Source of the DNA: Candidatus Hermodarchaeota archaeon
Lineage (GTDB): Archaea; Asgardarchaeota; Hermodarchaeia; Hermodarchaeales; Hermodarchaeaceae
DNA: 64,000 nucleotides
Direction: 5' to 3'
Assembly (NCBI GenBank): GCA_016840065.1
Contig: JAEOTB010000037.1
Coordinates: 32,001-96,000, forward strand
Part shown: one piece after another, positions 1 to 64,000 of the stretch
Layout of the letters: every line of letters starts with the position of its first letter
Numbering within the stretch: position 1 is the first letter of the stretch
Notes under the pieces: generated by a model
The model's input: the letters and a program-made list of their open reading frames with translations, nothing else
Database searches by the model: none
What the model was told of the DNA's origin: nothing
Translations under genes and position numbers: made by a program

Positions 1-1421
1 AGACCATACCCTAATACATAGAAGTGCGGAAATCGGTCTAGATAAGGTGCGAGACTGCGAGCATTCACAGTTGTTGTGGCGATAGTCTGTTCCAGAAGAG
101 TAGGTAGCTTGGTTTGGAGTTCATCAAGAAGCACATTACCCTTATCTTTTGCGAGTGTACCCTGCCGCATTCCAATCCTTGTAGCGAGGAATGCGAAGAG
201 GGTAACTTGGCTTGTGTATGTCTTGGTGGCAGGGACACTAATCTCAAAGCCGCAGCCTAAGGGGAGATAGATATCACTAAGATGTGTTAGTGTTGATCCC
301 AAGACATTGATTATGCTAAGGATTCGTGCTTTGCGCGCTTTACAATGATGTACCACGTCGACTATGTCTTTGGTTTCTCCACTCTGACTTACACATACAA
401 CAACATCTCCCTCACCAACAGTATTTCCAAATTGGGAGATGAACTGACCTCCAACAACTGGAATCGCAGGTATGCCAGCTAAATCGTTGAAATAGTAACT
501 TCCTACTGATGTGGCATGAAAGCTAGAACCACACCCTACAAAGAATACACGCTTGGCATCAATAAGTGCATTCTCGAAATTCGTGATATAAGGTTCACGA
601 ACCGCGTTAAAAAGACTTCGAACACTACTCACCTGCTCATGAATTTCTTTAAGCATAAAATGAGGATAGCCGCCCTTCTGGGCTACTCGAATATCTGCAT
701 CTGAAACATAGGGTTTCCGTTCCACAACAGAGTTGTCGCTAATCTTTCGGATTTCGATGCTTTCAGGGCTTAGGATCAATAATTCACCGTCGTGGACGTT
801 AAGGATGTTGCGAGTGACTGGTAAAATACTAGGGAGATCACTACTTACACACGTTTCCCCCTCACCAATGCCCGCAAAAAGGCTTGAACCCATTTTTACC
901 GCATAGACTTTGTCATCATCCTTGTGCATAATAGCGAAGGCGTAATCCCCTCGCAAGTCACTACAACCCTTTCGAATCGCCTCGACCATATCACCGATTT
1001 TATCATAATACCGTTCAACAGCATGCACACATATTTCGCCATCATTCATGCTCCGGATGTTATGTCCCTCATCAGTATACTGCTCACGCAGTGGTAGGTA
1101 ATTTACAATGTTACCGTTATGTGCACCTGCTAAATCTTTATCACAATCGAAGTGAGGTTGAGCATTGATTTTACTTGGTGCACCAAAGGTGGCCCAACGC
1201 AGTTGGGCGATTCCTTTGTGACCAGGCATCTCTGCAAGACGTAACTTCTCTGCAACCTCCTCGATTCTTCCCTTATCTTTTCTTAGTAGAATTCTACTTT
1301 TGTGGACTGTTGCAATACCAACTGTGTCATACCCCCGATATGTGAGCTTTTCAGCCCCTTCAACTAGAATCTGACCAATATCTTTACGTCGATTAGAGGT
1401 AATAGCAAAGATTCCGCACAA
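1..1421 (-). CDS. glmS: Glutamine--fructose-6-phosphate aminotransferase (partial, runs off the window start)
   Basis: Translated by hand from TTG at 1421 down to about nt 180 without a stop: MCGIFAI, YRGYD, RWAT, AHNGNI, KGGYPHFMLKEIHEQ, GCGSS, VSQSGET, EISVPATKTYTSQ. Absent from the ORF track, presumably because no stop falls inside the window. Confidence 0.92.
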   Translation of the reverse strand, partial: MCGIFAITSNRRKDIGQILVEGAEKLTYRGYDTVGIATVHKSRILLRKDKGRIEEVAEKLRLAEMPGHKGIAQLRWATFGAPSKINAQPHFDCDKDLAGAHNGNIVNYLPLREQYTDEGHNIRSMNDGEICVHAVERYYDKIGDMVEAIRKGCSDLRGDYAFAIMHKDDDKVYAVKMGSSLFAGIGEGETCVSSDLPSILPVTRNILNVHDGELLILSPESIEIRKISDNSVVERKPYVSDADIRVAQKGGYPHFMLKEIHEQVSSVRSLFNAVREPYITNFENALIDAKRVFFVGCGSSFHATSVGSYYFNDLAGIPAIPVVGGQFISQFGNTVGEGDVVVCVSQSGETKDIVDVVHHCKARKARILSIINVLGSTLTHLSDIYLPLGCGFEISVPATKTYTSQVTLFAFLATRIGMRQGTLAKDKGNVLLDELQTKLPTLLEQTIATTTVNARSLAPYLDRFPHFYVLGYG

Positions 1422-1516
1422 GCCGTTTGACTCCTTATGTTGCTTTGACAGGCAAGGGAGGTTTAACAGTTTTTTCTATGTTTCACCAGAAAAGGATAGA
1501 GAAGAGTGCGCCTTCC

Positions 1517-2149
1517 TCATGTTTGTGCTATTCGCCGCAATGCAATTAGACCATCTCGAATCAACGCATATCGTTTAGCATGACCAGTTAGATAATCATG
1601 CAGCGTGGAGAAGTCAGAACTTGTGCGGAGTGTTGATATGGCGTCTAGGGCGTTTATTGGTGTTAGTGTTTGAAGACGTGCTGCTCGGCGAAGAAAGAGA
1701 GTCGCTCTATATGCGTCTTCTCGACCAAGCCTCTTCCTGATTCTTTCAGGCACAGAAGACCTTGCAACACGGAATTGTTCTGAAAGATTGTCCGGGTTCT
1801 CGATTAGGGACAAGCAAGCAGAGAATAATATTGTATTTGCCATTATGTCAAATTCCCACCAATGCGTAGGTTGTCCTTGCACAGCTAGGTGGAGGGAGTT
1901 TGTTATGCATAGCTGGCTAGTAGCTCTTTTGTCTAGGAGGTAAAATAGGTCGCTAGCTTCTAGTAGTAACCCAGCAGCTCGTGTGTATCGTTCTTCACGC
2001 CAATAGAACTCGGCGCTTACAAGAGTGGCGACCAACGCATCTGATAGCTTACTCACGTTTCGGAGACGCCGGCTGTCCTGTAGATATTTCCCTAGTTTCG
2101 AATAAGCCACTTCTGAAGTCGGTGAAGACAACAAACCTCTAAGTCGCAA
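1517..2149 (-). CDS. Hypothetical alpha-helical protein
   Basis: 210-aa ORF filling the gap; the frame stays open about 30 codons further upstream, so the start is uncertain. Confidence 0.6.
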   Translation of the reverse strand: MRLRGLLSSPTSEVAYSKLGKYLQDSRRLRNVSKLSDALVATLVSAEFYWREERYTRAAGLLLEASDLFYLLDKRATSQLCITNSLHLAVQGQPTHWWEFDIMANTILFSACLSLIENPDNLSEQFRVARSSVPERIRKRLGREDAYRATLFLRRAARLQTLTPINALDAISTLRTSSDFSTLHDYLTGHAKRYALIRDGLIALRRIAQT

Positions 2150-2367
2150 CTCAGCTTCGGAGACATAGGACTGCTGCTGATTATTGATTTTTTGCCATAA
2201 CTCACTCCAGAATGCTTGCAGAGGAAAAACCCCGTTATCTTCTAACCGTATTATATATTGATTTTTTGCTCTTAAAAAGGGGAAATCCTCAAAGAATTAT
2301 CACAAAGGCAGGAGTTAACCAAACCTTTTTGTTGGCTCATTAACTAAAACCAGGTGGCGTTTGTATA

Positions 2368-5300
2368 ATGGTTTCAAAGAAAACCATCTTCTCGATTCTT
2401 TCCTTGACGGTTATTGCTATTTTGGTTCTCTCATTTATAATTCCGCCGCTATTACTGCCCCCAATTCCCAGGGATGAACCCTACGAGGATGTCCCACCAT
2501 TCGGAGCGGGTGTAGTAGTAAACACCACAGGCGATGACGCCCTACTCATTAACATCACTATTGATGATGTTCCCTTTGATTTACCGTGGGATATTAACCC
2601 CTTTGAAACCTTTGCATTGGTCTCCCCAAATGACCCACCCCGATACTGGAAAAGGACCGCCTACGACACATACTCCTACATCTCGGGCTCAGGCTCAAGC
2701 TGGGGAAAGGATAACTCCACAAGGGTTCCATTAGCAGAACGTGCAAGTGCAGGTGATACAGTCTACACTGTCTCGATGAACATAACACATGGTCTCGGTG
2801 GAGACTTGGAACTATATTCTCTTTGGCCTAACCCTTGGATTATTCCTGATTCTGTGACTTCCCCCTACTTACAACTCCCCTACACTCTTGAAACAGATCA
2901 GTATGGTAGCACGATACTTAATGGACGGTTCGATTCCAATGGTACTTCTGAGCTAACCTATCAAGTTACCTACGATTCCACGCTTAACTGGACTGAAATT
3001 AGACCACAGGCAGTGTCAGCCAGCAACACACCCTCTAGCTTTAGCCTTTACCAAACCCAAGGATTAGATCAGCTAAGTACGCCTACTTCAAATGATATTC
3101 AGAACAGGCTTGACGCTATTCTAGCTGGGGTTCCAGACAATGCCTTTGAAGAGGCATTCGCCATCCTAGAATACTTCAAGGAAACCTTCACCTTTGATCT
3201 TTCTGCGGAGAGACCTGGATCTTCTGAATGTGTCGAATGGTTTCTATCAGGAGGGACAGGAATCGGTCAGGATTTCGCAACAGCCTACACCATGTTTCTT
3301 CGGAAACAGGGCATAGCTGCACGCCCTGTTTTTGGAGCCGCTCTGGGAGTCCTAGATGGTAGTCAGCGGAGTTTACAGTTCATGCATTTACATTTCTGGG
3401 TGGAAGTTTACATCCCGATTAGTAGCTCAGAGGGTTATTGGCTACAGTTTGACCCTACTCCTCTGCCAGGTTTTATCACAGGAACCCCCCCGGCAAGAGA
3501 CCCTTATGTTGTTAGCACATATTACGATCTTGCCATTGATGTTCCTACTCCCATCGTGGACCGAGGCGTCCAGTTCCAAGTACAGGCCACACTCACAAAG
3601 GATGGCTTGCCAGCTCCAGGTGAGACTGTAGAGTTCTGGGATGATACAGAAAATTGGCTTCTAGGCACCAACACCACATCTGCAACAGGAGATGCTTCAG
3701 TTACATTCACTTACAATAACTCGGCGATTGTGGGGGTACACATTCTTCGCGCATATTCACACGGAAAGAACGACTATGGTGGAATCGGGCTTCATGGTGC
3801 CGCTAATCTCACTTTCTTTGCTTCACCCCTAGAGCTTAACCGCACTTCGCAAATCCTGTTTAATGGCACCCTTACGGATGCAGTGAATGGAAGGGGAGTC
3901 TCTCAATATGAGACAATGTTGACTGAAGTCGATATCTACATCAACGCTCAAATAGCTGCTAGCGAATTCACTGATCAAGATGGAATATACACCACTTTCT
4001 ATTCTATCCCCCAGGACCACCATCCGCTTGGAGTGGCAACTGCCTTTGCTTCATTTAGTGTGCCCGGCGTGATTGATCCAGTTGTGAGTCTTCCTCAGGT
4101 GCTGAACATCACAGCTCGGTCCAAACTCTCCATTCAAGCAGTACCCAATGCTGCGCGCGCAAATAGTAATGTGAGCATTTCTGGGCAATTACTTTTCGAA
4201 AATGATACAGCGATACCTGGAGTCACTGTTCAGATATTTTGGAACGGAACACCTCTAGGAGGAGTCATCACAGATGGTAGTGGGAACTTTCTCTATGAAC
4301 ATAATGCGACATCTCTTGGTCAGGTGACCGTTGAGGCACAATACCTTGGTGGGGCGAATGTTTTTGGCTCAAGAGGAACCGTTCCAGTTGTTATCCATGA
4401 CGATGGCACAATCGTAGTCTTCGTTGACGACGATGACGGGGACGACTTAACACAGCGCGGAAACTGGGTTCAGTTTACTGGTTGGGTTGAGAACTCGACT
4501 GGACAGCCTCAAGGAGGTGTCACTGTCAACCTCTTCTTCAACGGGAGCTTCATCGTCACGACCACAACGAATGCGAGTGGCGGTATTGATTACTGGTATC
4601 AAGTACCAACAAGTCAGCCAGTTGGATTATTAGAAGTAACTGGTGATGTGGTCAGTTCTACCTTGCAGGTTGTGAGCACACTAGACTATTTGAGTATCAA
4701 CTCGACAACCCAGCTGATTAGCCTCCAATTCAATGCGAGCCAAGCCCGTGTTGAGGAGGGTATCGTTTTCACAGGTCACCTTGTAGACGATCAACTCGGG
4801 CAAATTTCTGGTGCAAATATATCTGCTGAACTATCTTATGACACTACAGTCATCTCATTAGGCTGGACTCTCACTCAGGCTAATGGTGTTTTTCAATTCA
4901 TTTCTACACTGCCAGCAAGCATCCCTGCAACTGTTTCGTCTGTAAACTTCAGTGCAAGTTTTAATGGTGATGTCTTTTACGGAACCAGTAATGCGTCCCA
5001 AACGCTGGATGTTTTCGTGAATGTTACATTGATAATTGACGTAGATAATGGACCTCACCCAGGAAGAACCAGTATCAGTGTTAACGGAACCTTGAGGGAC
5101 AGTTTTGGACGATCCCTGTCAAACCGTGAAATTCTCTTAATATTCAGCGGAGAAGTAGTATTTTCAGGGAGTACAAACAATCAAGGAAGAGTAAGCTTTA
5201 CACTTCAACTACCATCAGGGTTACCTCAAGTTAGTAGCTATCCCGTTCAGCTTCAGCACAATACAGTCATACTAATTGAATCAAATCAAGAATTAATCTT

Positions 5301-5802
5301 AGTCGAGGCAGAAATAATAATGCAATTTCCAATCCCTATCGGATATATCATACTCTTAGCAATTTTAATCATCGGAGCTATTATAGCAGTTATTATCTAT
5401 CGTCGGCTTAGAGGTCGAGGTCCCCGAGGGTCTAGAGGAGGCCCCTCAGTTGACGCGGCATCAATGTTAACTGAACTCCGCCAACTCCTCAGCGACCAGA
5501 AGTACCGGGAGAGCATCCTCTACGCCTTCCGGATGTTTGAAACAATCGTTCAGGGTAAACTTGGAATTTTCCGAGATCCAAACATGACGCTGCGCGAATT
5601 TGCCAACCTGACGACTGCCCAAGGAGGGTTAGATACGACAAGCATGCAGGTCTTTATCAGAGGAGTGGAAGAAGCCAAGTTCAGCGATCACCAAATATCC
5701 TACCAAACATGTTTAACGACGCTCAATGCGTTTGCGAACAACTATAATGTACTTACTGGCGGTTCTCTCCGCTTTGTTACAAGTCAAGAGACGCCGCAAT
5801 AA
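2368..5802 (+). CDS. Membrane-anchored transglutaminase-like domain protein with Ig-like repeats and DUF4129-like C-terminus
   Basis: N-terminal TM; QDFATAY..GIAARPVFG..HFWVEVY..WLQFDPT transglutaminase-fold motifs; beta-rich repeats with many N-x-S/T; C-terminal TM then TLREF..EEAKFS; first gene of a MoxR operon. Confidence 0.8.
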   Translation: MVSKKTIFSILSLTVIAILVLSFIIPPLLLPPIPRDEPYEDVPPFGAGVVVNTTGDDALLINITIDDVPFDLPWDINPFETFALVSPNDPPRYWKRTAYDTYSYISGSGSSWGKDNSTRVPLAERASAGDTVYTVSMNITHGLGGDLELYSLWPNPWIIPDSVTSPYLQLPYTLETDQYGSTILNGRFDSNGTSELTYQVTYDSTLNWTEIRPQAVSASNTPSSFSLYQTQGLDQLSTPTSNDIQNRLDAILAGVPDNAFEEAFAILEYFKETFTFDLSAERPGSSECVEWFLSGGTGIGQDFATAYTMFLRKQGIAARPVFGAALGVLDGSQRSLQFMHLHFWVEVYIPISSSEGYWLQFDPTPLPGFITGTPPARDPYVVSTYYDLAIDVPTPIVDRGVQFQVQATLTKDGLPAPGETVEFWDDTENWLLGTNTTSATGDASVTFTYNNSAIVGVHILRAYSHGKNDYGGIGLHGAANLTFFASPLELNRTSQILFNGTLTDAVNGRGVSQYETMLTEVDIYINAQIAASEFTDQDGIYTTFYSIPQDHHPLGVATAFASFSVPGVIDPVVSLPQVLNITARSKLSIQAVPNAARANSNVSISGQLLFENDTAIPGVTVQIFWNGTPLGGVITDGSGNFLYEHNATSLGQVTVEAQYLGGANVFGSRGTVPVVIHDDGTIVVFVDDDDGDDLTQRGNWVQFTGWVENSTGQPQGGVTVNLFFNGSFIVTTTTNASGGIDYWYQVPTSQPVGLLEVTGDVVSSTLQVVSTLDYLSINSTTQLISLQFNASQARVEEGIVFTGHLVDDQLGQISGANISAELSYDTTVISLGWTLTQANGVFQFISTLPASIPATVSSVNFSASFNGDVFYGTSNASQTLDVFVNVTLIIDVDNGPHPGRTSISVNGTLRDSFGRSLSNREILLIFSGEVVFSGSTNNQGRVSFTLQLPSGLPQVSSYPVQLQHNTVILIESNQELILVEAEIIMQFPIPIGYIILLAILIIGAIIAVIIYRRLRGRGPRGSRGGPSVDAASMLTELRQLLSDQKYRESILYAFRMFETIVQGKLGIFRDPNMTLREFANLTTAQGGLDTTSMQVFIRGVEEAKFSDHQISYQTCLTTLNAFANNYNVLTGGSLRFVTSQETPQ

Positions 5803-5838
5803 GATGTAGAAAACAAGCTAGTTGGAGGCAACTTGTAG

Positions 5839-7242
5839 TTGTCAGAGAGTAGCGATGACAGTTCTGGTCCACCAGTAGCAGAAGTGAAAAAGAAAGGAAA
5901 AACCACGACAATCATCGTGTTTTGTTTCGTGTTCATCATTGCTTGGATGCCACTGGTGATCAGTATAACTGGTGTCGGTGATGTCGATACTATGAGCTAC
6001 TCCATGTACAGCGATGGCTACAATGGCTGCTCCCAACTTAGAAATACCCTCCAAGGAACAGGAGGATTTGAGGTTCATCCCTTAATCAGCTCACTTAGTG
6101 TTGTTAATGGGATTAACCGAAATAGTGTCCTCTGCGTTTTAGGCCCAACACTCGACTTCTCGATTATTGAGGCGTCCGCGCTCATCGACTTCTTTGTGAG
6201 TGGCTCATGTCTAATCATCGCTGATGACTTCGGTAGTGGAAACCGAATTCTTGATAACCTAGCACTTCTTATCCCTCCACAATATTTTCCCTCAGAACCG
6301 TTTGGGTTCACTTTAAGGTCTGCTGTTCGTTTTGAGCAGCGTCTTCTTCTTGACGCAGGATCAAATGATGATGGGAAACCTCTGCTACCTGCGATCACAA
6401 GCTTCAACGACGGTGGAGCCATTTTCCAAACAACACAAAGAGTGGTAATGAATTACGCCACAGGAATCCAAGGAATCGGAGGGAACTTCACAGTAATCGC
6501 CACTTCCTCTCCTAACTCTTGGGTCACCTCTGATTGGAACAATCCAGCATATGACCCTGAAAGAGGTGACACTGCAGGGCCCTTTACTCTGATAGGGGTT
6601 CTGAGTGTTGCTAATGGATTAATTGTACTTGTTAGTGATCCTAGTATCTTCATCAATGATATGATAGATCGTGCTGATAACAGAAGTTTCGCGTTGGAAT
6701 TATTCACCTACCTTGCCGAACAGACAAACACGAACACGATTATAATCGATCATAATCATTTGTCTTGGAGTCCTCTATCACCTGTACTTTATGTTGGTCT
6801 AGTGATGGGTCAGATAACCTATTTGTCAACGAATTGGCTGCTAGCACCTTTGGCACCGATAATGGCGATTTGGATGGTGAGAAAGTGGGTTACATTTGGG
6901 CGACCGAAGGAGGAGGAACCTAGCGAGGTGTACAGGCTCAGGGGACAGACAGCGTTCAGAGCTGAGTTAAATCGCTATCTTCAAAGCGAGCAATATGATG
7001 ATGCAATTCAGGTGATGTATACTCAACTAAAACGAGAACTTGTACGGCGGCACAGTCTTCGAGGATTCGATATATCAAGACTTCTAGCGGCGAGGTCAGG
7101 TTCTCTCCCTGAACGAGAATTATCACTCCTGAAAGACGATTTGGAAGCTTTGGAAAAAGCAACAGGAGCAAGGCGGCGCATTGACCGCAGCAAGTTCCTC
7201 GACCTATTTTGGAGAATAAAACGAATTAGAGAAAAATACTGA
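5839..7242 (+). CDS. DUF4350-like membrane protein of MoxR operon
   Basis: N-terminal TM, IIADDFGSGN and LVSDPSIFINDMI motifs, operon context. Confidence 0.75.
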   Translation: MSESSDDSSGPPVAEVKKKGKTTTIIVFCFVFIIAWMPLVISITGVGDVDTMSYSMYSDGYNGCSQLRNTLQGTGGFEVHPLISSLSVVNGINRNSVLCVLGPTLDFSIIEASALIDFFVSGSCLIIADDFGSGNRILDNLALLIPPQYFPSEPFGFTLRSAVRFEQRLLLDAGSNDDGKPLLPAITSFNDGGAIFQTTQRVVMNYATGIQGIGGNFTVIATSSPNSWVTSDWNNPAYDPERGDTAGPFTLIGVLSVANGLIVLVSDPSIFINDMIDRADNRSFALELFTYLAEQTNTNTIIIDHNHLSWSPLSPVLYVGLVMGQITYLSTNWLLAPLAPIMAIWMVRKWVTFGRPKEEEPSEVYRLRGQTAFRAELNRYLQSEQYDDAIQVMYTQLKRELVRRHSLRGFDISRLLAARSGSLPERELSLLKDDLEALEKATGARRRIDRSKFLDLFWRIKRIREKY

Positions 7243-7340
7243 GAACAACTGAAATATCACAATGAAAACTGATTATCATTGAAAAAAATAACGAGAAGTT
7301 TTTGTGTATTGAATAGAGAAGTAATGAAGGATGTAAGAAT

Positions 7341-8383
7341 ATGAGTGAACCTCCATCAACCCCAACTCCCCCTCCTCCAGCAGAACCTGCACCCCCTCCA
7401 GTAGAATCATCTGGAATGACAATAGCCGAAGTCCGTAGCCACGCTACACGAATACTCGACGAAGTAAACAAACTAGTAGTCGGGAAGCGCCACTTACTTC
7501 AGAATATACTGATTGGTCTGCTCAGCGGCGGGCACATCCTGCTAGAGGGCGTTTAAGGAACGCTCGGCAAAAAGGTGTTCCCGGTATTGCCAAGACGTAT
7601 GCAGCTAATACATTCGCGCAAGCTGTTGGTTGTTTGTTCAAACGAGTCCAATTCACTCCAGACCTCTTACCTGTTGACGTGACTGGGCATTCAATCTTTA
7701 ATCCTAGCTCCGGTGAGTTTTCTCTCCGAAAAGGTCCAGTCTTTACAAACGTTCTCTTAGCTGACGAGATTAACCGCTCCCCGCCAAAAACCCAATCGTC
7801 TCTACTTGAAGCTATGCAGGAAAAGCAAGTTACTATCGAGGGAACGACACTCCCCCTGCCCCACCCATTTATGGTTCTAGCGACACAAAATCCAATCGAA
7901 CTTGAGGGGACCTATCCTCTTCCCGAAGCGCAAGTTGACCGTTTTCTCTTCAAACTTCACGTCGATTATCCTTCTGAAACAGAGGAGGTAGAAATTCTTC
8001 GTCGGAGACATATCGGAGTAGGAAGTCGGGTAGACGCTGTAGTAAACCCGAACATCATTTTACGGATGCAGAGTACAATAAGAGAAGTGTTTGTCGAACC
8101 GCACATTTTGAACTACATAAGAGACATAGTCGTGCGGACTCGGAATGACCCTCAAATCCTCATCGGCGGCTCCCCACGTGCCTCAATTGTTCTCTTAGAA
8201 ACCTCGAAAGCCCACGCCGCGTTACAAGGCAGAGACTTTGTAACACCAGACGACATAAAGATGCTAGTACGCCATACCTTGAACCATCGCTTAATTCTGA
8301 AACCTGAAGCAGAACTTGAGGGCGCTTCGGTCCACTCTGTAATCGATCGCATACTCCGTCAGATTGGAGTACCGGGAGCATAG
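7341..8383 (+). CDS. moxR: MoxR-family AAA+ ATPase, spliced: exon1 7341-7545, exon2 7572-8383 (338 aa)
   Basis: Removing a 26-nt BHB intron joins ORFs 7341..7556 and 7634..8383, giving [14 protein letters not shown] (Walker A), [18 protein letters not shown] (Walker B), [22 protein letters not shown]. Confidence 0.92.
7546..7571 (+). other. 26-nt BHB intron in moxR mRNA
   Basis: Central helix UGCU/GGCA, bulges AG^A and AA^A, intron hairpin GGGCGUU-UAAGG-AACGCUC, exon stem GGGCACAUC/GGUGUUCCC; splicing gives CTA G|AA GGT GTT CCC = LEGVP. Confidence 0.9.
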
Positions 8384-8389
8384 ACCCAA

Positions 8390-9712
8390 ATGTTCAGCGA
8401 GAGAGGCCGTACTGTTCTTCTCATCGGAATATTCGTACTAGTCGGGGGTTTCGCCTTCACAAACTACTTCCTGACACTCCTAGGTATCTTCCTAATTGTA
8501 GGATCAGTTGTAACCTCACCATATTTCCAACTTACAATGCCCTTAGAAAGTTTACAGGTCACACGGGAAATAGACAAGGCTAACTTCTTTCAGGGAGACT
8601 TCATCCACATCAAACTCGCAATAAGAAACACTGGACGAAGTCGGATTGACTCCATACGTATCTTCGATGTATATCCTGATATTTTCAGACTAGTTCTGGG
8701 GAAAAACGAGCTAGTCACACGAATCGACGCAGGACAAACAATAAAGTTTTCCTATATTATGCAGGGAACACTCCGGGGAAAATATACAATTGGACCCACG
8801 AAGTTCCAGATACATGACAGGCTTGAGTTCAGGTTCGAAGAGCTATCGGCAGAAAACCTAGATGAGATATTGATTTACCCAAGTTACCAAGACGCGCGGA
8901 TTATGGAATCCCTTGCTGCACGGCGAAGGGTAGGTTACGCATTTGGTATTCATAAAACTCGGCAGAAAATGGGTTCAGAGGATTTTGTAGGTATTCGTCG
9001 TTTTGTGAGTGGTGATGAATCTAGAAGGATAGATTGGAAAGCAGTAGCGCGTACTCACAAATTAATGGTGCGCGAGTACGAAACAGAGCGAAACATGAGA
9101 GTCTTCATAATTTTGGATTGTGGAGATACGATGAGTGCGGGAAAGGCTGAGAACAGTAAACTTGAGTATGCGATTCGTGCAGCACTTCTCCTTGCGAAAG
9201 CTGCGATGGAGCGTAAGGACAAGGTGGGGCTACTGGCCTGGTCTACCAGCCAAGATACCTATCTTAAACCTAGTCTTGGGGAGGGCCATTATTATCGACT
9301 CCTCGACATCTTGGCTGCTATAGAAGCAGGAGGAGAGTTTGATTTAGCTGCTGCAGTACAATTCGTCGCAGCGCATGTAACACAGCAGAGCTTCTTCATC
9401 ATCCTTTCAGATTGTGAAGCAAATAGAGCCCAGCTTGAGAAGGGTGTCAGATTGATTCGCGGTCACAAGCACCACGCTATAATTATCGCGCCTTTCGGTC
9501 CATGGTTCGAAATAGAGGATGTATACCTTTCACCAGTTGAACGTGCATTGGGTGAGGCAATAGTATACAAATTACTTGAAGAGCGCCGTGCCCTCTCACA
9601 GAGCTTCCGACGCGTAGGAGTTCCAATTATTGATGTGGGTCCTGGTGACATTTTACCGACACTACTAAGTGAATACCTGAAGGCAAAGAAGAAGGGAGTT
9701 GCACAAATCTAG
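8390..9712 (+). CDS. DUF58 (vWA-like) protein of MoxR operon
   Basis: DFVGIRRF..GDESRRIDWKAVAR..LMVREYE, IILDCGDTM. Confidence 0.88.
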   Translation: MFSERGRTVLLIGIFVLVGGFAFTNYFLTLLGIFLIVGSVVTSPYFQLTMPLESLQVTREIDKANFFQGDFIHIKLAIRNTGRSRIDSIRIFDVYPDIFRLVLGKNELVTRIDAGQTIKFSYIMQGTLRGKYTIGPTKFQIHDRLEFRFEELSAENLDEILIYPSYQDARIMESLAARRRVGYAFGIHKTRQKMGSEDFVGIRRFVSGDESRRIDWKAVARTHKLMVREYETERNMRVFIILDCGDTMSAGKAENSKLEYAIRAALLLAKAAMERKDKVGLLAWSTSQDTYLKPSLGEGHYYRLLDILAAIEAGGEFDLAAAVQFVAAHVTQQSFFIILSDCEANRAQLEKGVRLIRGHKHHAIIIAPFGPWFEIEDVYLSPVERALGEAIVYKLLEERRALSQSFRRVGVPIIDVGPGDILPTLLSEYLKAKKKGVAQI

Positions 9713-9760
9713 ATAGGTGGTTAGCATGGAGGTGAAAACAGCATTTCGCGAATAACTCTT

Positions 9761-10963
9761 TTGGCGCTTCGGGGTGTAGCTGTCGTATCGTTCATAGTCT
9801 TTACTATGATTATTTTCTTGAACATCGATACTCAAGTCTGGAGTTCGCAGGTTCTAGTTACGTTTGCCATAGAGGCCCGGAACTTCATAAGCACTCTAAT
9901 CTCAATTCTTTCCTGGTTATTTGGACAATTACTTGGATGGTTATTTGGTCTTGGACATGAAGAGCTGACACAGATTTATGAGGCGACCAATGCATACTTC
10001 GCAGCACTGGGGTTTGGTAGTGTTCGAACCCTTGACCAAGCCATCCCAGCATTTCTCAGCAGCCTCTACTACCTCGGTTTTCAGCTACTCTTTCTGGCAG
10101 CGATCCTTGCAGGCATATTATCCCTATTCCGAATCAGCGGGCGGCTCACATCAATGTGCTTTGTCTCAATGATAGGGCTAGCCATGCTCGGAGCTGCTGC
10201 CCCCTCACTAACATTTCTAGAAACCTCCACCAGCTTCTTTGGAGCCAACTGGAGTGCAGATTCGAGCATCTTCTTAGATCCCGGAGCATTCTTTACTTCC
10301 ACAATTTTCCTTGTATCGATAATTTGTTACATCTATCTTGAAGCATCATATCAGGTTGTTTATTTTCACTCGCTTCTTGAGCCTCCCTCCATTAGAGAGG
10401 TACAACTCCGACGTCAATTATCAAGGCTCCGAGCTGATGCAGAACGAGAGGTTCCAGTCAGGAGTGACGAAGAGATTCCTGTCCCCAAGGTACTTCAGCG
10501 GATGTTGGGTTCCGAAGCCTTTAGGGTGATGCGGGAGGTTATTGGAAGGAAATTACTGCGCCGCGAATGGCTAATTGAATTAGAAGAGGCTCATGAAATT
10601 CGGCGATTAAATTCCTTTGTAGATAATTTGTTTCGAGTTGACGTTGAAGCAGAGTTGACCTTAACTGCTCGTGCAGCTACTCCCTCGCTCTCAAAAATGG
10701 CGGTTCTCTCACTTGTTTCCACCGTGCTTCGTTTTGCAGGTATCATCGTTGTTGCCTACTTGTCCTTTTATCCACTTTTCTTCATTGGGAGCATTGCTCC
10801 CTCGGTCATAATAGAATCTATCGATTTCCAATTCCTTACTGAAAAAATCATTATCCTCCTTCTACCCTTGTGCTTACTCTTTCCTCTTGCTTCAACTATT
10901 ATCAGTCGTCTCCGTCAACGTAATTCCCAATCAGAGGACACTACAAGTCAATCACAACAATAG
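9761..10963 (+). CDS. Polytopic membrane protein, last gene of MoxR operon
   Basis: Several hydrophobic segments; true start may be ATT at 9743 behind GGAGGTGA. Confidence 0.7.
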   Translation: MALRGVAVVSFIVFTMIIFLNIDTQVWSSQVLVTFAIEARNFISTLISILSWLFGQLLGWLFGLGHEELTQIYEATNAYFAALGFGSVRTLDQAIPAFLSSLYYLGFQLLFLAAILAGILSLFRISGRLTSMCFVSMIGLAMLGAAAPSLTFLETSTSFFGANWSADSSIFLDPGAFFTSTIFLVSIICYIYLEASYQVVYFHSLLEPPSIREVQLRRQLSRLRADAEREVPVRSDEEIPVPKVLQRMLGSEAFRVMREVIGRKLLRREWLIELEEAHEIRRLNSFVDNLFRVDVEAELTLTARAATPSLSKMAVLSLVSTVLRFAGIIVVAYLSFYPLFFIGSIAPSVIIESIDFQFLTEKIIILLLPLCLLFPLASTIISRLRQRNSQSEDTTSQSQQ

Positions 10964-11420
10964 CTCGTTGTGATGCACTTTCAGCAACAGATACAGCTAG
11001 TTGGTGTACATTTGGGAACTCTTGTTTTAAAACCGACCCTAACTTTGTAGCAAGAATCTTTGCTAACTCTTCCGCAGTTGTTTCAATAACGTCTAGTACT
11101 AAGACATCCTTTGTCGGAAAGGAGTATTCCCTTTCAGGAGTTTTAACCTCGGTATGTTCTCCTCTAGTTGAGATTTTAATTTGAGAGGAGTGGGCTGGTA
11201 GAAGGAGCCGGTGGTCCCATTCTTTACACAATAATCGTAGATGCTCCTTTACGACACGGAAATCAACAACCATTCCTTGAGAGTCGATTTCACCACTTAT
11301 CCGGACTGAGACTTGGTAATTGTGCCCATGCAGTCGTTCACATTTACCTCCTTCACTAACAAAATGGCCTGCCGAGAAGTCGATGCCCGATACTTCTATC
11401 AAAGTCTCTTTAATCATCAC
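10941..11420 (-). CDS. queD: 6-carboxytetrahydropterin / 6-pyruvoyl-tetrahydropterin synthase
   Basis: FSAGHF..CERLHGHNY..GMVVDF..WDHR..TTAEELA. Confidence 0.85.
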   Translation of the reverse strand: MMIKETLIEVSGIDFSAGHFVSEGGKCERLHGHNYQVSVRISGEIDSQGMVVDFRVVKEHLRLLCKEWDHRLLLPAHSSQIKISTRGEHTEVKTPEREYSFPTKDVLVLDVIETTAEELAKILATKLGSVLKQEFPNVHQLAVSVAESASQRAIVVIDL

Positions 11421-11465
11421 TATTCACAACTGATTCTTTATACATCTATTTTGGTCTAAAGGGTA

Positions 11466-11498
11466 GAAAAAGAGGAGGGGAGCGCCCACCAGGGGCGC
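11466..11498 (-). terminator. Hairpin plus U-tract terminator after thermosome gene
   Basis: Minus strand GCGCCC-CTGGT-GGGCGC followed by a pyrimidine run ending TTTTT. Confidence 0.55.
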
Positions 11499-11502
11499 GG
11501 TT

Positions 11503-13173
11503 TTACATCATTCCTGGAGGCATACCACCCATTCCTGGAGGCATACCACCCATTCCAGGGGGCATACCACCGGGACCACCAGGAGGAGCTGCACTTCGTT
11601 TAGAAGCTATGACATCGTCGATTCGGAGAATAAGAGCAGCTGCCTCTGTAGCTGAACGGAGCGCGTGTGTTTTCACTCGTAAAGGTTCAATGACACCTGC
11701 CTGTAGCATATCCTTGGTTTTTCCTTCGAAGACATCCACACCGATATTCGTCTTGTTTGAACCGTGATCAGAGCGGAGTTCAACGATTATATCTATTGGA
11801 TCATGCCCAGCGTTCTCTGCTAATGTCTTGGGAATGATTTCCACTGCGTCAGCAAATTTCCTCACTGTTATCTGATCGCGTCCCTTGAGAGAACGGGCAT
11901 ACTCACGCAGGCGTGTTGCTACTTCGATTTCAGGCGCGCCACCACCTGGTACCACTTTGCCATCCTCAATGGCATCTCGAACAACGCAGATAGCGTCACG
12001 GAAGGCTCGCTCAGCTTCGTCAACAACTCTCTCAGTACCGCCACGAAGGAGGATACACACAGATTTTGGATCAGTGCATTCAACGACGAAGACCATCTTG
12101 TCATCACCGACTTTGCGCTCCTCTACGAGACCGCACTCACCTAAATCTTGAGCAGTCAGGTGAAGAACTGAAGAAACGGTACGCCCACCAGTAGCCCGGG
12201 CAAGCGCCTCCATATCGCTTTTCTTGATGCGACGGACAGCTAGAATACCTTCTTTAGCGAGGTAGTGTTGGACTTTATCATCAATACCTTTCTGGCAGAA
12301 AACCACGTTTGCACCTGTTTCCTTAATCTTATCTGCGATGTTTTTCAACATCCTTGCTTCCTCTTCGAGGAATGCCTTCATTTGTTCAGGATCAGTGATT
12401 CGGATTTCTGCATCCATCTCTGTCTTCTCGACTTCCAACGAAGCGTTGAGAAGTGCAATCTTGGCACCCTTAATCATCGTTGGCATTTCTGAATGGACAA
12501 CTTCTTTATCAATAATCAAACCCCGAATAAGTTGGGTCTCATCGAGTGAGCCACCCTCCTTCTTCTCCACCTTGATGTGATCGATGTCTGCAACAATTCC
12601 TTTCGGAGTTTTTTCAGCTATTTGCAGCACTGCATCAACGGCAATGGGACTAAGAGAGTCCACCTCAGAAAAGACTAGCTTGCTAGCCATCGAAGTGTTC
12701 ACAATTTGTAAGAGCTTTTCCCGGTCTTCCATTGAACAGGGAATACTCATACTTTCAAGAACTTCATCAGCTTTCTCAACCGCTTTCCTGTAACCAGAGA
12801 TGATTACAGAAGAATGGATGTTCAATGTCAACATTGTTTGCGCTTGCTTGAGAAGTTCACCACAGAGAATAACAGCGGTAGTGGTACCATCACCCACTTC
12901 AGCATCTTGAGCTTTTGCGACCTGCACTAGCATTTTGGCTGCTGGGTGCTGCACCTCAATCTCGTCGAGGATTGTAGCGCCGTCATTAGTAATTGTGACA
13001 TCTCCTAGGCTATCCACTAGCATCTTGTCTTGACCACGAGGTCCAAGTGATGAGCGGATAGCATCAGCCAAGGCGCGAATGGCCATGATGTTGTTATAGC
13101 GGGCATCCCGGCCGCGAGATCTTTCAGTACCTTCTTTCAGTATGATTACAGGTACTCCGGATAACTGAGACAT
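11503..13173 (-). CDS. ths: Thermosome (group II chaperonin) subunit
   Basis: [35 protein letters not shown]-terminal GGMPPGM repeats. Confidence 0.97.
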
Positions 13174-13353
13174 TTTTATGGTTCCTCAATTAGCTTGAAT
13201 CGGTTCGGCAATCCTTGCACTTCAATAAAAGTCTTACGTAACTGCGACGAGGAAATGCTAATTCAGACTTCAATCTTGTACGTAGTAGTTAGCAATGACC
13301 CTCGATACATTATGTTGTCTTGGATTAGATAGTCCACGACGCCAGTTTCTTGT

Positions 13354-13956
13354 TTACAATTCGCTAAGAGATTCAAATTCCCAATCGGGGAATATATTGC
13401 GAAGCAGTTGCACGACTCCTCGAGACAGAAATACTATTTCCATCATAAATGCCATTGCAAGAATCTCAATCCATGCTTTTAGAGAAATCCCGAGAGCTAT
13501 AACAAACCCAGTGGCAGCATCTGGAGGCCAGCCGAATAATGGCATTACATTCACGAAGAGCCAGATGGTGAAGAAGCATTCAGGGATGTAGCTGACTGTT
13601 ACTGCTACTAGTGGGCGCTTTACATAGCGCTGGATGATACCGCAGAATCCTCCGGTTAACGCCTTCCCAAAAGGAAGAGCGATTAGACCAAAAACGCCTA
13701 GTTGTCCATGAGTAAAACCGAATGCGAATCCAGGATAAATCCCGACAATGGCTCCTGTAATTAAACCGACAAGTGGTCCACCAGGAATCGCAGCGAGGAA
13801 CGTTCCAACATGAGAGAAGTCTAGATCGATTCCTGGCGCTATAGAAGGTAGGAACTCGATAGTTATGATGGCTAGAGCTGTACCTAATGCAGCCATAATC
13901 GCGATATAAGCTATTGCCTTTGATGTGAGACGTCTTTCTGTCTTCAGCTTTGGCAT
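13354..13956 (-). CDS. ECF transporter substrate-binding S component
   Basis: IAYIAIMAAL, IDLDFSHV..GGPLVG pattern, about 6 TM segments, 200 aa. Confidence 0.75.
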   Translation of the reverse strand: MPKLKTERRLTSKAIAYIAIMAALGTALAIITIEFLPSIAPGIDLDFSHVGTFLAAIPGGPLVGLITGAIVGIYPGFAFGFTHGQLGVFGLIALPFGKALTGGFCGIIQRYVKRPLVAVTVSYIPECFFTIWLFVNVMPLFGWPPDAATGFVIALGISLKAWIEILAMAFMMEIVFLSRGVVQLLRNIFPDWEFESLSEL

Positions 13957-14098
13957 GGCGTTTCCTCCCGTTGAGAGTTATCTTTGGTTTGCTCTCCCTA
14001 TTTAAGAGATGCTACTCATCAAAGTGTATGAGTTGTTTGTAGAGTTAGGGAAAGTTATATCTGATTGTTTACCCGCGACTGAAGAGAGGTTGACTTCC

Positions 14099-15502
14099 AT
14101 GCCTACTTTTCGCCATCCATTCCTCCCCAATGCAGATGAGCAGCAGAAAGAAATGCTCGCCAAGCTGGGTATAACTACCGTCGAAGAGCTGTTCAAAGAT
14201 ATTCCTTCGAAATTCAAGTTTAAGGGAAAAATGAAAATCCCTGTAGGACTATCTGAAACAGAGGTCCGCCGCCATATTGAGAAACTTTTAGAGAAAAATT
14301 CAAACCCAGCTTCTTTTCTTAGTTTCCTAGGGGGTGGAGTCTGGCCTCATATGATTCCTGAGGTGGTTCATTCAGTCACAGGTCGTACTGAATTCTATAC
14401 AGCCTACACACCATATCAGGCCGAGATAAGTCAAGGTATGCTACAAGCACTCTTTGAGTACCAGAGTCTTATAGCGGAGCTTGTGGATCTTCCAGTAGTA
14501 AATGCTTCAATGTACGACTGGGCAAGCTCGCTAGGAGAAGCGGCGCTTATGACGCGACGCCTTACAAAGCGCTCCGCCTTCCTCATCCCCGAGTTCATCG
14601 CACCTAATCGGCGAGCAGTCCTAACTACTTACACAGCGCCAACTGATATTAAAATAAAGAGTGTACCCAGCGACCCAGTTCAAGGTAAAACTGATTTAGA
14701 GCAACTAAAGGAGAAGATGAACAGCAATGTTGCGGGCATTTATATTGAGAACCCCGCATATTTAGGATACTTGGAGCCAGATGTCGATGCAATTGCCGAA
14801 ATAGCACATGACTCTGGTGCATTGTTTGTTGTAGGTGTAGATCCTATTTCATTGGGGATTATTCGTCCCCCAGGCAATTATGACGCTGATATTGTAATCG
14901 GGGAGGGGCAGCCACTAGGCAATAACGTATACTTTGGTGGATCCCTGTTGGGTCTATTTGCCTGTAAGGATGACCGGAAAATATTGCGCCAGATGCCTGG
15001 AAGACTAATTGGATTGACCACCACAAAAGAGGGAGACAAAAGGGGATTTGTGATGACATTGCAAGCTCGAGAACAACATATACGGCGTGAGCGTGCAACA
15101 TCGAACATCTGTTCAAATCAAGCCCTTTGTGCTGTAGCAGCAGCTGCTTACCTTTGCACCCTAGGACCCACAGGGCTTCGGAAATTAGGAGAACGGATAA
15201 TGCAGTTGCGGCATTACACTGAACAAAAACTATCCCGTGTTGAAGGGATTCTAGCACCACGGTTTCAGGCTTCACACTTCAAGGAGTTCGTATTTTCACT
15301 TGACGAAGCCACAGCCAAGCGATTCTCTATTCAAAAAATGATGGCCAAAATTAGCCAAGAGAGAATTCAAGGTGGAATTCCATTGAACAAGGAGTTCCCC
15401 AAGTTGAAGGAATCCGCGCTAGTTTGCGTCACTGAACTCCAAACTAAGGAGTCCATCGATAAATTTACCGCGTCAATTCAGCAAATCCTGGAGGTGAACT
15501 AA
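14099..15502 (+). CDS. gcvPA: Glycine dehydrogenase (decarboxylating) subunit 1
   Basis: FLGGG, EFYTAYTPYQAEISQG, NASMYD, REQHIRRERATSNICSNQAL; start moved to ATG 14099 behind GAGAGGT. Confidence 0.96.
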   Translation: MPTFRHPFLPNADEQQKEMLAKLGITTVEELFKDIPSKFKFKGKMKIPVGLSETEVRRHIEKLLEKNSNPASFLSFLGGGVWPHMIPEVVHSVTGRTEFYTAYTPYQAEISQGMLQALFEYQSLIAELVDLPVVNASMYDWASSLGEAALMTRRLTKRSAFLIPEFIAPNRRAVLTTYTAPTDIKIKSVPSDPVQGKTDLEQLKEKMNSNVAGIYIENPAYLGYLEPDVDAIAEIAHDSGALFVVGVDPISLGIIRPPGNYDADIVIGEGQPLGNNVYFGGSLLGLFACKDDRKILRQMPGRLIGLTTTKEGDKRGFVMTLQAREQHIRRERATSNICSNQALCAVAAAAYLCTLGPTGLRKLGERIMQLRHYTEQKLSRVEGILAPRFQASHFKEFVFSLDEATAKRFSIQKMMAKISQERIQGGIPLNKEFPKLKESALVCVTELQTKESIDKFTASIQQILEVN

Positions 15503-15505
15503 CTA

Positions 15506-17044
15506 ATGACCGAGTTCCGTCAAGCGCGTTGGAAAGAACCACTAATTTTCGAGCGATCGACCCCAGGAACCATAGCTTATTCTTTGCCCACGGTCGAAAG
15601 AGAAGTGCAGGCAGCTTTACCTAAGCCGATGGAGTCTATTCCCAAGAGCTTGAGGCGTCGGACACCGCTAGAACTCCCAGAACTTTCGGAACCAGAGGTC
15701 TTGCAGCACTTTGTTCGTCTTTCACAGATGAATTACTGTGTGGATTTAGGGCTGTATCCATTAGGCAGCTGCACGATGAAATATAACCCTCCAATTAACG
15801 AGCGAATCGTACAAAATCCTAATTTCTCCCTTCTACACCCACATCAAGATGACTCGGATATTCAGGGGATTTTACAGATTCTCTACGAGTTACAGCAATG
15901 GCTTGGAGAGATTACAGGAATGAATCAAATCTCTCTTCAACCCGCAGCAGGCGCCCATGGCGAATTTGCGGGAGCTCTTATTATCAGGGCATACCATGCG
16001 GAACATGATGAACTAGCAACAAGACGAGAAATTATTATTCCAGACTCGGCTCATGGAACTAATCCTGCCAGTGCAGCAATGGCTGGTTTTGACGTTGTTG
16101 TTGTTCCCTCAAACAAAGAGGGGCAGGTGGATTTGCAAGCACTCAAGTCTGCCGTGTCCGAAAGAACCGCTGGATTGATGTTAACTAATCCTAACACCCT
16201 TGGTCTCTTCGAACAAAATATCGAGTCTATCGCGAAAATCATACATGACGCGGGAGGGCTCCTCTATTATGATGGCGCGAATCTAAATGCTACTCTAGGA
16301 CGTGTGCGCCCAGGGGACATGGGATTTGATATTGTACACTTAAATCTCCACAAGACCTTTGCTACGCCTCATGGCGGCGGCGGACCTGGTGCGGGACCAA
16401 TAGGCGTTAAGGAATCATTATCACCATTCTTACCCATTCCAATCGTTTCCTATGATGGAACTAGGTATTATCTTGATGAAGAACGTCCAAAGACAATCGG
16501 GCGCGTTCATGGGTTTCTGGGTAATATCCCTGTACTGGTGAAAGCATATGCCTATATTCTGCAAATGGGAAGAAGAGGGTTGAAAGCTGTAGCAGAGCAC
16601 GCTGTCCTTAATGCAAACTATATCATGAATAGCCTAAAGAATGTAAAAGGCTACTCTATCCCTTTTGCACCAGATACTTGGCGAATGCACGAAGTAGTGA
16701 TTAGCGCAAAGCCCTTACTACGCGAGACAGGTGTTAGTGCTCGTGATGTAGCGAAAGCACTCCTAGATCGCGGACTTCATGCACCAACATTCTATTTCCC
16801 AGCGATTGTTGATCAAGCGCTTATGATTGAACCAACAGAAACCTTCAGTAAGGATGAATTGGATCGCTTCATAGAAGCACTCAAGGAAATCTCGAATCTC
16901 GCTTATGATAATCCTGCCATGATTCTCAAAAGCCCCCAGCATACAGCAACGAGTCGCTTACATGAGGCCAAGGCAGCTCACCCACGTACAATGGCACTAT
17001 CTTGGAGAATGTACCAAAAGCGGCTAAGGTCAAAACCCAGTTAG
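15506..17044 (+). CDS. gcvPB: Glycine dehydrogenase (decarboxylating) subunit 2
   Basis: YPLGSCTMKYNP, QPAAGAHGE, SAHGTNPASA, HLNLHKTFATPHGGGGPG. Confidence 0.96.
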   Translation: MTEFRQARWKEPLIFERSTPGTIAYSLPTVEREVQAALPKPMESIPKSLRRRTPLELPELSEPEVLQHFVRLSQMNYCVDLGLYPLGSCTMKYNPPINERIVQNPNFSLLHPHQDDSDIQGILQILYELQQWLGEITGMNQISLQPAAGAHGEFAGALIIRAYHAEHDELATRREIIIPDSAHGTNPASAAMAGFDVVVVPSNKEGQVDLQALKSAVSERTAGLMLTNPNTLGLFEQNIESIAKIIHDAGGLLYYDGANLNATLGRVRPGDMGFDIVHLNLHKTFATPHGGGGPGAGPIGVKESLSPFLPIPIVSYDGTRYYLDEERPKTIGRVHGFLGNIPVLVKAYAYILQMGRRGLKAVAEHAVLNANYIMNSLKNVKGYSIPFAPDTWRMHEVVISAKPLLRETGVSARDVAKALLDRGLHAPTFYFPAIVDQALMIEPTETFSKDELDRFIEALKEISNLAYDNPAMILKSPQHTATSRLHEAKAAHPRTMALSWRMYQKRLRSKPS

Positions 17045-17105
17045 GCTGAATTCCTAGTAATACCTCAAACAGCAGATACAACCTATTAGAAGGGGTTCAG
17101 TAGGG

Positions 17106-17837
17106 CTAACCGCGTTTCTTACGTCCAGTTCTCTTAGGAGCTATCAACCCAACTTTACGACCTGGCGGAGTAGTACGCGCTACCGAACTCGGACCACCTG
17201 GGCGCTGCTTGGCCCCGCCGCCGTGTGGATGCGAACACGCGTTCATTGCTACTCCTCGAACTTTCGGATAAGTGTGACCCTTGGCTCGTTTCATTTTGTG
17301 TTTGCTGCCTGCCTTAACGAAGGGTTTCTCGAGGCGTCCACCACCAGAGACTACCCCTATACTCGCTCGGCAAGTGGAACTAAATGCTCTAGTTTTTCCG
17401 GAGGGAAGACGTACAAAGGTTTTACCATGACCTCGGGTCATAATTGTGGCGTATGTTCCCCCAGCCCGAACGAATTTCCCGCCATCGCCTGGCTGTCCTT
17501 CGATATTGAAGATTGGAGTACCTTCAGGAATCTTGCCCAAGGGGAGTATGTGACCTGCCCGTACACCAGCTTTTGGACCTATGCGAATTTGTTGACCAAC
17601 TGCTGTGCCTTCAGGCACCAGAGCTAGATATGTATCTCCGCTCTCTAACCGAAGGAGGGCAATAGGACAACCTCGCCCAGGCTCATGTTGCAGATCCTCT
17701 ACGATTGCGTTGAGATAGCCCTTTCGATCCATTAAAACGAGAGGAGGGTACTTCACTGCGCCGCGTCTGCGGTGAGTAAGCGCCCTAAAGGTAGGACTTC
17801 CACGACCCCGGCGTTGCACGTATATTCTTTTACCCAT
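17106..17837 (-). CDS. rpl2: 50S ribosomal protein L2
   Basis: MGKRIYVQRRGRGSPTF, VRGVAMNACSHPHGGG, PPGRKVG. Confidence 0.98.
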   Translation of the reverse strand: MGKRIYVQRRGRGSPTFRALTHRRRGAVKYPPLVLMDRKGYLNAIVEDLQHEPGRGCPIALLRLESGDTYLALVPEGTAVGQQIRIGPKAGVRAGHILPLGKIPEGTPIFNIEGQPGDGGKFVRAGGTYATIMTRGHGKTFVRLPSGKTRAFSSTCRASIGVVSGGGRLEKPFVKAGSKHKMKRAKGHTYPKVRGVAMNACSHPHGGGAKQRPGGPSSVARTTPPGRKVGLIAPKRTGRKKRG

Positions 17838-17855
17838 TTTTTATTCCTCCAACTA

Positions 17856-18122
17856 CTAGAAGAGTCCTAGCTTGACTGCCAAGTCAGCTGCATTGTGTTC
17901 AGGAGCGAGTTTAACCAAGGCTTTCTTCCGCCCCTGCGGCGTAATCATGGTGTTAACCTTGATTACTTTTACCTCGTATAACTCTTCAATTGCTTGTCGA
18001 ATTTGACCCTTTGTAGCGGTTCTGCGAACTAGGAATGTCAAGCGGTTCTCGCGCTCTACAATCTCAGACGCTCTTTCGGTAATCATCATCCGAATTATTA
18101 CACGATACGGATCCACTTTCAT
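17856..18122 (-). CDS. rpl23: 50S ribosomal protein L23
   Basis: ENRLTFLV..ATKGQI..VIKVNTMITPQGRKKALVKL. Confidence 0.96.
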   Translation of the reverse strand: MKVDPYRVIIRMMITERASEIVERENRLTFLVRRTATKGQIRQAIEELYEVKVIKVNTMITPQGRKKALVKLAPEHNAADLAVKLGLF

Positions 18123-18907
18123 TCACTTCCAAAGAGACCTTTTCCTAGTTGTGTAATGGCGGATTTCGTCCAAAGTGTTAATCTGCCTGGATGCGTGCCT
18201 GGAGCAAGCAGTTCAGCATTCAACTTTGTTACATATTCTATGTTAACACCTGAAAGGTTTCCTGCTGCCCTCCGAATCCCTTTGTCTTCAGATATCACTA
18301 TAAGTGGTCCTACGGGACGCCGATACTTCCGACCTCTCCTTCGTGCTGCGCCGCCTCGAATTTTGACTCCAGTTTTGGATCTAAGGACATCGCCCCAAAT
18401 GCCGAGTGCTTCAAAGACAGCTTTCACCTCAACAGTTGTTTGGAGTCCCTGTAATTTATCCTCGACTACGAGAGGAAGTTCCTCAGAAGTGAAGATATGT
18501 CCCCGAGCCTTCACTAGATCACTTCTCGCTGTAGCAGCGATAGCGGAGCGAATGGCTAAACGCCGTTCCTTTTTATTGATCCGTTCTAAGGGGTTCTTCG
18601 CTGACTCAGGTGGGTGGGTGCGCCTCCCACCAACGGTCGATGGCGCAAATGCTGCATGTTGAGCTGATTGATATCCGCCACCTTTTCTGCGAGGAATTCG
18701 TGACCGTCCATGACCAACCCCCCAACTCTCAGCACTGGTTCTCTTGCCAGCCCTTGGATCAACACCCTTTCGTTGATAGCCTGCAGATTGTTGTGCTAAC
18801 ACTGCACGTCGGATTATATCGCGTCTTAATGGCGTTTCAAATATTGACGCGAGTTTCACTGTTCCCTTACTTTCGCCATCCAATGAGAGAACTTTCACGC
18901 TAGCCAT
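18119..18907 (-). CDS. rpl4: 50S ribosomal protein L4
   Basis: TSAESWGVGHGRSRIPR, VGGRRTHPP, LLAPGTHPGRLTLWT; ATG 18907 behind GGAGG. Confidence 0.97.
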   Translation of the reverse strand: MASVKVLSLDGESKGTVKLASIFETPLRRDIIRRAVLAQQSAGYQRKGVDPRAGKRTSAESWGVGHGRSRIPRRKGGGYQSAQHAAFAPSTVGGRRTHPPESAKNPLERINKKERRLAIRSAIAATARSDLVKARGHIFTSEELPLVVEDKLQGLQTTVEVKAVFEALGIWGDVLRSKTGVKIRGGAARRRGRKYRRPVGPLIVISEDKGIRRAAGNLSGVNIEYVTKLNAELLAPGTHPGRLTLWTKSAITQLGKGLFGSE

Positions 18908-18927
18908 TTCTCTTGCCTCCACTTCAT

Positions 18928-19929
18928 CTATTTCTTGGGCTTGGTGCTGATGTACAGAAGGTCTGGGGCCTTATCGGGAATTGCTGATGGCCGTATTGGA
19001 GCACGAAGACGAACAAGACGTTTTGCTGGTCCTGGAATGGACCCGTCAATTATCAAGGAATCTGAACGAAGTGTTCCGTAATGTGGGAATCCTCCAGATG
19101 GTGTGATGTCATCGCTTTTCTCACCGATTCTAAAGATGAACTTGTTATATTCGGTTCGCTGATGGTAACCCATCTGGCCACCTCTAGGACAGGTATACAT
19201 GATGCGTCCAGGAGTCCATGGACCTAGAGTACCAACCGCGCGTACTCGCTTCCGAGACTTGTGAGGAAGTTTCGCAACTCCGAACCGTTTTACGACACCT
19301 TGCCAACCCTTTCCTTTGGTTATTGCGGTCACATCAACATACGTCCCAGGTGTGAATAAGTCGCGAACCCGGATTTCTTGACCCAAGAGCTTCTTTGCAT
19401 ACTCAATCCGCTCAGGGATTTCGCCGCCAGCTACCGCGCATTCAATAATTTCAGGTTTCTTTCTACTGACCCCTGCTTGTCGCGGCTGAGTAGTTAGGAG
19501 AACCCTAATTTCATCAAACTTGTCCTGCATCTTTGTGAATTTTTCAAGCGCAGCCTTAGCGTCATACTTGTCTGGCCATTGAAGTAGTCGTTGGAAATCC
19601 TTTGGCATCTTTTCCGCCCAGCATTCGCTAGCCACTCTTAGTTTCTGTTCGATTAGCCGATATCCACGGATAGCTGCTACTAGCATAGGCGGTGTATCAA
19701 CAATAGTCACCGCACGAGAGATTTCCCGCCCATACCAAGGGCTCGTTGGCCTATTATCAGTAACAATAACGTGAGTCATCCCCACCTTATACCCTGCAAA
19801 GCCTATGATTTTAGGGTCTCCCGACTGGCTTGGCCAAGTACGTATCCGCCCTGTGATTCGGGTTGCACGCTTGCGAGGGCGGTGGGTAAGGCTTCCATGG
19901 CGCGGAGCGTGTTGCTTACGATGACCCAT
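18928..19929 (-). CDS. rpl3: 50S ribosomal protein L3
   Basis: APRHGSL..PRKRA, GYKVGMTH, TKGKGWQGVVKRFG, GQMGYHQRTEYNK. Confidence 0.98.
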   Translation of the reverse strand: MGHRKQHAPRHGSLTHRPRKRATRITGRIRTWPSQSGDPKIIGFAGYKVGMTHVIVTDNRPTSPWYGREISRAVTIVDTPPMLVAAIRGYRLIEQKLRVASECWAEKMPKDFQRLLQWPDKYDAKAALEKFTKMQDKFDEIRVLLTTQPRQAGVSRKKPEIIECAVAGGEIPERIEYAKKLLGQEIRVRDLFTPGTYVDVTAITKGKGWQGVVKRFGVAKLPHKSRKRVRAVGTLGPWTPGRIMYTCPRGGQMGYHQRTEYNKFIFRIGEKSDDITPSGGFPHYGTLRSDSLIIDGSIPGPAKRLVRLRAPIRPSAIPDKAPDLLYISTKPKK

Positions 19930-20020
19930 TGACACCAACACCTAGAGTGCTTGATTTTTGCATTCAGAACTCGGTTTAATTGTATAGTCCCCGAGTGACT
20001 GCCTCGAAGCTGACCACATC

Positions 20021-20034
20021 ATTTAAGCTTTTCG
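20021..20034 (-). promoter_or_regulatory. BRE-TATA promoter of rpl3 operon
   Basis: Minus strand CGAAAAGCTTAAAT about 90 nt upstream of the rpl3 ATG. Confidence 0.6.
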
Positions 20035-20170
20035 ACAAGAGAACGAGTGATACACTGCTTCAAGAGATTGTACGAGTAGCAATTACTCAAATATACTCCT
20101 TCCATTCCAAGACCAATATTGCTTTAAACATCGATTATTAATCAAAATGAGCACAGTCCAAAAAGCATGA

Positions 20171-20290
20171 GCCGGGATAGCCCAGTGGTACGGCGCGGGC
20201 CTTGAGTGGCGAAGGTAACAAGTTCCTCCTTTTCCCCTGCTAGCCCGTGACTTTATAGTCTCGGGGGTTCAAATCCCTCTCCCGGCGCCA
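20171..20290 (+). tRNA. tRNA-Ser(UGA) with 35-nt intron at canonical 37/38 position (20207-20241)
   Basis: Acceptor GCCGGGA/TCCCGGC, G73, encoded CCA; anticodon stem CGGGC/GCCCG with CT-TGA-G^A; long variable arm GACT-TTAT-AGTC; T loop TTCAAAT. Confidence 0.93.
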
Positions 20291-20394
20291 CTCTCAACGA
20301 CTCGTTGTGCTTGTTTACAAATCTGCTAAACATTGAATATATAATTACAAATTAATCGCGAAATATCAGTCATTAAGCTGGGATTGGGTGTAGA

Positions 20395-20820
20395 TTGTTG
20401 CAGTTTGAATATTTCGATGATATCACTTCGGATCAAATGTTTCGAGCCTATGGACAGGATTTACCAGAGGTATTCAAGCACGCTGCAATGGCAATGTTTG
20501 GAATAATGTTCGATTTAGAAGAAGTACAAACCGAAGCGGAAATAGAGGTAGAGGCAACAGGAGCCTCCGAGGAGATGCTCCTTTATGATTGGCTGTCTAA
20601 CCTGCTATTCGAATTCGAGGTCAAGTACGTGTTCTTTGCAGACTTCAACGTCACAACTATCGAGCGTGATGAAGAAGGAAACTTGTACCTTGTTGGATTA
20701 GCAAGTGGAAGTCTTACGCCTCAGGAGCGGCGAACCCACGTCAAAGCGGTCACCTTCCACAGATTCTGCTTGGAAAAAATTGATAACAGGTATGTGGCTA
20801 CTGTAGTTGTGGATGTCTGA
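20395..20820 (+). CDS. Archease (RtcB cofactor)
   Basis: FEYFDDITSD..RAYG, LLYDWLSNLL, HVKAVTFH, ATVVVDV; directly upstream of rtcB. Confidence 0.92.
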   Translation: MLQFEYFDDITSDQMFRAYGQDLPEVFKHAAMAMFGIMFDLEEVQTEAEIEVEATGASEEMLLYDWLSNLLFEFEVKYVFFADFNVTTIERDEEGNLYLVGLASGSLTPQERRTHVKAVTFHRFCLEKIDNRYVATVVVDV

Positions 20821-20846
20821 ACGAACAAACACGATGGTGATAGAAG

Positions 20847-22295
20847 ATGAAGGAGAAACTGAAACAACTAGACGAGTTTCGCTACTGGCTCGACAAGACA
20901 GCCCGCCCCAAGATGAGAGTAGGCGCGATGTTATTTGCTTCACGCAAAGTTATACAACAAATAGAAGATAGCGCGGTTGAACAATTAACCAACGTCGCCT
21001 GTCTACCAGGTGTTATTGAGCCAGTTTTAGCCATGCCAGACGCACATTGGGGATATGGCTTACCAATGGGCGCAGTCGGGGCCTTTGACGCTGAGGAGGG
21101 CGTGATATCAGCTGGGATGACCGGTTTTGATATCAACTGCGGTGTCCGGTTAATTCGTACTAATCTAACTCAGGCTGAAGTTAAGCCCAAACTTCGTCAG
21201 CTCATGGAGGAATTGTTCAGGCGCGTGCCTGCTGGCGTCGGCTCTAGAGGTAAGATTCGCTTGAGCAATTCCGAGTTGGATGGTGTTTTACAGCTTGGTG
21301 CTCGATGGGCAGTCGAGAGTGGTCGCGGAGTTGACGCGGATTTAGAGCACTGTGAGGAAAGGGGCAATATGGAGGGTGCCGCAACCGGCTTGCCAGAGCT
21401 TTCAGAGCGGGTACGAACGCGTGGAAAACCTCAGCTGGGCACACTCGGTGCCGGTAATCACTACCTTGAAGCCCAAGTAGTTGATGAGGTGTTTAATGAA
21501 GAGGCAGCCTCCCGTTTTGGTTTAGAAAAGGGGAAAGTGGTTGTGATGTTACATTGTGGATCTCGCGGTTTCGGTCACCAAGTGGCAACTGATTACCTGA
21601 AGAGTATGGAGGTGGCTGCGCGGAAGTATAAAATTTGGTTGCCAGACAGACAACTCGTCTGCGCTCCAACCACATCGCCAGAGGGGCAAGCCTACTATTC
21701 CGCGATGAAGTCAGCCGTGAACTACGCCTTCTGCAACCGGCAAGTAATGACTCACTGGATTCGGGAAGGCTTTGAAACTGTCTTTGGGCGAGACTGGGAA
21801 AAACTAGGTCTTCACCTAGTTTATGATGTTTGCCATAATATATGCAAGCTAGAAACCCACGAGTTACACGGTGCAAAAAGGCAACTCTACATTCATCGAA
21901 AAGGTGCTACTCGTGCTTTTGGACCCGGCAACCCGCTTATCCCCCCTCACTACCAACCCGTTGGACAGCCAGTACTGATTGGTGGCTCTATGGGCACAGC
22001 CTCTTATGTACTAGTTGGTACAGAGCAGGCAATGAAAGAATCGTACGGTTCTACATGCCATGGTGCTGGACGCGCTATGGGTCGAAAAGCAGCCACAAGG
22101 AGATTTCATGGTAGGGAGATTCAACGTTCGCTTGAGCAATCAGGTAAAGTGATAAAATCTCATAGCGCCAAGCTACTCGCTGAAGAAGCGCCCAAGGCTT
22201 ACAAGGATGTCCACATGGTGATTGACGCAGTCCACGGAGCAGGAATTTCTCTGAAAGTCACGCGCCAGATTCCAATGGGCACTGTCAAAGGCTGA
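20847..22295 (+). CDS. rtcB: RNA-splicing ligase RtcB
   Basis: MPDAHWGYGLPMG, GFDINCGVR, LGTLGAGNHYLE, HCGSRGFGHQ, HRKGATRA, STCHGAGR, EEAPKAYKDV. Confidence 0.97.
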   Translation: MKEKLKQLDEFRYWLDKTARPKMRVGAMLFASRKVIQQIEDSAVEQLTNVACLPGVIEPVLAMPDAHWGYGLPMGAVGAFDAEEGVISAGMTGFDINCGVRLIRTNLTQAEVKPKLRQLMEELFRRVPAGVGSRGKIRLSNSELDGVLQLGARWAVESGRGVDADLEHCEERGNMEGAATGLPELSERVRTRGKPQLGTLGAGNHYLEAQVVDEVFNEEAASRFGLEKGKVVVMLHCGSRGFGHQVATDYLKSMEVAARKYKIWLPDRQLVCAPTTSPEGQAYYSAMKSAVNYAFCNRQVMTHWIREGFETVFGRDWEKLGLHLVYDVCHNICKLETHELHGAKRQLYIHRKGATRAFGPGNPLIPPHYQPVGQPVLIGGSMGTASYVLVGTEQAMKESYGSTCHGAGRAMGRKAATRRFHGREIQRSLEQSGKVIKSHSAKLLAEEAPKAYKDVHMVIDAVHGAGISLKVTRQIPMGTVKG

Positions 22296-22305
22296 CCTTA
22301 GAGAA

Positions 22306-23193
22306 ATGTCATCTAGAACATCAATTCGAACACTACCAAAGAACCTCTCCATAGCTATTCCAGCCTCCTTCATTGATGTTTATTCGAACCTATCTCAAAA
22401 AACTGATCAGATTGGTCGAATTGCCCGGGCAGCCGCTATCAATCGAGTTAGTGAAATTCTTGTTTTCCCAGATGTATCCAGCAAGAATCAAGCGCCCCAA
22501 CGACGGCTTATAACACGAATTCTTGAGTATCTAGATACCCCCCAATATCTTCGGAAACACCTATTCGGTAAACACCCCGATCTAAGGCGGGTTGGACTAC
22601 TTCCTCCTCTTCGTACTCCGCACCATCCAACGGAGAAACGGGCAAGGAAATTATCAGAAGGCGAAATTCGTGAAGGATATGTTTTCCGAAAAGATGGCAA
22701 ACTAGTAGTTGATGTCGGTGTTGAGAAACCCCTTCCCTTTCTAAGGCCAGTATCTTCACGCATACCCTGCAGAGCTACTGTCTCAATCACGAGAAATCCC
22801 TATGGCATGCTTACAGCTCAGCCTGCTACACCACCAACTCCCGAAGTATATTGGGGTTACAAAGTACTAGATATAAAACAACCGTTAAGTGACTTTCTCA
22901 AAACAAATCGTGTTTATGACCTTATAGTAGCTACATCTCGCAGGGCAGCACAAATTAATGAAATATGGAAAGAATTACATTCACGTTGGCAGAAAGCAAA
23001 GCATGTTCTCGTTCTCTTTGGGAGTCACAACAAAGGATTAGGAGAAATCCTACAGCAAGAAGGGCACCAATTGGACACTCTCACAGATTTCCAAGTAAAT
23101 ACAGTACCCAATCAAGGTGTCGAAACCATTCGAACAGCCGAAGCAGTCTTTCTAAGCCTTTCTGTATTCAGATTATTAGAGCAGCGCTATTAG
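22306..23193 (+). CDS. SPOUT-class RNA methyltransferase (COG2106/DUF171 type)
   Basis: LSIAIP, IGRIARAAAI, TPQYLRK..LPPLRTPHH, YWGY, NTVPNQGVETIRTAEA. Confidence 0.88.
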   Translation: MSSRTSIRTLPKNLSIAIPASFIDVYSNLSQKTDQIGRIARAAAINRVSEILVFPDVSSKNQAPQRRLITRILEYLDTPQYLRKHLFGKHPDLRRVGLLPPLRTPHHPTEKRARKLSEGEIREGYVFRKDGKLVVDVGVEKPLPFLRPVSSRIPCRATVSITRNPYGMLTAQPATPPTPEVYWGYKVLDIKQPLSDFLKTNRVYDLIVATSRRAAQINEIWKELHSRWQKAKHVLVLFGSHNKGLGEILQQEGHQLDTLTDFQVNTVPNQGVETIRTAEAVFLSLSVFRLLEQRY

Positions 23194-23681
23194 TCCATAA
23201 CTTCGCCCTGAGCGATTAGTAATTCATAATCGCTAGTTCCATCGAAATACCCTAATTTTCGAGCCCGTACTGCTACTTTGTGATACCCAGGTCTTAAATG
23301 TGGAATATCTAGAGTTAACTCGTAAGGGCTAACTTCTATCTTCTCCACAGTAACTGTTTGAGAACCAAAAAAAACTTCGAGAAGAACACCTTTCAAAGGC
23401 GCGTTTTTTGGCAGACCAGTAACCACCGTAAGGGTTAGTTTCTCACCAGGTTCTGCGACAGCCGGTTCTGGACCAATTAAGCGCACATCAATATGGTTCT
23501 GCCAATAAATATAGCTTGTAGGGAGGAGGAACACAAGTAAAAGAAGAACAAGTACAACTAGACTGAAGAAAGCCTGTAACATAGTGAAGAAAGATAAGAA
23601 GACGAAAACTAGTATAGCATAGATTGTAAGACTACAGCACAATACAAGCCCAAGTCTAGCCTGCGGGTTACTAGAACTCAC
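23190..23681 (-). CDS. Hypothetical membrane protein (2 TM plus Ig-like domain)
   Basis: Hydrophobic N-terminal half and beta-rich C-terminal half. Confidence 0.6.
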   Translation of the reverse strand: MSSSNPQARLGLVLCCSLTIYAILVFVFLSFFTMLQAFFSLVVLVLLLLVFLLPTSYIYWQNHIDVRLIGPEPAVAEPGEKLTLTVVTGLPKNAPLKGVLLEVFFGSQTVTVEKIEVSPYELTLDIPHLRPGYHKVAVRARKLGYFDGTSDYELLIAQGEVMD

Positions 23682-23753
23682 AATTCTAGAAACGCTACAA
23701 GGAGTAAATAATTTTTCTATTTACTGCGATAACTTGGTTCGTTAGCTTCAAAG

Positions 23754-25112
23754 CTATAGTTTCGATTGAATGTGCTCAGCGACCCATAACCCTGTCACAG
23801 CAGCAGGGATAATTCCACGACTGAGACCCGCACCGTCTCCAGCGACATATATCCCTTCAATCGGGGTCTCGAAGTGGCGGTTAGTTTCAACCGTCATTGC
23901 ACTATACTTCACTTCTGGAGCATACAGAAGAGTAGTTCCAGAGTAGATACCTGGAATCATCTTATTCAACGTCTGAAGACCCTCAAGGATGTTGTCAATG
24001 AGCCTTTTGGGAAGTGCCATGGAGATATCTCCAGGAGTGACGTCTTTTAGAGTGGGTTGGATATTAGCACTAGCAATTCGCTCGTGAGTTGAGCGCCGAT
24101 GATTCTCAAGATCGGCCAGGCGCTGAATGATTGGTTTGCCACCACCCAAGAGAGTAACCTGTTGAGCTATGGATTCCGCGTAACGAGTTGTATCTTCGAC
24201 AGGCTCAGTAAGTTGAACACGTACCAAGAAGGCGAAATTAGTATTACCTGACTGGATGTTTGAGAAGGAATGCCCATTCACACACGCATGAGTTTCGTAC
24301 TGCTCGCGAACAACAAAGCCATTATGATTTACACAAAATGTACGAACTAAATCGTCATAATCTTGAGTATGAATAAGTATCTTCGGATCCCTCTGGATAG
24401 AACAGAGACTCTCCATCAGCGTTGCAGGTACTTCAACACGAACACCTAAATCGACTGGAGCATGGCGCGTTTGGATATTTAATTTCCCCATAACATTTGC
24501 CAGCCACTTCATCCCTGAGCGCCCCGGAGCAAGGAGGCATTTATCGAACTCGAAGCGTCCTTTGTGTGTTGTGAGATAACCTGGCTTGATGGTTTCCACC
24601 TTTATCCCGGATTGCATTTTCACCTTTTGTTTCCTTAAGTATTCCATGAGTGCAAGAATTATCGGGGTTGCGTTGTCTGTTCCGATTAAGCGCTGTTTTG
24701 CGGTAACAAATTTGAGTCCAGCTTCCGCAGCTCTTCGCTCCCAGACTCTGAACCGCTCGTCGGGAGTAAAGGATTCTTTTGGCGCACCGAATTTCAAGAA
24801 TATTTGATCAGCCTCTTCTATTAGTTGACGTGTTCGATCATGTTCTATGGCATCGAGCGTGACCTTAGGAAAACCGATTTCAGTAGAGAGATTTAGAAGC
24901 CCAGAAGATAGGAGTCCAGCGCCGCCAAAGCCACTAGTTAGATTACAGGGGTTGCACTTTGTGCAGAATGCTGTTTGCTGAGACGGACATGTGCGCTTGT
25001 CGGGCATTCTGCCAACATCTAGGATTGTAACTTCAGCGCTGCTGGCTAGCTTGTAAGCAGCGAAAAGTCCAGCTGGTCCGCCTCCAACTATTACCACACG
25101 CTTCTTCGGCAA
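23754..25112 (-). CDS. FAD-dependent oxidoreductase (COG2509-like)
   Basis: VIVGGGPAG, CxxCxPC, GFGGAG, VRTFCVN, LYAPEVKY, YVAGDGAGLSRGI. Confidence 0.85.
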   Translation of the reverse strand: MPKKRVVIVGGGPAGLFAAYKLASSAEVTILDVGRMPDKRTCPSQQTAFCTKCNPCNLTSGFGGAGLLSSGLLNLSTEIGFPKVTLDAIEHDRTRQLIEEADQIFLKFGAPKESFTPDERFRVWERRAAEAGLKFVTAKQRLIGTDNATPIILALMEYLRKQKVKMQSGIKVETIKPGYLTTHKGRFEFDKCLLAPGRSGMKWLANVMGKLNIQTRHAPVDLGVRVEVPATLMESLCSIQRDPKILIHTQDYDDLVRTFCVNHNGFVVREQYETHACVNGHSFSNIQSGNTNFAFLVRVQLTEPVEDTTRYAESIAQQVTLLGGGKPIIQRLADLENHRRSTHERIASANIQPTLKDVTPGDISMALPKRLIDNILEGLQTLNKMIPGIYSGTTLLYAPEVKYSAMTVETNRHFETPIEGIYVAGDGAGLSRGIIPAAVTGLWVAEHIQSKL

Positions 25113-26350
25113 ATAGTATCAACTCGTTTAGGACCCGTTGAGATATAATCGATTTGGAGCCCCGTTTCTTCTTCAATTTTGGCAATATATGCTTTCGCCT
25201 CTGAACAAAGCTTTCCACCATCAAGAAGTGTTTCCCAACCCTCAAACTCGACGTAGATTGGTTCACAGGAGCCCATGTCATAGATCGGCAGACTTGTGAT
25301 ATTCTCACCTCGCCAACGATAACCCACACAAATCCTCAAGCGCTCTAAACCATTCAGAACATCTAATTTGGTAAGTGCTAGAGATGTTAAACCATTTATC
25401 ATGCTTGCGTAACGAATCATGTTGAGGTCTAGCCATCCACACCTACGCGGCCGCCCTGTTACTGTTCCAAATTCTTTTCCTATCTCTTGTAAATGAATGC
25501 CTATATCATCGTCAAGTTCAGTTGGAAAAGGACCCTTCCCGACTCGGGTTGTGTAGGCCTTACATATGCCTAATACTTGATCTATTTTTGTGGGACCAAC
25601 TCCTACACCAACACAAGCCCCTCCAGCAATAGGGTTAGAAGATGTAACAAAGGGGTATGTTCCATGATCAATATCTAAGAATGTAGCTTGAGCTCCTTCG
25701 AATAAGACATTCCGTTTTGCTTCTATAGCGTCATTGATAGTCTGGCTAACATTGCCCACATATCTCTGAAGCCCGGTACTCCAACGAGAACATTGCTGGA
25801 GTATCTCTTTTACGTCCAGCCTATGATCTACCTCTAGGACATATTGAAGGATTTTATTGGCTAGCCTGACATTCCAGCGCACTCTCTCTTCGTAAGTATT
25901 GTTAACAAGATCGTGTACACGAATCCCACGTCGCGATATTTTGTCGGTGTAGGTTGGACCGATGCCGCGTTTCGTTGTGCCAATCTTTCCTCTCCCTCGG
26001 GCTTTATCCCAACTACCATCAAGGATTGGGTGATATGGTAGAGTAACATGAGCTTTCCCACTCACAATAAGGTCCACATCAACCCCGCTTGTTGTGAGAG
26101 TGTTGATTTCCTTTATCAGAATCTCGGGATCTACTACGACTCCAGAACCAATGAGTACCTTATTTCCATAGAAAACACCGGACGGCACAAGCCTGAGTTT
26201 GAACACCTTTTCGCCCAATACAATTGTATGTCCAGCGTTCGTGCCTCCCTGATAACGAACTACAAAATCTGCTTGTTTTGAGCAGTAGTCTACAATCTTA
26301 CCCTTTCCCTCATCACCCCATTGAGTACCTACGATTATCACAGCCGGCAT
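25091..26350 (-). CDS. purA: Adenylosuccinate synthetase
   Basis: QWGDEGKGK, GGTNAGHT, IGTTKRGIGPTY, EGAQ, EFGTVTGRPRRCGWLD, TKLDVL. Confidence 0.97.
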   Translation of the reverse strand: MPAVIIVGTQWGDEGKGKIVDYCSKQADFVVRYQGGTNAGHTIVLGEKVFKLRLVPSGVFYGNKVLIGSGVVVDPEILIKEINTLTTSGVDVDLIVSGKAHVTLPYHPILDGSWDKARGRGKIGTTKRGIGPTYTDKISRRGIRVHDLVNNTYEERVRWNVRLANKILQYVLEVDHRLDVKEILQQCSRWSTGLQRYVGNVSQTINDAIEAKRNVLFEGAQATFLDIDHGTYPFVTSSNPIAGGACVGVGVGPTKIDQVLGICKAYTTRVGKGPFPTELDDDIGIHLQEIGKEFGTVTGRPRRCGWLDLNMIRYASMINGLTSLALTKLDVLNGLERLRICVGYRWRGENITSLPIYDMGSCEPIYVEFEGWETLLDGGKLCSEAKAYIAKIEEETGLQIDYISTGPKRVDTICRRSVW

Positions 26351-26415
26351 AAACAATCAATCCTCCTATTATAAGATACCAGAGGAAACATACAGTAAGC
26401 CTTGATCACTATTTC

Positions 26416-27780
26416 TCAAGTAGACCTGAATACTTTTAGTTTCTGCTTCCAATATCGGCATACCGCTTCAGTTGCTAATACAGCTCGACCAATATATTTT
26501 GAAGAGTCCTCAAAGAGTTGTTGTTGTTCACTTGGAAGGCTTCTGAAACACCTTCTAAATGTTTCGTTTGAAAGCAGCGCTTCCCTAAACAATATTCCAC
26601 GCTGATGGGCCTGCTGAGCTATTCGCTTTATTACTTCATGAGCATTAGCAACGCCGCTTCTTGCCAAGAGGATGTACGCTGGTTCAGCGAGTTCGAAGGT
26701 TGCGTTCGATTGTAAGTTTTTGCGCATACGCTGTGAATCTACCTCTAATCTCTTTAACAGAGAAGAACAACGTCGAGTAGAATAGAGAAAGGAGTTTAGA
26801 ATCTCTGCTAGGAGGTAACGATTGGCTGCAGAATCTGTTAGGTCTCTCTGATGTTCTGAGATTAGGTTAAGGTAGGCTGTGATGAGTCGAGGAAGTGTAG
26901 CCTTGTAGTGGGAAACGATGTTTTCCCAACCAATAGGATTACGTTTCTGAGGCATTGTTGAACTGCCGACTTGACGTTCAGTTGTTCCCTCAGAAATCTC
27001 GGCAATCTCAGTACGTTGTAATTGACGAAAGTCATTGGCGAGATCGGCTAAAGTACCAAAGCTGAGAAGGAGCTGACTGTAGTAATTCGCTAGCTCTTCT
27101 TGATTAGTTATCTGAGTTGGCGCATTGATTTGTGTCAGATTCAACAACTTGAGTGTTTCTGTCTCAATTTTTGCCGCATTGGCTAATAATCCAAGGCTAG
27201 CTCGAGTTCCGACTGCTCCTCCTATTTTGCCTCCAAAAGTTTCTGCAGCCAGCTTAATACGCCAAATTCCCATTCCCAATCGCTCTATATAATTAGCCAT
27301 AGAATACCCGAATGTGGTTGGCTCTGCGTGCTGTCCATGGGTTCGCCCTATTTGCACCGTTGACTTGTGTTGCAACGCTATTTGGATAAGCTGATTCATC
27401 GTTTCAACCAGCGCAGGCAATATCAGTTTTGCAGTGACATCCTTCAGAACCATTGCATGAGCATTAACCACTGTATCATAAGACGTTAGCCCGAGGTGAC
27501 AGAAAGGCTTGGCTTCTGGAGAAACCTGTTCTTTTAGTGCTTCGACTATTGCCTTGATATCGTGTTTTAATTTAGCTTCCAATTGTTGTACTCTCTGAAA
27601 CGTTACTTTCGATGCTGCTTTCTCATATTCTTTAGCGATTTTAGAAGAGCAAACACCCTGCTTTGCTAGTGCGTTGATGTAGGCGCACTCTACGTGGAGC
27701 ATATACCTCAGTAATGCAGCAGGAGAGAGATATTCCTCTAATTCGTCTACGTTGTATCTATAGTCTGTTGGGTGGATCAC
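26416..27780 (-). CDS. purB: Adenylosuccinate lyase
   Basis: HLGLTSYD, GRTHGQHAEPTTFG, GSSTMPQKRNP. Confidence 0.96.
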   Translation of the reverse strand: MIHPTDYRYNVDELEEYLSPAALLRYMLHVECAYINALAKQGVCSSKIAKEYEKAASKVTFQRVQQLEAKLKHDIKAIVEALKEQVSPEAKPFCHLGLTSYDTVVNAHAMVLKDVTAKLILPALVETMNQLIQIALQHKSTVQIGRTHGQHAEPTTFGYSMANYIERLGMGIWRIKLAAETFGGKIGGAVGTRASLGLLANAAKIETETLKLLNLTQINAPTQITNQEELANYYSQLLLSFGTLADLANDFRQLQRTEIAEISEGTTERQVGSSTMPQKRNPIGWENIVSHYKATLPRLITAYLNLISEHQRDLTDSAANRYLLAEILNSFLYSTRRCSSLLKRLEVDSQRMRKNLQSNATFELAEPAYILLARSGVANAHEVIKRIAQQAHQRGILFREALLSNETFRRCFRSLPSEQQQLFEDSSKYIGRAVLATEAVCRYWKQKLKVFRST

Positions 27781-27813
27781 CTTTTTGACCTCCTATGATT
27801 TGCGATTCTTTTC

Positions 27814-28521
27814 TTAGCGTAATTCGAAGAGTGATTTTACTGGACATTTTAGAGCTTTCTCCACATTTACACGACCCTGCTTGTGTGAAAGAATCGAGAA
27901 TACTCCAACGACTCTTGCATTACCACGAGAAACAATCTCTGCCAAACACAATTGAGTCCTTCCAGAACGAATGATATCATCTACCAGCAGCACTTTGTCA
28001 CTAGGCTTGATGCTGTACCTAGGCAAGTATAGACTTTCGATATGTGCTGAATCGCGGATTAATTTTTCCTCAATAAACGCTGTCACACCGATGGATTTTG
28101 TCTTTTTTGCAAACAACGCAGCAGCTCCAAACTCGTTTGCGATTTGTGTGGCAATTGGGACTCCATTTACTTCTATCGTTAGGACTTTGGTGGCATCAAT
28201 ATCAACGAAATCGTCCCGCACTACTGCAGCAATCAACTTGAGCAGTTGTGTGTCATAGAGAATGTCTACCATTTTAGCAAAACCATCATGGATTGATATT
28301 CGGCGATTAACTTCTTCGATTAGAAATCGTTCTTTGAAGAGCTGGATAATAGACTCGGCACGTTCCAGTGAAGGAAGTACACGGCGTGTGATATATCGGC
28401 ATAGAACAGATGTAGGAAGACCGAAGATTGTTTCTAGTTCAGCATACTTTCTACTCCGCTTCAGGGTGGAGAGAATTTCTATTGCACTCAATCGCTTTGC
28501 TATTTCATCCACGTGTCTCAA
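27814..28521 (-). CDS. HTH plus type I phosphoribosyltransferase-fold protein (PurR-like architecture)
   Basis: N-terminal HTH-like YAELETIFGLPTSVLCRY..VLPS; PRPP loop VLLVDDIIRSGRT; inside the purine operon. Confidence 0.75.
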   Translation of the reverse strand: MRHVDEIAKRLSAIEILSTLKRSRKYAELETIFGLPTSVLCRYITRRVLPSLERAESIIQLFKERFLIEEVNRRISIHDGFAKMVDILYDTQLLKLIAAVVRDDFVDIDATKVLTIEVNGVPIATQIANEFGAAALFAKKTKSIGVTAFIEEKLIRDSAHIESLYLPRYSIKPSDKVLLVDDIIRSGRTQLCLAEIVSRGNARVVGVFSILSHKQGRVNVEKALKCPVKSLFELR

Positions 28522-29810
28522 GCTTGGAGTATCCTCCGCATGTGTTGAATCCGCCTAGAAACAAGTTCTTGAGTGCCTATGTCTCGTCGATAGAATAATT
28601 TGCCTTGAATTTTATCAAGCGACTCGACCACTTGCTCGTGCGCCTGTTGAAGGTTGTTTCCTATACCAAGAAGGGCGATGCTTCGAGAAGAGGTGGTTAG
28701 AATCCGTCCGTTCTCTTGGTGAACGCTTCCATAGTATAATTCCGTCTTGACATCTCCGATAATTATTGGCTCTCCGCGTTTTGGCGCTGATGGATAACCT
28801 TCAGGAACTAGATACGAACATACTGTTGCCTTCTCTTCGAAACTAGCGCGTTTTAGTGTGCCATTGATTATACCCCAGCAGATTTCTACAAAATTATCCT
28901 GAAGCAGAGGGAGGACATTCATTGCCTCCGGATCTCCAAGTCGAACGTTGTATTCGATTATTTTTGGTCCTTGCTTAGTGAGCATGAATTGACCATAAAG
29001 GAAGCCTTTGTAGGGTTCTCCTGTTTCGCGTTTGATTGCTGCAACAGTCTGCTGCATTACTTGTATAGCAACCTCCACATCCCCTTCGCCAACGAAGGGG
29101 AGAGAGTGGTCTTCGCAGCTATAAGAGCCCATGCCTCCAGTATTGGGTCCAGTATCTCCGTCGTACGCACGTTTGTGATCCTGTACGAGCGGCATTGGTA
29201 TTACTTGTTTACCATCAACGAATGCCTGTAGCGTAAATTCTTCACCCTCGAGGCATTCTTCGATTATGACCTGTTCATGTTCTTTGAGAATCTGTTGACA
29301 ATATTGGAGCGCGTCATCCTCGGTTTGGAGATGTTCGCCAAACACTTTCACGCCTTTGCCCCCAGTTAGGCCGTCTGGTTTTACAACGAATCCCCCAATC
29401 TCTTTTAGATACGCTTCGATACCTTCTATGCTGCTAAATATCTTAAACCGAGGGTTCGCAGATATCCGATGTTTTTCTAGAAGTTCACGAGCAAAGCTTT
29501 TACTTGATTCCAATTGCGCTCCTTGAGTTTTTGGTCCGACACAGGGTACACCCTGGTCCGCAAGAACGTTGCTTATCCCCTTGGCTAAAGGTGCTTCTGG
29601 TCCTACGACCGCAAAATCCACTTTAGATGATAGTTCTTTGAGATGCTCAAAGTCTGTTAATTTTGAAAGCAACGTTTTCTTTGAAAGCTTTACAATGCCT
29701 GGGTTTTTGTGTGCCATCAAACTATAGAGTTCAGCGCCACCTTTCACTAGAGCTTTGGCGATGGCATGTTCACGTGAACCATGTCCTATTAGTAAGACCT
29801 TGTCAGTCAT
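28518..29810 (-). CDS. purD: Phosphoribosylamine--glycine ligase
   Basis: GHGSREHA, VGPEAPL, VVKPDGLTGGKGV, QDHKRAYDGDTGPNTGGMG, EYNVRLGDPE. Confidence 0.97.
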   Translation of the reverse strand: MTDKVLLIGHGSREHAIAKALVKGGAELYSLMAHKNPGIVKLSKKTLLSKLTDFEHLKELSSKVDFAVVGPEAPLAKGISNVLADQGVPCVGPKTQGAQLESSKSFARELLEKHRISANPRFKIFSSIEGIEAYLKEIGGFVVKPDGLTGGKGVKVFGEHLQTEDDALQYCQQILKEHEQVIIEECLEGEEFTLQAFVDGKQVIPMPLVQDHKRAYDGDTGPNTGGMGSYSCEDHSLPFVGEGDVEVAIQVMQQTVAAIKRETGEPYKGFLYGQFMLTKQGPKIIEYNVRLGDPEAMNVLPLLQDNFVEICWGIINGTLKRASFEEKATVCSYLVPEGYPSAPKRGEPIIIGDVKTELYYGSVHQENGRILTTSSRSIALLGIGNNLQQAHEQVVESLDKIQGKLFYRRDIGTQELVSRRIQHMRRILQA

Positions 29811-29834
29811 ATTTCTACATCTCCAATTTTTTCT

Positions 29835-31223
29835 TTACCTGCCAAGTTTGTATTTCACACCGTATTTTTCAACAAGTATTTCGCGCCCTGTTGTGACTGC
29901 CCCTAACCGAATAGCGTCTGGTAGAACCTTCTGGACGGCATTTGTTTGGATCTTTGAAACAGCGATTACAAAACCGATTCCCATATTGAATGTCTTGAAC
30001 ATTTCTTGATTAGTTATATTCCCTCTTTCTTGAAGGTAGGTAAAGATTGGAGGAATATCGGGCCAGTTATCCAACTTGTAACCCACCTTCGAGTTGAGCT
30101 GCTTCAGCTTGCGGATGCCTCCTCCAGTGATATGAGCTAGACCCTTTACAGGTACTTCCTCCAATAGCTGCATTATCTCCTTCACATATATTCGTGTGGG
30201 TGTGAGAAGCGCTTCGGAAACAGGAGTATTGTCGGAAAGTGTATCATCGAGTTTGGCCACTTTTCGTGCAAGAGTAAGTCCATTGGAGTGAATACCGCTA
30301 GAAGGGAGTCCGAGCAGAACGTCGCCAGCTGCGAGATCTTGTCCTGTTATCACTTTGTCCTTGTGTACAACACCAAGAGCTGTTCCAGCTAAATCGAACC
30401 CCTTTATTAGGTCAGGAAGCGTTGCGGTTTCTCCGCCGAGTATTGGAATGTTTGCTTGGCGAGCGCCTTCAAGTAAACCCTGAGCAATACCCTCTACGGC
30501 TTCAAGAGTTAATCTCTCATAGGCTAGGTAATCTACAAATCCAATTGGTTTCGCGCCAAGGCAGATAATATCGTTCACATTCATAGCAATACAATCAATA
30601 CCGACGGTATCGTATTTTCCAATCCTTTGCGCTAGGAGAACCTTGGATCCAACACCATCAGTTGCGAGTGCTAGTGCATAGTCTCCGAACTCAACTAGAT
30701 TTGCAAAATGTCCGAATTCAGCTAGAACTTTGCCGAAGGAAAAAGACTGCTTTGTGTATTTTCCTAGAATTTCGATAATTTTTCCTTCATGAACAAGGTC
30801 AACACCAGCCTTTGCATATGTGTCCACTGATTGCATCGGGGACAATCCTAGAATCCTAAGAGCTAGGTGGGCAGCATTGGCGCCGTTATCGATTCCAACT
30901 GTAGCAACAGGTACGCCGCGCGGCATTTGTGAAATAGAAAGCAAGGCGTCTAGCCCACCAAGCTTTGCAGAAACTGGAACACCAATTACTGGCTTTATGG
31001 TCAAGGAGGCGACAAAACCAGGAAGAGCGGCGCTTAGCCCAGCAACACAAATGAACACTTTCGCATCAGACTGGGCTACAATTTCCGTGACCTTCTGAGG
31101 CTCACGGTGAGCGGAGGCCACATGAAATACGTAATCAACTCCGTGCTCTTTGAGAACAGCTAGAACCTTGTCAACGATTTCTTGGTCGCTTTTACTTCCT
31201 GCCAGTATACATATTTCAGCCAT
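29835..31223 (-). CDS. purE-purM: PurE-PurM fusion (AIR carboxylase/N5-CAIR mutase plus AIR synthetase)
   Basis: N-terminal [33 protein letters not shown]; C-terminal [39 protein letters not shown]. Confidence 0.93.
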
Positions 31224-31227
31224 TAAT

Positions 31228-31830
31228 TCATCTCCTGCAATTGATAATCCGCTTCTCGGTAATAATCATATCAACGGGTACATCGTGTTTTTCAGGGAAA
31301 GTATCATCAACGATTTGTAGCTCATAGGCGAGGGCTATGAATAAAGCAGAACTACCATGATGATATCTTAAAGTGGTGAGGAATCTATCATAAAACCCTG
31401 CTCCATATCCTGTTCGGAAGCCCTTTTCATCAAAGACCACGCCAGGAACTATTACTAAATCGGCTTCTGATGCGAGCTGTTCAAGAGGGAAAATCCGCCG
31501 ACTATCACGACGTGGTCGTAATATGCCATAAGCTCCAAGCTCCAATTCATCAACCGAGTAAATCTCTGAGTAAACAAGCTTTCTTCTCCTTCTTACTGAA
31601 ATGGGTACGAATACGCGTTTTAACCCTATCACACTTTCAATCATCGGAAGGGTGGAAACCTCACTTCCTTTAGCGACATAGAAGAGAATTACTTCACCTT
31701 GATTAAACTCTTGGAGCGAAAAGAGATTGTTACCAACCTGTTCGCTTCTTATCTCCACTTCCTCAAATCGAAGCTTATTCCTCTTTTGGAGAACTTCTTG
31801 TCGGATTCCGCTTTTACTTTTCAATATCAA
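31228..31830 (-). CDS. 5-formyltetrahydrofolate cyclo-ligase
   Basis: [38 protein letters not shown]. Confidence 0.92.
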
Positions 31831-32666
31831 CCACGCTGAAGCTTCATTGCTGTTAGTACGTTCTGTAAAACCGTCGCAACGGTTACTGGACCTACACCTC
31901 TTGGGACTGGAGTCAGATGAGAAGCTCGTCCTTCAACAGAACCTGAATCGACATCCCCCACTACCTTCCCATCTAGTCGGCTTAGACCAACATCGATGAT
32001 TGTAGCTCCGTCTTTAATCATATCACCTGTTATAGTGAACTTGGGGCGGCGCCCGACCGCACTGACGAGGATATCAGCCTGCCGTGTTATTTCACTGAGG
32101 TTTTGGGTTTTTGAGTGGCAGATAGTTACTGTGGCATCTTTGTTTAGTAGGAGTTGCGTTAATGGCCTACCTACTAACCGAGTCCGGTTAATGATGACCG
32201 CATGTTTCCCAGCAATTGGAATTTCGTAGAAATCAAGGATTCTGACAACCGCTAAAGGAGTACAAGGGACGAGGAATCCTCCTGATAGTAATCGTCCTTG
32301 GTTTAGGGGATGTAATCCATCAATGTCCTTGAGCGGACTTACTGACTCGATAACAGTGAATGTACTAATTGTAGAAGGTAATGGTAATTGAACAATTATC
32401 CCTGTGATTTCAGGATTCTGGTTCAATTCCCTTATCTTGGCTACAAGAGTGTCTTGGTGTGTATTCACTGGGAATCTGTATTCTTTTGCGTTGATTCCTA
32501 CCTTACGACATGCCCGGTGCTTCATTTTCACATATATTTGGGATGCTTCATCTTCCCCTACCAGTATTATTGCTAGAGTGGGTGGCTTTTCAAGCAGCAT
32601 AACTTGCTGCTTTACCTCCTTACGAATTGCCCTTGCTACCTCTCGCCCTGATAAAATACTAGTCAA
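31827..32666 (-). CDS. folD: Methylene-THF dehydrogenase/cyclohydrolase
   Basis: ASQIYVKMK, GIIVQLPLP, KDIDGLHP, PCTP, TPVPRGVGPVT. Confidence 0.96.
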   Translation of the reverse strand: MTSILSGREVARAIRKEVKQQVMLLEKPPTLAIILVGEDEASQIYVKMKHRACRKVGINAKEYRFPVNTHQDTLVAKIRELNQNPEITGIIVQLPLPSTISTFTVIESVSPLKDIDGLHPLNQGRLLSGGFLVPCTPLAVVRILDFYEIPIAGKHAVIINRTRLVGRPLTQLLLNKDATVTICHSKTQNLSEITRQADILVSAVGRRPKFTITGDMIKDGATIIDVGLSRLDGKVVGDVDSGSVEGRASHLTPVPRGVGPVTVATVLQNVLTAMKLQRG

Positions 32667-33393
32667 CTCTAAGAACCTCTGCTAGTGGTTTTCCTGCATC
32701 AGCCCAAATCTTTTCCTGGTGGCGTATGTAAGCGGCTTGACGTTGGTTCCAAGATTCCTCCCAATCACCTGAATATTCGACAAACACTACTTTTCCTACA
32801 ACACTTAATCGTTTTTCTGAAAAAAGTTGGATGGCTTTGGGAAACGTTCTGTGTTCATGGACAAGGACTCTAGCTGCTAATGACGCTTCGGTATCGTTTT
32901 TTCTAACCGGAACTTTTGTTTGTAGAATTATAGGTCCTGCGTCAACCTCTTTATTCACGAAGTGTACAGTGCATCCAGAAAACTCGTCACCAGCTTCAAT
33001 GACCTTCTGATGAACGTCCAAACCCGGATGTTTTGGGAGAAGCGAGGGATGTATGTTCATTATCCGATCAGGATATGTATCTATGAATTGCGGGCTCAAT
33101 AAACGCATATAACCAGCGAGGACTACTAGTTCAATACTCCTTTCTTGAAGAGCCGCCAAAATTCGTTGGTCATGAAGCTGACGACATTCTTCCTTCGAGG
33201 ACCCTTGTTTTCGAATATAGGGAATATACAGCGCTTCGATATCGTGTTTCCGAGTGATTTCAAGTGCTGGAGCCTTCCGCTTATTACTTATTAAAACGGT
33301 TAACTCGATTCCACGCAGTACATCTAGATCAACATGATCTATCATTGATTGGAAGTTTGACCCGCGTCCTGACGCCAAAACACCAACTTTCAT
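32659..33393 (-). CDS. purN: Phosphoribosylglycinamide formyltransferase
   Basis: LASGRGSNFQ, LAGYMRLL, NIHPSLLP, GCTVHFV..VDAGPII. Confidence 0.95.
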   Translation of the reverse strand: MKVGVLASGRGSNFQSMIDHVDLDVLRGIELTVLISNKRKAPALEITRKHDIEALYIPYIRKQGSSKEECRQLHDQRILAALQERSIELVVLAGYMRLLSPQFIDTYPDRIMNIHPSLLPKHPGLDVHQKVIEAGDEFSGCTVHFVNKEVDAGPIILQTKVPVRKNDTEASLAARVLVHEHRTFPKAIQLFSEKRLSVVGKVVFVEYSGDWEESWNQRQAAYIRHQEKIWADAGKPLAEVLRVD

Positions 33394-33563
33394 GGCGAAC
33401 AACCCTTCGATACACGTTTTTCCTCATTTCTTTCTTAAATTTTACTCAAATATAACATATTCATGTATAAATTTGTGAAAATATAAACATTTTTGACACA
33501 TACATGCCATTTTTTGGTTTGTAGCTCAGATAGATTTTTTATTAACATCGTCGATGTTCATCC

Positions 33564-36494
33564 ATGCCTCCACCTGCGATGTGGATAGTCGGTATAGGAC
33601 ACAAAGGCGTGACAATTGACCCCCACGTCCAAGAAGTCTCCAAAGTAATTGATGACCTAGGAATTCAGGGCGTGGATCAGATTGAATGCATAAAAGTATA
33701 TGCGATAATAGGAACACCTACCGAGAAAGAAATAAAGACAATCTGTAAAAAACTCCTTGTAGATCAGCTTATCCAATATCACAGGTACACATCACCTGAG
33801 GGGTCATTACTCGACCTCATCATAGATAAGGAGGAAAACGGAACTTGGTTAGCATTAATCCAATACCGCCCAGGCGTTACAGACCCCTCCGAAGAACGAA
33901 TCAAAGATGGGATTCGTGTACTTGGAATCGAGAGTGTGTATTCGGTTACAACCGCATCACTCTACCTTTTCAAAGGTCGCCTGACAAATCAAATACTCGA
34001 AACAATCTGTGAGAAAGTTCTAGCCAATGATGTTATTCAGGTCCATTCGACTTGTGAGCTAGGCCGTTGTAACAAAAGCAATCTTGGGATATACGGAGCC
34101 CCCACTGACGATGCTTCTGACAAACCTGAGGCGTCATCGCACGTTTTAGCTGAAGAAATATCAATCTGCGAGGCTGGCGACGCTGATTTGATGAGCATAA
34201 GTAAAGGGTGGAGGCTTTCCCTAAACCTTGAGGAAATGAAGACAATTCAGAAGCATTATTCTGCAGAGGGGAGAAACCCAACAGACGTTGAACTAAACAC
34301 CATCGCTCAAACCTGGTCAGAACACTGCTATCATAAAACCTTCAAAATCCCAGTCGAAACCGATGATGAAAAAATAAACGGGCTGCTCAAGACATACATA
34401 ATGCGTGCGACCAAGGAACTCAACAAGCCATGGTGCATCTCTACATTTATTGACAACGCAGGAATCGTGGAATTCGATGAAGAGTACGGAATAGCGGTTA
34501 AGGTCGAGACCCACAACCACCCCACAGCACTCGATCCCTTTGGAGGAGCAGGAACAGGGACAGGCGGTGTGCTACGCGATATTATGGGCGTAGGGGCCAA
34601 ACCCATTCTCTCTACCAATATTCTTTTCTTCGGGCTTCTTGATACTCCTCATAACAAGTTACCAAAAGGACTTTTGCACCCAATCCGGATGATGAAAGGA
34701 GCCGTAGCTGGGATTGCCGACTATGGGAATAAAATGGGTATTCCAACCGCAAATGGCGCCATATTTTTTGACGAAGGTTATCTATACAACCCTTTAGTAT
34801 TCGCAGGTTCTGTGGGTATCATGCCGAGAACCAAATATGTAAGAAACCCACAGCCAGGCGACATTATTCTAGTTGTTGGTGGCAAAACAGGAATGGACGG
34901 AATCCATGGTGTTACCTTTGCATCTGCAGAACTAAGTGAAGAAACACAAAGCCTTGGCAGCGCAGTCCAAATCGGAAACCCAGTCGAAGAGAAAAAAGTG
35001 CTAGAGGGATTACTTCGAGCAAGAGACAAATACGAAAAACCACTGTATAGTGCTGTAACGGATTGTGGAGGTGGAGGGCTCTCTTCAGCGATAGGTGAAA
35101 CTGCACGCGGTTCAGGTGCCGTAGTAAATTTAGAGAAGATACCCTTAAAACACCGAGGAATGAAGCCTTGGCAAATCTGGATTTCAGAATCTCAAGAACG
35201 GATGATGCTAGCTGTTCCCAAGGAGAATGTAGAAGAAATAATCAAGATTTTTGAGGAGGAGAACTGTGAAGCAACGCCGATTGGGCAATTCACCGACACC
35301 AAGAGACTTGTTCTCCATTATCAAGATGAAGTCGTAGGAAATATTGACCTCGAGTTCCTTCATCGCGGAGTACCTTTACTTCCCCGGCAAGCCCATTGGG
35401 AGAGAGAGAAGTTTCCTGAACCAGAATCAAAGGAGAAAACCTTAGGCAAGTACATCAAACTCATTCTCAGTTCACCCAATGTTGCTAGTAAAGAGTGGGT
35501 CATAAGGCAATATGATCACGAAGTTCAGGCTAACACAATAATTAACCCACTTCAGGGAGTCCATTGTGATGGACCTGGTGACGCTTGTGTTTTAAAACCC
35601 GTAGTTGATAGTTGGCGCGGGATTGTGGTTTCCAACGGCGCCAACCCAAGATATTCCATTGACCCTTACAATATGGCATTATCTGTAATAGACGAAGCAC
35701 TCAGAAACAATATTTGTTGTGGTGGTCGACGAATCGCAATTTTAGATAATTTTAGCTGGGGCAACCCTGAACGACCTGACCAGCTAGGAAAACTGTTCGA
35801 TGCGGTAAGAGGATGTTATGATGCATCATTGGGATTCGGTACTCCATTCATCTCGGGTAAAGACAGTCTCTACAACGAATATATTCAGGAGGACGGAAAA
35901 GCAGTCGCCATTCCTCCCACTCTAGTGATTACTGCCGTAGGAATTATTCCAGATATCAGGAATGCCGTGACCATGGATGTCAAGGAAGCAGGGAATCCAC
36001 TTTACATTGTGGGTGAAACTTTTGATGAATTAGGTGGATCCCATTACTACGCAGTTCGTGGGTTTGTAGGTAATAACGTCCCTACTGTGAGGTTCAAGAC
36101 TGCCAAGACGAACATGGACTCGTTGATTCTAGCGATAGATGCTGGGCTAGTTAAAGCATGTCATGATTGTTCTGAAGGTGGTATAGGTATAGTAGCAGCG
36201 GAGATGGCGTTTGCAGGCGATTTAGGGATTCACCTAGAGCTGGGATCTGTTCCTTCAAAAATGACCCAGAATGATAAGATTCTCTTTTCTGAATCCAACA
36301 GTAGATTCATTGTTGAGATTGCTGAAAGCCGCGCTACTGAATTTGAGGAACTGATGCATGGTGCAGTTTGCGTGAAAATCGGTAAAGTCATAGATGCACA
36401 AAAGCTGGTAATAGATGGAGTTGATGGTGAGGTTATTGTTGAGGAGCCGCTCAACGCATTGAAAGAGGACTGGCAATCGACCTTTAGGTGGTGA
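33564..36494 (+). CDS. purL: FGAM synthase large subunit with N-terminal PurS-like domains
   Basis: QTWSEHCYHK, KVETHNHPTALDPFGGAGTG, DCGGGG, SESQERM, QYDHEV, SGKDSLYN, HDCSEGG; two PurS-like segments (LLVDQLIQ, VLANDVIQ). Confidence 0.95.
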   Translation: MPPPAMWIVGIGHKGVTIDPHVQEVSKVIDDLGIQGVDQIECIKVYAIIGTPTEKEIKTICKKLLVDQLIQYHRYTSPEGSLLDLIIDKEENGTWLALIQYRPGVTDPSEERIKDGIRVLGIESVYSVTTASLYLFKGRLTNQILETICEKVLANDVIQVHSTCELGRCNKSNLGIYGAPTDDASDKPEASSHVLAEEISICEAGDADLMSISKGWRLSLNLEEMKTIQKHYSAEGRNPTDVELNTIAQTWSEHCYHKTFKIPVETDDEKINGLLKTYIMRATKELNKPWCISTFIDNAGIVEFDEEYGIAVKVETHNHPTALDPFGGAGTGTGGVLRDIMGVGAKPILSTNILFFGLLDTPHNKLPKGLLHPIRMMKGAVAGIADYGNKMGIPTANGAIFFDEGYLYNPLVFAGSVGIMPRTKYVRNPQPGDIILVVGGKTGMDGIHGVTFASAELSEETQSLGSAVQIGNPVEEKKVLEGLLRARDKYEKPLYSAVTDCGGGGLSSAIGETARGSGAVVNLEKIPLKHRGMKPWQIWISESQERMMLAVPKENVEEIIKIFEEENCEATPIGQFTDTKRLVLHYQDEVVGNIDLEFLHRGVPLLPRQAHWEREKFPEPESKEKTLGKYIKLILSSPNVASKEWVIRQYDHEVQANTIINPLQGVHCDGPGDACVLKPVVDSWRGIVVSNGANPRYSIDPYNMALSVIDEALRNNICCGGRRIAILDNFSWGNPERPDQLGKLFDAVRGCYDASLGFGTPFISGKDSLYNEYIQEDGKAVAIPPTLVITAVGIIPDIRNAVTMDVKEAGNPLYIVGETFDELGGSHYYAVRGFVGNNVPTVRFKTAKTNMDSLILAIDAGLVKACHDCSEGGIGIVAAEMAFAGDLGIHLELGSVPSKMTQNDKILFSESNSRFIVEIAESRATEFEELMHGAVCVKIGKVIDAQKLVIDGVDGEVIVEEPLNALKEDWQSTFRW

Positions 36495-36495
36495 A

Positions 36496-37287
36496 TTGGT
36501 GTTGACAGTAAAAACCATTGTTCTTCGAGTTGATGGAACCAACTGCGATGTTGAACTAGTGGAAGCGTTTCGTCAGGCTGGTGCACAAACAGAGCGAATT
36601 CATATCAACGAGTTAATTCGGGAGAAGTACTCTCTTGAGGAATATCACATTCTAGCTATTCCTGGAGGATTTTCTTATGGAGATTATGTGGCTGCAGGAA
36701 AGCTTCTTGCTAACGATTTGAAGTATCGTCTCCGCAAAGATGTGGAGCAGTTCATTGACCAATCTAAACCAATATTAGGAATTTGTAACGGCTTTCAAGC
36801 ACTAGTAAAGGCGGGGTTCTTACCTGCACTTGACGGACGACGTGAGCAGCAAGCAACCCTTGCGACCAATGATAAGGCCCTTTTCATTGATCGTTGGATT
36901 TACCTCAAACACGAAAACCAGGGAACATGTATTTTCACTAAATCCTTGGATAACCAGTTATACGTGCCAGTTAATCATGGTGAAGGAAAATTCGTGATGA
37001 AGGAATCTGATATTCAGCGCTTAGAAGAAAGCGACCAGATAGTGTTTAGGTATGTGAATCCTAAAGGTGAACTTGCAGGATATCCATGGAACCCAAATGG
37101 ATCAGTCTCAAATATCGCAGGTATTTGTGATGAACACGGTACTATCCTCGGTTTGATGCCACATCCAGAGAAGTATATCCACAGATATCAACATCCATTC
37201 TGGACCCGTCTGTCTGAATTAGAATTTAGTGGATGGCTTCCTCTCTTCAAGAACGCGGTTGATTATGCTAGGAGGCGTTTTCTTTGA
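36496..37287 (+). CDS. purQ: FGAM synthase glutaminase subunit
   Basis: GTNCD, PGGFSYGD, GICNGFQ, NHGEG, NPNGS, LMPHPE. Confidence 0.96.
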   Translation: MVLTVKTIVLRVDGTNCDVELVEAFRQAGAQTERIHINELIREKYSLEEYHILAIPGGFSYGDYVAAGKLLANDLKYRLRKDVEQFIDQSKPILGICNGFQALVKAGFLPALDGRREQQATLATNDKALFIDRWIYLKHENQGTCIFTKSLDNQLYVPVNHGEGKFVMKESDIQRLEESDQIVFRYVNPKGELAGYPWNPNGSVSNIAGICDEHGTILGLMPHPEKYIHRYQHPFWTRLSELEFSGWLPLFKNAVDYARRRFL

Positions 37288-38186
37288 AAATTTTAGGACA
37301 ATCTGCGAGCCTTGTTAGCAAGGGGAAGAATAAGGACATCTACTCTTTGGATAATGGGCGGTTAGGCTTTGTCTTCACAAGTCGTGTTTCCGCTTTTGAC
37401 GGGGTTGTCGGCACAACTACCCCAAAACGAGGGGAACTACTCTGTGAGTGCTCAGCAATGATATTCTCCCTATTTGAGAAGTTAGATATACCAACCCATC
37501 TGCTTCAATGGGGCTCCAATCAGATGATTGTGAAAAAACTTGTGCGCCTTCCTTTTGAGTTTATAGTGAGGAACGTTTTAATGGGTAGCGCATTCAAACG
37601 TTATTCTCGTGGGGAACTTGAATTACCTGAGGGAATGACTGGAATAGAATATGATGAGTTTCCCAAACCCTTCTTTGAGATAACGACCAAACTAGAAAAG
37701 CAAGACCGGCTCGTCAGTGGAGAGGAGATTCCAATTATTGCAAGGAAACACTTACCGGGTTATCAAAGAGAAGTAATAGAGACAGTGATGAATAAAACCA
37801 AGGAAACAACAGAGAGAATTGGGTTCTTGTTGAACCGCGTATTTGCTGCAGCAGGCTTTGTCTTCATAGATGGGAAACTAGAGTACGGGCTTGACGAGGA
37901 TGGAAAACTATATGTCATCGACTCGTTTGGCCCAGATGAATTTCGCGCCTGTACTCCTAGCTCACTGGCTAGAACCTTGTTGAATATTCAAGACTCACCA
38001 GATTTCTACGACAAAGAATTCCTTCGCCGACAGCTCAGAGAAGCTCCAAAAGATGGAAGAGAGGAAGTTGTAGAACAGATTGCAGTAGAGCTTGAACTAC
38101 GTTATGAGAGAATTACCTTAGCTCTTAGAGAAGTTATTAAGATGATTATCCAAACTCCCAAAGCACTCGAAAAACTCCAGCGGTGA
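37284..38186 (+). CDS. purC: SAICAR synthase
   Basis: GKNKDIY, RVSAFD, EFIVRN..GS, DGKLEYG, PDEFR, YDKEFLR. Confidence 0.92.
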   Translation: MKILGQSASLVSKGKNKDIYSLDNGRLGFVFTSRVSAFDGVVGTTTPKRGELLCECSAMIFSLFEKLDIPTHLLQWGSNQMIVKKLVRLPFEFIVRNVLMGSAFKRYSRGELELPEGMTGIEYDEFPKPFFEITTKLEKQDRLVSGEEIPIIARKHLPGYQREVIETVMNKTKETTERIGFLLNRVFAAAGFVFIDGKLEYGLDEDGKLYVIDSFGPDEFRACTPSSLARTLLNIQDSPDFYDKEFLRRQLREAPKDGREEVVEQIAVELELRYERITLALREVIKMIIQTPKALEKLQR

Positions 38187-38190
38187 TGTT

Positions 38191-39294
38191 ATGCCGATAA
38201 AGCGAGATGAAGTTCAAGAAATTGTGAGAAAATATCAGAAAGTTACAATTGGAGTATTGGGTTCGCATTCAGCAGAAGAAGTTGGGATGGCTGCTAAATC
38301 CGCTGGATTAGAGACGGTTGTAATTTGTCAAAAGGGGCGAGAAGCCCTTTACGCAGAATATAGTAAGCACCTGTTTGATCACATTATCGTTTTAGACCAG
38401 TTCAAAGATATCCTTGATGTTCAAGAAAAACTCCGTGAGCTAAACACTATCTTTCTCCCCAACCGATCTTTCTCAGTGTATATAGGCTATGACAACATCG
38501 AAGACAAGTTCCTAGTCCCTATGTATGGAAATCGATTCATGCTACGTATCGAAGAACGAACCGTACAAAAGAACCAATACTGGCTACTGGAAAAGGCTGG
38601 TATTAGAACACCTCAAGAATTCACAAGCCCTGATGAAATCGACCGCCTTGTTGTTGTAAAACTCCAGCGTAAGGAGGAAAGTGTTGAAAGGGCTTTCTTC
38701 TACCCTAGTTCGCCCGAGGAATATCACACTCAAGCAAAGGAACTTGTTGACAGTGGCTTTATCCGTGAAGAGGATCTCACTACAGCGAGAATTGAGGAAT
38801 TCATAGTTGGTCCTAGGTTTCACGCTAACTTCATTGCCTACACTGTGCTACCAGGTTTCGATTTTGTCGGCTTTGAAGATAGAGTTCAATCAAACATCAG
38901 TGGCATTCTGGCCCTTCCTGCTAAGGAGCAATTGAAAATTGATGTGCCAGTAATAATTGAACCCATTGGACATTTCGGTCTGACAATGAGAGAATCAAAG
39001 AAGCCATTAATCTATGAAGCAGGTAGGCGGTTCATCGAAGCATCAAGAAAATACTTCTCTCCCGGGATAATTGGACCCTTCTCTTTACAAGGCGCCGTAC
39101 CTCAACCACCAGATTTTGTGGTTTTCGATGTGAGTCCACGAATACCAGGTTCTCCTTGCGTAGGACCCTCTTCGCCAGAGATGCACAGATTATCTCTTAA
39201 ATATAATATGGAGATACACTCACCGCTTGAACTCTGCATGATGGAAATCAATCAAGCACTGAAACTATCAAGGCTTACCGAGGTGGTCACGTGA
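38191..39294 (+). CDS. PurP-like ATP-grasp protein (divergent paralog)
   Basis: GVLGSHSA, PNRSFSVY, ERAFF, RESKKP, GPFSLQ, DVSPRIPG. Confidence 0.85.
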   Translation: MPIKRDEVQEIVRKYQKVTIGVLGSHSAEEVGMAAKSAGLETVVICQKGREALYAEYSKHLFDHIIVLDQFKDILDVQEKLRELNTIFLPNRSFSVYIGYDNIEDKFLVPMYGNRFMLRIEERTVQKNQYWLLEKAGIRTPQEFTSPDEIDRLVVVKLQRKEESVERAFFYPSSPEEYHTQAKELVDSGFIREEDLTTARIEEFIVGPRFHANFIAYTVLPGFDFVGFEDRVQSNISGILALPAKEQLKIDVPVIIEPIGHFGLTMRESKKPLIYEAGRRFIEASRKYFSPGIIGPFSLQGAVPQPPDFVVFDVSPRIPGSPCVGPSSPEMHRLSLKYNMEIHSPLELCMMEINQALKLSRLTEVVT

Positions 39295-40370
39295 GTGAAG
39301 ACCTGATTCAGAGCTATTCTACCAAGGATTTATCGATAGCTACAATATGCAGTCATACGGCTCTCCAAATTTTCCACGGAGCACGTCAAGAGGGGTTCAA
39401 GACCATTGGTATTTGTAGACCAGAACGAAAAGAACTCTATGAAGCATTCCCTTATGGCTCACCAGATGAATTCTTGCTAGTAGATGATTTCTCCGAAATT
39501 TTGCAGTCAGAAATCCAGGACCGATTAATTGATGCTGGCGCGATAATGGTTCCTCACGGGTCTTTTGTCGAATATGTAGGACCTTCAAGAATCCTAGAGG
39601 ACCTCCGTGTACCTACCTTTGGGAATAAAATGAGTTTGAATTGGGAGGGCAACCGTCATCAAGAGCTGAAGTGGCTTTCTGATGCCAAGCTACGCTTACC
39701 GAACAAATTTGAGCCCCACGAAATCGATAGACTTTGCATCGTTAAATTTCACGGCGCAAAAGGAGGGCGTGGATTCCTTCTAGTTTCTTCTGAGGAGGAA
39801 TACCACCAACTTCTAGAGAAATCATTGAAGGAGGGGAAAATCAGCAGATTAGATGCAGACACAGCAGTGATACAAGAGTATGCGATTGGGGTTCGGTGCT
39901 ATGTGCATTATTTCTATTCATCAATATTAAATCGATTAGAGCTATTGAGTATGGACCAAAGGCTTGAGTCGAATATAGATGAATTACATCGGATGGGCTC
40001 AACAAGGCAGGAATTAGCGAAGTTGGGTGTTGACCCGTCCTATGTTGTTATGGGCAATATACCTATGGTGCTTCGTGAAAGCTTGTTGCCAGAAGTGTTG
40101 GCTCTAGGAGAAAGAACAATAGAAAGTTCTCAGAAGCTCTTCTCTCCCGGTTTGACTGGCCCCTTCTGTTTAGAGATGATTTGCACTCCAGAGTTGGAGT
40201 TCATAGTCTTTGAAATCTCAGCTCGAATAGTAGCTGGAACTAATCTATTTCCCTTAGGTTCTCCATACTCCTGCTACTTGTGGGGAGAAGCTATGTCTAC
40301 AGGAAGACGAATTGCCTGGGAGATGAAAGAAGCTCAGCGTACAGAGAGATTAGGAGAAATCATTAGTTGA
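39291..40370 (+). CDS. purP: Formate-dependent AICAR formylase (FAICAR synthetase)
   Basis: ATICSHTALQI, PHGSFVEY, GAKGGRG, RLESNID, LRESLLP, FEISARIVAGTN. Confidence 0.92.
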   Translation: MSEDLIQSYSTKDLSIATICSHTALQIFHGARQEGFKTIGICRPERKELYEAFPYGSPDEFLLVDDFSEILQSEIQDRLIDAGAIMVPHGSFVEYVGPSRILEDLRVPTFGNKMSLNWEGNRHQELKWLSDAKLRLPNKFEPHEIDRLCIVKFHGAKGGRGFLLVSSEEEYHQLLEKSLKEGKISRLDADTAVIQEYAIGVRCYVHYFYSSILNRLELLSMDQRLESNIDELHRMGSTRQELAKLGVDPSYVVMGNIPMVLRESLLPEVLALGERTIESSQKLFSPGLTGPFCLEMICTPELEFIVFEISARIVAGTNLFPLGSPYSCYLWGEAMSTGRRIAWEMKEAQRTERLGEIIS

Positions 40371-40380
40371 GGTTCCTGTA

Positions 40381-41826
40381 ATGAAAGTAAAAGAAGCGTG
40401 TGGCGTTGTTGGCATCAGTGCAGTTCCTCCGACCCGAGTTGCACCTCAAATGTATGTCGGTTTATTAGCCCTGCAGCATAGGGGTCAAGAGAGCAGCGGA
40501 TTATGTACTGTTTCTGAAGAAGGGCTTGAGAGTCGGAGAAGAAAGGGACTTGTAAGCAAGTTCTCAGGTACAGAAATAGACCGTCGTAAGGGGTGGGCGG
40601 GGATTGGACATGTCAGGTATAGTACCACTGGTGCGGTTCGCCTTCGTGAAGCACAACCCTTCCTATTCTCTGCGGGAAACACACGGTTAGCTCTAGCATT
40701 CAATGGAACCATTGCAAATTATCGAGTGCTACGGAAAGAACTCAGACGGGAACGTTACAAATTCCTTACCTGTACTGACACAGAAACAATTGCTCAGCTT
40801 TTCGCCGCAAAGCTAAGAAAGACAGGACATGACTACATCTCCTCCTTTGAGTCCTTAATGGAAGAGCTGATTGGCGGGTATTCGCTCGCAATATTAAATG
40901 AGAAAGGCGACCTTTTTGCAGTTCGTGATCCTTTTGGGTTTAAGCCGCTCTGTCTAGGCAGACTAAGCCAAGAGAGTTTTAGTGTTTCCTCAGAGAGCGT
41001 CGCGTTCGACACAATGAGTGGTCAACTTGTACGTGACGTGAAACCTGGTGAAGTTGTCAAGGTCAACCATGACAGCGTAGAAGGAGTTCAAATCCAGAAG
41101 GAGGAACGGCATGCTCACTGCATGTTCGAATATGTTTACTTCAGCCGCCCTGACTCAGTTATTGATGGACGCTCTGTTTATCAAGTTCGCCAAAGACTTG
41201 GAAGAAAATTAGCAAAGATCCACCCAGCAAAGGCGGACTTGATTATACCAGTACCTGACTCAGGGAGGGGGGCAGCCACTGGATTCTCTATTGAGAGCGG
41301 ACTCCCAATCAGGGAAGGTTTGATGAAGAACCGATATATCGGTCGCACCTTTATTATGCCAACACAGGGATTCCGGGAATTTTCTGTAAAGCTAAAACTA
41401 AATCCTGTACGATCGGTTGTAGAAGGAAAGAACATAGTACTCGTTGATGACTCGATTGTTCGTGGCACAACAATCAAACATATTGTTCGGCTGCTAAGGA
41501 GTGTTGGTGCTAAGAGCATCCACTTACGAATCAGCTGTCCACCGATAATCATGCCATGTTACATGGGCATTGATTTCCCAACTAGGCGGGAACTCATTGC
41601 AGCAGACTATTCTGTTGAAGAAATATGTCAGTACATCGGTGCTGATTCACTCGGTTACATGAGCGTTGATGGACTAGCAGAAGCGATTGAAATACCTAGA
41701 AATCAGCTTTGCCTTGCCTGCCTAACCGGTGATTATATCCTCCGAGAACGCCTAAAGGGACAATCTGTCGAGGCTCTAGAAACCGCCTTCTCAAGACGAC
41801 TCCCATCACCTAGGCAAGAACCCTAG
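40381..41826 (+). CDS. purF: Amidophosphoribosyltransferase
   Basis: EACGVVG, LQHRGQES, GHVRYST, CMFEYVYFSRPDS, VPDSG, VDDSIVRGTT. Confidence 0.97.
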   Translation: MKVKEACGVVGISAVPPTRVAPQMYVGLLALQHRGQESSGLCTVSEEGLESRRRKGLVSKFSGTEIDRRKGWAGIGHVRYSTTGAVRLREAQPFLFSAGNTRLALAFNGTIANYRVLRKELRRERYKFLTCTDTETIAQLFAAKLRKTGHDYISSFESLMEELIGGYSLAILNEKGDLFAVRDPFGFKPLCLGRLSQESFSVSSESVAFDTMSGQLVRDVKPGEVVKVNHDSVEGVQIQKEERHAHCMFEYVYFSRPDSVIDGRSVYQVRQRLGRKLAKIHPAKADLIIPVPDSGRGAATGFSIESGLPIREGLMKNRYIGRTFIMPTQGFREFSVKLKLNPVRSVVEGKNIVLVDDSIVRGTTIKHIVRLLRSVGAKSIHLRISCPPIIMPCYMGIDFPTRRELIAADYSVEEICQYIGADSLGYMSVDGLAEAIEIPRNQLCLACLTGDYILRERLKGQSVEALETAFSRRLPSPRQEP

Positions 41827-41891
41827 TCTCAACTGATACTACAATTTTTCCGTTGTGAGAAGTAGCGCCTTTCCAATAGGAATTCGGATGA

Positions 41892-42200
41892 CTATTTTAT
41901 TGAAATTTCTATGAAGACTTCTTCAGGAACACGGATTCGCATTATCTGACGCATGGTTCTTTCATCCGCTTCCAAGTCGATAAGGCGTTTGTGAATGCGC
42001 AGCTGCCAGCGATCCCAGGTTGGAGTTCCCTCCCCACAAGGTGATTTTCGGGTCTGCACCTTCATGATTTTAGTTGGTAAGGGAATAGGACCAGACATGT
42101 GAACCCCAGTACGGCTGACAATGGCCTTCACTTGCTTACAAACGTCATTTAGCTTGCTAATATCCACACTTGACAGCCGAATACGCGCCTTTTGTACCAT
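41892..42200 (-). CDS. rps10: 30S ribosomal protein S10
   Basis: [33 protein letters not shown]. Confidence 0.97.
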
Positions 42201-42258
42201 CTTTATCAACACTTAGCTAACATTTCGCGTGATGACTTGCCATCGATAAAAAGGCTTC

Positions 42259-42272
42259 CATATAACTCTTTT
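42259..42272 (-). promoter_or_regulatory. BRE-TATA promoter of rps10
   Basis: Minus strand AAAAGAGTTATATG, similar to the tuf and rps12 promoter cores. Confidence 0.55.
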
Positions 42273-42324
42273 TACCAAACACAAAAACGAAGTATTAGCA
42301 ACAGCTAACACTGACATAAATCCG

Positions 42325-42365
42325 AAAAAAAGAGGAAGAAGAGACAAGTGCCCTAGAGCACTGTC
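42325..42365 (-). terminator. Hairpin plus oligo-U terminator after tuf
   Basis: Minus strand GACAGTGC-TCTAGG-GCACTTGTC, then a pyrimidine run ending in T7. Confidence 0.6.
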
Positions 42366-42367
42366 CA

Positions 42368-43723
42368 CTACTTCTTTACTGTTATCTTCTGTACTACTCC
42401 AACAGCCACTGTGCGACCACTATCACGAATCGCAAACCGACCCAGCTGCTTCATATCGGCAAACCGCTCTAACACAATTGGCTGCACTGGACTGAACTTG
42501 ACGATAGCTGATTCACCTTGTTTGATGAAGTCTGGCTTCTCCTCCACCGTCTCGCCAGTACGAGGATCAATCTTGCTGATAAGCTCAGTGAAAGTCGTTG
42601 CCATCTGGAGTGTGTGAGCGTGCATAACTGGTGTGTACCCAGCGGCTATGGCTCGTGGGTGATGGATTACGATTATTTGTCCAACGAAATCTGTGATAAC
42701 CTTGGGTGGGTCGCTGACATGACCCATGACATCACCACGTTGAACCTCGCCTTTTCCAATGCCACGAACATTGAAACCGATGTTGTCGCCCGGCTCAGCC
42801 TTCTGCATTTTCTCATGGTGCATCTCGATTGACTTGACTTCGCCCGTATGCCCAGAGGGCATGAAGATTACTTTATCGCCAACTTTCAAAACACCAGTTT
42901 CAACTCTACCAACGGGAACAGAGCCTACGCCAGTAATGGTGTAGCAGTCCTGGATTGGTACTCGCAATGGTGCTTTGAGTGGTTTCTCTGGCTGTACGAA
43001 CTTGTCAAGAGCCTGGAGCAAGGTGGGACCTTTATACCAGGGCATGTTCTCACTAGCCTTATCCAGCCCATCTCCTGTCCAACCGCTGGTTGGGATGAAA
43101 TCGACTTTGCTTGGATCGAATTGAGCACCCTGGAGCACTGAAGTGACTTCTGCCTTGATTTCCTCGTAGCGTTCTTGGCTCCAAGGAGGCGTAGAGTCGT
43201 CCATCTTGTTCACAGCAACAGCGACCTGCTCGATACCAAGGGTTCGGGCAAGGAATGCGTGCTCACGGGTCTGCCCGCCCGCACTGATTCCAGCTTCAAA
43301 CTCACCCTTACGTGATGAAACGACAAGAATCGCCGCATCAGCCTGGCTGGCACCCGTAATCATGTGCAAGAATTAAGGAGCGTACCCCTCAATTATTCTT
43401 GATGAAGTCCGCGTGCCCAGGAGCGTCAATCAGCGTGAAGTAGTGTTTTTGTGTCTCGAATTTTCGAAAAGCTAGATCGATTGTTAGCCCACGTTCTCGC
43501 TCTTCCTTCAAGCGATCCATTACTTACCCCTTCATATCGTGTGATATGAAGTGTAGGCGAACTTGAACGAGGCGTCTTTCGTTTCTGATGCTAGCTTTTC
43601 TAATTTGAGCATTTCTTGTTTCGTTAGCGCACCCGTGACATATACGAGGTGGCCCATTAGCGTTGATTTACCATGATCAACGTGACCAATGATGATCAAG
43701 TTGATGTGTGGTTTAGTAGCCAT
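42368..43723 (-). CDS. tuf: Elongation factor 1-alpha, spliced from three exons: 43723-43553, 43523-43396, 43364-42368 (431 aa)
   Basis: Spliced product reads [15 protein letters not shown]|[37 protein letters not shown]|[13 protein letters not shown]; the middle exon is missing from the ORF track; 171+128+997 = 1296 nt. Confidence 0.95.
43365..43395 (-). other. 31-nt BHB intron 2 of tuf mRNA
   Basis: Exon stem UCAU/AUGA, central helix CAAG/CUUG, bulges AA^U and CA^C, intron hairpin AAUUGAGGGG-UACG-CUCCUUAAUU; splicing gives AAG AA|C ATG = K N M. Confidence 0.93.
43524..43552 (-). other. 29-nt BHB intron 1 of tuf mRNA
   Basis: Central helix GCCU/GGGU, bulges AC^A and AA^G, perfect 9-bp hairpin CUUCAUAUC-ACAC-GAUAUGAAG; splicing gives GCC TAC|GTA ATG GAT = A Y V M D. 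Confidence 0.92.
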
Positions 43724-43841
43724 TTCTTAATCTGCCTCTATTATTTTTTTCAACTATTTTTGGCTTGAACTTTTATCATACTTTATTGTTGTATGATGTC
43801 TGCTTGACATCGGTTCAAGCTTTGGTCAAGTCGCTGTGGTT

Positions 43842-43855
43842 GCTATAAAACTCTT
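43842..43855 (-). promoter_or_regulatory. BRE-TATA promoter of tuf
   Basis: Minus strand AAGAGTTTTATAGC, identical to 58766-58779 upstream of rps12. Confidence 0.65.
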
Positions 43856-43888
43856 TTGGCAAAGTGTTTACTTATGTTTGTAGAGAAG

Positions 43889-46800
43889 TCAAAGTGGTAG
43901 GAGGGCTTGGAAGGGGGATAACATAGGTGCTACTGTGGCTACTAGCACGCCAAGTATTTGTCCAAGAAGATTACGGACGATTTGACCCACTACTTGATTG
44001 AGAAGAACCTTAACCACTCCAGCAAGAGTGAGATTACAAACCATCTTCCCCACAGGGAGTAGAACGCTATACCAGAGCCAAACCACACTATCACGAACAA
44101 TTGGTGATAACACACTAAGTATCCATGTAGCTATGAGATGAGCAAAATCTGCTAGCGTAAAGAAAGGAAAGCCCAACGCTTGCAGACTTGCCCCGAAGCC
44201 GGTGATAACTAAGCTTAGTAACCCCGTCGCCGATAAACTCGTAGCAGTAATACCCAAACTAAACACTGACCCGCTGATGTATTGGAGAACTATAGCGAAA
44301 ATACTGAATACAACGCCAATAAGCCAACCATATTGTGTAAGTGTAGCGAGGAAGGTGTTGATAGTGAATGTTAAGAATATGAAAAGCGCTGTACCGATTG
44401 CGCTGAGAATCAATGGGAGCAAGCTGCTGAATAAACTAGTAAGACCACTCCCAGTTGAAGCCGAAGAAGTGGAGGCTAAACCCCCACCAAGAGCCCGACT
44501 AGTTAAACTAACAACGGCAAAATTCTGTATCAAAACGAGAAGCGGCGCTAATGAAGTGTATCGAGCATCCATTGTATTAATGCCAAGACTTGTGAGGATA
44601 CTCTGAATGGCAGTAGTGATAGTGATTGCTACTAGAAGGGCCTTCCAGCGGCTGGGATTAAGTAACTGCCGAACACGCTGTTTGATTGTGAAAAACAGGT
44701 TCTTTGCATAATCCTTCAGCCTGTCTGTTAGCTGGTCGCGAGCGCGACCTGTAAGCATCTGTATGTAACTAGTTTCAAGAATAATTTGGGAAGGAAACTT
44801 TTGGCGCACAAACCGATCGAAAACATAGAATCTGCTGTAATATCCCCCTTTGTAGGTGTTTCCCCCACGAGAGCCGTATTGCCAGCTATTCCCTAATGTT
44901 CTATCTAGATTCTCGAAGATTGCGGGCCATCCACCAGGGTTTCCCCATCGACCTGTTTGATCTTTACCATTGTAGATGAAGGAAAGTTTTCCCCATTCCT
45001 TGTATGTAGACCATATTTTCTCATCAATGGATAGACTTCTCACGGTTTTTCCTCTATCAATTTCCTGATCAGATTGTAGAGGAACAGGGCAGATACGACC
45101 CACCCCAAGTACTGCACAGAAATAGATGAGGGTGTTCAAATCATCCCGAGTTACATCATCTAATCCATAACGCCATGTTCGATCACGAGCAGAATTCTTT
45201 CTTGCCGTCCAAAACGACCACGTTAATCTATAGAGTTTATTCTCTCCAAATCCACGAGTTGTACGACGGAGCCCGTAATACTGATTCAATAGTCCTACAT
45301 GTCGGTATTTGACATGAGTGGGCTCCAGTTGCATCGTCACCCCAACTGGTCCAGCAGGCGTGTTAACCAATTGAGTACCAGTTAAAGCCAGAGTTGTCAG
45401 GCCCATTAGCGGGTCAATATGCCCTTCACGACACTCGAATTCTACGAGCCGAAGCCCACCTAACTGTGGTTCGTCTGGTTTGGGTGGCATTTCATCATTC
45501 TGTTGAGGTTTCAGAATGAACAAGTTCCATTTAGTTTTCATTACCACATCAAGACGTTGTTTCATCGAAAGTAGTACGCCTTGAATGAATGGATTTAGTT
45601 CTTGAAGTGTCGGAGGGGCTGCGATGAATAATTGATTCTGATATTTCCTCTTTACCTCTTTGACGGCTTCGGTCTGGAAAAGAGGACCTTCGTCACAAAG
45701 AATACCTCTAGGAACCCCAGCAATGCAGCTGTAAAATTCAGCAAAGAGTAGGTATTGTCCTCTAATAGTTTTAGTCGAGAAGCCCTCAATATCTCCTGGA
45801 TAATGTGTGTGTATCTGGGCATTGTTTGGATTTAGTAAATCCCAAAGACACCAGAAACTCTTTCTCTTTGCTGAAACTCCAGTAAATCCAGTTCGAGTGG
45901 GAATAAGAAATGTGGGTAGTTCAATCCACCTATTACTCCATGTAGGCGCTTGGCTTGGTTTGTATCGAGCAGTAATCGTGGGATTAAGTGGAAGAATGAG
46001 AATAGCACCTTGCTGATTCTTGATATGGTTGATAAGGCTAGTATCTTGCTGGGCTAGTTCTGCAGTATCAATGTTTGAACGGTCTGGTTTGAGTATGAGA
46101 GCATTCTTGATATGGGCGACAACTGCATCTGAGTGGACTGGAAGACCATGATTCCTTCGGGCTTCTTGGAAATCAGCGTTGTCACTTATTCGATATATCA
46201 CTTGGAAAGTGGAGTAGGTTTTCCCTTTGTGATGTGTGTAGGTAATGAAGTTGTCCCGGACAATTCCAAGGTTTTCTTCTTCAAAATAAACACGTTTTGT
46301 ACCTTGCCCTGGAGGCGCTAACGCCATACGCTCTTCGTAAACCGCTGATGCTTGCTGCCAGTAAAGCCCCTTCGCATACCTTCCATCTCCTATGCCCGCC
46401 CAATGCCGAAAGATAAGAACTTCTGTTGTTAACTTAAGTGAGCCAATCACAGGAATAGGTGTGCTATTCAGAATCTCCTTTTCCAACCCCCTAACCTGCG
46501 AGTCAATCATCACACCCTCCTCAACAAGTGTAGCCATTGCTGGTAAAATTTCTTGGATTTGGGGAATAAGGATACCAATCTCCTTAACCGTAGTCCAGTC
46601 TAATCCCTTCATCTTGTCCAGTGTTTTCCTGATAGTTCCTTGAATTTGTTCTTTCATTATGCCTATACGGCCACACTTCAACGCTTGATCCAAGATATTG
46701 ACATACGGGAAAGTCTCTAGTGTTGTTGGGTAAATGGCTTCAGCACCATAGTCGGGAGTTGTGAAAGTACCTGAAGCTCCAGGTGGGGGAGGTGAGGTCT

Positions 46801-49800
46801 CATCCTCACCAAAAAGGAAAGCTTGCAGAAAAAACCCAATTACTGGCAACTCTAACAGCTTGCTTATCAGAAATTCAAGAGGTACGAATATGATGTTAGT
46901 TAGTGCATTTCGAACCGCTGTAATGATGCCGAATATTGCCTGTAATAGCACCATTCCTAATGTCATAAGTATCGTCTTCCCAATTTCTATTAAAACGCTC
47001 AAACACTGTGTAATGAAATCCCACGCAGGTCCTAGAATTGCCTTGGGGTCGAAAAAGCTCAATTGCCCGTCTGTCACCTTCTTGATAGCATACTGGGTAG
47101 CTAACTCGCCTACAACCTCTGGTAGACTCAAGGGTTTCCCTGAATGCCTGTTCAGAGCCTCCGCTACCCCCTTAATCACATACATAGGCTCTTCAATATA
47201 ACCAGCCTCAAAAAGCAGAATAGCCTGCACACTTCTGTCATATACGACTTGCCAGCCGAATCTGTCTTCTAACCCTGCATTCAGTTTCAACAGTCGCAGT
47301 AACCCGGTCAGCTTGTAAGATGCTTCTTCCAGATTTCGTATCTTAGCATAGTGAATTAGTTCATCAAAGAGACGCTGAGCCTCCAGCCCCACCTGATTCC
47401 ACGTCTCTGAACCCGCATCCTTGTACATCGACTCCGCAGTAGATAAGAGGGAATCGCGAGCTTCTTGGATGCGTTCCTGCAAAGCAACCTCGTCCCTCAG
47501 CCTCGCAAGCTTTGCCAAGGTTTCCGCTACTTTTACCTCCACTTGTTTCTGATGGATTACGGCCAGTATCGTGTTCTCTAGGTACTTGTCTAGAGACTCA
47601 TAGCCTAAATCCCATCCCCGCACCACCACCTCTCCATAAAAGAGGAAGGTGGGCACAAACCAGCCCATACTCAAAGACCCCTCAAAGACCTGAGTGGGAG
47701 CAAGATAGGGCTTGACACGGGACCAGTCCGCCTCCCCTACCTGATACTCTGGTGTGGTTGCAAAGGGACTCGCCTCGACTGATAGCAGCTGCGTTGACTG
47801 GAGGGCAGACTGCAAGAACTCGTCTTCCACCAGTGGATTTGAGTCAAAACACCATCGCTGGAGGTCACCCTCACCCAAATAGTACAGATCATCGCCTAAC
47901 TGTTGTTGAAGGGCTTGAAGCCGTAACATCTCTGCCAGCGATAGACGAGCCGCATCTACGGTGTGTTTTGTCGGGTCAACAGCGGTACGATAGCCCACTA
48001 AGAGGAAGCTACCTAATACTGTAGTGAGGGGTTCTACTTGGAAGGTTGATAGGTTCAAGGCTTGGAAGAATTGTAGGAGGTCTTGGGCATAGGCATCCAA
48101 GTTGGTTTGAGCGTGGTGGTGTAATTGCTCATGGAAGGTCAGAAAAGAAATATCTCCAGGGAGGCTAGCTCCAAGCCCTGCGAACATAAAAAGCAGAAGT
48201 TTGGGATCAACAAACGCAAGACCAGCTAGGCAGATAACAATCCAGGGTCCATTCATTAGGATGTAACTACCAATCAGTTGCTTATCGTCAAGAGAAGCAA
48301 AGACATTGAGAATTGTGGTCTTGGCCTCGGCTTCTCCTGCCTGTAGGAGTGAAGTTCCCACAAACTCAGCCCGTAGGGTCACCACACCCACAAGACTTTG
48401 GGACACCAGCCAATCTAGTGTAGCCTCTCCTTCGGCGTTGGTGTAGGCTTCGCCAAGAAGTGATGTGCCGTTTATCCCCTCAAGGAAGAAGCGGATAAGC
48501 TGATGTGCCACTGGCTGTCCAGTGCTAGTGGTTACGATTGCAGTTATTTGGGTTGTCTGTTGAGTTGTAAGATCCGCTGGAACCGACAATGTAAGTTGGG
48601 TTGTCGCCACCACACAGAACTCTATTATCTCACTGCTTGCACCAGCCGGACTCTTTGCGATGACAGTCGCCGTGTAGCTGTGCATCCCCTGTAAGGGACC
48701 GATGATACCCGATGTCATCCACACACTACCATAACAGGAGAGAGCAAAGCTTTCTGGTACACTGTTGCCATCGGTGTCAAGCTGGACGGTGAGTGTGAGG
48801 AGGTCGTCAGGGTATGTGGCGTTCAGAGTGACCTGTACACTCAAGGTGTCTGTATCACAAATTGTCGCATTACCATAGAGGGTAGATAGCTTTGCAGTCA
48901 AGATGGTGGGCGGATGGTTGCAGAGGGTGACACTCTGCTCTGCTTGGCAAGTTCGTAATGCCAAGTCATATCCAATGAGGGTGAGGATGTGGTCACCATC
49001 TGGTAACGTGCTAGTATCGAGGGTAAGGGTGTGGCTACCTGATGAGTGGAGGCGGAATAGCACTACCTCGCCATCTAATAGTAAGATTGCTTCTCTCATG
49101 TTCGCATCGGCGAGAAAGAGGGTGATTTCTACAATGCCTGTGAGGATGGTTCCTGCGGTGGGGGTGTCAATGCGAACCACTGGGTTCTCCAAGTCCACAG
49201 TGAAGGCTTCGGTGTATTCTGCGACATTACCCGCAATGTCAGTGGCTTTGATGAGAACTGTGTGTGGAGCCGCTGTAACTGCTATTGTAAAGGTGGTCTC
49301 GTTGGTGTTCTCTGCAACACCAGAGAATATGCCATCGATGAAGAGTTCGATTGTCTCGCAATGCCTGTCTGTTACAAAGACCACCACGTCAAGCGTGGTG
49401 TTTTCGGTGAACCCTGCCTCCGTTACTGGCAGAAAGACCTCCAAGATGGGTGCTGTGCTATCTATGAGAAAAGTGACACTCCGAGCAAGAGCATTTCCTG
49501 CGCGGTCCATTGCCTGAACCAGTATTGTGTGGGAACCATCAGTGAGATTGGTTAAGGTATATTGGCGGTAACTACCATCGAGTTCAACAGCTAGGGTTCC
49601 ATCGAGGTAAACAGTAAAGGTTGCAATCCCTGCGGTGGTGTCGCTGGCACTCCACTGAATACGCGGATTTACACTAGAAGTGTGAGAGTCTTCCAAGGGG
49701 GCTGTGATGGCTAGAGTCGGGGAAGTTGCGTCTGTGGTAAAGATGTTTGAGGTGCTTTGGTGATTGCCAGCCAAATCAATGGCTTCAACGGTCAAAGTGT

Positions 49801-52279
49801 GTATGCTCTCGGTCAAGTTGGAAAGCAGGAACATCGTGTCTACGGTGTTCGCCAATAAAACGCCGTCAAGGTAGACCTGATAATAGGCAATTCCCGTATT
49901 GTCAGTTCCCTCCCAAATAGCTGACAAACCAGTAGCGCTATAGTACTCACCCTCCAATGGTGATGCTATTACGACATCGGGTAATGTGTTATCTACAACC
50001 ACAATAAGGCTGTGAGTGGCTATCCAACCTACACCATCGGAGGCTATAGCAGCCAGGGTGTGGTTACCATCACACCACTCTTGAGTATCCCAAGGAAACA
50101 GAAAGGGAGGACAGGTCGTTGTGTTGTAGAGGAGAACACCATCAACGGACAGGACAACCCACAACACACCAGAGGGATTGATACCAAAATCATCTGCTGA
50201 TACCTCCACGACAACGGTTTGGCTGAGAATTGTTCCCTCAGAGAGAAAATCCACCGTTACAATGGGTGGTGTGGCGTCAACATGAAGCGTTCGTAACAAG
50301 CTAGCCCAGTTCCCCACCCTATCTACTGCTGTGGTATTCACGGTGTATGTTCCTTCTATTGTGGGTACTGTCCATTCTTGGGTTTGTGAGCCTGTATCAG
50401 TTGTTGAGATCCTGTGATGGTAGTTATTGGGACCTGTGATGGTCAGGTTGGAAGCCGCCAACCCTGCTGGGGGATTGCCCTCATCGGTCTGCTGCCACAC
50501 AAGACTACACAGTTTTCCCGCAGCAACATGAGCAGCATTGGCTGGGGCAGAGAAGGAAAGGAGGGGTGTCGTGCAATCAATCAGATAGATACCGTGAATT
50601 GTTGTTGCACCCACTTCACCAGTTTGGGGGTTTACCGCAAATGCCATCACATCGTACCAGCCCTCCAATACACCAGCAACAACCTCTGTCAAGTAGCCAT
50701 CACCACTCCCATTTACAGGAAGATAGAGATTACCACTTGGTTGTTCATAGACTTGGGTGCCATCACAGATAATTCGATATTTTGCAAAGGTGGGACCTGC
50801 TGCATAGGAGACAGTCACATTGAACTGATCGCCCACAGCCGCATAGGTTTGAGTCGAATCTGCTGTGACACTCCACCCCCCATGTGTTGCCAACCTGTTA
50901 ACCGAGTTTGCGGAAAAAGTCCAAACACCTTCTGCAGGATTATTCACGAATATACTATACGACGCTTCACTGAGCGAAACAGAGCCTGATGGGTTGTTGG
51001 GGCTAGATTGGTAATTACTCCAGCCACAGGGGAGGCTGAGCGAGAAGCTCCCCGGTTGCCACTGGGCACCCGTAACTTGACTACTAAAGGAAATGCCCCA
51101 ATCAGCAAATGAAGCACCACTGATAACGGAAAAGGTGGTGTCGGCGGTACGCTCCCAGCTAGCCTCCATTGATTCGTGGTGATTGAACACCGTCACAGGC
51201 CAATCCGAGGCACCGCTGTCTGAGCGAGTGAAATAATATGAAGTACCAGTACCACTGGCGCAAGTATCTAAAACACTCACATGACCCTTTCCCCAGTCCA
51301 CTCCATTTGACACCGCATACTGCTTGGTGGGATCCGCTTCACTTCTAAGAGCTAGGTCCAGGTCACTGGATCGAAGCTTGTGGAGAGCCCACAGGTTAGC
51401 ATAGTCAAACCGCACCGCACTCCAATGACTACTGAACAGGGTTGAAGCAGTGGTCACCCAGACATTTAGACGAAGCTCAATGGTTGCCGCATGATCCGGT
51501 AGGGCGCTGTCAAAATGCAGGTTAACCTCATCGGTTACCCAGGTGTCCAGCGGCGAAGCCAAATCCATATCATAGGGGGTGGCTGCTAGTACGCTATCGA
51601 CGTAGATTTGGGCGCATATTCGCACCCAGTTTTTGTAGCGAAAGCCAAGGGTTAGTTGGGTGCGGTGGAGGGGGAAGAGTCCGCGTGTGTCGCTGAACCA
51701 GCCCGGCGGCACCAAGAAGCTTTGGCTGAAGTAGCCCTGACAGGTACCCTGGTAGATAATCCAGCCGATGAGGAGGGGTGATTCGATTTCTCCGTAGGAT
51801 ATTCCTTCTTCACTGGCAAAGGAGATTTGGGCGATTCCATCGGTGTGGTTGGTCCAAGGAGTGCCGTGGTCGAAGTGGTAGTCGCTGAGCCATTCGCTGC
51901 GCTGCCCCCATAAATCGCCCACATAGGAGGTGAAGAAATAGTCGAAGTAGGTTCCCTCCGTGGGCGGATCCACTTGGGGACCTATCACTTCCAGCGACGA
52001 GGCTTCGGTCATGTAGCGGTTTGTGGTGGGTGTTGTACAACCTGCTGTAATAGTGCCAGAAAGGGGTGCAGAAGACCCTGAGAAAATATCCACTCCACTT
52101 GTTGGAGGTATCAGTTGTTGTGGGTTTGGATTGGCGATTGGTAGAGTTTGCTGATGGTGAGAAGCTGACTCCCTTAGAGGAGGAGAGTCTGTAGTGAGGT
52201 GGGGGGATTGGGGGAAGGCGCTGATGCTGCCTAGAAAGAGAAGGAGGAGCACGCAGGCGATGGAACCATTCACCTTCAT
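43889..52279 (-). CDS. Giant (2796 aa) secreted/membrane protein with Ig-like repeats, unknown central domain and multi-TM C-terminus
   Basis: Signal peptide; repeated D-x-T-x-P...G.HTL...A.D.AGN Ig-like units; hydrophobic segments near 48200, 46900 and 44640-43900. Confidence 0.8.
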   Translation of the reverse strand: MKVNGSIACVLLLLFLGSISAFPQSPHLTTDSPPLRESASHHQQTLPIANPNPQQLIPPTSGVDIFSGSSAPLSGTITAGCTTPTTNRYMTEASSLEVIGPQVDPPTEGTYFDYFFTSYVGDLWGQRSEWLSDYHFDHGTPWTNHTDGIAQISFASEEGISYGEIESPLLIGWIIYQGTCQGYFSQSFLVPPGWFSDTRGLFPLHRTQLTLGFRYKNWVRICAQIYVDSVLAATPYDMDLASPLDTWVTDEVNLHFDSALPDHAATIELRLNVWVTTASTLFSSHWSAVRFDYANLWALHKLRSSDLDLALRSEADPTKQYAVSNGVDWGKGHVSVLDTCASGTGTSYYFTRSDSGASDWPVTVFNHHESMEASWERTADTTFSVISGASFADWGISFSSQVTGAQWQPGSFSLSLPCGWSNYQSSPNNPSGSVSLSEASYSIFVNNPAEGVWTFSANSVNRLATHGGWSVTADSTQTYAAVGDQFNVTVSYAAGPTFAKYRIICDGTQVYEQPSGNLYLPVNGSGDGYLTEVVAGVLEGWYDVMAFAVNPQTGEVGATTIHGIYLIDCTTPLLSFSAPANAAHVAAGKLCSLVWQQTDEGNPPAGLAASNLTITGPNNYHHRISTTDTGSQTQEWTVPTIEGTYTVNTTAVDRVGNWASLLRTLHVDATPPIVTVDFLSEGTILSQTVVVEVSADDFGINPSGVLWVVLSVDGVLLYNTTTCPPFLFPWDTQEWCDGNHTLAAIASDGVGWIATHSLIVVVDNTLPDVVIASPLEGEYYSATGLSAIWEGTDNTGIAYYQVYLDGVLLANTVDTMFLLSNLTESIHTLTVEAIDLAGNHQSTSNIFTTDATSPTLAITAPLEDSHTSSVNPRIQWSASDTTAGIATFTVYLDGTLAVELDGSYRQYTLTNLTDGSHTILVQAMDRAGNALARSVTFLIDSTAPILEVFLPVTEAGFTENTTLDVVVFVTDRHCETIELFIDGIFSGVAENTNETTFTIAVTAAPHTVLIKATDIAGNVAEYTEAFTVDLENPVVRIDTPTAGTILTGIVEITLFLADANMREAILLLDGEVVLFRLHSSGSHTLTLDTSTLPDGDHILTLIGYDLALRTCQAEQSVTLCNHPPTILTAKLSTLYGNATICDTDTLSVQVTLNATYPDDLLTLTVQLDTDGNSVPESFALSCYGSVWMTSGIIGPLQGMHSYTATVIAKSPAGASSEIIEFCVVATTQLTLSVPADLTTQQTTQITAIVTTSTGQPVAHQLIRFFLEGINGTSLLGEAYTNAEGEATLDWLVSQSLVGVVTLRAEFVGTSLLQAGEAEAKTTILNVFASLDDKQLIGSYILMNGPWIVICLAGLAFVDPKLLLFMFAGLGASLPGDISFLTFHEQLHHHAQTNLDAYAQDLLQFFQALNLSTFQVEPLTTVLGSFLLVGYRTAVDPTKHTVDAARLSLAEMLRLQALQQQLGDDLYYLGEGDLQRWCFDSNPLVEDEFLQSALQSTQLLSVEASPFATTPEYQVGEADWSRVKPYLAPTQVFEGSLSMGWFVPTFLFYGEVVVRGWDLGYESLDKYLENTILAVIHQKQVEVKVAETLAKLARLRDEVALQERIQEARDSLLSTAESMYKDAGSETWNQVGLEAQRLFDELIHYAKIRNLEEASYKLTGLLRLLKLNAGLEDRFGWQVVYDRSVQAILLFEAGYIEEPMYVIKGVAEALNRHSGKPLSLPEVVGELATQYAIKKVTDGQLSFFDPKAILGPAWDFITQCLSVLIEIGKTILMTLGMVLLQAIFGIITAVRNALTNIIFVPLEFLISKLLELPVIGFFLQAFLFGEDETSPPPPGASGTFTTPDYGAEAIYPTTLETFPYVNILDQALKCGRIGIMKEQIQGTIRKTLDKMKGLDWTTVKEIGILIPQIQEILPAMATLVEEGVMIDSQVRGLEKEILNSTPIPVIGSLKLTTEVLIFRHWAGIGDGRYAKGLYWQQASAVYEERMALAPPGQGTKRVYFEEENLGIVRDNFITYTHHKGKTYSTFQVIYRISDNADFQEARRNHGLPVHSDAVVAHIKNALILKPDRSNIDTAELAQQDTSLINHIKNQQGAILILPLNPTITARYKPSQAPTWSNRWIELPTFLIPTRTGFTGVSAKRKSFWCLWDLLNPNNAQIHTHYPGDIEGFSTKTIRGQYLLFAEFYSCIAGVPRGILCDEGPLFQTEAVKEVKRKYQNQLFIAAPPTLQELNPFIQGVLLSMKQRLDVVMKTKWNLFILKPQQNDEMPPKPDEPQLGGLRLVEFECREGHIDPLMGLTTLALTGTQLVNTPAGPVGVTMQLEPTHVKYRHVGLLNQYYGLRRTTRGFGENKLYRLTWSFWTARKNSARDRTWRYGLDDVTRDDLNTLIYFCAVLGVGRICPVPLQSDQEIDRGKTVRSLSIDEKIWSTYKEWGKLSFIYNGKDQTGRWGNPGGWPAIFENLDRTLGNSWQYGSRGGNTYKGGYYSRFYVFDRFVRQKFPSQIILETSYIQMLTGRARDQLTDRLKDYAKNLFFTIKQRVRQLLNPSRWKALLVAITITTAIQSILTSLGINTMDARYTSLAPLLVLIQNFAVVSLTSRALGGGLASTSSASTGSGLTSLFSSLLPLILSAIGTALFIFLTFTINTFLATLTQYGWLIGVVFSIFAIVLQYISGSVFSLGITATSLSATGLLSLVITGFGASLQALGFPFFTLADFAHLIATWILSVLSPIVRDSVVWLWYSVLLPVGKMVCNLTLAGVVKVLLNQVVGQIVRNLLGQILGVLVATVAPMLSPFQALLPL

Positions 52280-52531
52280 TTTAGGTACCCAGTTTGCGAG
52301 CGGATTTTAGTTCCTTTTTATGCGTTACGACCAATTCGGTCTTTACAATTCTCCCTTTTTTCCCTTCAAAAACTAAACAAGTATCGTAAATACCCCCAAT
52401 GATGTGAAGGGTGAGAAGCTAGCTGGAAGGTAGATTTTTAACAATCGTTTTGAATTGACCTGATGGAAGTAGGTAACTCATACTCCGCCTTAATTTACCA
52501 CTACCATCGTAGTGCAATGAGGGAAAGTATC

Positions 52532-54499
52532 ATGAAAATCACGAAACTGAAAATTACAGATTTCAAGGCACTCCGCCATTTCGAGATGGAGGACATCCCT
52601 GACATTGTGGTGCTTGGTGGACCCAATGGTGTTGGCAAGTCAGCTGTTCTCGAAGCTATCAGCTACCTGAAGACTAACCTTGGCCCTTATCACGGAGGTT
52701 TTAGTCGGGATAAATTGAAACAGGTAGTCACGACAAATGCTGAATATGCTGAAATTAATGCAACCTTCCGACTACATCGAGACGAAGTAGAGTATATTCA
52801 AAAAATTCAGCCAATTCCTCTTCCGCTAAGCGGTGATCACGAACTGAGTGGTGCCGTGAGAATCTTTCCAGACGGGAAACCCCAAGTTATTAAACGTGAC
52901 GACCCACTACCCAATCTTCTCGGATTATACGACAGGCATCGCTATCCGCAAATTGGTATCGTCGAGCATCTTGATCCCCACAGACAGTTGCCACCGAAGG
53001 CAATTTCATCTCTGTCCCTCAAAGGATTCGATGACCCAGAGGAGAAACAACGTAGAATTATAAAGACAGACACCAAGTTTGCCTTAACGAAGAACTACCT
53101 AGTTCAACTTGCTACTGCTGATGCATTTTCAGTATTAAGTGCAGTCCAGCAAGGAGAACAAGTGAGTAGTAAAGGGATTCCTGATTCACTCTTGCCTATT
53201 AAAGAGATTTTTGATAACTTGTTAGCACCTAAGAGATTATTGCGTGTCGATTTGGTAGCAGGCCAACCTGCACAGGTTATTGTTGAAACGCCTAATGGTG
53301 AAGTGGACATCGATGCCCTTAGCTCGGGGGAAAAGGAGATTCTCGCAGTATTTACCGAGTTTCACAAGCTCAAACTACAGAACTCAATTGTCTTGTTCGA
53401 TGAACCTGATCTCCACCTTAATCAGGAAATCGAACGACGATTAATCGAGCAATTTAGGAAGAGCGGAAACGGAACGAACCAGTTTTGGATTGCTACTCAC
53501 TCCTTAGCAATTATGGATTCGGTTGAACACGACGAACTATTTCGTTTAGAGAACTACCGTGGAGAAAATCAAGTTGTTCATGTTTTTGAAACAGCAGAGA
53601 AGAGACGGCTCTTCAGACATGTTGCGGGAAGAACAGGGCTTGTGACCCTTGGACGCCGCATCATCTTCGTTGAAGGTGATACCGACCTTGGTCTGCTGAG
53701 AACACTTTATCCCAATCTACAAGGAAAAGTCACCTTTGTACCCAGTGGAGGGGTGAATCCTGTTATGGGTATCCAAAGGCAAATCGTCGACCTATTATCG
53801 ATTGCAAGCCCCTTTACGCATTTCTTTGCCATCCGTGACCGGGATTTTGCCCGTGCGGAAGAGATTCAGAAATGGCAGAAAGATGCAAAAGAAAAACTGT
53901 TCATCTGGTCGAAATATCATCTTGAAAACTTTCTCTTGGATTCATCAGCTATCTTTGGAGTTCTCCAAACACTACTTAGTGAGAGGAATCCCTTTTCATC
54001 ACCAAAAGATGTGGAAGCTAAACTACGGGAAATTGCAGAAAGTGAACAGGAGCGGGTTGTGGTCAAATGGATGCAGTACGAGTTGCGAAGAAAAGTATGC
54101 AGTACAGTATGCAAATCCTCCTTCAATGAGAAGGTCCAAGGAACGCGAAGGACATCAGCCCGCCGTGGTGTAGTACGGAAGCTTAATCCATCAGATCTTG
54201 AAAAGAGTGCAGAGTCTAGACTTGCCAGTATTCTGTCCGAGGTTGAGGAGGTAAAAAGTAGTTTGGGGAAATTAATTGAGGATATCCGTTCTAGCGTTGA
54301 AGCAGCCTTGGCAGGAAATGAGTGGCGGGATGTGTTCCCTGGTCGAGAGATTCTGAAGCAGTTCGTTCAAAAATACGGTCAAGGTATAGCATACAAACAC
54401 TTCAAGAATTTAGTGGCAAATGAAATTCAGCGAAAGGGTATCCCTGAAGAAATTCAAGAGTATCTGAATCATATTATCCAATATGAAGAGGAAGCCTAG
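52532..54499 (+). CDS. ABC-type (AAA_15/AAA_21-like) ATPase fused to TOPRIM/DUF4435-like domain; OLD-family-like nuclease
   Basis: Walker A GPNGVGKS, signature LSSGEKE, Walker B LFDEPDLHL, IATHS, TOPRIM FVEGDTD..IRDRD; the ORF track starts at 52463 but 52532 (MKITKLKITDFK) is the typical start. Confidence 0.8.
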   Translation: MKITKLKITDFKALRHFEMEDIPDIVVLGGPNGVGKSAVLEAISYLKTNLGPYHGGFSRDKLKQVVTTNAEYAEINATFRLHRDEVEYIQKIQPIPLPLSGDHELSGAVRIFPDGKPQVIKRDDPLPNLLGLYDRHRYPQIGIVEHLDPHRQLPPKAISSLSLKGFDDPEEKQRRIIKTDTKFALTKNYLVQLATADAFSVLSAVQQGEQVSSKGIPDSLLPIKEIFDNLLAPKRLLRVDLVAGQPAQVIVETPNGEVDIDALSSGEKEILAVFTEFHKLKLQNSIVLFDEPDLHLNQEIERRLIEQFRKSGNGTNQFWIATHSLAIMDSVEHDELFRLENYRGENQVVHVFETAEKRRLFRHVAGRTGLVTLGRRIIFVEGDTDLGLLRTLYPNLQGKVTFVPSGGVNPVMGIQRQIVDLLSIASPFTHFFAIRDRDFARAEEIQKWQKDAKEKLFIWSKYHLENFLLDSSAIFGVLQTLLSERNPFSSPKDVEAKLREIAESEQERVVVKWMQYELRRKVCSTVCKSSFNEKVQGTRRTSARRGVVRKLNPSDLEKSAESRLASILSEVEEVKSSLGKLIEDIRSSVEAALAGNEWRDVFPGREILKQFVQKYGQGIAYKHFKNLVANEIQRKGIPEEIQEYLNHIIQYEEEA

Positions 54500-54565
54500 T
54501 CGGTATGCAAGTTATTTGGAGAAAAATGGACATATTGTTCAACAATACTAGGAGGGTACAGGTTC

Positions 54566-57436
54566 GTGTCATATGTTGAATCATTGCAGGATGTGTTGAA
54601 GCGAAAGAATAAGACATTGTGGAAGCGTTTGGAGGGTATCCGAGAGAAGGCGGAAGCGGTCCTCCAGTATGTTCATGGACAATTCCCATATTATACACCA
54701 CACGGCATCCACCACAGTTTGGCTGTTGAAGAGATCCTTAATTGGTTGGTACTCGACGAAGTCAAGGACAAGATGGCAGCGGAAGAGCTTTTTTTTCTTA
54801 TTGTAGCAGCTTGGCTACATGATTGGGGTATGGTTAAGGCCCAGGATGAGCCGCTCACACCTGAAGAGGTACGAAATCAGCATCATCTACGAACTGAGAT
54901 GTTTCTCGAACAACTACACACAAAAGTTGGATTAGAACTACGTGAAGCTGAGATTGTGGGGCGTATCTGCCGTGGTCATCGACTTCGGGAGAAATTAGAT
55001 ACTCCGCTCTATGGGGATTTGGATTTTGGGAGTAACATCTTAATTCGTCGCCGTTTTTTAGCTTCATTACTGCGATTAGCTGATGCCTGTGATGTAACAC
55101 ACAGCCGTCTACCAGAGATAATCTATTTCAATATCAGCCCTCAGGGACTTACAGAAGACCATTTCAAGAGGCATCTAACTATCTATGGTGTGGGTCGAGT
55201 TCCAGATGCGCCGCACAAACTTCGTATTAGTGGAGTTGCTCGTGAACCTCGAGGGGCAGCAACTATAGAAGAGATACGCGTTCATATTCAAACAGAACTT
55301 GATAGTGTCAAAGGGTTCCTCGGTCAGCACGGTATTGTGCTCGATGTGGTGGCTGCACAGGTAGATGCCCGAGGGTTCATCAATGAACCAATACGTTTCG
55401 CCCTAGCTTCGGAACGTATTCTTGATTTACTCATTGGTCGAACATTATATGAGAGGGAAGATGTAGCAATACGGGAACTCTTACAGAATGCTATTGACGC
55501 CTGCTACGCTCGTGTAGCTAGTGACCCTAAATTTAGTGTTGAAAATGCACGTATCGAAATCGCAGTAAATCAGTCTCGCGTTGTAATAGAAGATAATGGA
55601 ATTGGGATGACTTTCGATTGGGCAACTAAATATCTCGCACAGATAGGGATAAGTTTCTATGCTTCTGAAGCATTTGAACAACTTGTTCAAGACAAATACG
55701 ATCCTATCAGCAAATTCGGTCTAGGAATTCTTTCATGTTTTCTCCTTGGTAATGAATTAACGATAGAAACTAAAAGAGAAGGGTCAGAGCCTTGCAGGTT
55801 TATCATCCGTAACCTCCAAGAAGGTTGGCTGTATCAACGTGGAACACGAACAACCCCTGGTACACAAATCACACTAGAGCTTAAACCCTCAATCAATGTT
55901 GATCTTGATATATCAATTCTCCATTATGCTCGCTGTGTAGATATCCCTATTTTTCTTAATGGAGAAGCTTTGACACATAACTGGGGGATGCAGTCCCTCG
56001 AATTTATTGAATATTTATCCAAAGAGGAATCCCAAGAAGAGTCTAGAACATATACATTTCAAACGCCATCATTCGACTGCACTTTAGTCGAGATTGATGC
56101 AACAATAGATGGAAAACCTGCAATCCTTATAGCGAATCGAGGTATTTTTGTCGAGCTTTGGAACGGAACTGCCAACAACATGCAAGTGCTCTTGGGTGGG
56201 GTCATTGGTTGGATTAACATAAAGAAGAGCGATATTGTTGAACTATCTGTTTCTCGCGACCGTATCATTTCTATGATACCCATCATTGTTGAACTCGTAA
56301 AACTAGCAGCAAAAGACTGGGTTTCTCGGTGGAAAAGAAAATTACCTCCTCGTGGTTTAGAAGAAATTAGTTACTTTCTAGAAAACGAGTTGGAAGAATC
56401 AGCCTTATCGCTCTTTTTCTGGGAAGAACTTCAGCTTGTGGTACGCCCTGAACAGCTTATGTGTCCCGAATTCAGTAAGTGGATGGACTATGTAGAACCT
56501 CGCATCGATTGCACTACCAGTCCACTTGCTCTATTAGGAGAAAAGGCGTTTAGGAAAGCTGTTGGGAATGAACCATACACGGTTGTGCTAGTCCCTGAAT
56601 TTGCTCCTTTGTCAAGGTCGAGAGCCGATTTGAAATCATTTCGTAGAACTGTTTGGGATGAATCTTATCTGATTAGAAGGATAACAGGGCCTGATATTCA
56701 GATTACAGATTTGTCAAAAAAGGAGTTGTTAACTGGTGTAATTCAAATCCTTGGAATGCTCCCAGAACAGAAGCGCAAACAAATGGGACATATTTCCCTA
56801 CAATTATCTGGAGATATCCCGAAGCCTCCGAGTGAAATTAGTATTGCGGAAATTGTTTCGAGCGTTCTCGATGAATGTGTAGCAGGCAAAGCCCTACCAG
56901 ACTGTATGGCTCCTTCATGGGTTTTATTCGGCGATTACCCCGAAATATTTCATGTAATAGCACCAAGTGAGATAATAATTCAGACACGCCCATTGGTGAT
57001 TCAGATTGGTGACCATACAATCTGTGAAGTTGGTAATGCTAGGATAAAATGTGACCGTGCATACTTGGACTACGATGGAAGGAAGATTTCAGAAATTACC
57101 GCCCCCTACAGGGCAAAACAGATTGCTGGAGATTGGTTGGCTTGCGAATTACTTCCCTCAACAAGCTTCTTAAGAAAGGAACGACTTGACCGGTGGAAGG
57201 CTTTCAAACGCTATGTCACAGAGAAATCCTCCAGTGAACCTAAAGTTGTACCCCCGATATTTCTCCTAGACCAGGGGAGGAAAATCTTCTCACAACTTTG
57301 GGAAAAAAGAGATGAATTAGCTGCTCACGCTCATAATGGAGCGCTTGCGAGACTTTGGTTAGCAGGCTTCATCCTCCACGAGTTCGGTTCTCAAGTACCC
57401 ATCGAAAGAGAAATTCTGAGTTTCTTCTTAGATTGA
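54566..57436 (+). CDS. HD-CE domain plus Hsp90-like (GHKL) ATPase protein
   Basis: YTPHGIHHS..WLHDWGM..HH..ICRGH..LLRLADACD; LYEREDVAIRELLQNAIDAC, IEDNGIGM, ISKFGLGILSCF, GTQITL. Confidence 0.8.
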   Translation: MSYVESLQDVLKRKNKTLWKRLEGIREKAEAVLQYVHGQFPYYTPHGIHHSLAVEEILNWLVLDEVKDKMAAEELFFLIVAAWLHDWGMVKAQDEPLTPEEVRNQHHLRTEMFLEQLHTKVGLELREAEIVGRICRGHRLREKLDTPLYGDLDFGSNILIRRRFLASLLRLADACDVTHSRLPEIIYFNISPQGLTEDHFKRHLTIYGVGRVPDAPHKLRISGVAREPRGAATIEEIRVHIQTELDSVKGFLGQHGIVLDVVAAQVDARGFINEPIRFALASERILDLLIGRTLYEREDVAIRELLQNAIDACYARVASDPKFSVENARIEIAVNQSRVVIEDNGIGMTFDWATKYLAQIGISFYASEAFEQLVQDKYDPISKFGLGILSCFLLGNELTIETKREGSEPCRFIIRNLQEGWLYQRGTRTTPGTQITLELKPSINVDLDISILHYARCVDIPIFLNGEALTHNWGMQSLEFIEYLSKEESQEESRTYTFQTPSFDCTLVEIDATIDGKPAILIANRGIFVELWNGTANNMQVLLGGVIGWINIKKSDIVELSVSRDRIISMIPIIVELVKLAAKDWVSRWKRKLPPRGLEEISYFLENELEESALSLFFWEELQLVVRPEQLMCPEFSKWMDYVEPRIDCTTSPLALLGEKAFRKAVGNEPYTVVLVPEFAPLSRSRADLKSFRRTVWDESYLIRRITGPDIQITDLSKKELLTGVIQILGMLPEQKRKQMGHISLQLSGDIPKPPSEISIAEIVSSVLDECVAGKALPDCMAPSWVLFGDYPEIFHVIAPSEIIIQTRPLVIQIGDHTICEVGNARIKCDRAYLDYDGRKISEITAPYRAKQIAGDWLACELLPSTSFLRKERLDRWKAFKRYVTEKSSSEPKVVPPIFLLDQGRKIFSQLWEKRDELAAHAHNGALARLWLAGFILHEFGSQVPIEREILSFFLD

Positions 57437-57610
57437 GTTCTTTTGAAGCTATACTGCCTGTTTGTCACTAGATATTCTACAGATACCAATCATTGGATTT
57501 TTTGATGATCAAAAGAATTCTGTTTCCTTATTTTTGGCTTGGAGATGATTAGTTATCAAGCGACGAGAACTCTTTTGGCAATAAGCCTAGCTTTGAGAAG
57601 GGGAGGTGTT

Positions 57611-58258
57611 TTAGCGCGCTGAGAGAGCCATGCGTTCCTTTTCTTCGCGGCGTCGCATTGCGCTGCTTCTGGAGTCGCCTGTTGAGGCAGCAATTAACTC
57701 GTCGGCAACAATTTCCTCTACTGGGGTTAAGGTTCCGAAGCATTTGCTCCAGACCGCTTCGGCTAGGAAACGAAGCGCCAAGTCTATTCGGCGGAGCGGT
57801 GCTACATCACAGGCAGTATGATAGCTGATTCCGCCATAACTGATGCGTGTTGTCTCCTCTCTTGGTGCTGCATTTTCTATTGCTTGAACAAGGATTTGGA
57901 TTGGATTTTTACCTGTACGTAGATGGATGATTTCGAAGGCGCTTTGGACGATGAGTATAGCGTGGCTTTTCTTACCCGCGATTAGTCCTGCGTTGCGGCT
58001 TCCTGCGCTGCGGCGACGTGCCCAACCAGGAGTCATGAGCCGGTTTATGAAGCGTTCAACGATTGGGACATGTTGTTTGCCAAATCGACGACGTTCATGT
58101 CGACCATGAGTGTGAGGAACAATGACTGGGCGCAAGCAGATGTATTTAGCAAGGGCAGGATCACTTTTTTCTATGCTACTTGTACCCCATCTATCAAATA
58201 GCTTTATTTCTGCGGAGGTGGACTCTTCGGATGGTTCGGACGTGGGATCTGTGGACAT
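57611..58258 (-). CDS. rps7: 30S ribosomal protein S7
   Basis: LFDRW, PHTHGRH, VPIVERFIN, NPIQILVQAIENAAPREET, EKERMALSAR. Confidence 0.97.
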   Translation of the reverse strand: MSTDPTSEPSEESTSAEIKLFDRWGTSSIEKSDPALAKYICLRPVIVPHTHGRHERRRFGKQHVPIVERFINRLMTPGWARRRSAGSRNAGLIAGKKSHAILIVQSAFEIIHLRTGKNPIQILVQAIENAAPREETTRISYGGISYHTACDVAPLRRIDLALRFLAEAVWSKCFGTLTPVEEIVADELIAASTGDSRSSAMRRREEKERMALSAR

Positions 58259-58275
58259 GTGATTTCAGCACCTCG

Positions 58276-58719
58276 TTAACGTTGGGGTTTTTCGACCTTG
58301 CCAATAATCATTGCTTCTAAGGAAGCACCATTGCACTTTATTACTTTCCAACGAACTCCAGGAAGGTCACCAGAAGCCCGGCCTCGGGCGCCGCCGATGC
58401 CTTCGATGATTACTTCGTCGTGTTCGTCAACATAATTGAGTGCGCCGTCGCCTGGTAGGAAGGCTGTGATTTGGCGACCGTTACGGACGAGTTGGACACG
58501 AACACATTTACGGATGGCTGAGTTGGGTTGTTTGGATTCAATTCCAACCTTTTCGAGAACAATGGCGCGGGCTTGTGGGCATCCCTCGAGAGGGTCAGCG
58601 CTGACATCTAGGCGTAGCATTCGTCGCTTGTAGTAGCGTTCTTTCCAGCGAAACTTCTTCCGTTTCTTTCGAAGTTTACGACCAGCAAATTCACCTTTGG
58701 GGGCTTTTGAGCCTGGCAT
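58276..58719 (-). CDS. rps12: 30S ribosomal protein S12
   Basis: [37 protein letters not shown]. Confidence 0.98.
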
Positions 58720-58765
58720 ATTCTCTTTACCTCAATTGTTTTGGGCGCTGGCGATTTCGTAGAAG

Positions 58766-58779
58766 GCTATAAAACTCTT
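58766..58779 (-). promoter_or_regulatory. BRE-TATA promoter of rps12
   Basis: Minus strand AAGAGTTTTATAGC. Confidence 0.6.
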
Positions 58780-58807
58780 GCTATATTATCTTGAATTCAG
58801 ACGCCCT

Positions 58808-59254
58808 CTATGCGATGGCGATTGTGTCAACACCGTGATGTCGTTTTGCTAAGATGCGAGCGCGCCCTATATTTCGTCCATTGCGACCGATTACGCGACC
58901 ACGCTGTTCAGCACTCACAGTTATGACTGCGACCCTTCTGCCACTGGGCTGTTCCTGAACCTTCACCGCTTTAACTTGCGCAGGTGCAAGTGCGTTTCGT
59001 ATGAGTTCCTCTGGAGTTCCAGCTGCCTCCACAACATCAACATCCCGCTTCATTATTGTACGGACTCGTTTTATTGTGGCACCACGACGACCTATTGCGA
59101 GACCAAGGTGACCAGGAGATACCACAAATATAATGCGATCACCCTCTTGGTCGATAACACAGTCTCTAACTTCGGCTCCGGTTATGTCGCCAAAGAGGGC
59201 TATCAGCTTCATTTCTTCCATATTAAATTTGATTGATGTTGAGGAAGATGTCAC
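58808..59254 (-). CDS. nusA: Archaeal NusA-like KH protein
   Basis: Two KH GxxG motifs (AIGRRG, VIGRNGRNI); conserved position after rpl30e. Confidence 0.93.
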   Translation of the reverse strand: MTSSSTSIKFNMEEMKLIALFGDITGAEVRDCVIDQEGDRIIFVVSPGHLGLAIGRRGATIKRVRTIMKRDVDVVEAAGTPEELIRNALAPAQVKAVKVQEQPSGRRVAVITVSAEQRGRVIGRNGRNIGRARILAKRHHGVDTIAIA

Positions 59255-59256
59255 TA

Positions 59257-59559
59257 CTAGTCCGCTCCAGTTAGGATGCTGATATCTGCATCACCAGGCT
59301 CAAGTACTGTAAGAGTGGTTACCATGTGGGGGCGTCCGCAGAGCTGCCCAAGATCCCAACTATTGCTTCTATAGTGATGGATAGGTACTTGGTTAATACT
59401 CGCTAGACTACTTATTCTCTCCACAACTTCAGATTGTGTATTACCCGCGAGGATTATCACCCGTGGAGAACCCACACGAAGTAGGTGCAAAGCTCTGCGT
59501 GTACCAAGAACTGTTCTTCCTGATTTTACTGATAATCGAATAGCTGTTTCTGCGTCCAT
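59257..59559 (-). CDS. rpl30e: 50S ribosomal protein L30e
   Basis: KSGRTVLG, IILAGN, LGQLCGRPHMV..LEPGDADI. Confidence 0.93.
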   Translation of the reverse strand: MDAETAIRLSVKSGRTVLGTRRALHLLRVGSPRVIILAGNTQSEVVERISSLASINQVPIHHYRSNSWDLGQLCGRPHMVTTLTVLEPGDADISILTGAD

Positions 59560-59586
59560 AAGATTTCACATCTCACCATACTGTTT

Positions 59587-60786
<1,200 letters not shown>

Positions 60787-63423
60787 CTACCTCTTTTGGC
60801 TTAGGACGCGTTCGATAATAGCGGCGAGGTTTACGGCTTTCCCATGGTCGCTTCGAGCAGGGTCCACACCATCCTCTCCATACCTAAACTGGATGATAGT
60901 ACCTTCCGAGTTTCGGACTGTTTCGTCATATTCGACCTTGATGTTCTGGAGTGCATTGATAAGGCGTCGCTGCATATAACCGCTAGTACTTGTTCTAACA
61001 GCTGTATCTACCAGTCCTTCCCGACCACCCATCGCATGAAAGAAAAATTCTACTGGGTCGAGTCCTCTACGGTAGCTTGATTCAACGAAGCCACGGGCTT
61101 GGGGGCTTAGGTCGCCTGATTTGAAGTGTGGTAGTGTTCGTCCACGGTAGCCTCGAGAGATTCTTTTTCCACGTACTGCTTGCTGACCTACGCAAGCTGC
61201 CATTTGGGCAAGGTTGAGCGCGTTTCCTTTGGCACCTGTTGATGTCATTATTACTGCGTGCTTGTCTAGTCCTAGTTCCTGACCTGCCACTGCTCCTGCC
61301 CCATCCCGCGCCTTGGACAAGAGTTCCATCATTAGATTCTCAAAGGTCTCCTCTAGTGATAAACCAGGTGTTCTTTGTAGTTCATTTGCTCTAAAGGCTT
61401 GAATAAGTTTTAGCCCGTTTTCTTCTGCTTCTTTCAGGATGTCTTCAATTCGTCGGACAGCAGCAGATTCGAGAGTGACGTCGTCGATCCCCATGCTGAA
61501 ACCGCTGTTAGTGATCAAGGTTACTAATAAGGGACACATCGAATCAAGAAACCGGCGAGCCTCACTGTTGCTATAGTCTTTGACAATTCGGTGCAGTACG
61601 CTATTAGGTTGAGCTGCACCAAAGGCTTTCTTGTCGATAACACCTGTAAGCAGCTGGCCATTCCTAATTAATACGAAACTGTCGTAGAGACACTCTTCCT
61701 CCTGGCAAACGTCGCATTTACGGCAAACACTTGCCTTCAGAGAGAGATTCAGTTCCTTGGGGAGCAACATACTGAAAATCTGCTTTCCAGTCCACATTGG
61801 CTCTGGCTTTGTAACAGAGGGCTTTGGTAGGTCTTCTCGGTATCCTGCTGAAGCAAGTAACTGACAGGTCTGCGCCTTAGTGAAGAGAGTCCCCTTCCTT
61901 GTTAATAAGTAGGCAGATGAGATGTAGTCCTGAATCCCACCGATGATTGGTCCTCCATACCGAGGGCTAAGAATCTGCTCTTGAACAAGCATCAAGATAC
62001 GTGATTCAGCACGAGCCTCCTCACCCTGAGGAACATGAAGGTTCATCTCATCTCCATCAAAATCAGCGTTATAGGGGGGGCAAACGCAAAGACTTAGCCT
62101 GAATGTTCGGTAAGGCATCACCTTTACTTCATGAGCCATGATTGACATTCTGTGTAGTGATGGTTGTCGATTAAATAGAACAATGTCCCCAGTGCGAAGA
62201 TGGCGTTCAATGATGTGTCCAGCATCAAGCCCATCTGCATTTGTTTTTCGGTCTTTAACAAATCGGAGGTCAATTCGTTTGCCATCTGGGCGTATGATGT
62301 AGTTGCACCCAGGATGTTCTTTTGGCCCTCGTAACACTAGTTGGCGCATATCCTCAATATTCCATTCAGTAACACGTTCAGGTACAGTCAGTATTTTTGA
62401 TATCTCGAGCGGAACGCCAACTTCATTGATAGAAAGGTTGGGATCGGGGGATATGACTGTACGGGCTGAGAAGTCTACCCTCTTACCAGAGAGGTTGCTT
62501 CGGAACCGCCCCTCTTTACCTTTTAGGCGTTGAGCAAGTGTACGGAGTGCTCGACCAGACCTATGACGAGCGGGAGGAATCCCCGAGACCTCGTTATTGA
62601 AGTAAGTAGTAATGTGATACTGGAGGAGTTCCCATAGGTCTTCGACGATTAGTTGCGGTGCACCTGCTTCAATGTTTTCCCGGAGCCTCTGGTTAATGCG
62701 TATTACGTCGACTAGTTTATGTGTTAGGTCATCCTCGGATTTGACTCCTGATTCAAGTGTAATGGAGGGTCGAACTGCCACAGGGGGTACAGGTAGTACA
62801 ACGAGAATCATCCACTCGGGACGTGATACACGAGTGTCTATTCCCATCAGGTAGCTATCTCCTTCTGGAATCCGCTCTAGCCGGTCGCGAATATCTGTTG
62901 GTGTTAGCCGCACACTGCCCTCCATTTTTTCTTCGTAGAAGGTCGTTGGTTTCTCATACTTGACCTTATATTGTTCTGCTTCGCAGTGTGGACATGCTTT
63001 TGGTTTAGCTGCATCTTTAAGTACCGCATCAGCCAAATCTTGGTCTAATTGACCCGTTTTTTCGAAGATTTCATCCATTTTTTGCTTATAGACAGGAAAC
63101 AGCTCTAGCTTGAGCTTCAATCTAGCGCAACGTCTGCAGACCGATTTGAGGAATTTCTTGATTAACTTAGCAAAGCTTACATGCATGACTGGACGTGATA
63201 ATTCGATGTGACCGAAGTGTCCTGGACAGTCTCCTACACGATTTCCACATGTGCTACAACGTTGCCCAGGCTCAATTGTTCCGAGCTTACGATCCATAAG
63301 ACCAGAGGAAATTGGGAGCCCGTCCTCGTCGTATGTATCGGCTGTCACGATTTGTGTGACACTCATCTTGCGGATAATTTCTGGTGCAAGGAGTCCAAAC
63401 CAAATGCTTCCTATTTTTTTCAA
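60787..63423 (-). CDS. rpoA1: RNA polymerase subunit Rpo1N (A')
   Basis: CPGHFGHIEL, LKGKEGRFR, NRQPSLH, catalytic YNADFDGDEMN, GGREGLVDTAVRT; true start may be ATA at 63435. Confidence 0.98.
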   Translation of the reverse strand: MKKIGSIWFGLLAPEIIRKMSVTQIVTADTYDEDGLPISSGLMDRKLGTIEPGQRCSTCGNRVGDCPGHFGHIELSRPVMHVSFAKLIKKFLKSVCRRCARLKLKLELFPVYKQKMDEIFEKTGQLDQDLADAVLKDAAKPKACPHCEAEQYKVKYEKPTTFYEEKMEGSVRLTPTDIRDRLERIPEGDSYLMGIDTRVSRPEWMILVVLPVPPVAVRPSITLESGVKSEDDLTHKLVDVIRINQRLRENIEAGAPQLIVEDLWELLQYHITTYFNNEVSGIPPARHRSGRALRTLAQRLKGKEGRFRSNLSGKRVDFSARTVISPDPNLSINEVGVPLEISKILTVPERVTEWNIEDMRQLVLRGPKEHPGCNYIIRPDGKRIDLRFVKDRKTNADGLDAGHIIERHLRTGDIVLFNRQPSLHRMSIMAHEVKVMPYRTFRLSLCVCPPYNADFDGDEMNLHVPQGEEARAESRILMLVQEQILSPRYGGPIIGGIQDYISSAYLLTRKGTLFTKAQTCQLLASAGYREDLPKPSVTKPEPMWTGKQIFSMLLPKELNLSLKASVCRKCDVCQEEECLYDSFVLIRNGQLLTGVIDKKAFGAAQPNSVLHRIVKDYSNSEARRFLDSMCPLLVTLITNSGFSMGIDDVTLESAAVRRIEDILKEAEENGLKLIQAFRANELQRTPGLSLEETFENLMMELLSKARDGAGAVAGQELGLDKHAVIMTSTGAKGNALNLAQMAACVGQQAVRGKRISRGYRGRTLPHFKSGDLSPQARGFVESSYRRGLDPVEFFFHAMGGREGLVDTAVRTSTSGYMQRRLINALQNIKVEYDETVRNSEGTIIQFRYGEDGVDPARSDHGKAVNLAAIIERVLSQKR

Positions 63424-63449
63424 TCGGTATGATATTTTCTATTCCTCCT

Positions 63450-64000
63450 TCAAGTCCTATCAGCGAGTTTTAGCCTGGGCCATATCCCTAGGGAAATCAG
63501 TTCTTGCAGTACAAGTTTGAAGGCGTATGATATATTTACCTTACTTATTGCTGTGGTCCTAGGTGAGCAGACTGGACAACGGTGGCGGTCGCGGTTTCGA
63601 TCATATTCTGCGAGCATTCCACACCCTTCACATACTGATGCAGTGTACTTGTCAGATTCCTCTAGGAGACGTTCTCGGAGGAGAAGTGCAGCTCCGTGCC
63701 CAATAAGGCAGTCGCGCTCCATTTCGCCGAATCTGAGTCCTCCTTCCCTAGCTCGGCCCTCTGTTGGTTGTCGTGTAAGAATCTGTACGGGACCTCGTGC
63801 TCTAGCATGCATCTTATCAGCAACTAGGTGATGAAGTTTTTGATAGTAGATGACACCAATGAACAAGTCTACTTCATATTTTTGCCCTGTAATTCCATTG
63901 TACATAGTCTCTCGTCCGCTGTATTTGAAGCCTAGCTCGCGCATCTCTTTGAATAATTCTTGAACCTTAATCCCTGAAAACGGAGTGCCATCTATCTTTT
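63450..64000 (-). CDS. rpoB: RNA polymerase subunit Rpo2 (B), C-terminal part (partial)
   Basis: YYQKLHHLVADKMHARARGP, RQPTEGRAREGGLRFGEMERD, zinc finger, SYAFKLVLQEL. Confidence 0.97.
   Translation of the reverse strand, partial: KIDGTPFSGIKVQELFKEMRELGFKYSGRETMYNGITGQKYEVDLFIGVIYYQKLHHLVADKMHARARGPVQILTRQPTEGRAREGGLRFGEMERDCLIGHGAALLLRERLLEESDKYTASVCEGCGMLAEYDRNRDRHRCPVCSPRTTAISKVNISYAFKLVLQELISLGIWPRLKLADRT

Follow-up and report, generated by a model that had tools for sequence, protein, structure and literature searches.

What does a cell do with an EF-1α gene that is broken twice by short, frame-shifting inserts when the assembly offers no second copy? The window, meaning the whole 64,000-nt stretch analyzed, raises this question for tuf and, with one further insert, for moxR. 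A first-pass annotation had read the three inserts as tRNA-type (BHB) introns that must be spliced from messenger RNAs and had guessed at an Asgard host, which is borne out, as the host belongs to Ca. Hermodarchaeia. The two genes are laid out as follows:

7341..7545, + strand: moxR exon 1, whose last codon (Glu) lies immediately 5′ of Walker A
7546..7571, + strand: putative moxR intron, 26 nt, relaxed BHB
7572..8383, + strand: moxR exon 2 (AAA_3 and AAA lid)
43553..43723, − strand: tuf exon 1, 57 codons
43524..43552, − strand: putative tuf intron 1, 29 nt, relaxed BHB, dnaG-intron sequence family
43396..43523, − strand: tuf exon 2, switch I through the DAPGH motif
43365..43395, − strand: putative tuf intron 2, 31 nt, textbook hBHBh′
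42368..43364, − strand: tuf exon 3

Comparison with intron-free orthologues confirmed the three inserts at the positions first proposed and showed that they are clean additions, in moxR relative to the intron-free moxR of G002 and in tuf relative to 12 intron-free orthologues, with zero exon bases lost. Cuts placed behind the second base of the two bulges restore the proteins in all three cases, as had been claimed. Without 7546-7571, moxR encodes a 338-aa MoxR, and without 43524-43552 and 43365-43395, tuf encodes a 431-aa EF-1α; in both, the terminal stop is the only one. The lengths (26, 29, and 31 nt) are indeed not multiples of 3 and stops lie inside, so that the unspliced products end at 71 aa (MoxR) and 63 aa (EF-1α), or at 101 aa when tuf intron 1 alone is removed. 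Exon 2 of moxR is under purifying selection (dN 0.064, dS 1.05, against the intron-bearing G003). The proposed link of the insertion sites to conserved motifs proved modest: 8 of 10 sites exceed the median local identity, and detection bias is present.

The shared architecture described earlier holds for the core of the motif. A 4/4 central helix flanked by 3-nt bulges and an intron hairpin of about 8-10 bp are common to all three inserts, but the outer exon stem next to the bulge is complete only in tuf intron 2 and carries a mismatch in moxR and in tuf intron 1. Tuf intron 2 combines a 4-bp exon stem, a 4-bp central helix, and a 10-bp hairpin, and its central helix has an ensemble probability of 0.98 (ViennaRNA). 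The moxR helix includes two G-U pairs and reaches 0.5-0.9, with a hairpin of 7-8 bp whose loop holds an in-frame TAA, while that of tuf intron 1, at ~0.1, is a minor conformer. Homology leaves a single junction that gives the uninterrupted sequence in tuf intron 1, where it coincides with the BHB cut, and in an insert in dnaG (see below). Tuf intron 2 allows about four protein-equivalent registers and moxR several, one of which is the BHB cut in each case. By chance, a helix of at least 3 with a hairpin of at least 4 bp occurs in 0.33% of random position-length pairs (0.05% for a helix of 4); the former level is reached once among 285 natural in-frame indels.

Other kinds of element do not fit. 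At 26-31 nt, the inserts fall well short of the >150 nt or so that the ribozyme core of a group I or group II intron takes up. A MITE or REP-type element was rejected on the asymmetric inset of the hairpin, the lack of target-site duplications around the tuf inserts, and the copy number of the dnaG-tuf intron family (two copies here, one per relative).

Splicing of this kind needs an endonuclease and a ligase. Part of the machinery lies in the window itself, where Rfam gave no match besides one tRNA:

20171..20290, + strand: tRNA-Ser gene with a 35-nt intron (ARAGORN), directly 5′ of the archease gene
20395..20820, + strand: archease (PF01951), RtcB cofactor
20847..22295, + strand: rtcB RNA ligase (PF01139), uninterrupted

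An EndA of the (αβ)2 type is encoded elsewhere in the genome, outside the window, with α at C85:16767-17324 and β at C10:100109-100714. Its α subunit has a Tyr-His-Lys triad and a crenarchaeal-type loop (best solved match 3p1z/3ajv), and a β paralogue is present. The EndA loop has a role in admitting relaxed motifs (PMC5829648). Judged by homology, the host encodes an EndA of a type fit for relaxed motifs together with RtcB and archease, which supports the first-pass annotation in its reading of the inserts as BHB introns dependent on EndA and RtcB. In the transcript, four exon bases can pair with four bases near the intron 3′ end, and the remainder of the intron can fold into a hairpin, leaving two 3-nt bulges on either side of the central helix. 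From established biochemistry, the heterotetrameric EndA, whose catalytic subunit by homology carries the permissive loop, would cut after base 2 of both bulges, leaving the exons to be joined by RtcB with archease. EF-1α would need two such events. No second EF-1α was found in the assembly, where the interrupted tuf is the only copy; since this gene and moxR are both broken by tRNA-type hairpins, their messages almost certainly must be spliced.

We then considered how far such introns extend beyond the window. A motif-free comparison with the sister genus returned nine clean frame-breaking inserts in two genomes, with a BHB among the tied junctions in 9/9, compared with 1/285 for ordinary indels. 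A de novo BHB scan that ignored homology gave 114 loci at the true geometry versus 105-123 at decoy offsets; such scans being dominated by noise, only homology-supported cases were counted. On that basis this genome has at least eight mRNA introns at at least seven loci. The idea of genome-wide splicing therefore stands as regards several unrelated genes but not as regards density, with at least 8 introns in 2.59 Mb against ~120 extrapolated from three in 64 kb. Candidate introns at C75 and C69 and two in G004 turned out to be gene boundaries.

The distribution of the introns differs from gene to gene. The moxR intron is common to this genome and G003, an independent assembly; G002 and the sister genus lack it. 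The acs site is also interrupted in G003, and the kbl site in G001 holds a different 28-nt intron with a perfect BHB and the same geometry. Two copies of acs and a third fragment occur in the assembly, suggesting some strain mixture. Cbf5 is uninterrupted in this genome and has an intron in 14/14 sister-genus genomes, just before the KPPG motif and not at the catalytic Asp codon. The tuf introns, known from one assembly only (84% complete, 5% contamination), are private to this species: 0 of the 12 other Hermodarchaeia having the 5′ part of tuf share them. EF-1α synthesis would thus depend on splicing in this species but not, as had been suggested, throughout the lineage. A split Hermodarchaeia tuf in JGI 3300041074 was a deletion rather than an intron.

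The class-wide mRNA intron is that of dnaG, not tuf. DnaG is interrupted in 18/18 Hermodarchaeia genomes by an intron of 28-31 nt, the only one common to G000 and G004 in a joint scan that covered these two genomes and may have missed other class-wide introns. Wukongarchaeia and Jordarchaeia also have dnaG introns, 13 nt upstream, as independent gains. Across the dnaG family including tuf intron 1, 96.6% of cells are paired and four pairs show compensatory changes; 0/500 shuffles did as well, a kind of control that overstates significance on related sequences. One Hermodarchaeia-type dnaG contig (L214; IMG 3300036486, Ga0395754) has the exact joined sequence; it would be direct evidence of dnaG splicing if the dataset is RNA, and may otherwise be an intron-free allele. 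Searching JGI metagenomes with the joined sequence yielded one unrelated euryarchaeal gene, and a pattern match in G107 lay inside an intact helicase gene and was attributed to chance.

Our comparison showed that tuf intron 1 matches the dnaG family at 27/29 bases and shares an identical six-base flank. With the dnaG intron of its own genome it has only blocks of 13 and 12 nt in common; sister-genus alleles are closer, so the donor was possibly a sister-genus dnaG allele. The two introns are likely a donor-acceptor pair. Most likely, tuf intron 1 is a copy of a dnaG-family intron that landed where the six bases upstream were identical; those bases would supply the helix and so make the copied intron removable. 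No RVT_1 reverse transcriptase was found as a candidate copying agent, 0 of ~40 tRNA introns (rough, tentative calls in G000 and G004) scored better against any mRNA intron than the best shuffle, and no intron related to tuf intron 2 was found. We lean, with real room for doubt, towards a sparse and dynamic Asgard mRNA-intron system in which mini-introns are copied between protein genes where the flank completes the helix, tuf intron 1 being a transposition from the class-wide dnaG intron caught in the act.

According to our analysis, each gene would have its own history of intron gain and loss: in dnaG early enough to be ancestral to the class, in cbf5 within the sister genus, in moxR, acs, and kbl patchily within the genus, and in tuf in one species. 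They are best seen as insertions that the cell tolerates and whose precision is maintained by selection on conserved sites, rather than as a dedicated regulatory system. We give the whole account, that the three inserts are mRNA introns spliced by EndA-type proteins, gained and lost by gene and tolerated, a probability of about 0.9.

The best of the other readings accepts the same mechanism and differs in function: the introns would be an evolved switch coupling EF-1α, DnaG, and other proteins to tRNA-splicing capacity. The sites in conserved motifs, the null products expected from intron retention, the class-wide dnaG intron, and its independent counterparts in two further classes all suit a switch. 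We nevertheless find it improbable, because the introns of tuf, moxR, acs, and kbl are scattered unevenly within a single genus and the lethality of imprecise loss alone accounts for the persistence of introns at conserved sites.

It is very unlikely that the inserts are assembly errors or recent pseudogenes, with a working tuf left unassembled. The confinement of the tuf introns to a single incomplete MAG and the strain mixture hinted at by acs would allow it, but independent assemblies also show interruptions at the moxR, acs, kbl, and dnaG sites, and BHB geometry in 9/9 cases is not expected from errors. Tuf itself sits in its usual position before rps10 on a 132-kb contig free of other lesions (dN 0.054, dS 1.2-1.6, dN/dS ~0.04), and the blocks it shares with the dnaG intron are too short for a mis-join.

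Ribosomal bypassing, as in phage T4 gene 60, or programmed frameshifting over the hairpins without splicing is less credible still. A Val codon in moxR is followed by a stop and hairpin and recurs 26 nt downstream, as bypassing would have it, but the G003 moxR has another landing codon, take-off and landing codons do not match in either tuf intron, codons are split by the cuts in dnaG and moxR, and neither the exon-intron helix nor the asymmetric placing of the hairpin, set 1 nt in from the 5′ end and 6 nt in from the 3′ end, is accounted for. Hardly any weight can be given to an EF-1α assembled from three re-initiated pieces, for although an ATG stands no more than two codons into tuf exons 2 and 3 and the introns upstream contain G-rich stretches, the same Met residues are conserved in intron-free orthologues, the G domain would be split into three, no start precedes Walker A in moxR exon 2, and the BHB goes unexplained.

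Returning to spliced, tolerated introns, the closest known systems include the BHB intron in cbf5 pre-mRNA of Desulfurococcales and Sulfolobales (Watanabe 2002; Yoshinari 2006; Yokobori 2009, PMC2738675). Both consist of short ORF-less introns in coding sequence, with relaxed BHB motifs, an (αβ)2 EndA, conserved sites, and gain and loss among relatives. Crenarchaeal cbf5 is one gene with one site (the catalytic Asp codon), whereas this genome has its several loci, in an Asgard host, with two introns in one essential mRNA and an intron family in two mRNAs; splicing of the former is experimentally demonstrated, that of the latter predicted from sequence. In Haloferax volcanii, EndA cuts a 46-nt BHB mRNA intron of HVO_1309 (PMC7714728, PMC10485636), a single case that differs in its reported position in the 5′ UTR and in involving an α2-type enzyme. 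The literature searched held no archaeal mRNA splicing besides the crenarchaeal cbf5 coding sequence and this one 5′ UTR.

In eukaryotes, HAC1/XBP1 also loses a short intron (26 nt in XBP1) outside the spliceosome and with a change of frame, and a tRNA ligase (RtcB in animals) joins the exons. There, cutting is regulated and made at stem-loops by IRE1, a nuclease unrelated to EndA, and the likeness is one of analogy, with no homology shown. In Thermoproteales, transposing tRNA introns (Fujishima 2010, via bioRxiv 10.64898/2026.10.13.758758) are likewise related short introns at different loci, limited by BHB formation, but move among tRNAs, whereas donor and acceptor of the present pair are mRNAs. 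The same preprint reports that Asgard tRNAs share hardly any intron families, and it mentions neither mRNA introns nor Hermodarchaeia.

For this Asgard class, splicing would be needed for EF-1α, DnaG, and several other proteins, and dnaG cases occur in two more classes. The annotation of Asgard genes changes and marker-gene phylogenomics is affected: the public EF-1α entry is a 331-aa fragment, and public DnaG entries of Hermodarchaeia are cut short or begin with invented N-termini. In these relatives of eukaryotes, mRNA splicing that changes the frame and ends in ligation by RtcB is probably routine, which does not imply descent to eukaryotic systems. What is new here is that tuf intron 1, by its sequence, belongs to the dnaG intron family. 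The arrival of archaeal BHB introns is a central open problem (2026 Asgard tRNA preprint, bioRxiv 10.64898/2026.10.13.758758), and a donor-acceptor pair whose target flanks match offers a direct test of it; if tuf intron 1 does copy the older dnaG intron, such introns move between protein genes.

The first-pass annotation had placed three introns in two protein-coding genes, and our analysis confirmed their positions:

7546-7571, plus strand: moxR intron
43524-43552, minus strand: intron 1 of tuf, the EF-1alpha gene
43365-43395, minus strand: tuf intron 2

As claimed, excision restores both reading frames, giving a 338-aa MoxR and, once both tuf inserts are removed, a 431-aa EF-1alpha. Unspliced, MoxR stops at 71 aa and EF-1alpha at 63 aa, or at 101 aa with tuf intron 1 alone excised. 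DNA alignment against 12 relatives showed that both tuf inserts are clean additions. The junction of tuf intron 1 is fixed, with no sliding in either direction, and equals the bulge-helix-bulge (BHB) cut; tuf intron 2 and the moxR intron each allow several protein-equivalent registers, the BHB being one among them. The proposed common architecture held for the 4/4 central helix, the 3-nt bulges and the 8-10-bp hairpin (3/3 inserts) but not for the full exon stem, which is found only in tuf intron 2; the moxR intron and tuf intron 1 have a mismatch beside the bulge. Ensemble probability of the central helix was 0.98 for tuf intron 2, 0.5-0.9 for moxR and about 0.1 for tuf intron 1. These putative introns conform to every sequence-level criterion of EndA-spliced introns. 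The moxR gene sits in an operon (transglutaminase-Ig, DUF4350, MoxR, DUF58, membrane protein; 2368-10963, plus strand). Immediately upstream of tuf lies a gene for a 2796-aa Ig-repeat protein (43889-52279, minus strand), where some related contigs have rps7.

Insertions were then searched in both directions between the genome under study (G000) and 2.18 Mb from a genome of the sister genus (G004), using protein homology alone and not the motif. The tied junctions of all 9 clean, well-aligned frame-breaking inserts included a BHB. Of 285 natural in-frame indels only 1 did so, and the background rate is 0.33% for each position-length pair. Six of these inserts are in G000 (tuf twice, moxR, acs twice and a kbl/bioF-type gene) and three in G004 (a 41-nt insert in cbf5, a roadblock-like gene and an unnamed enzyme gene). 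Introns outside the window were as follows:

G000:C113:13561-13591, 31 nt: acs, first copy, homology-supported
G000:C105:254-284, 31 nt: acs, second copy, homology-supported
G000:C104:14835-14868, 34 nt: kbl/bioF-type gene, central helix 3/4, homology-supported
G000:C85:7196-7226, 31 nt: after codon 11 of its gene, backed by the G004 orthologue
G000:C10:107682-107712, 31 nt: dnaG (loci L156/L157), 11.7 kb past the window
G004:C23:40400-40430, 31 nt: EF-2, candidate BHB intron
G004:C23:131117-131145, 29 nt: BHB intron of the roadblock-like gene, a family name read from sequence
G004:C25:75791-75825, 35 nt: BHB intron of the unnamed enzyme gene

The two acs copies are 88% alike, possibly a strain mixture, and the 535-aa G004 orthologue of the C85 gene has no Pfam match. 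With dnaG included, G000 has no fewer than 8 introns, spread over 7 loci; this is a lower bound because introns common to G004, short first exons and genes lacking orthologues escape the search. Genome-wide mRNA splicing, as first suggested, thus extends to several genes but falls far under the roughly 120 introns implied by the density in the window.

Among named dnaG loci, those closest to that of G000 (94-98% identity) come from MAGs labelled Hermodarchaeota. The class comprises 19 species in two genera. The moxR intron is common to G000 and a second Hermodarchaeia assembly (G003), with one loop base different, and is missing in a third (G002) and in the sister genus. Between the two carriers, moxR exon 2 is under purifying selection (dN 0.064, dS 1.05). 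The acs intron was found again in G003, and in another assembly (G001) the kbl site is occupied by a different intron, 28 nt long, whose helix is perfect. The cbf5 intron is present in 14/14 sister-genus genomes and in none of the genus of G000. It measures 40-43 nt (L222-L235), lies at a site unlike the crenarchaeal one, and in five of the 14 is 42 nt long, preserving the frame.

The dnaG gene is interrupted by a 28-31-nt intron in all 18 Hermodarchaeia genomes having dnaG. In the intron alignment, 96.6% of cells pair, with compensatory changes at four pairs, against 39-53% in slid controls. In Wukongarchaeia and Jordarchaeia (L189-L193), dnaG is interrupted 13 nt upstream of the Hermodarchaeia site by independent, unrelated BHB introns; the frame is intact in most other Asgard entries listed. 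The N-termini of DnaG entries from this class in public databases are incorrect or cut short. Among about 60 Hermodarchaeia-type DnaG clusters, only one reads through the junction. It lies on a JGI contig of 1.5 kb (sample 3300036486) from which precisely the intron is missing, with ends at both bulge cuts; this contig could represent either a transcript or an allele without the intron.

Tuf intron 1 agrees at 27/29 positions with dnaG introns from several species of the sister genus (score 24; shuffle maximum 10), and its score against the dnaG intron of its own genome is 17.5. Both the tuf and dnaG introns are preceded by GCCTAC, the source of the central helix and first bulge. This hexamer has 892 occurrences across 5.2 million positions, and both genus mates checked, whose tuf lacks the intron, already have it there. 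Across 400 Asgard genomes, a degenerate family pattern matched only Hermodarchaeia dnaG, G000 tuf and one chance hit, and none of the tRNA introns called in this analysis is similar; the family therefore does not represent a general consensus of mini-introns. Most simply, the old dnaG intron would have been copied into the matching tuf site, through reverse splicing and reverse transcription or through DNA repair. A search for an RVT_1 (reverse transcriptase) gene found none. The closer match to sister-genus alleles would reflect either a later change in the G000 dnaG hairpin or a foreign donor. No donor was found for tuf intron 2 or the moxR intron; the 5' arm of the latter resembles the exon bases that follow it, which hints at local duplication.

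A candidate splicing machinery is encoded in the genome, partly within the window:

20171-22295: tRNA-Ser, archease and rtcB, consecutive
20395-20820: archease
20847-22295: rtcB

The tRNA-Ser gene, directly before archease, has an intron that did not satisfy our strict BHB rule; it could be of the relaxed type or have wrongly called ends. ARAGORN called only 18 tRNAs in G000; taking out a BHB intron, or two, from non-canonical positions reveals several more on C10 and C85, these being rough calls. The first-pass annotation had proposed to locate and type endA, and two EndA paralogues were found, both outside the window. The C85 copy carries a Tyr-His-Lys triad; its best solved matches are 3p1z/3ajv (E 6e-45), structures from Aeropyrum pernix, and its N-terminal loop aligns with theirs. 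Such a loop has been tied to cutting of relaxed motifs and is reported in Asgard enzymes (PMC5829648). In the second paralogue the His is missing, consistent with a beta subunit.

We consider it very probable (about 0.9) that EndA would cleave these mRNA introns and RtcB/archease join the exons, the introns being tolerated insertions that persist where the gene is conserved, since to lose them imprecisely is lethal. Eight of 10 intron sites exceed median local identity, a figure affected by detection bias. A regulatory role is possible for the dnaG intron and unsupported for the patchy ones. Ribosomal bypassing over the hairpins fits only moxR, and fails for moxR of G003. Synthesis of EF-1alpha as three pieces leaves the BHB geometry unexplained. 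Assembly artefacts or pseudogenes are contradicted by independent assemblies carrying the interrupted sites and by purifying selection on tuf (dN 0.054, dS 1.2-1.6). We judge the moxR and tuf inserts to be real.

The spliced archaeal mRNAs listed in a 2023 review are just two, cbf5 and Haloferax HVO_1309. The Hermodarchaeia introns, known here from sequence, would work like the crenarchaeal cbf5 intron (PMC2738675); the HVO_1309 intron lies in a 5' UTR, whereas those of moxR and tuf interrupt coding sequence. Asgard tRNA introns were the subject of a 2026 preprint (bioRxiv 10.64898/2026.10.13.758758), which saw hardly any families shared among them and says nothing of mRNA. Our literature searches, which took in few subscription papers, turned up no description of mRNA introns from Asgard archaea.

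In a related organism (JGI 3300038469), the EF-1alpha P-loop is interrupted by an unrelated BHB intron of 34 nt (L216:1447-1480); within it, 11 nt repeat the sequence of the joined exons, which hints that the intron arose through local duplication. A further Hermodarchaeia tuf (L215:1225-1240) was rejected, its frame-breaking change being a ~26-nt deletion in switch I and probably an assembly error. An intact second tuf was sought, and the 84%-complete assembly contains no other EF-1alpha (next matches, 24-25% identity). The proposed dependence of EF-1alpha synthesis on splicing would hold for the species of G000 and be recent there, since the tuf introns are private to that species.

Follow-up and report, generated by a model that had tools for sequence, protein, structure and literature searches.

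The closest described counterpart of the element reported here is the intron in the cbf5 pre-mRNA of Crenarchaeota, which is 16-44 nt long and carries a BHB or relaxed BHB motif (Watanabe 2002; Yokobori 2009, PMC2738675). A BHB intron has also been described in the 5′ UTR of Haloferax HVO_1309 (Schwarz 2020, PMC7714728), and the same 2020 paper gives cbf5 as the only other reported BHB mRNA intron. In Asgard archaea, non-canonical tRNA introns have been gained repeatedly and independently by a route that is still unknown; as far as the accessible text of these two sources goes, both treat introns of tRNA genes only, and the word “mRNA” is absent from that of the preprint (PMC11291895; bioRxiv 10.64898/2026.10.13.758758). 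In the literature that we searched, cbf5 is the sole archaeal coding sequence with a BHB intron, and the search, made mostly outside subscription journals, returned no published work on mRNA introns of Asgard archaea. Tocchini-Valentini is said to have predicted one more archaeal mRNA intron in 2011. In eukaryotes, the unconventional splicing of XBP1/HAC1 mRNA depends on IRE1, which cuts at two separate stem-loops, and on a tRNA ligase (RtcB in animals), which rejoins the exons.

We have analyzed a window of 64,000 nt from one genome (G000), together with its congeners G001, G002 and G003, and consider it very probable that a 26-nt insert in its moxR gene is a genuine BHB intron of the moxR mRNA. 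We judge the insert to be a variant of the cbf5-type archaeal mRNA intron, apparently in a new gene and a new phylum. Like the cbf5 intron, it is short, carries the BHB motif in full or relaxed form, interrupts a codon after base 1 at an essential motif and shows patchy gain and loss; the cbf5 hosts also have a hetero-oligomeric EndA, comparable to the two-subunit EndA of G000. Unlike the cbf5 intron, it lies in the gene of an AAA+ ATPase outside RNA metabolism and in another phylum, it is one of at least seven such inserts in its genome, dissimilar introns occupy the one site in two distant families, and its splicing is inferred from sequence. The cbf5 family is defined by an intron in the catalytic Asp codon of cbf5, whereas the host gene here is moxR. 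The moxR intron is predicted to work like the cbf5 intron, yet it is not that intron. As in HVO_1309, whose mRNA the splicing endonuclease processes at BHB sites, the moxR mRNA is predicted to carry such sites, but the moxR intron breaks the reading frame whereas that of HVO_1309 sits in an untranslated region. The motif and the type of enzyme are the same as for the Asgard tRNA introns. With XBP1/HAC1 the moxR intron shares a short, frame-breaking intron and the pairing of an endonuclease with a tRNA ligase, but IRE1 is not EndA and no BHB is involved, and homology is not implied.

The insert splits the Glu codon immediately 5′ of the Walker A motif. The parts of the locus are as follows.

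7341..7545, + strand: moxR exon 1, from the ATG up to base 1 of the Glu codon preceding Walker A
7530..7539, + strand: 5′ half of the exon-exon helix, in the codons for Gly-His-Ile, with 8 of 10 pairs here and 10 of 10 in G003
7540..7546, + strand: 5′ half of the central helix with the 5′ bulge; cutting is predicted after 7545
7546..7571, + strand: BHB-type intron of 26 nt, with a 7-bp stem (7547-7553/7559-7565) and a loop (7554-7558) containing an in-frame TAA
7566..7572, + strand: 3′ half of the central helix with the 3′ bulge; cutting is predicted after 7571
7572..8383, + strand: moxR exon 2, with Walker A, AAA_3 (PF07726, E 2e-60 from profile position 6) and AAA_lid_2 (PF17863)
7573..7582, + strand: 3′ half of the exon-exon helix, in the codons for Glu-Gly-Val-Pro

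Re-reading of 7530-7582 gave the sequence and position of the 26-nt insert exactly as first described. The central helix (7540-7543/7566-7569) consists of four base pairs, U-A, G-C, C-G and U-G, and is flanked by two 3-nt bulges (7544-7546 and 7570-7572); the intron itself folds into a hairpin with a 7-bp stem and a 5-nt loop. Deletion of 7546-7571 gives a single ORF of 338 aa with the Walker A motif GVPGIAKT, whereas the unspliced frame runs from the ATG at 7341 to the TAA at 7554-7556 and encodes 71 aa, with the remaining MoxR in a different frame. Walker A is therefore intact in the spliced product only, and the earlier claim that splicing would restore MoxR while the unspliced frame stops at the UAA in the loop agrees with these ORFs. 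The restored protein begins with a proline-rich low-complexity extension of ~25 residues (window 7341-7410). The central helix with its bulges, the flanking helices, the restored product and a host with EndA and a ligase are the sequence features by which a putative BHB intron is defined, and all of them are present here.

The fold alone carries little of this weight. In G000 the BHB fold differs from the best fold by no more than 1 kcal/mol, and a C-A mismatch next to the junction in the exon helix makes the motif relaxed on the exon side; in G003 the exon helix has its full 10/10 pairs, and an alternative fold is more stable than the BHB fold by 2.3 kcal/mol. The z-scores of the intron region (-1.0 to -2.7) are weak by themselves, a loose BHB pattern has 92,160 matches genome-wide, so that the motif alone is not beyond chance, and the same protein results from any of nine 26-nt deletions, with starts at 7546-7554. 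Both the significance of the element and its exact junction therefore rest on the comparative data and not on the fold.

The genome encodes two EndA subunits. The catalytic subunit has the Tyr, His and Lys residues and a K-P-K loop that aligns with the crenarchaeal-specific loop, and its best match is an Aeropyrum-type alpha subunit (E 6e-45; PDB 3p1z/3ajv, which we take to be from Aeropyrum pernix). The crenarchaeal-specific loop has been linked to the cleavage of relaxed motifs (PMC12397907). The other subunit and the ligase are located at these positions.

20847..22295, + strand: RtcB RNA ligase, likely the exon joiner (PF01139, E 7e-170)
G000 C10:100418-100678, ~4 kb beyond the window end: non-catalytic EndA subunit

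The contig that carries these two genes also holds a tRNA cluster and the introns of moxR, EF-1alpha and dnaG. The host thus appears to have an EndA able to take relaxed motifs, together with an RNA ligase. The EndA pair would cut both bulges, after 7545 and after 7571, and RtcB would join the moxR exons; only the spliced mRNA would then give an ATPase with Walker A, and the unspliced mRNA would give the 71-aa peptide.

Comparison within the genus shows that G002 lacks the insert exactly, with GAA GGT at the junction, as BHB cutting predicts, and an ORF of 338 aa. In G003 the insert is 25/26 identical to that of G000, the single change being in the loop; four-fold sites differ between the two at 61 of 147 positions (41%), and at that rate the binomial probability of such conservation is 2e-5. 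G001 is uninformative at this site owing to an assembly gap, and all 15 genomes studied of a sister genus are intronless. The dN/dS ratio of exon 1 is 0.045 against G003 and 0.008 against G002 (last 40 codons), that of exon 2 is ~0.05, and the values for moxR within the genus range from 0.04 to 0.06 at dS ~1. Both exons are under purifying selection. A case that had been named as refuting an intron, a recent inactivating insertion or duplication that has left moxR a pseudogene, was examined against these data. The in-frame stop and frameshift, the 6/8-nt likeness between the insert and the start of exon 2, and the patchy occurrence in the genus would all suit it. However, the insert is shared with G003 at a synonymous distance of ~1.1, both exons show dN/dS ~0.05 with no further breaks, moxR is near-universal in Asgard archaea (present in 372 of 400 genomes) and single-copy in G000 (one strong copy), and inserts at the same site are found in intact genes of another family, f9. 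We regard decay of the gene as highly improbable. Even less credible, to the point of being negligible, is an assembly or sequencing artefact. G000 was binned from a metagenome (83.9% complete, 5% contamination), but a diverged version of the insert is present in G003 and several other assemblies (the form seen in G003 is also that of three NCBI assemblies and one Logan run), and contigs of two runs span the site without differences, although both may derive from the source sample and so are not independent. All four DNA runs that were compared with the locus belong to a single study.

We searched 400 Asgard genomes with a pattern for any 15-70-nt insert at this moxR codon, using the reversed pattern as a control. 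Seven genomes match, namely G000, G003 and five of family f9 (all four genomes of one genus plus G162), and the reversed control matches none. Family f9 is probably Lokiarchaeia. The f9 inserts are AT-rich hairpins of 30-32 nt, with stems that are dissimilar to the G000 stem and weak (-2.7 to -4.3 kcal/mol), at the same junction. They have two bulges identical to those of G000 and an in-frame stop each, and cuts at the same points give full-length MoxR; in all seven genomes, cutting after base 2 of each bulge yields the codons of intronless genes. The intron-bearing f9 genes are otherwise open, with dN/dS of 0.02-0.03. Over the six variants, 87.5% of the cells of the central helix are paired, with one two-sided change from G-C to A-U, and the exon helix shows one two-sided change from A-U to G-C; pairing in the true register is 82%, against 33-56% for slid partners, and three of the six have U-U at the outer position of the central helix. 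As only two or three lineages contribute to these covariation counts, the shuffle figure of 7/500 should not be taken as a probability. The intron of G162 has its loop in common with the introns of the other f9 genus and differs from them in one compensating stem pair, which suggests that they are probably homologous. A second BHB intron was seen in the moxR gene of G162 (L137:1639-1668); it is 30 nt long and splits the Asp codon of FTPDLLP, its central helix is perfectly paired, and its stem has 9 bp. A scan of metagenomes with the same-site pattern gave 33 matches, none of them MoxR and all attributable to chance.

The layout in G000 also recalls the bypassing elements of T4 gene 60 and byps, which combine take-off and landing codons, a stop and a hairpin (PMC8211752). 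Programmed ribosome hopping would take off at the GTT before the TAA, land on the matching GTT 26 nt downstream and make the same protein from the unspliced mRNA. In G000 alone the insert does resemble such elements, being a short hairpin with a stop directly after a codon that recurs downstream (take-off GTT 7551-7553, stop 7554-7556, hairpin, landing GTT 7577-7579). The matched pair is nonetheless found in only one of the seven genomes; unlike the case in gene 60/byps it is not conserved in the other six, the landing codon in G003 would be GTG, and no matched codon of the f9 inserts restores the protein. Hopping also gives no reason why the 4-bp helix is conserved, why both bulges are identical, why there are compensatory changes and why other inserts of G000 have the same layout, and we consider it very unlikely. 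The BHB intron proposed in the preliminary description is instead favored by its exact absence in G002, its conservation in G003, the purifying selection, the same-site f9 inserts with compensatory changes, and the presence of EndA and RtcB.

Public collections annotate the moxR locus as fragments of 59-71 aa and 234-269 aa, and MoxR proteins named Hermodarchaeia or Hermodarchaeota are ~76% identical to the MoxR of G000, so that the host, an uncultured Asgard archaeon, probably belongs to Hermodarchaeia; the best-matching DNA runs for the locus come from marine sediment, and no RNA run is among those listed, a result that is neutral towards splicing. The gene callers' annotation accords with a split gene, in which translation yields two chains, a 71-aa N-terminal peptide and a C-terminal protein from re-initiation, that then assemble. 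The next ordinary start in G000 (TTG 7634), however, lies past Walker A, so that the motif would be lost; the Walker A codons are still conserved, though they would then be untranslated, and the RNA structure would be left unexplained. A split gene seems as improbable as a pseudogene, and splicing of a single gene is the reading that we retain.

The predicted spliced product is a MoxR AAA+ ATPase, having AAA_3, AAA_lid_2, Walker A and an adjoining DUF58 gene. The gene order confirms that moxR is internal in a row of five genes, as first noted; its neighbors are listed below.

2368..5802, + strand: upstream gene 1, transglutaminase-like membrane protein with Ig repeats (PF01841, PF16640)
5839..7242, + strand: upstream gene 2, DUF4350 protein (PF14258)
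8390..9712, + strand: downstream gene, DUF58/vWA protein (PF01882, PF13519)
9761..10963, + strand: fifth gene of the cluster, hydrophobic protein without a Pfam match

The gap 5′ of moxR is 98 bp and AT-rich. A scan for promoters and terminators with a bacterial consensus gave counts at chance level. The transglutaminase-like core (window 2368-5802) has GIGQDFA at the expected catalytic Cys motif, and the protein may be inactive. In G003-type genomes (G003 C70:13500-24502, L132; also L262-L265), long antisense ORFs of ~820-880 aa lie on both sides of moxR, one of them with a weak LAGLIDADG_3 match, and a 140-bp, 79%-identical copy of the moxR 3′ end precedes DUF58. The antisense ORFs and the duplicate indicate that the five-gene cluster is interrupted there.

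In the MoxR tree used here, a quick one, the intron-bearing genes lie in their own families among intronless sisters, and its starred branches force at least two changes. On this tree the intron-bearing genes do not form one clade, which implies at least two gains or a transfer, and their position inside their own families indicates that the gene was not transferred whole. The codons of G-H-x-L-L-E-G-V-P fix ~5 base pairs around a 7-nt loop. Pairing at positions 2-6 of the exon helix is found in 26 of 50 intronless genes versus all seven intron-bearing ones, and five synonymous choices round the junction are common to all seven intron-bearing genes, while the complete set occurs in none of 51 intronless genes; further intronless close relatives are also without it. 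This shared exon context is compatible with a preferred landing site, with selection that acted once the intron had been gained, or with co-conversion of a short tract. The codons would pre-form a stem with a 7-nt loop, the shape that a BHB splice leaves behind, and we propose on this ground that the moxR site is a recurrent landing place. Asgard archaea would have acquired an intron there on two or more occasions, or on a single occasion followed by sideways transfer, and after gain the helix would have been kept by holding the synonymous sites.

As for the source of the intron, no sequence in G000 matches it at more than 17/26 positions, and no tRNA intron there qualifies as a donor. The likeness of the intron start to the start of exon 2 (6/8 nt) is real. 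The local duplication that the preliminary description read into it is in keeping with the G000 lineage, in which the intron start re-encodes E-G-V, but not with the f9 introns, which lack this feature. More speculatively, the re-encoding may be what remains of an origin by fold-back or duplication.

Beyond moxR, G000 has six inserts with the same BHB layout in protein genes, two in EF-1alpha, one in dnaG, two in acs and one in an ORF on C85; only inserts that were checked against relatives are counted here. Five of the six are exactly absent in some relatives, and the dnaG insert is kept with stem changes.

43524..43552, - strand: EF-1alpha intron 1, 29 nt, exactly absent in G001 and G003
43365..43395, - strand: EF-1alpha intron 2, 31 nt, exactly absent in G001 and G003, with a pattern that matches just one of 400 Asgard genomes
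G000 C10:107682-107712 (L207): intron in the gene that we take to be dnaG, also present in G002 and G003 with changes in its stem
G000 C105:254-284 and C113:13561-13591 (L209 and L208): acs introns, 31 nt each, present in G003 and absent in G004 and G007
G000 C85: insert in an ORF, absent in G002 and G003

The moxR insert itself, the two acs copies and the further ORF bear out the earlier remark that such introns are not limited to translation genes. The two acs introns are at the same codon with diverged stems, and the two acs copies could be paralogues or bin contamination; the acs insert of G001 (L234) gives no clean BHB parse. An in-frame stop is present in six of the seven introns of G000, with a shuffle chance of 0.24-0.52 for each. 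EF-1alpha intron 1, which occurs only in G000 among the genomes compared, closely resembles the dnaG intron, with the same six preceding exon bases and common stem ends. The likeness suggests that introns may have been copied between mRNAs. An ab initio census of BHB motifs was too noisy to be used in the absence of homology (92,160 raw candidates, 652 after ORF filters), and several of its top candidates resemble intergenic spacers or alternative starts.

The moxR intron is probably a tolerated passenger, and a regulatory role is possible. A much wider proposal is that mRNA splicing by EndA and RtcB is general in Asgard archaea, with mobile mini-introns that settle where the codons of an essential protein motif already form a hairpin with a 7-nt loop and are copied between mRNAs, perhaps between classes, and with the moxR intron acting as a conditional ATPase switch; we put it forward as a tentative idea that is more doubtful than probable. 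If the moxR intron is spliced, the closest prokaryotic relatives of eukaryotes would use tRNA machinery to splice the mRNAs of ordinary proteins, and many Asgard genes now annotated as “pseudogenes” or as split would be intact. The moxR site is useful in this respect, because intron-bearing and intronless sister species are paired at one codon in two families with a common exon context, which makes the route of archaeal intron arrival testable, be it target-site preference, later selection or sideways transfer.

Directly upstream of EF-1alpha lies a gene for a 2796-aa protein with Ig-like repeats (window 43889-52279, - strand). The matches to G001 and G003 end at 43862 and restart near 57600, so the stretch that holds this gene may be an insertion. 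Introns in tRNA genes are also patchy in the genus: a 28-30-nt insert is absent in G001 (L214 vs C10:99189-99216), and a 21-nt insert is present in G002 only (L216/L225 vs G000 C10:114251).

Follow-up and report, generated by a model that had tools for sequence, protein, structure and literature searches.

A tRNA-type (BHB) intron probably interrupts the EF-1alpha pre-mRNA of a Hermodarchaeota archaeon

The tuf gene for translation factor EF-1alpha of a Candidatus Hermodarchaeota archaeon (GCA_016840065.1; G000 below) carries a 31-nt insert that we are confident, from its sequence, is a BHB intron spliced from tuf pre-mRNA. The insert (tuf intron 2; 43365..43395, minus strand) lies in a window of 64,000 nucleotides, the whole stretch analysed here (contig JAEOTB010000037.1, positions 32,001 to 96,000), to which coordinates refer unless another contig or locus is named. 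Removal as a BHB intron is the best explanation because the junction indicated by homology is also a BHB cut, the sole EF-1alpha gene found shows no decay, and the genome encodes the enzymes. Intron 2 would thus be a recently gained intron of the tRNA type. A second insert of the same kind interrupts the gene further upstream; given two intron-like inserts, tuf mRNA very probably has to be spliced.

The gene spans 43723-42368 on the minus strand and its frame is broken at two places. It consists of exon 1 (43553..43723; codons 1-57, including the P-loop), intron 1 (43524..43552; 29 nt, a relaxed BHB between Tyr57 and Val58, homologous to a family-wide dnaG intron), exon 2 (43396..43523; 128 nt, switch I and the G3 motif), intron 2 and exon 3 (42368..43364), all on the minus strand. 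The rpsJ (uS10) gene lies directly downstream (41892..42212, minus strand), as is usual for the tuf-S10 locus. Directly upstream, at 43889-52279 (minus strand), is a 2796-aa open reading frame with a signal-peptide-like start, repeated beta-rich segments of Ig-like appearance, a charged middle and a hydrophobic C-terminus. When both inserts were removed at their BHB cut sites, tuf read as 431 codons with one terminal stop. The spliced 431-aa protein aligned without gaps to two uninterrupted genes of the same genus (91-92% identity), and its G1-G5 motifs were all present. EF-1alpha from a same-genus sister scored 646.6 bits against TIGR00483 (cut-off 540.1), and its nearest named relatives were Hermodarchaeota MAGs (88-90% identity). 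Exon 3 matches a 331-aa NCBI protein that groups with the sister EF-1alpha proteins and is apparently this tuf, annotated in truncated form with the Met that follows intron 2 as its start; searches for exact matches to the 63-aa and 331-aa pieces of tuf found none in another assembly. Comparison of spliced tuf with its orthologue in sister genome G003 revealed 180 synonymous and 34 non-synonymous codon differences, compared with 164 and 37 between two intact sisters. On these counts the tuf exons are under purifying selection and the gene is not decaying. A single EF-1alpha gene was found in G000 (83.9% complete, 5.1% contaminated), and the relatives carry one tuf each.

Intron 2, of canonical hBHBh' form, splits the Asn100 codon just 3' of the G3 motif (switch II). 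The preliminary description had read it as a textbook BHB with a capped hairpin, and its sequence, coordinates and reading were exact on re-check. Lying between the halves of a conserved codon, the insert gives the missing strand of a 4-bp helix together with a hairpin, and excision after the second base of each bulge restores EF-1alpha exactly. The exon-stem strands lie at 43405-43402 and 43363-43360, the central helix is formed by the exon strand 43398..43401 with the intron strand 43370-43367, and bulges of 3 nt each in the canonical conformer occupy 43397-43395 and 43366-43364 (all minus strand). The central helix and the exon stem, both of 4 bp and said to be perfect, contain only Watson-Crick pairs. 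The hairpin (43371..43394, minus strand) has a 10-bp stem (43394-43385 with 43380-43371) and a 4-nt loop (43384-43381), and includes the in-frame TGA that is read if the intron is retained. Both statements made about the frame also held: the cut falls within the Asn100 codon, and the unspliced frame reads Asn-Asn-stop. The stem likewise has its 10 bp, two of them G-U, and the loop described as UNCG-type is UACG closed by G-C. An extra-stable cUNCGg hairpin needs a C-G closing pair, and loop sequence varies freely among the other introns found. Self-splicing introns of group I or II were considered and rejected, as these need a ribozyme core of well over 100 nt and intron 2 has 31 nt and one hairpin.

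Folding supported most of this structure, with the central helix (pair probability 0.98) and the exon stem (0.82-0.94) both fixed. In the folding model the exact BHB conformer lies at -13.3 kcal/mol, 1.0 above the minimum, and represents approximately 5% of the ensemble; the cleavable conformer is a minority because a repeated AAU allows the 5' bulge to slide among four registers. Homology alone also permits four registers for the junction (start 43396-43393), among them the BHB cut. A 52-nt window around the intron folded with z = -3.8 (0/200 shuffles as good), and a 61-nt window with z = -1.66 only. Sites of intron 2 quality (Watson-Crick helix, stem of at least 10, exon stem of at least 4) numbered two in the real 2.59-Mb genome versus 0, 1, 0, 0 and 0 in five Markov-simulated genomes (0.2 per genome). 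A strict genome-wide BHB scan at a stem of at least 8 was not discriminating (16 sites versus 10-14 in simulated genomes), and it missed tuf intron 1 and the dnaG intron. The exon stem can pair in 71/71 intron-less EF-1alpha loci (some genomes counted twice). Since it is dictated by the codons of F-[IV]...M-[IV], it is a landing pad that pre-exists and gives no indication of adaptation. Little support for the intron reading therefore comes from the UNCG loop or the exon stem; as read from the sequence, the insert's own contribution is the helix strand, the bulge spacing and the 10-bp stem.

BHB geometry was also found by a motif-free census, in which G000 was compared with approximately 2.2 Mb of the family member G004 for inserts of 12-90 nt at conserved sites, a pass being a 4/4 helix and a stem of at least 4 bp. 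Five of seven frame-breaking inserts had this geometry, compared with 0/65 in-frame inserts (P = 1.5e-6). The five were located in a MoxR AAA+ gene (7546..7571, plus strand; a 26-nt BHB absent from the G004 orthologue), in tuf (twice) and in two copies of the acetyl-CoA synthetase gene acs (31 nt each; G000:C105:254-284 and C113:13561-13591, minus strand; copies 87% identical in DNA). Two frame-breaking inserts did not pass: one is a C-terminal repeat, and the other, of 34 nt and with a 3/4 helix, interrupts a BioF/Kbl-family gene where its PLP-lysine motif begins (G000:C104:14835-14868, minus strand). The reverse census, of inserts in G004, gave 3/3 frame-breaking versus 0/87 in-frame inserts with BHB geometry. 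These three, all absent in G000, interrupt cbf5 (L133:12651-12691, plus strand; 41 nt, after the Asp of the LDKP motif), a gene for a Roadblock/LC7-like protein (weak Pfam match; L206:11117-11145, minus strand; 29 nt) and a CoA transferase subunit gene (L221:15791-15825, plus strand; 35 nt). Judged by position, the cbf5 insert is an independent gain at a site other than that of the crenarchaeal cbf5 intron (catalytic Asp). A further 31-nt insert emerged when the search was guided by the motif; it follows codon 11 in the gene for a 534-aa protein without a Pfam family (G000:C85:7196-7226, minus strand). The dnaG intron was detected by a similarity match, and other introns common to G000 and G004 may be missed by the census. 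With it, G000 has at least eight coding-region BHB introns, a lower bound. The acs intron is present in three genomes of the genus (G000 and the sisters G003:C133 and G001:C334) with paired stem changes; in the G001 copy it is 30 nt long, with the junction seemingly shifted by one base.

These results weigh on the possibility that two insertions killed this copy of tuf and that an unassembled intact gene does the work. One gene with two frame-breaking lesions is what such a history would leave, and a second, intact tuf could sit in the missing 16% of the genome. Yet the purifying selection on the exons equals that on intact sisters, the GTPase motifs are all intact, the gene occupies the canonical tuf-S10 locus, relatives have a single tuf, and both lesions show a BHB geometry that none of the 65 in-frame indels has. 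We consider a pseudogene very unlikely.

The distribution of intron 2 was determined by aligning tuf from close relatives, a check proposed in the preliminary description. The site was without the insert in 14/18 other genomes of the family; in the remaining four, tuf was unassembled or ended by a contig end. Intron 2 was found in no relative examined and is known from one metagenome assembly. By parsimony, since the insert is absent in the relatives that show the site, it was gained on the branch to the present genome. A pattern search of metagenomes for an insert at this site returned at least 120 matches of near-uniform length, which were taken as intact EF-1alpha genes, and a phylum-wide junction pattern was abandoned as an insert detector that is too loose (chance matches in 399/400 genomes). 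Separately, five family assemblies (L013-L018; G006, G008, G015, G016 and G017) break inside tuf near residues 119-135, probably owing to conserved sequence in common to co-occurring strains; a segregating insert may also be the cause. A search for a donor of intron 2 in G000 and in approximately 2.2 Mb of G004 found none, nor did a search by end patterns through 19 genomes of the family and 41 related ones, and the hairpin sequence had no match elsewhere in the genome. At G017:C28:31892-31928 (plus strand) the first 14 bases equal the 5' junction of intron 2 and the same helix strand recurs at the end, with a weak hairpin between; from this resemblance the stretch is possibly a relative or donor of intron 2, or a chance match.

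An insert present in one assembly only could be an assembly or library artefact, namely a fold-back chimera in the contig, and a 7-nt inverted repeat does connect the exon end with the 3' part of the insert. The hairpin sequence, on the other hand, is no copy of nearby exon and matches nothing else in the genome, and the same geometry recurs in eight genes, among which dnaG and acs are interrupted in independent assemblies by introns of different sequence. An artefact is thus highly improbable, and we return to intron 2 as a BHB intron.

The other tuf insert, intron 1, provides evidence at the sequence level of intron copying between mRNAs. The dnaG intron (G000:C10:107682-107712, plus strand, outside the window; L127:528-501, minus strand) is a BHB after Gly-Leu codons that occurs in 18/19 family genomes with a length of 28-31 nt. 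Compensatory changes, read by eye, were seen at stem positions 4 (G016) and 7 (G002, G003), and three pair types occur at position 6. Intron 1 of tuf matched 24/26 bases of a G004 site that proved to be the dnaG BHB intron, and it shares 27/29 nt with the dnaG introns of G011, G012 and G018. Scored against the G004 dnaG copy it reached 22, compared with a mean of -5.7 (sd 4.6) for 231 intron pairs. Both introns are preceded by the exon hexamer GCCTAC, which is already present in the intron-less tuf of the same genus and missing from the other genus. The dnaG intron is likely the donor and tuf intron 1 the copy, because the former is widespread and the latter was found in a single genome. The dnaG intron of G000 itself resembles intron 1 less closely (score 17), which would mean a change after copying or a donor in a related species. 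The copy may have been made via RNA or via DNA.

We also examined EF-1alpha in 28 other Asgard genomes, which were picked for weak EF-1alpha scores among the matches listed, so that the count is not an estimate of frequency. In 16 of the 28 genomes, 18 frame-breaking inserts of 29-43 nt were identified, all with a 4/4 helix. Together with the two tuf introns they occupy 12 EF-1alpha positions in the genomes sampled; the P-loop holds four of them and the G3/switch II motif another four within 17 nt. Three of these inserts lie within 17 nt of the intron 2 site, none at the exact base. One P-loop site is common to nine genomes of another Asgard family; its helix does not vary, and in six stem pairs both partners have changed. 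Paired cells made up 86.5% at this intron compared with 27-46% in slid controls, a figure to be read with the structure derived from the same sequences and the genomes as kin that are not independent. The preliminary description had ranked intron 2 as the strongest single case. It is the best-shaped BHB among the coding inserts found, but it is not the best evidenced, because it was found in no relative, whereas conservation with compensatory changes is seen for the dnaG, acs and P-loop EF-1alpha introns.

Other irregular EF-1alpha genes were encountered in Asgard genomes. In three families the presence of two weak EF-1alpha matches suggested a split gene; in the five genomes checked, the genes proved intact and divergent (445-514 aa). 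Families f17-f19 (L375-L386) have a long divergent EF-1alpha (472-514 aa) with in-frame insertions and a second paralogue at approximately 38% identity, adjacent in three genomes. No convincing BHB was identified at G133:C32 (L387), where one TGA lies inside the match, or at G289:C135 (L409), where a 31-nt call is uncertain. In G318, two BHB inserts in one EF-1alpha gene (L412:1087-1117 and 1254-1283, plus strand) have a 7-nt loop sequence in common. With a mutual score of 8 (background -5.7, sd 4.6), this pair is a possible second case of copying.

The genome encodes two EndA subunits, at C85:17046 and C10:100418, and an RtcB RNA ligase, all above Pfam cut-offs; the RtcB gene is intact and lies within the window (20847..22295, plus strand; 482 aa). 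EndA alpha (185 aa) had as its best solved matches 3p1z/3ajv (E = 6e-45), which we take to be Aeropyrum pernix EndA. The catalytic Tyr, His and Lys positions are retained in this subunit, and the alignment places an N-terminal insert at the CSL/L1 loop; the second subunit (201 aa) is without the catalytic His. Heterotetramer-type EndA with an L1 loop occurs in Asgard, and the loop has been tied to relaxed substrates (PMC5829648), which fits the weaker, relaxed BHB of intron 1. ARAGORN called introns in 16/28 tRNA predictions of the genome, some calls being doubtful.

By analogy with archaeal tRNA splicing, an (alpha-beta)2 EndA would cut the nascent tuf mRNA after the second base of each 3-nt bulge. 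RtcB would ligate the exons, either ahead of the ribosome or in a race with it, and the ribosome would then read Lys-Asn-Met. Archaeal translation is coupled to transcription, so that a ribosome reaching the intron before it is removed would terminate there after two codons, and the unspliced mRNA would yield a truncated GTPase. On this reading, BHB introns are gained in separate lineages and persist wherever the BHB can form; they cluster in invariant motifs, where an imprecise loss would presumably be lethal. Intron 2 itself, which the relatives do without, we read as a tolerated, constitutively spliced insertion and not a regulatory switch.

The insert could also be real and skipped in translation, by bypassing as in T4 gene 60 or by frameshifting. 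A stop codon in a hairpin just after the take-off site resembles known bypass signals, and intron 2 has its stop in such a place. Bypassing requires matched take-off and landing codons, which here are Lys or Asn versus His before Met, and a frameshift would lengthen the invariant switch II helix by approximately ten residues and run into a TAA in the landing frame. Both leave unexplained the conserved helices at the exact spacing of an EndA cut, and we regard them as most unlikely. The idea of three separately translated pieces (63, approximately 44 and 331 aa) that assemble into EF-1alpha has an ATG a few bases from the start of exons 2 and 3, each with purine-rich sequence upstream, in its favour, and can be practically dismissed, as the breaks separate P-loop, switch I and switch II within the G domain, residues would be lost or added where splicing restores every residue exactly, and all 12 different break sites in Asgard EF-1alpha have BHB geometry.

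For splicing of tuf mRNA at a BHB there is a precedent in the cbf5 pre-mRNA intron of Desulfurococcales and Sulfolobales (Watanabe 2002; Yokobori 2009, PMC2738675). It was the only earlier mRNA case, to which a Haloferax 5' UTR site was added (PMC7714728); introns in genes other than cbf5 had been predicted, unconfirmed (PMC2738675). In the literature outside subscription journals, splicing inside an archaeal coding sequence is confirmed for one gene, cbf5, and we found there no report of coding-region BHB introns in Asgard, where intron work covers tRNAs. The cbf5 intron resembles tuf intron 2 in being short and protein-free, in its BHB-type junction and in splitting a codon of a conserved motif (that of the catalytic Asp); it too needs a heterotetramer-type EndA and leaves a gene that looks to annotators like a frameshifted pseudogene. 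The two would work alike and are not orthologous elements, the host here being EF-1alpha, an essential translation factor with two introns in an Asgard lineage. At least eight coding introns occur per genome instead of one, most are lineage-specific, and their splicing is inferred from sequence.

Archaeal tRNA introns with hBHBh' are abundant in Asgard (PMC11291895; bioRxiv 10.64898/2026.10.13.758758). They are similar to the tuf introns in motif, size range, enzymes and repeated recent gains on terminal branches, and differ in that the host is a tRNA and not an mRNA. Almost no copying was seen between Asgard tRNA introns in a study of tRNA only, which names the arrival route as the central open problem (bioRxiv 10.64898/2026.10.13.758758); here, in contrast, a donor-recipient pair of mRNA introns is visible. 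Transposition of tRNA introns has been described in Thermoproteales (Fujishima 2010, as reviewed in PMC4090602). To the extent that the review describes them, those introns, like the dnaG and tuf pair, are near-identical sequences at unrelated sites able to form the same BHB, and moved between tRNA genes; the present case concerns two protein genes, dnaG and tuf, and intron 1 only. The recognition of tuf intron 1 as a near copy of the dnaG intron is new here. Among eukaryotes, XBP1/HAC1 mRNA carries a small, frame-shifting, non-spliceosomal intron that an endonuclease cuts out, with RtcB joining the exons in animals. There, IRE1 cuts at two stem-loops and the system is regulated and conserved, whereas tuf intron 2 would be cut by EndA at a BHB and is recent and unshared.

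A broader reading is that a class of mRNA introns is spreading in Asgard archaea. These would be BHB hairpins of 26-43 nt, copied between protein genes sharing a helix strand (as from dnaG to tuf), which build up in the invariant motifs of essential genes and are excised by EndA and RtcB; we judge this about evenly balanced between right and wrong. If true, two BHB introns in an essential, highly expressed translation factor and at least eight per genome would make mRNA splicing routine in Asgard, and would tie translation capacity to EndA/RtcB. It would also mean that markers such as EF-1alpha, dnaG and cbf5, together with a Roadblock-like protein, are entered in truncated form in Asgard annotations, as the 331-aa NCBI protein appears to be, with consequences for phylogenomics and gene inventories. 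The copy from dnaG to tuf gives a concrete donor and recipient for the arrival of BHB introns, an open question of a 2026 preprint (bioRxiv 10.64898/2026.10.13.758758). Taken together, and if the reading holds, the closest prokaryotic relatives of eukaryotes would have general non-spliceosomal mRNA splicing with an observable route of intron gain.

Follow-up and report, generated by a model that had tools for sequence, protein, structure and literature searches.

A putative tRNA-type intron in the EF-1alpha gene of a Hermodarchaeota archaeon, probably copied from dnaG

The window analysed here, a stretch of 64,000 nucleotides from one contig of a Candidatus Hermodarchaeota archaeon of the Asgard group (genome G000), contains the essential gene for EF-1alpha, tuf, whose reading frame is broken twice. 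A sequence-only reading had interpreted the first break as a short intron with a relaxed BHB motif, perhaps weak enough for its splicing to limit the output of the protein. The questions raised by this locus are what the insert is, where it came from, and whether there is reason to believe that it controls the gene that it interrupts. The features needed to follow the argument are listed below in window coordinates, from the start of the gene on.

43553..43723, minus strand: tuf exon 1, 57 codons, whose last six bases are GCCTAC
43555..43558, minus strand: exon strand of the central helix, GCCU, whose partner is the intron GGGU at 43529-43526
43554-43552, minus strand: 5' bulge, AC^A
43524..43552, minus strand: tuf intron 1 (29 nt; BHB of HBh' type), homologous to the dnaG intron family, with an in-frame TGA at 43534-43532
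43530..43551, minus strand: intron hairpin h', nine Watson-Crick pairs and a 4-nt loop, whose 5' arm is the dnaG intron consensus
43525-43523, minus strand: 3' bulge, AA^G
43396..43523, minus strand: tuf exon 2, 128 nt
43365..43395, minus strand: tuf intron 2, 31 nt, canonical hBHBh', with no sequence kinship to intron 1
42368..43364, minus strand: tuf exon 3
41892..42212, minus strand: rps10 (uS10), downstream of tuf

The minus strand from 43552 to 43524 reads exactly as the sequence-only reading had spelled it out, and its account of the coding consequences holds as well. The open reading frames that make up the gene, of 63, 43 and 333 amino acids, all fall on consecutive stretches of the NCBIfam EF-1alpha models, and excising both introns in silico yields a protein of 431 amino acids that aligns to the products of the intact tuf genes of two congeners with 91-92% identity and zero gaps. 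Among five placements of the cuts, only 43524-43552 produces the predicted junction FAY|VMD. Retention of intron 1 stops translation after 63 amino acids, namely 57 native residues followed by TSYHTI and the TGA. The two introns total 60 nt, and both need to be removed. The gene is the only one for EF-1alpha in the genome, the remaining matches being GTPases at 24-25% identity. Because exon 2 differs from its counterparts in the two congeners by 19-22 synonymous codons and by no replacement, tuf is very probably alive, and hence must be spliced.

The ends of the insert can be determined without using any motif: compared with the empty allele of the congener G001, the insert allows no sliding, and its ends are thus fixed. 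They coincide exactly with the cut sites of a BHB motif, each lying behind the second base of a 3-nt bulge. The central helix GCCU/GGGU consists of two Watson-Crick and two G-U pairs, in the order G-U, C-G, C-G, U-G, so that the two announced G-U pairs are indeed there, and it is 100% paired in 15 homologues. The intron hairpin, described earlier as perfect, forms all its nine Watson-Crick pairs and shows compensatory changes in homologues; the 29-mer has a z-score of -7.4, and none of 200 shuffled sequences is as good. The exon stem begins, as had been claimed, with a C/U mismatch, followed by two A-U pairs and one G-U pair. Since no exon-exon helix h is stacked directly on the 3' bulge, the motif does not belong to the hBHBh' class, and what had been called a relaxed BHB is, more precisely, of the HBh' class. 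The insert is probably a tRNA-type (HBh') pre-mRNA intron. It is known from one assembly: exact-protein look-ups with the 63-aa and exon-3 products gave no match, and no independent contig emerged from them.

Such an intron requires enzymes, and the genome contains genes for two EndA paralogues, predicted to form a two-subunit enzyme of broad specificity, and for RtcB. One of the paralogues retains Tyr, His and Lys of the catalytic site; it is closest to the tRNA-splicing endonuclease chains PDB 3p1z and 3ajv (E 6e-45), which we take to be the catalytic subunit of the two-subunit enzyme of Aeropyrum. RtcB, the RNA ligase that would join the exons, has its gene in the window itself.

20982..22292, plus strand: rtcB (matched stretch)

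Just upstream of rtcB lies a tRNA-Ser with an intron, at G000:C10:52171-52290 (window positions around 20171-20290), and introns are present in many tRNAs of this genome. According to published reports, two-subunit EndA enzymes tolerate relaxed motifs (PMC2738675; PMC12397907). Splicing of tuf intron 1 is very probably carried out by EndA and RtcB.

The origin of the insert can be approached through a second gene of the same contig. About 32 kb from tuf intron 1, and some 11.7 kb past the end of the window, the FGQTEGL|LGE motif of DnaG is interrupted by another BHB intron.

G000:C10:107682-107712 (L067:1505-1535), plus strand: dnaG intron, 31 nt

In the genome scan, this insert has the same ends as tuf intron 1, and the helix strands GCCU and GGGU occur in it together with those ends. 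The two introns have in common the six exon bases GCCTAC, seven bases at the 5' end and twelve at the 3' end; unrelated pairs of introns of the genome have 0 to 3 bases in common at each end. Intron 1 carries the whole dnaG-family pattern, with exon GCCTAC, 5' ACTTC, a stem of 8-9 bp, and 3' GAAGGGG(T/C)A(A/T). Compared with the dnaG introns of the family, it is identical at 20 to 27 of its 29 bases. For eight other introns of the genome, the number of matches never exceeds 19. When 20,000 random hairpins were given identical fixed ends, none attained the observed score of 26, the highest value being 24. In the alignment of the introns, 96.9% of the cells are paired, two stem pairs are changed on both sides, the U-G pair of the central helix occurs in every one of the 15 aligned copies, and the pair at the opposite end varies, 11 copies having G-U and 4 having G-C, all these counts being descriptive, as the sequences are related and not independent. 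These comparisons establish, at the level of sequence, that tuf intron 1 is homologous to the dnaG intron of Hermodarchaeia. The best match is with the dnaG introns of the sister genus, at 27/29 and including the ACA loop, and the genome's own dnaG intron scores slightly lower, at 26/31. Since tuf intron 1 is closer to the introns of the sister genus, its direct donor may have been a foreign or an ancestral one. Its 9+4+9 geometry is that of the dnaG introns of the congeners.

Which of the two genes received the intron from the other? The dnaG intron is present at the FGQTEGL|LGE site in all 18 family genomes that have dnaG, and in 10 metagenome contigs. The site of tuf intron 1 is empty in 15 of the 15 relatives that cover it, five family tuf genes stopping at contig edges. 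At the empty site, the target reads GCCTAC in congeners, and GCTTAC or GCTTAT in the other genus. Within the family, the tuf gene of G000 holds the sole copy found beyond dnaG, and no further copy of the intron family was found in 61 genomes, the GTDB contigs and the JGI metagenomes; the strict tuf-intron pattern has no match in the latter. With relatives whose tuf site is empty, the direction is very likely from dnaG to tuf. The relaxed dnaG-family pattern produced four extra matches, which were rejected for having no BHB geometry or for failing to restore the frame. As for tuf intron 2, no sister was found in 31 genomes, where matches are at chance level.

We propose that tuf intron 1 stems from a recent, near-neutral transposition of the dnaG intron into tuf, and that it is spliced by a two-subunit EndA and RtcB; we would assign a probability of about 75% to this reading. 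A complete dnaG intron would have been copied into tuf in the lineage of this species, directly behind a pre-existing GCCTAC, the six bases that also precede the dnaG intron. The incoming GGGU would have paired at once with the exon GCCU, thus forming the central helix, so that splicing would have been possible as soon as the insertion had occurred. Both G-U pairs would have arrived with the donor, the intron being a near-neutral passenger. EndA, we infer, would cut each bulge behind its second base, and the exons would then be joined by RtcB. Regarding the route, our preferred guess is that an excised dnaG intron was ligated into a cut tuf mRNA, and that the product was then copied back into DNA. 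The insert is an exact excised intron, and its 3' junction has no homology, which fits the ligation of a free intron guided by the pairing of GGGU with GCCU. The RNA route is weakened by the failure to find an RVT_1 reverse transcriptase in G000, an assembly that is 84% complete, and by the rarity of this enzyme in the family, where it occurs in one of 19 genomes.

The same donor and the same direction are kept, and the route alone differs, if the copy was made on DNA, the GCCTAC microhomology having served for a template switch or a gene conversion with dnaG as the source, and the product being kept since it happened to be spliceable. The 6-nt identity at the 5' junction, the location of donor and recipient on one contig, and the want of a reverse transcriptase all speak for a DNA copy, and a DNA-level route has been supposed for the tRNA introns of Thermoproteales (PMC4090602). 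However, homology does not continue past the 3' junction, where dnaG has TCGG and tuf GTAA, and a template switch that returned at the available GTAAT microhomology would give an insert of 25 nt instead of 29, even if selection could remove the 25-nt product; we hold this route to be rather unlikely. The resemblance of the two introns might also come from a third donor of both, be it a tRNA intron, a mobile element, or a foreign dnaG acquired horizontally. The best match in the sister genus, loop included, can be read in this way, and assemblies that are 72-91% complete, often with tRNAs missing, could hide such a donor. But the searches described above brought up no further copy, and the 9+4+9 geometry fits an ancestral donor of the lineage itself; a third donor seems improbable.

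More radical readings deny that there is a spliced intron at all. The insert comes from a single assembly and is known at the DNA level, and one could therefore imagine that tuf is dead, that the assembly is chimeric, or that ribosomes bypass the insert. However, the gene is the sole EF-1alpha of the genome and is under strong purifying selection; the insert is identical to no known dnaG intron, and the flanking bases in common, 6 on one side and 0 on the other, are too few for a k-mer chimera; and bypassing requires matching take-off and landing codons, which here are TAC and TAA. We give these readings hardly any credence, and return to the copying of the dnaG intron into tuf.

If the intron came with its motif ready-made, what becomes of the suggestion that the motif sets the pace of EF-1alpha synthesis? 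The part of it that concerns the motif stands, the G-U pairs and the relaxed structure being real; the tuned, rate-limiting splice lacks support, for the G-U pairs are also found in the dnaG family. Selected tuning of EF-1alpha fares no better, since an intron without counterpart in the tuf genes of 15 out of 15 relatives is no conserved control element; neither a conserved position nor a conserved suboptimal motif in a regulated gene is found here. The sequence-only reading had also supposed a weaker substrate. At 37 C, the predicted cost of forming the whole motif is 0.9-1.5 kcal/mol in intron 1, against 1.7 in intron 2 and 1.8-4.7 in the dnaG introns, with only small changes at 25 or 50 C, these being ViennaRNA energies that leave out the binding of EndA, so that gaps of 1-2 kcal/mol are weak evidence both ways; the cost of intron 1 is not above that of intron 2, whose fold loses a bulge to an extended helix. 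Most of the other mRNA introns that we found also have G-U pairs or mismatches in their central helices. The motif thus appears species-specific, inherited and unexceptional, and selected tuning is not supported.

Some observations can nevertheless be marshalled for a selected rate-limiting splice that would make EF-1alpha output follow EndA activity or temperature. Taken alone, the central helix has a predicted pairing of 0.11 in intron 1 versus 0.98 in intron 2, because a slipped register competes; the cbf5 intron has been put forward, as a proposal, as a negative regulator (PMC2738675); and several tuf sites have gained introns in other Asgard families. However, repeated gains at different sites are also to be expected if introns insert neutrally into a conserved gene with high transcription. 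Added to the inheritance of the G-U pairs from dnaG, to the confinement of intron 1 to one species, and to a folding cost that stays nearly flat from 25 to 50 C, this leaves the idea very improbable. Unequal splicing rates are possible as a side effect.

The tuf gene is not the only protein gene of this genome to be interrupted. A motif-free comparison of G000 with 2.17 Mb of G004, another member of the family, contributes to a count of at least seven mRNA introns in G000, a lower bound, since in-frame and near-terminal introns can escape. The raw genome-wide BHB scan, with 28,345 candidates, is dominated by chance and was applied only together with homology. Frame-breaking, BHB-shaped inserts of G000 with respect to G004 were found in moxR, in two acs paralogues, and in a kbl/bioF-type gene, and other inserts are specific to G004.

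7546..7571, plus strand, in the window: BHB-type insert of 26 nt in a gene for a MoxR-like AAA ATPase, absent from G004 and of another sequence family
G000:C113:13591, C105:284 and C104:14868, minus strand: inserts of 31 nt in two acetyl-CoA synthetase paralogues, where they share one site, and of 34 nt in the kbl/bioF-type gene
L034:12651 (plus strand), L142:15791 (plus strand) and L047:11145 (minus strand): G004-specific inserts in cbf5 and two other genes

The 34-nt insert of the kbl/bioF-type gene has a mismatch in its central helix. The only intron that G000 and G004 have in common is that of dnaG; the other "shared candidates" of the comparison turned out to be antisense-frame noise and were discarded. 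The cbf5 insert of G004 is in the N-terminal NLDKP motif, which is not the crenarchaeal site, and its exon end, TGGAT, and its intron end, CCAGAA, recur in the insert of L142. Outside the family, dnaG has a second site, 12 nt upstream, with BHB-like inserts of 31-40 nt in families f7, f3 and f9 (L178, L185, L196, L198); the dnaG match is split in about half of the genomes of family f9, two of which were read. In three other Asgard families, tuf itself has BHB-like inserts of 30-43 nt, near residues 18-19, 54, 95 and 98-99 (L245, L247-L249, L252-L255, L257, L258). One of these sequences, L258, has two tuf inserts with a common GATTTCC loop, perhaps the result of another copying event.

Introns cut by EndA have been described in archaeal mRNAs, and reviews name two substrates, cbf5 and the 5' UTR of HVO_1309 (PMC10485636; PMC7714728). 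The cbf5 intron of Desulfurococcales and Sulfolobales (Watanabe 2002; Yokobori 2009, PMC2738675) resembles tuf intron 1 in that it is short, interrupts the coding part of an archaeal gene, has a relaxed BHB at its borders, and occurs in a host whose EndA is hetero-oligomeric. It belongs, however, to another gene and another phylum, and represents one ancient gain, confirmed by cDNA. It also sits at the codon of the catalytic Asp of cbf5, a gene that is uninterrupted in G000. In contrast with this single gain, most of the mRNA introns of G000, at least seven in number, have no counterpart in a relative from the family, and one is copied, as we propose, from another gene. The intron of Haloferax volcanii HVO_1309 (PMC7714728; PMC10485636) is likewise a BHB intron cleaved by EndA in an mRNA, but it lies in a 5' UTR, so that it breaks no reading frame, and the EndA is homodimeric.

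Movement of such introns has been described for tRNA genes. Thermoproteales have near-identical tRNA introns at different loci within one genome, with targets set by the need to form a BHB (Fujishima 2010, reviewed in PMC4090602), and this transposition concerns tRNA genes only (PMC4090602); in G000, the two genes are unrelated and code for proteins, the six exon bases match exactly, and the direction follows from relatives with an empty site. A 2026 preprint on Asgard tRNA introns reports repeated recent gains at BHB-compatible sites, allows G-U pairs in the central helix, and scores HBh' motifs as canonical (Goswami et al., 10.64898/2026.10.13.758758). It is restricted to tRNA genes, and its text does not contain "mRNA", "cbf5" or "Hermod". 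In that census, cross-locus copying is rare, at 1.5% versus 0.6% in shuffled data, and the route of arrival is left open (10.64898/2026.10.13.758758); this rarity counts against a transposition from dnaG to tuf. The literature within our scope, from which most subscription papers fall out, has no report of mRNA introns in Asgard archaea or of copying from one protein gene to another, and in its searchable part, the archaeal mRNAs with confirmed EndA-type splicing come down to cbf5, as the one coding sequence, and a single 5' UTR.

Tiny mRNA introns thus appear able to move between protein genes. A donor in dnaG, a recipient in tuf, an exact exon target, and relatives with empty sites make the mechanism of arrival testable with two enzymes and short RNAs. 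A broader conjecture, which we offer tentatively and would not back at even odds, is that protein-free BHB mini-introns of Asgard archaea are mobile between mRNAs, being ligated by EndA and RtcB into a cognate 6-nt target, with fixation in DNA following. If it is true, the closest relatives of eukaryotes gain introns in their protein genes by a sequence-targeted process that host enzymes drive, and tuf intron 1 is a case in which donor, target and empty alleles are all known. On a more practical level, core genes of Asgard archaea such as tuf, dnaG, acs and cbf5 can be mis-annotated as truncated genes or pseudogenes.

A few minor observations concern the surroundings of the intron. If intron 1 is retained, a GGGGU stands five bases 5' of the ATG of Met59 (43530-43518, minus strand), a possible candidate for the ribosome-binding site of an N-truncated product; the 3' end of the 16S was not found in the G000 assembly. 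Immediately upstream of tuf, 43889-52279 on the minus strand is an open reading frame of 2796 amino acids, with repeats and a start that resembles a signal peptide. Downstream, the exact-protein look-up with rps10 returned one contig of 1.35 kb, which stops short of the tuf introns. This Logan contig from a public run, L275, encodes an identical rps10 protein, and its source run may hold a close population.
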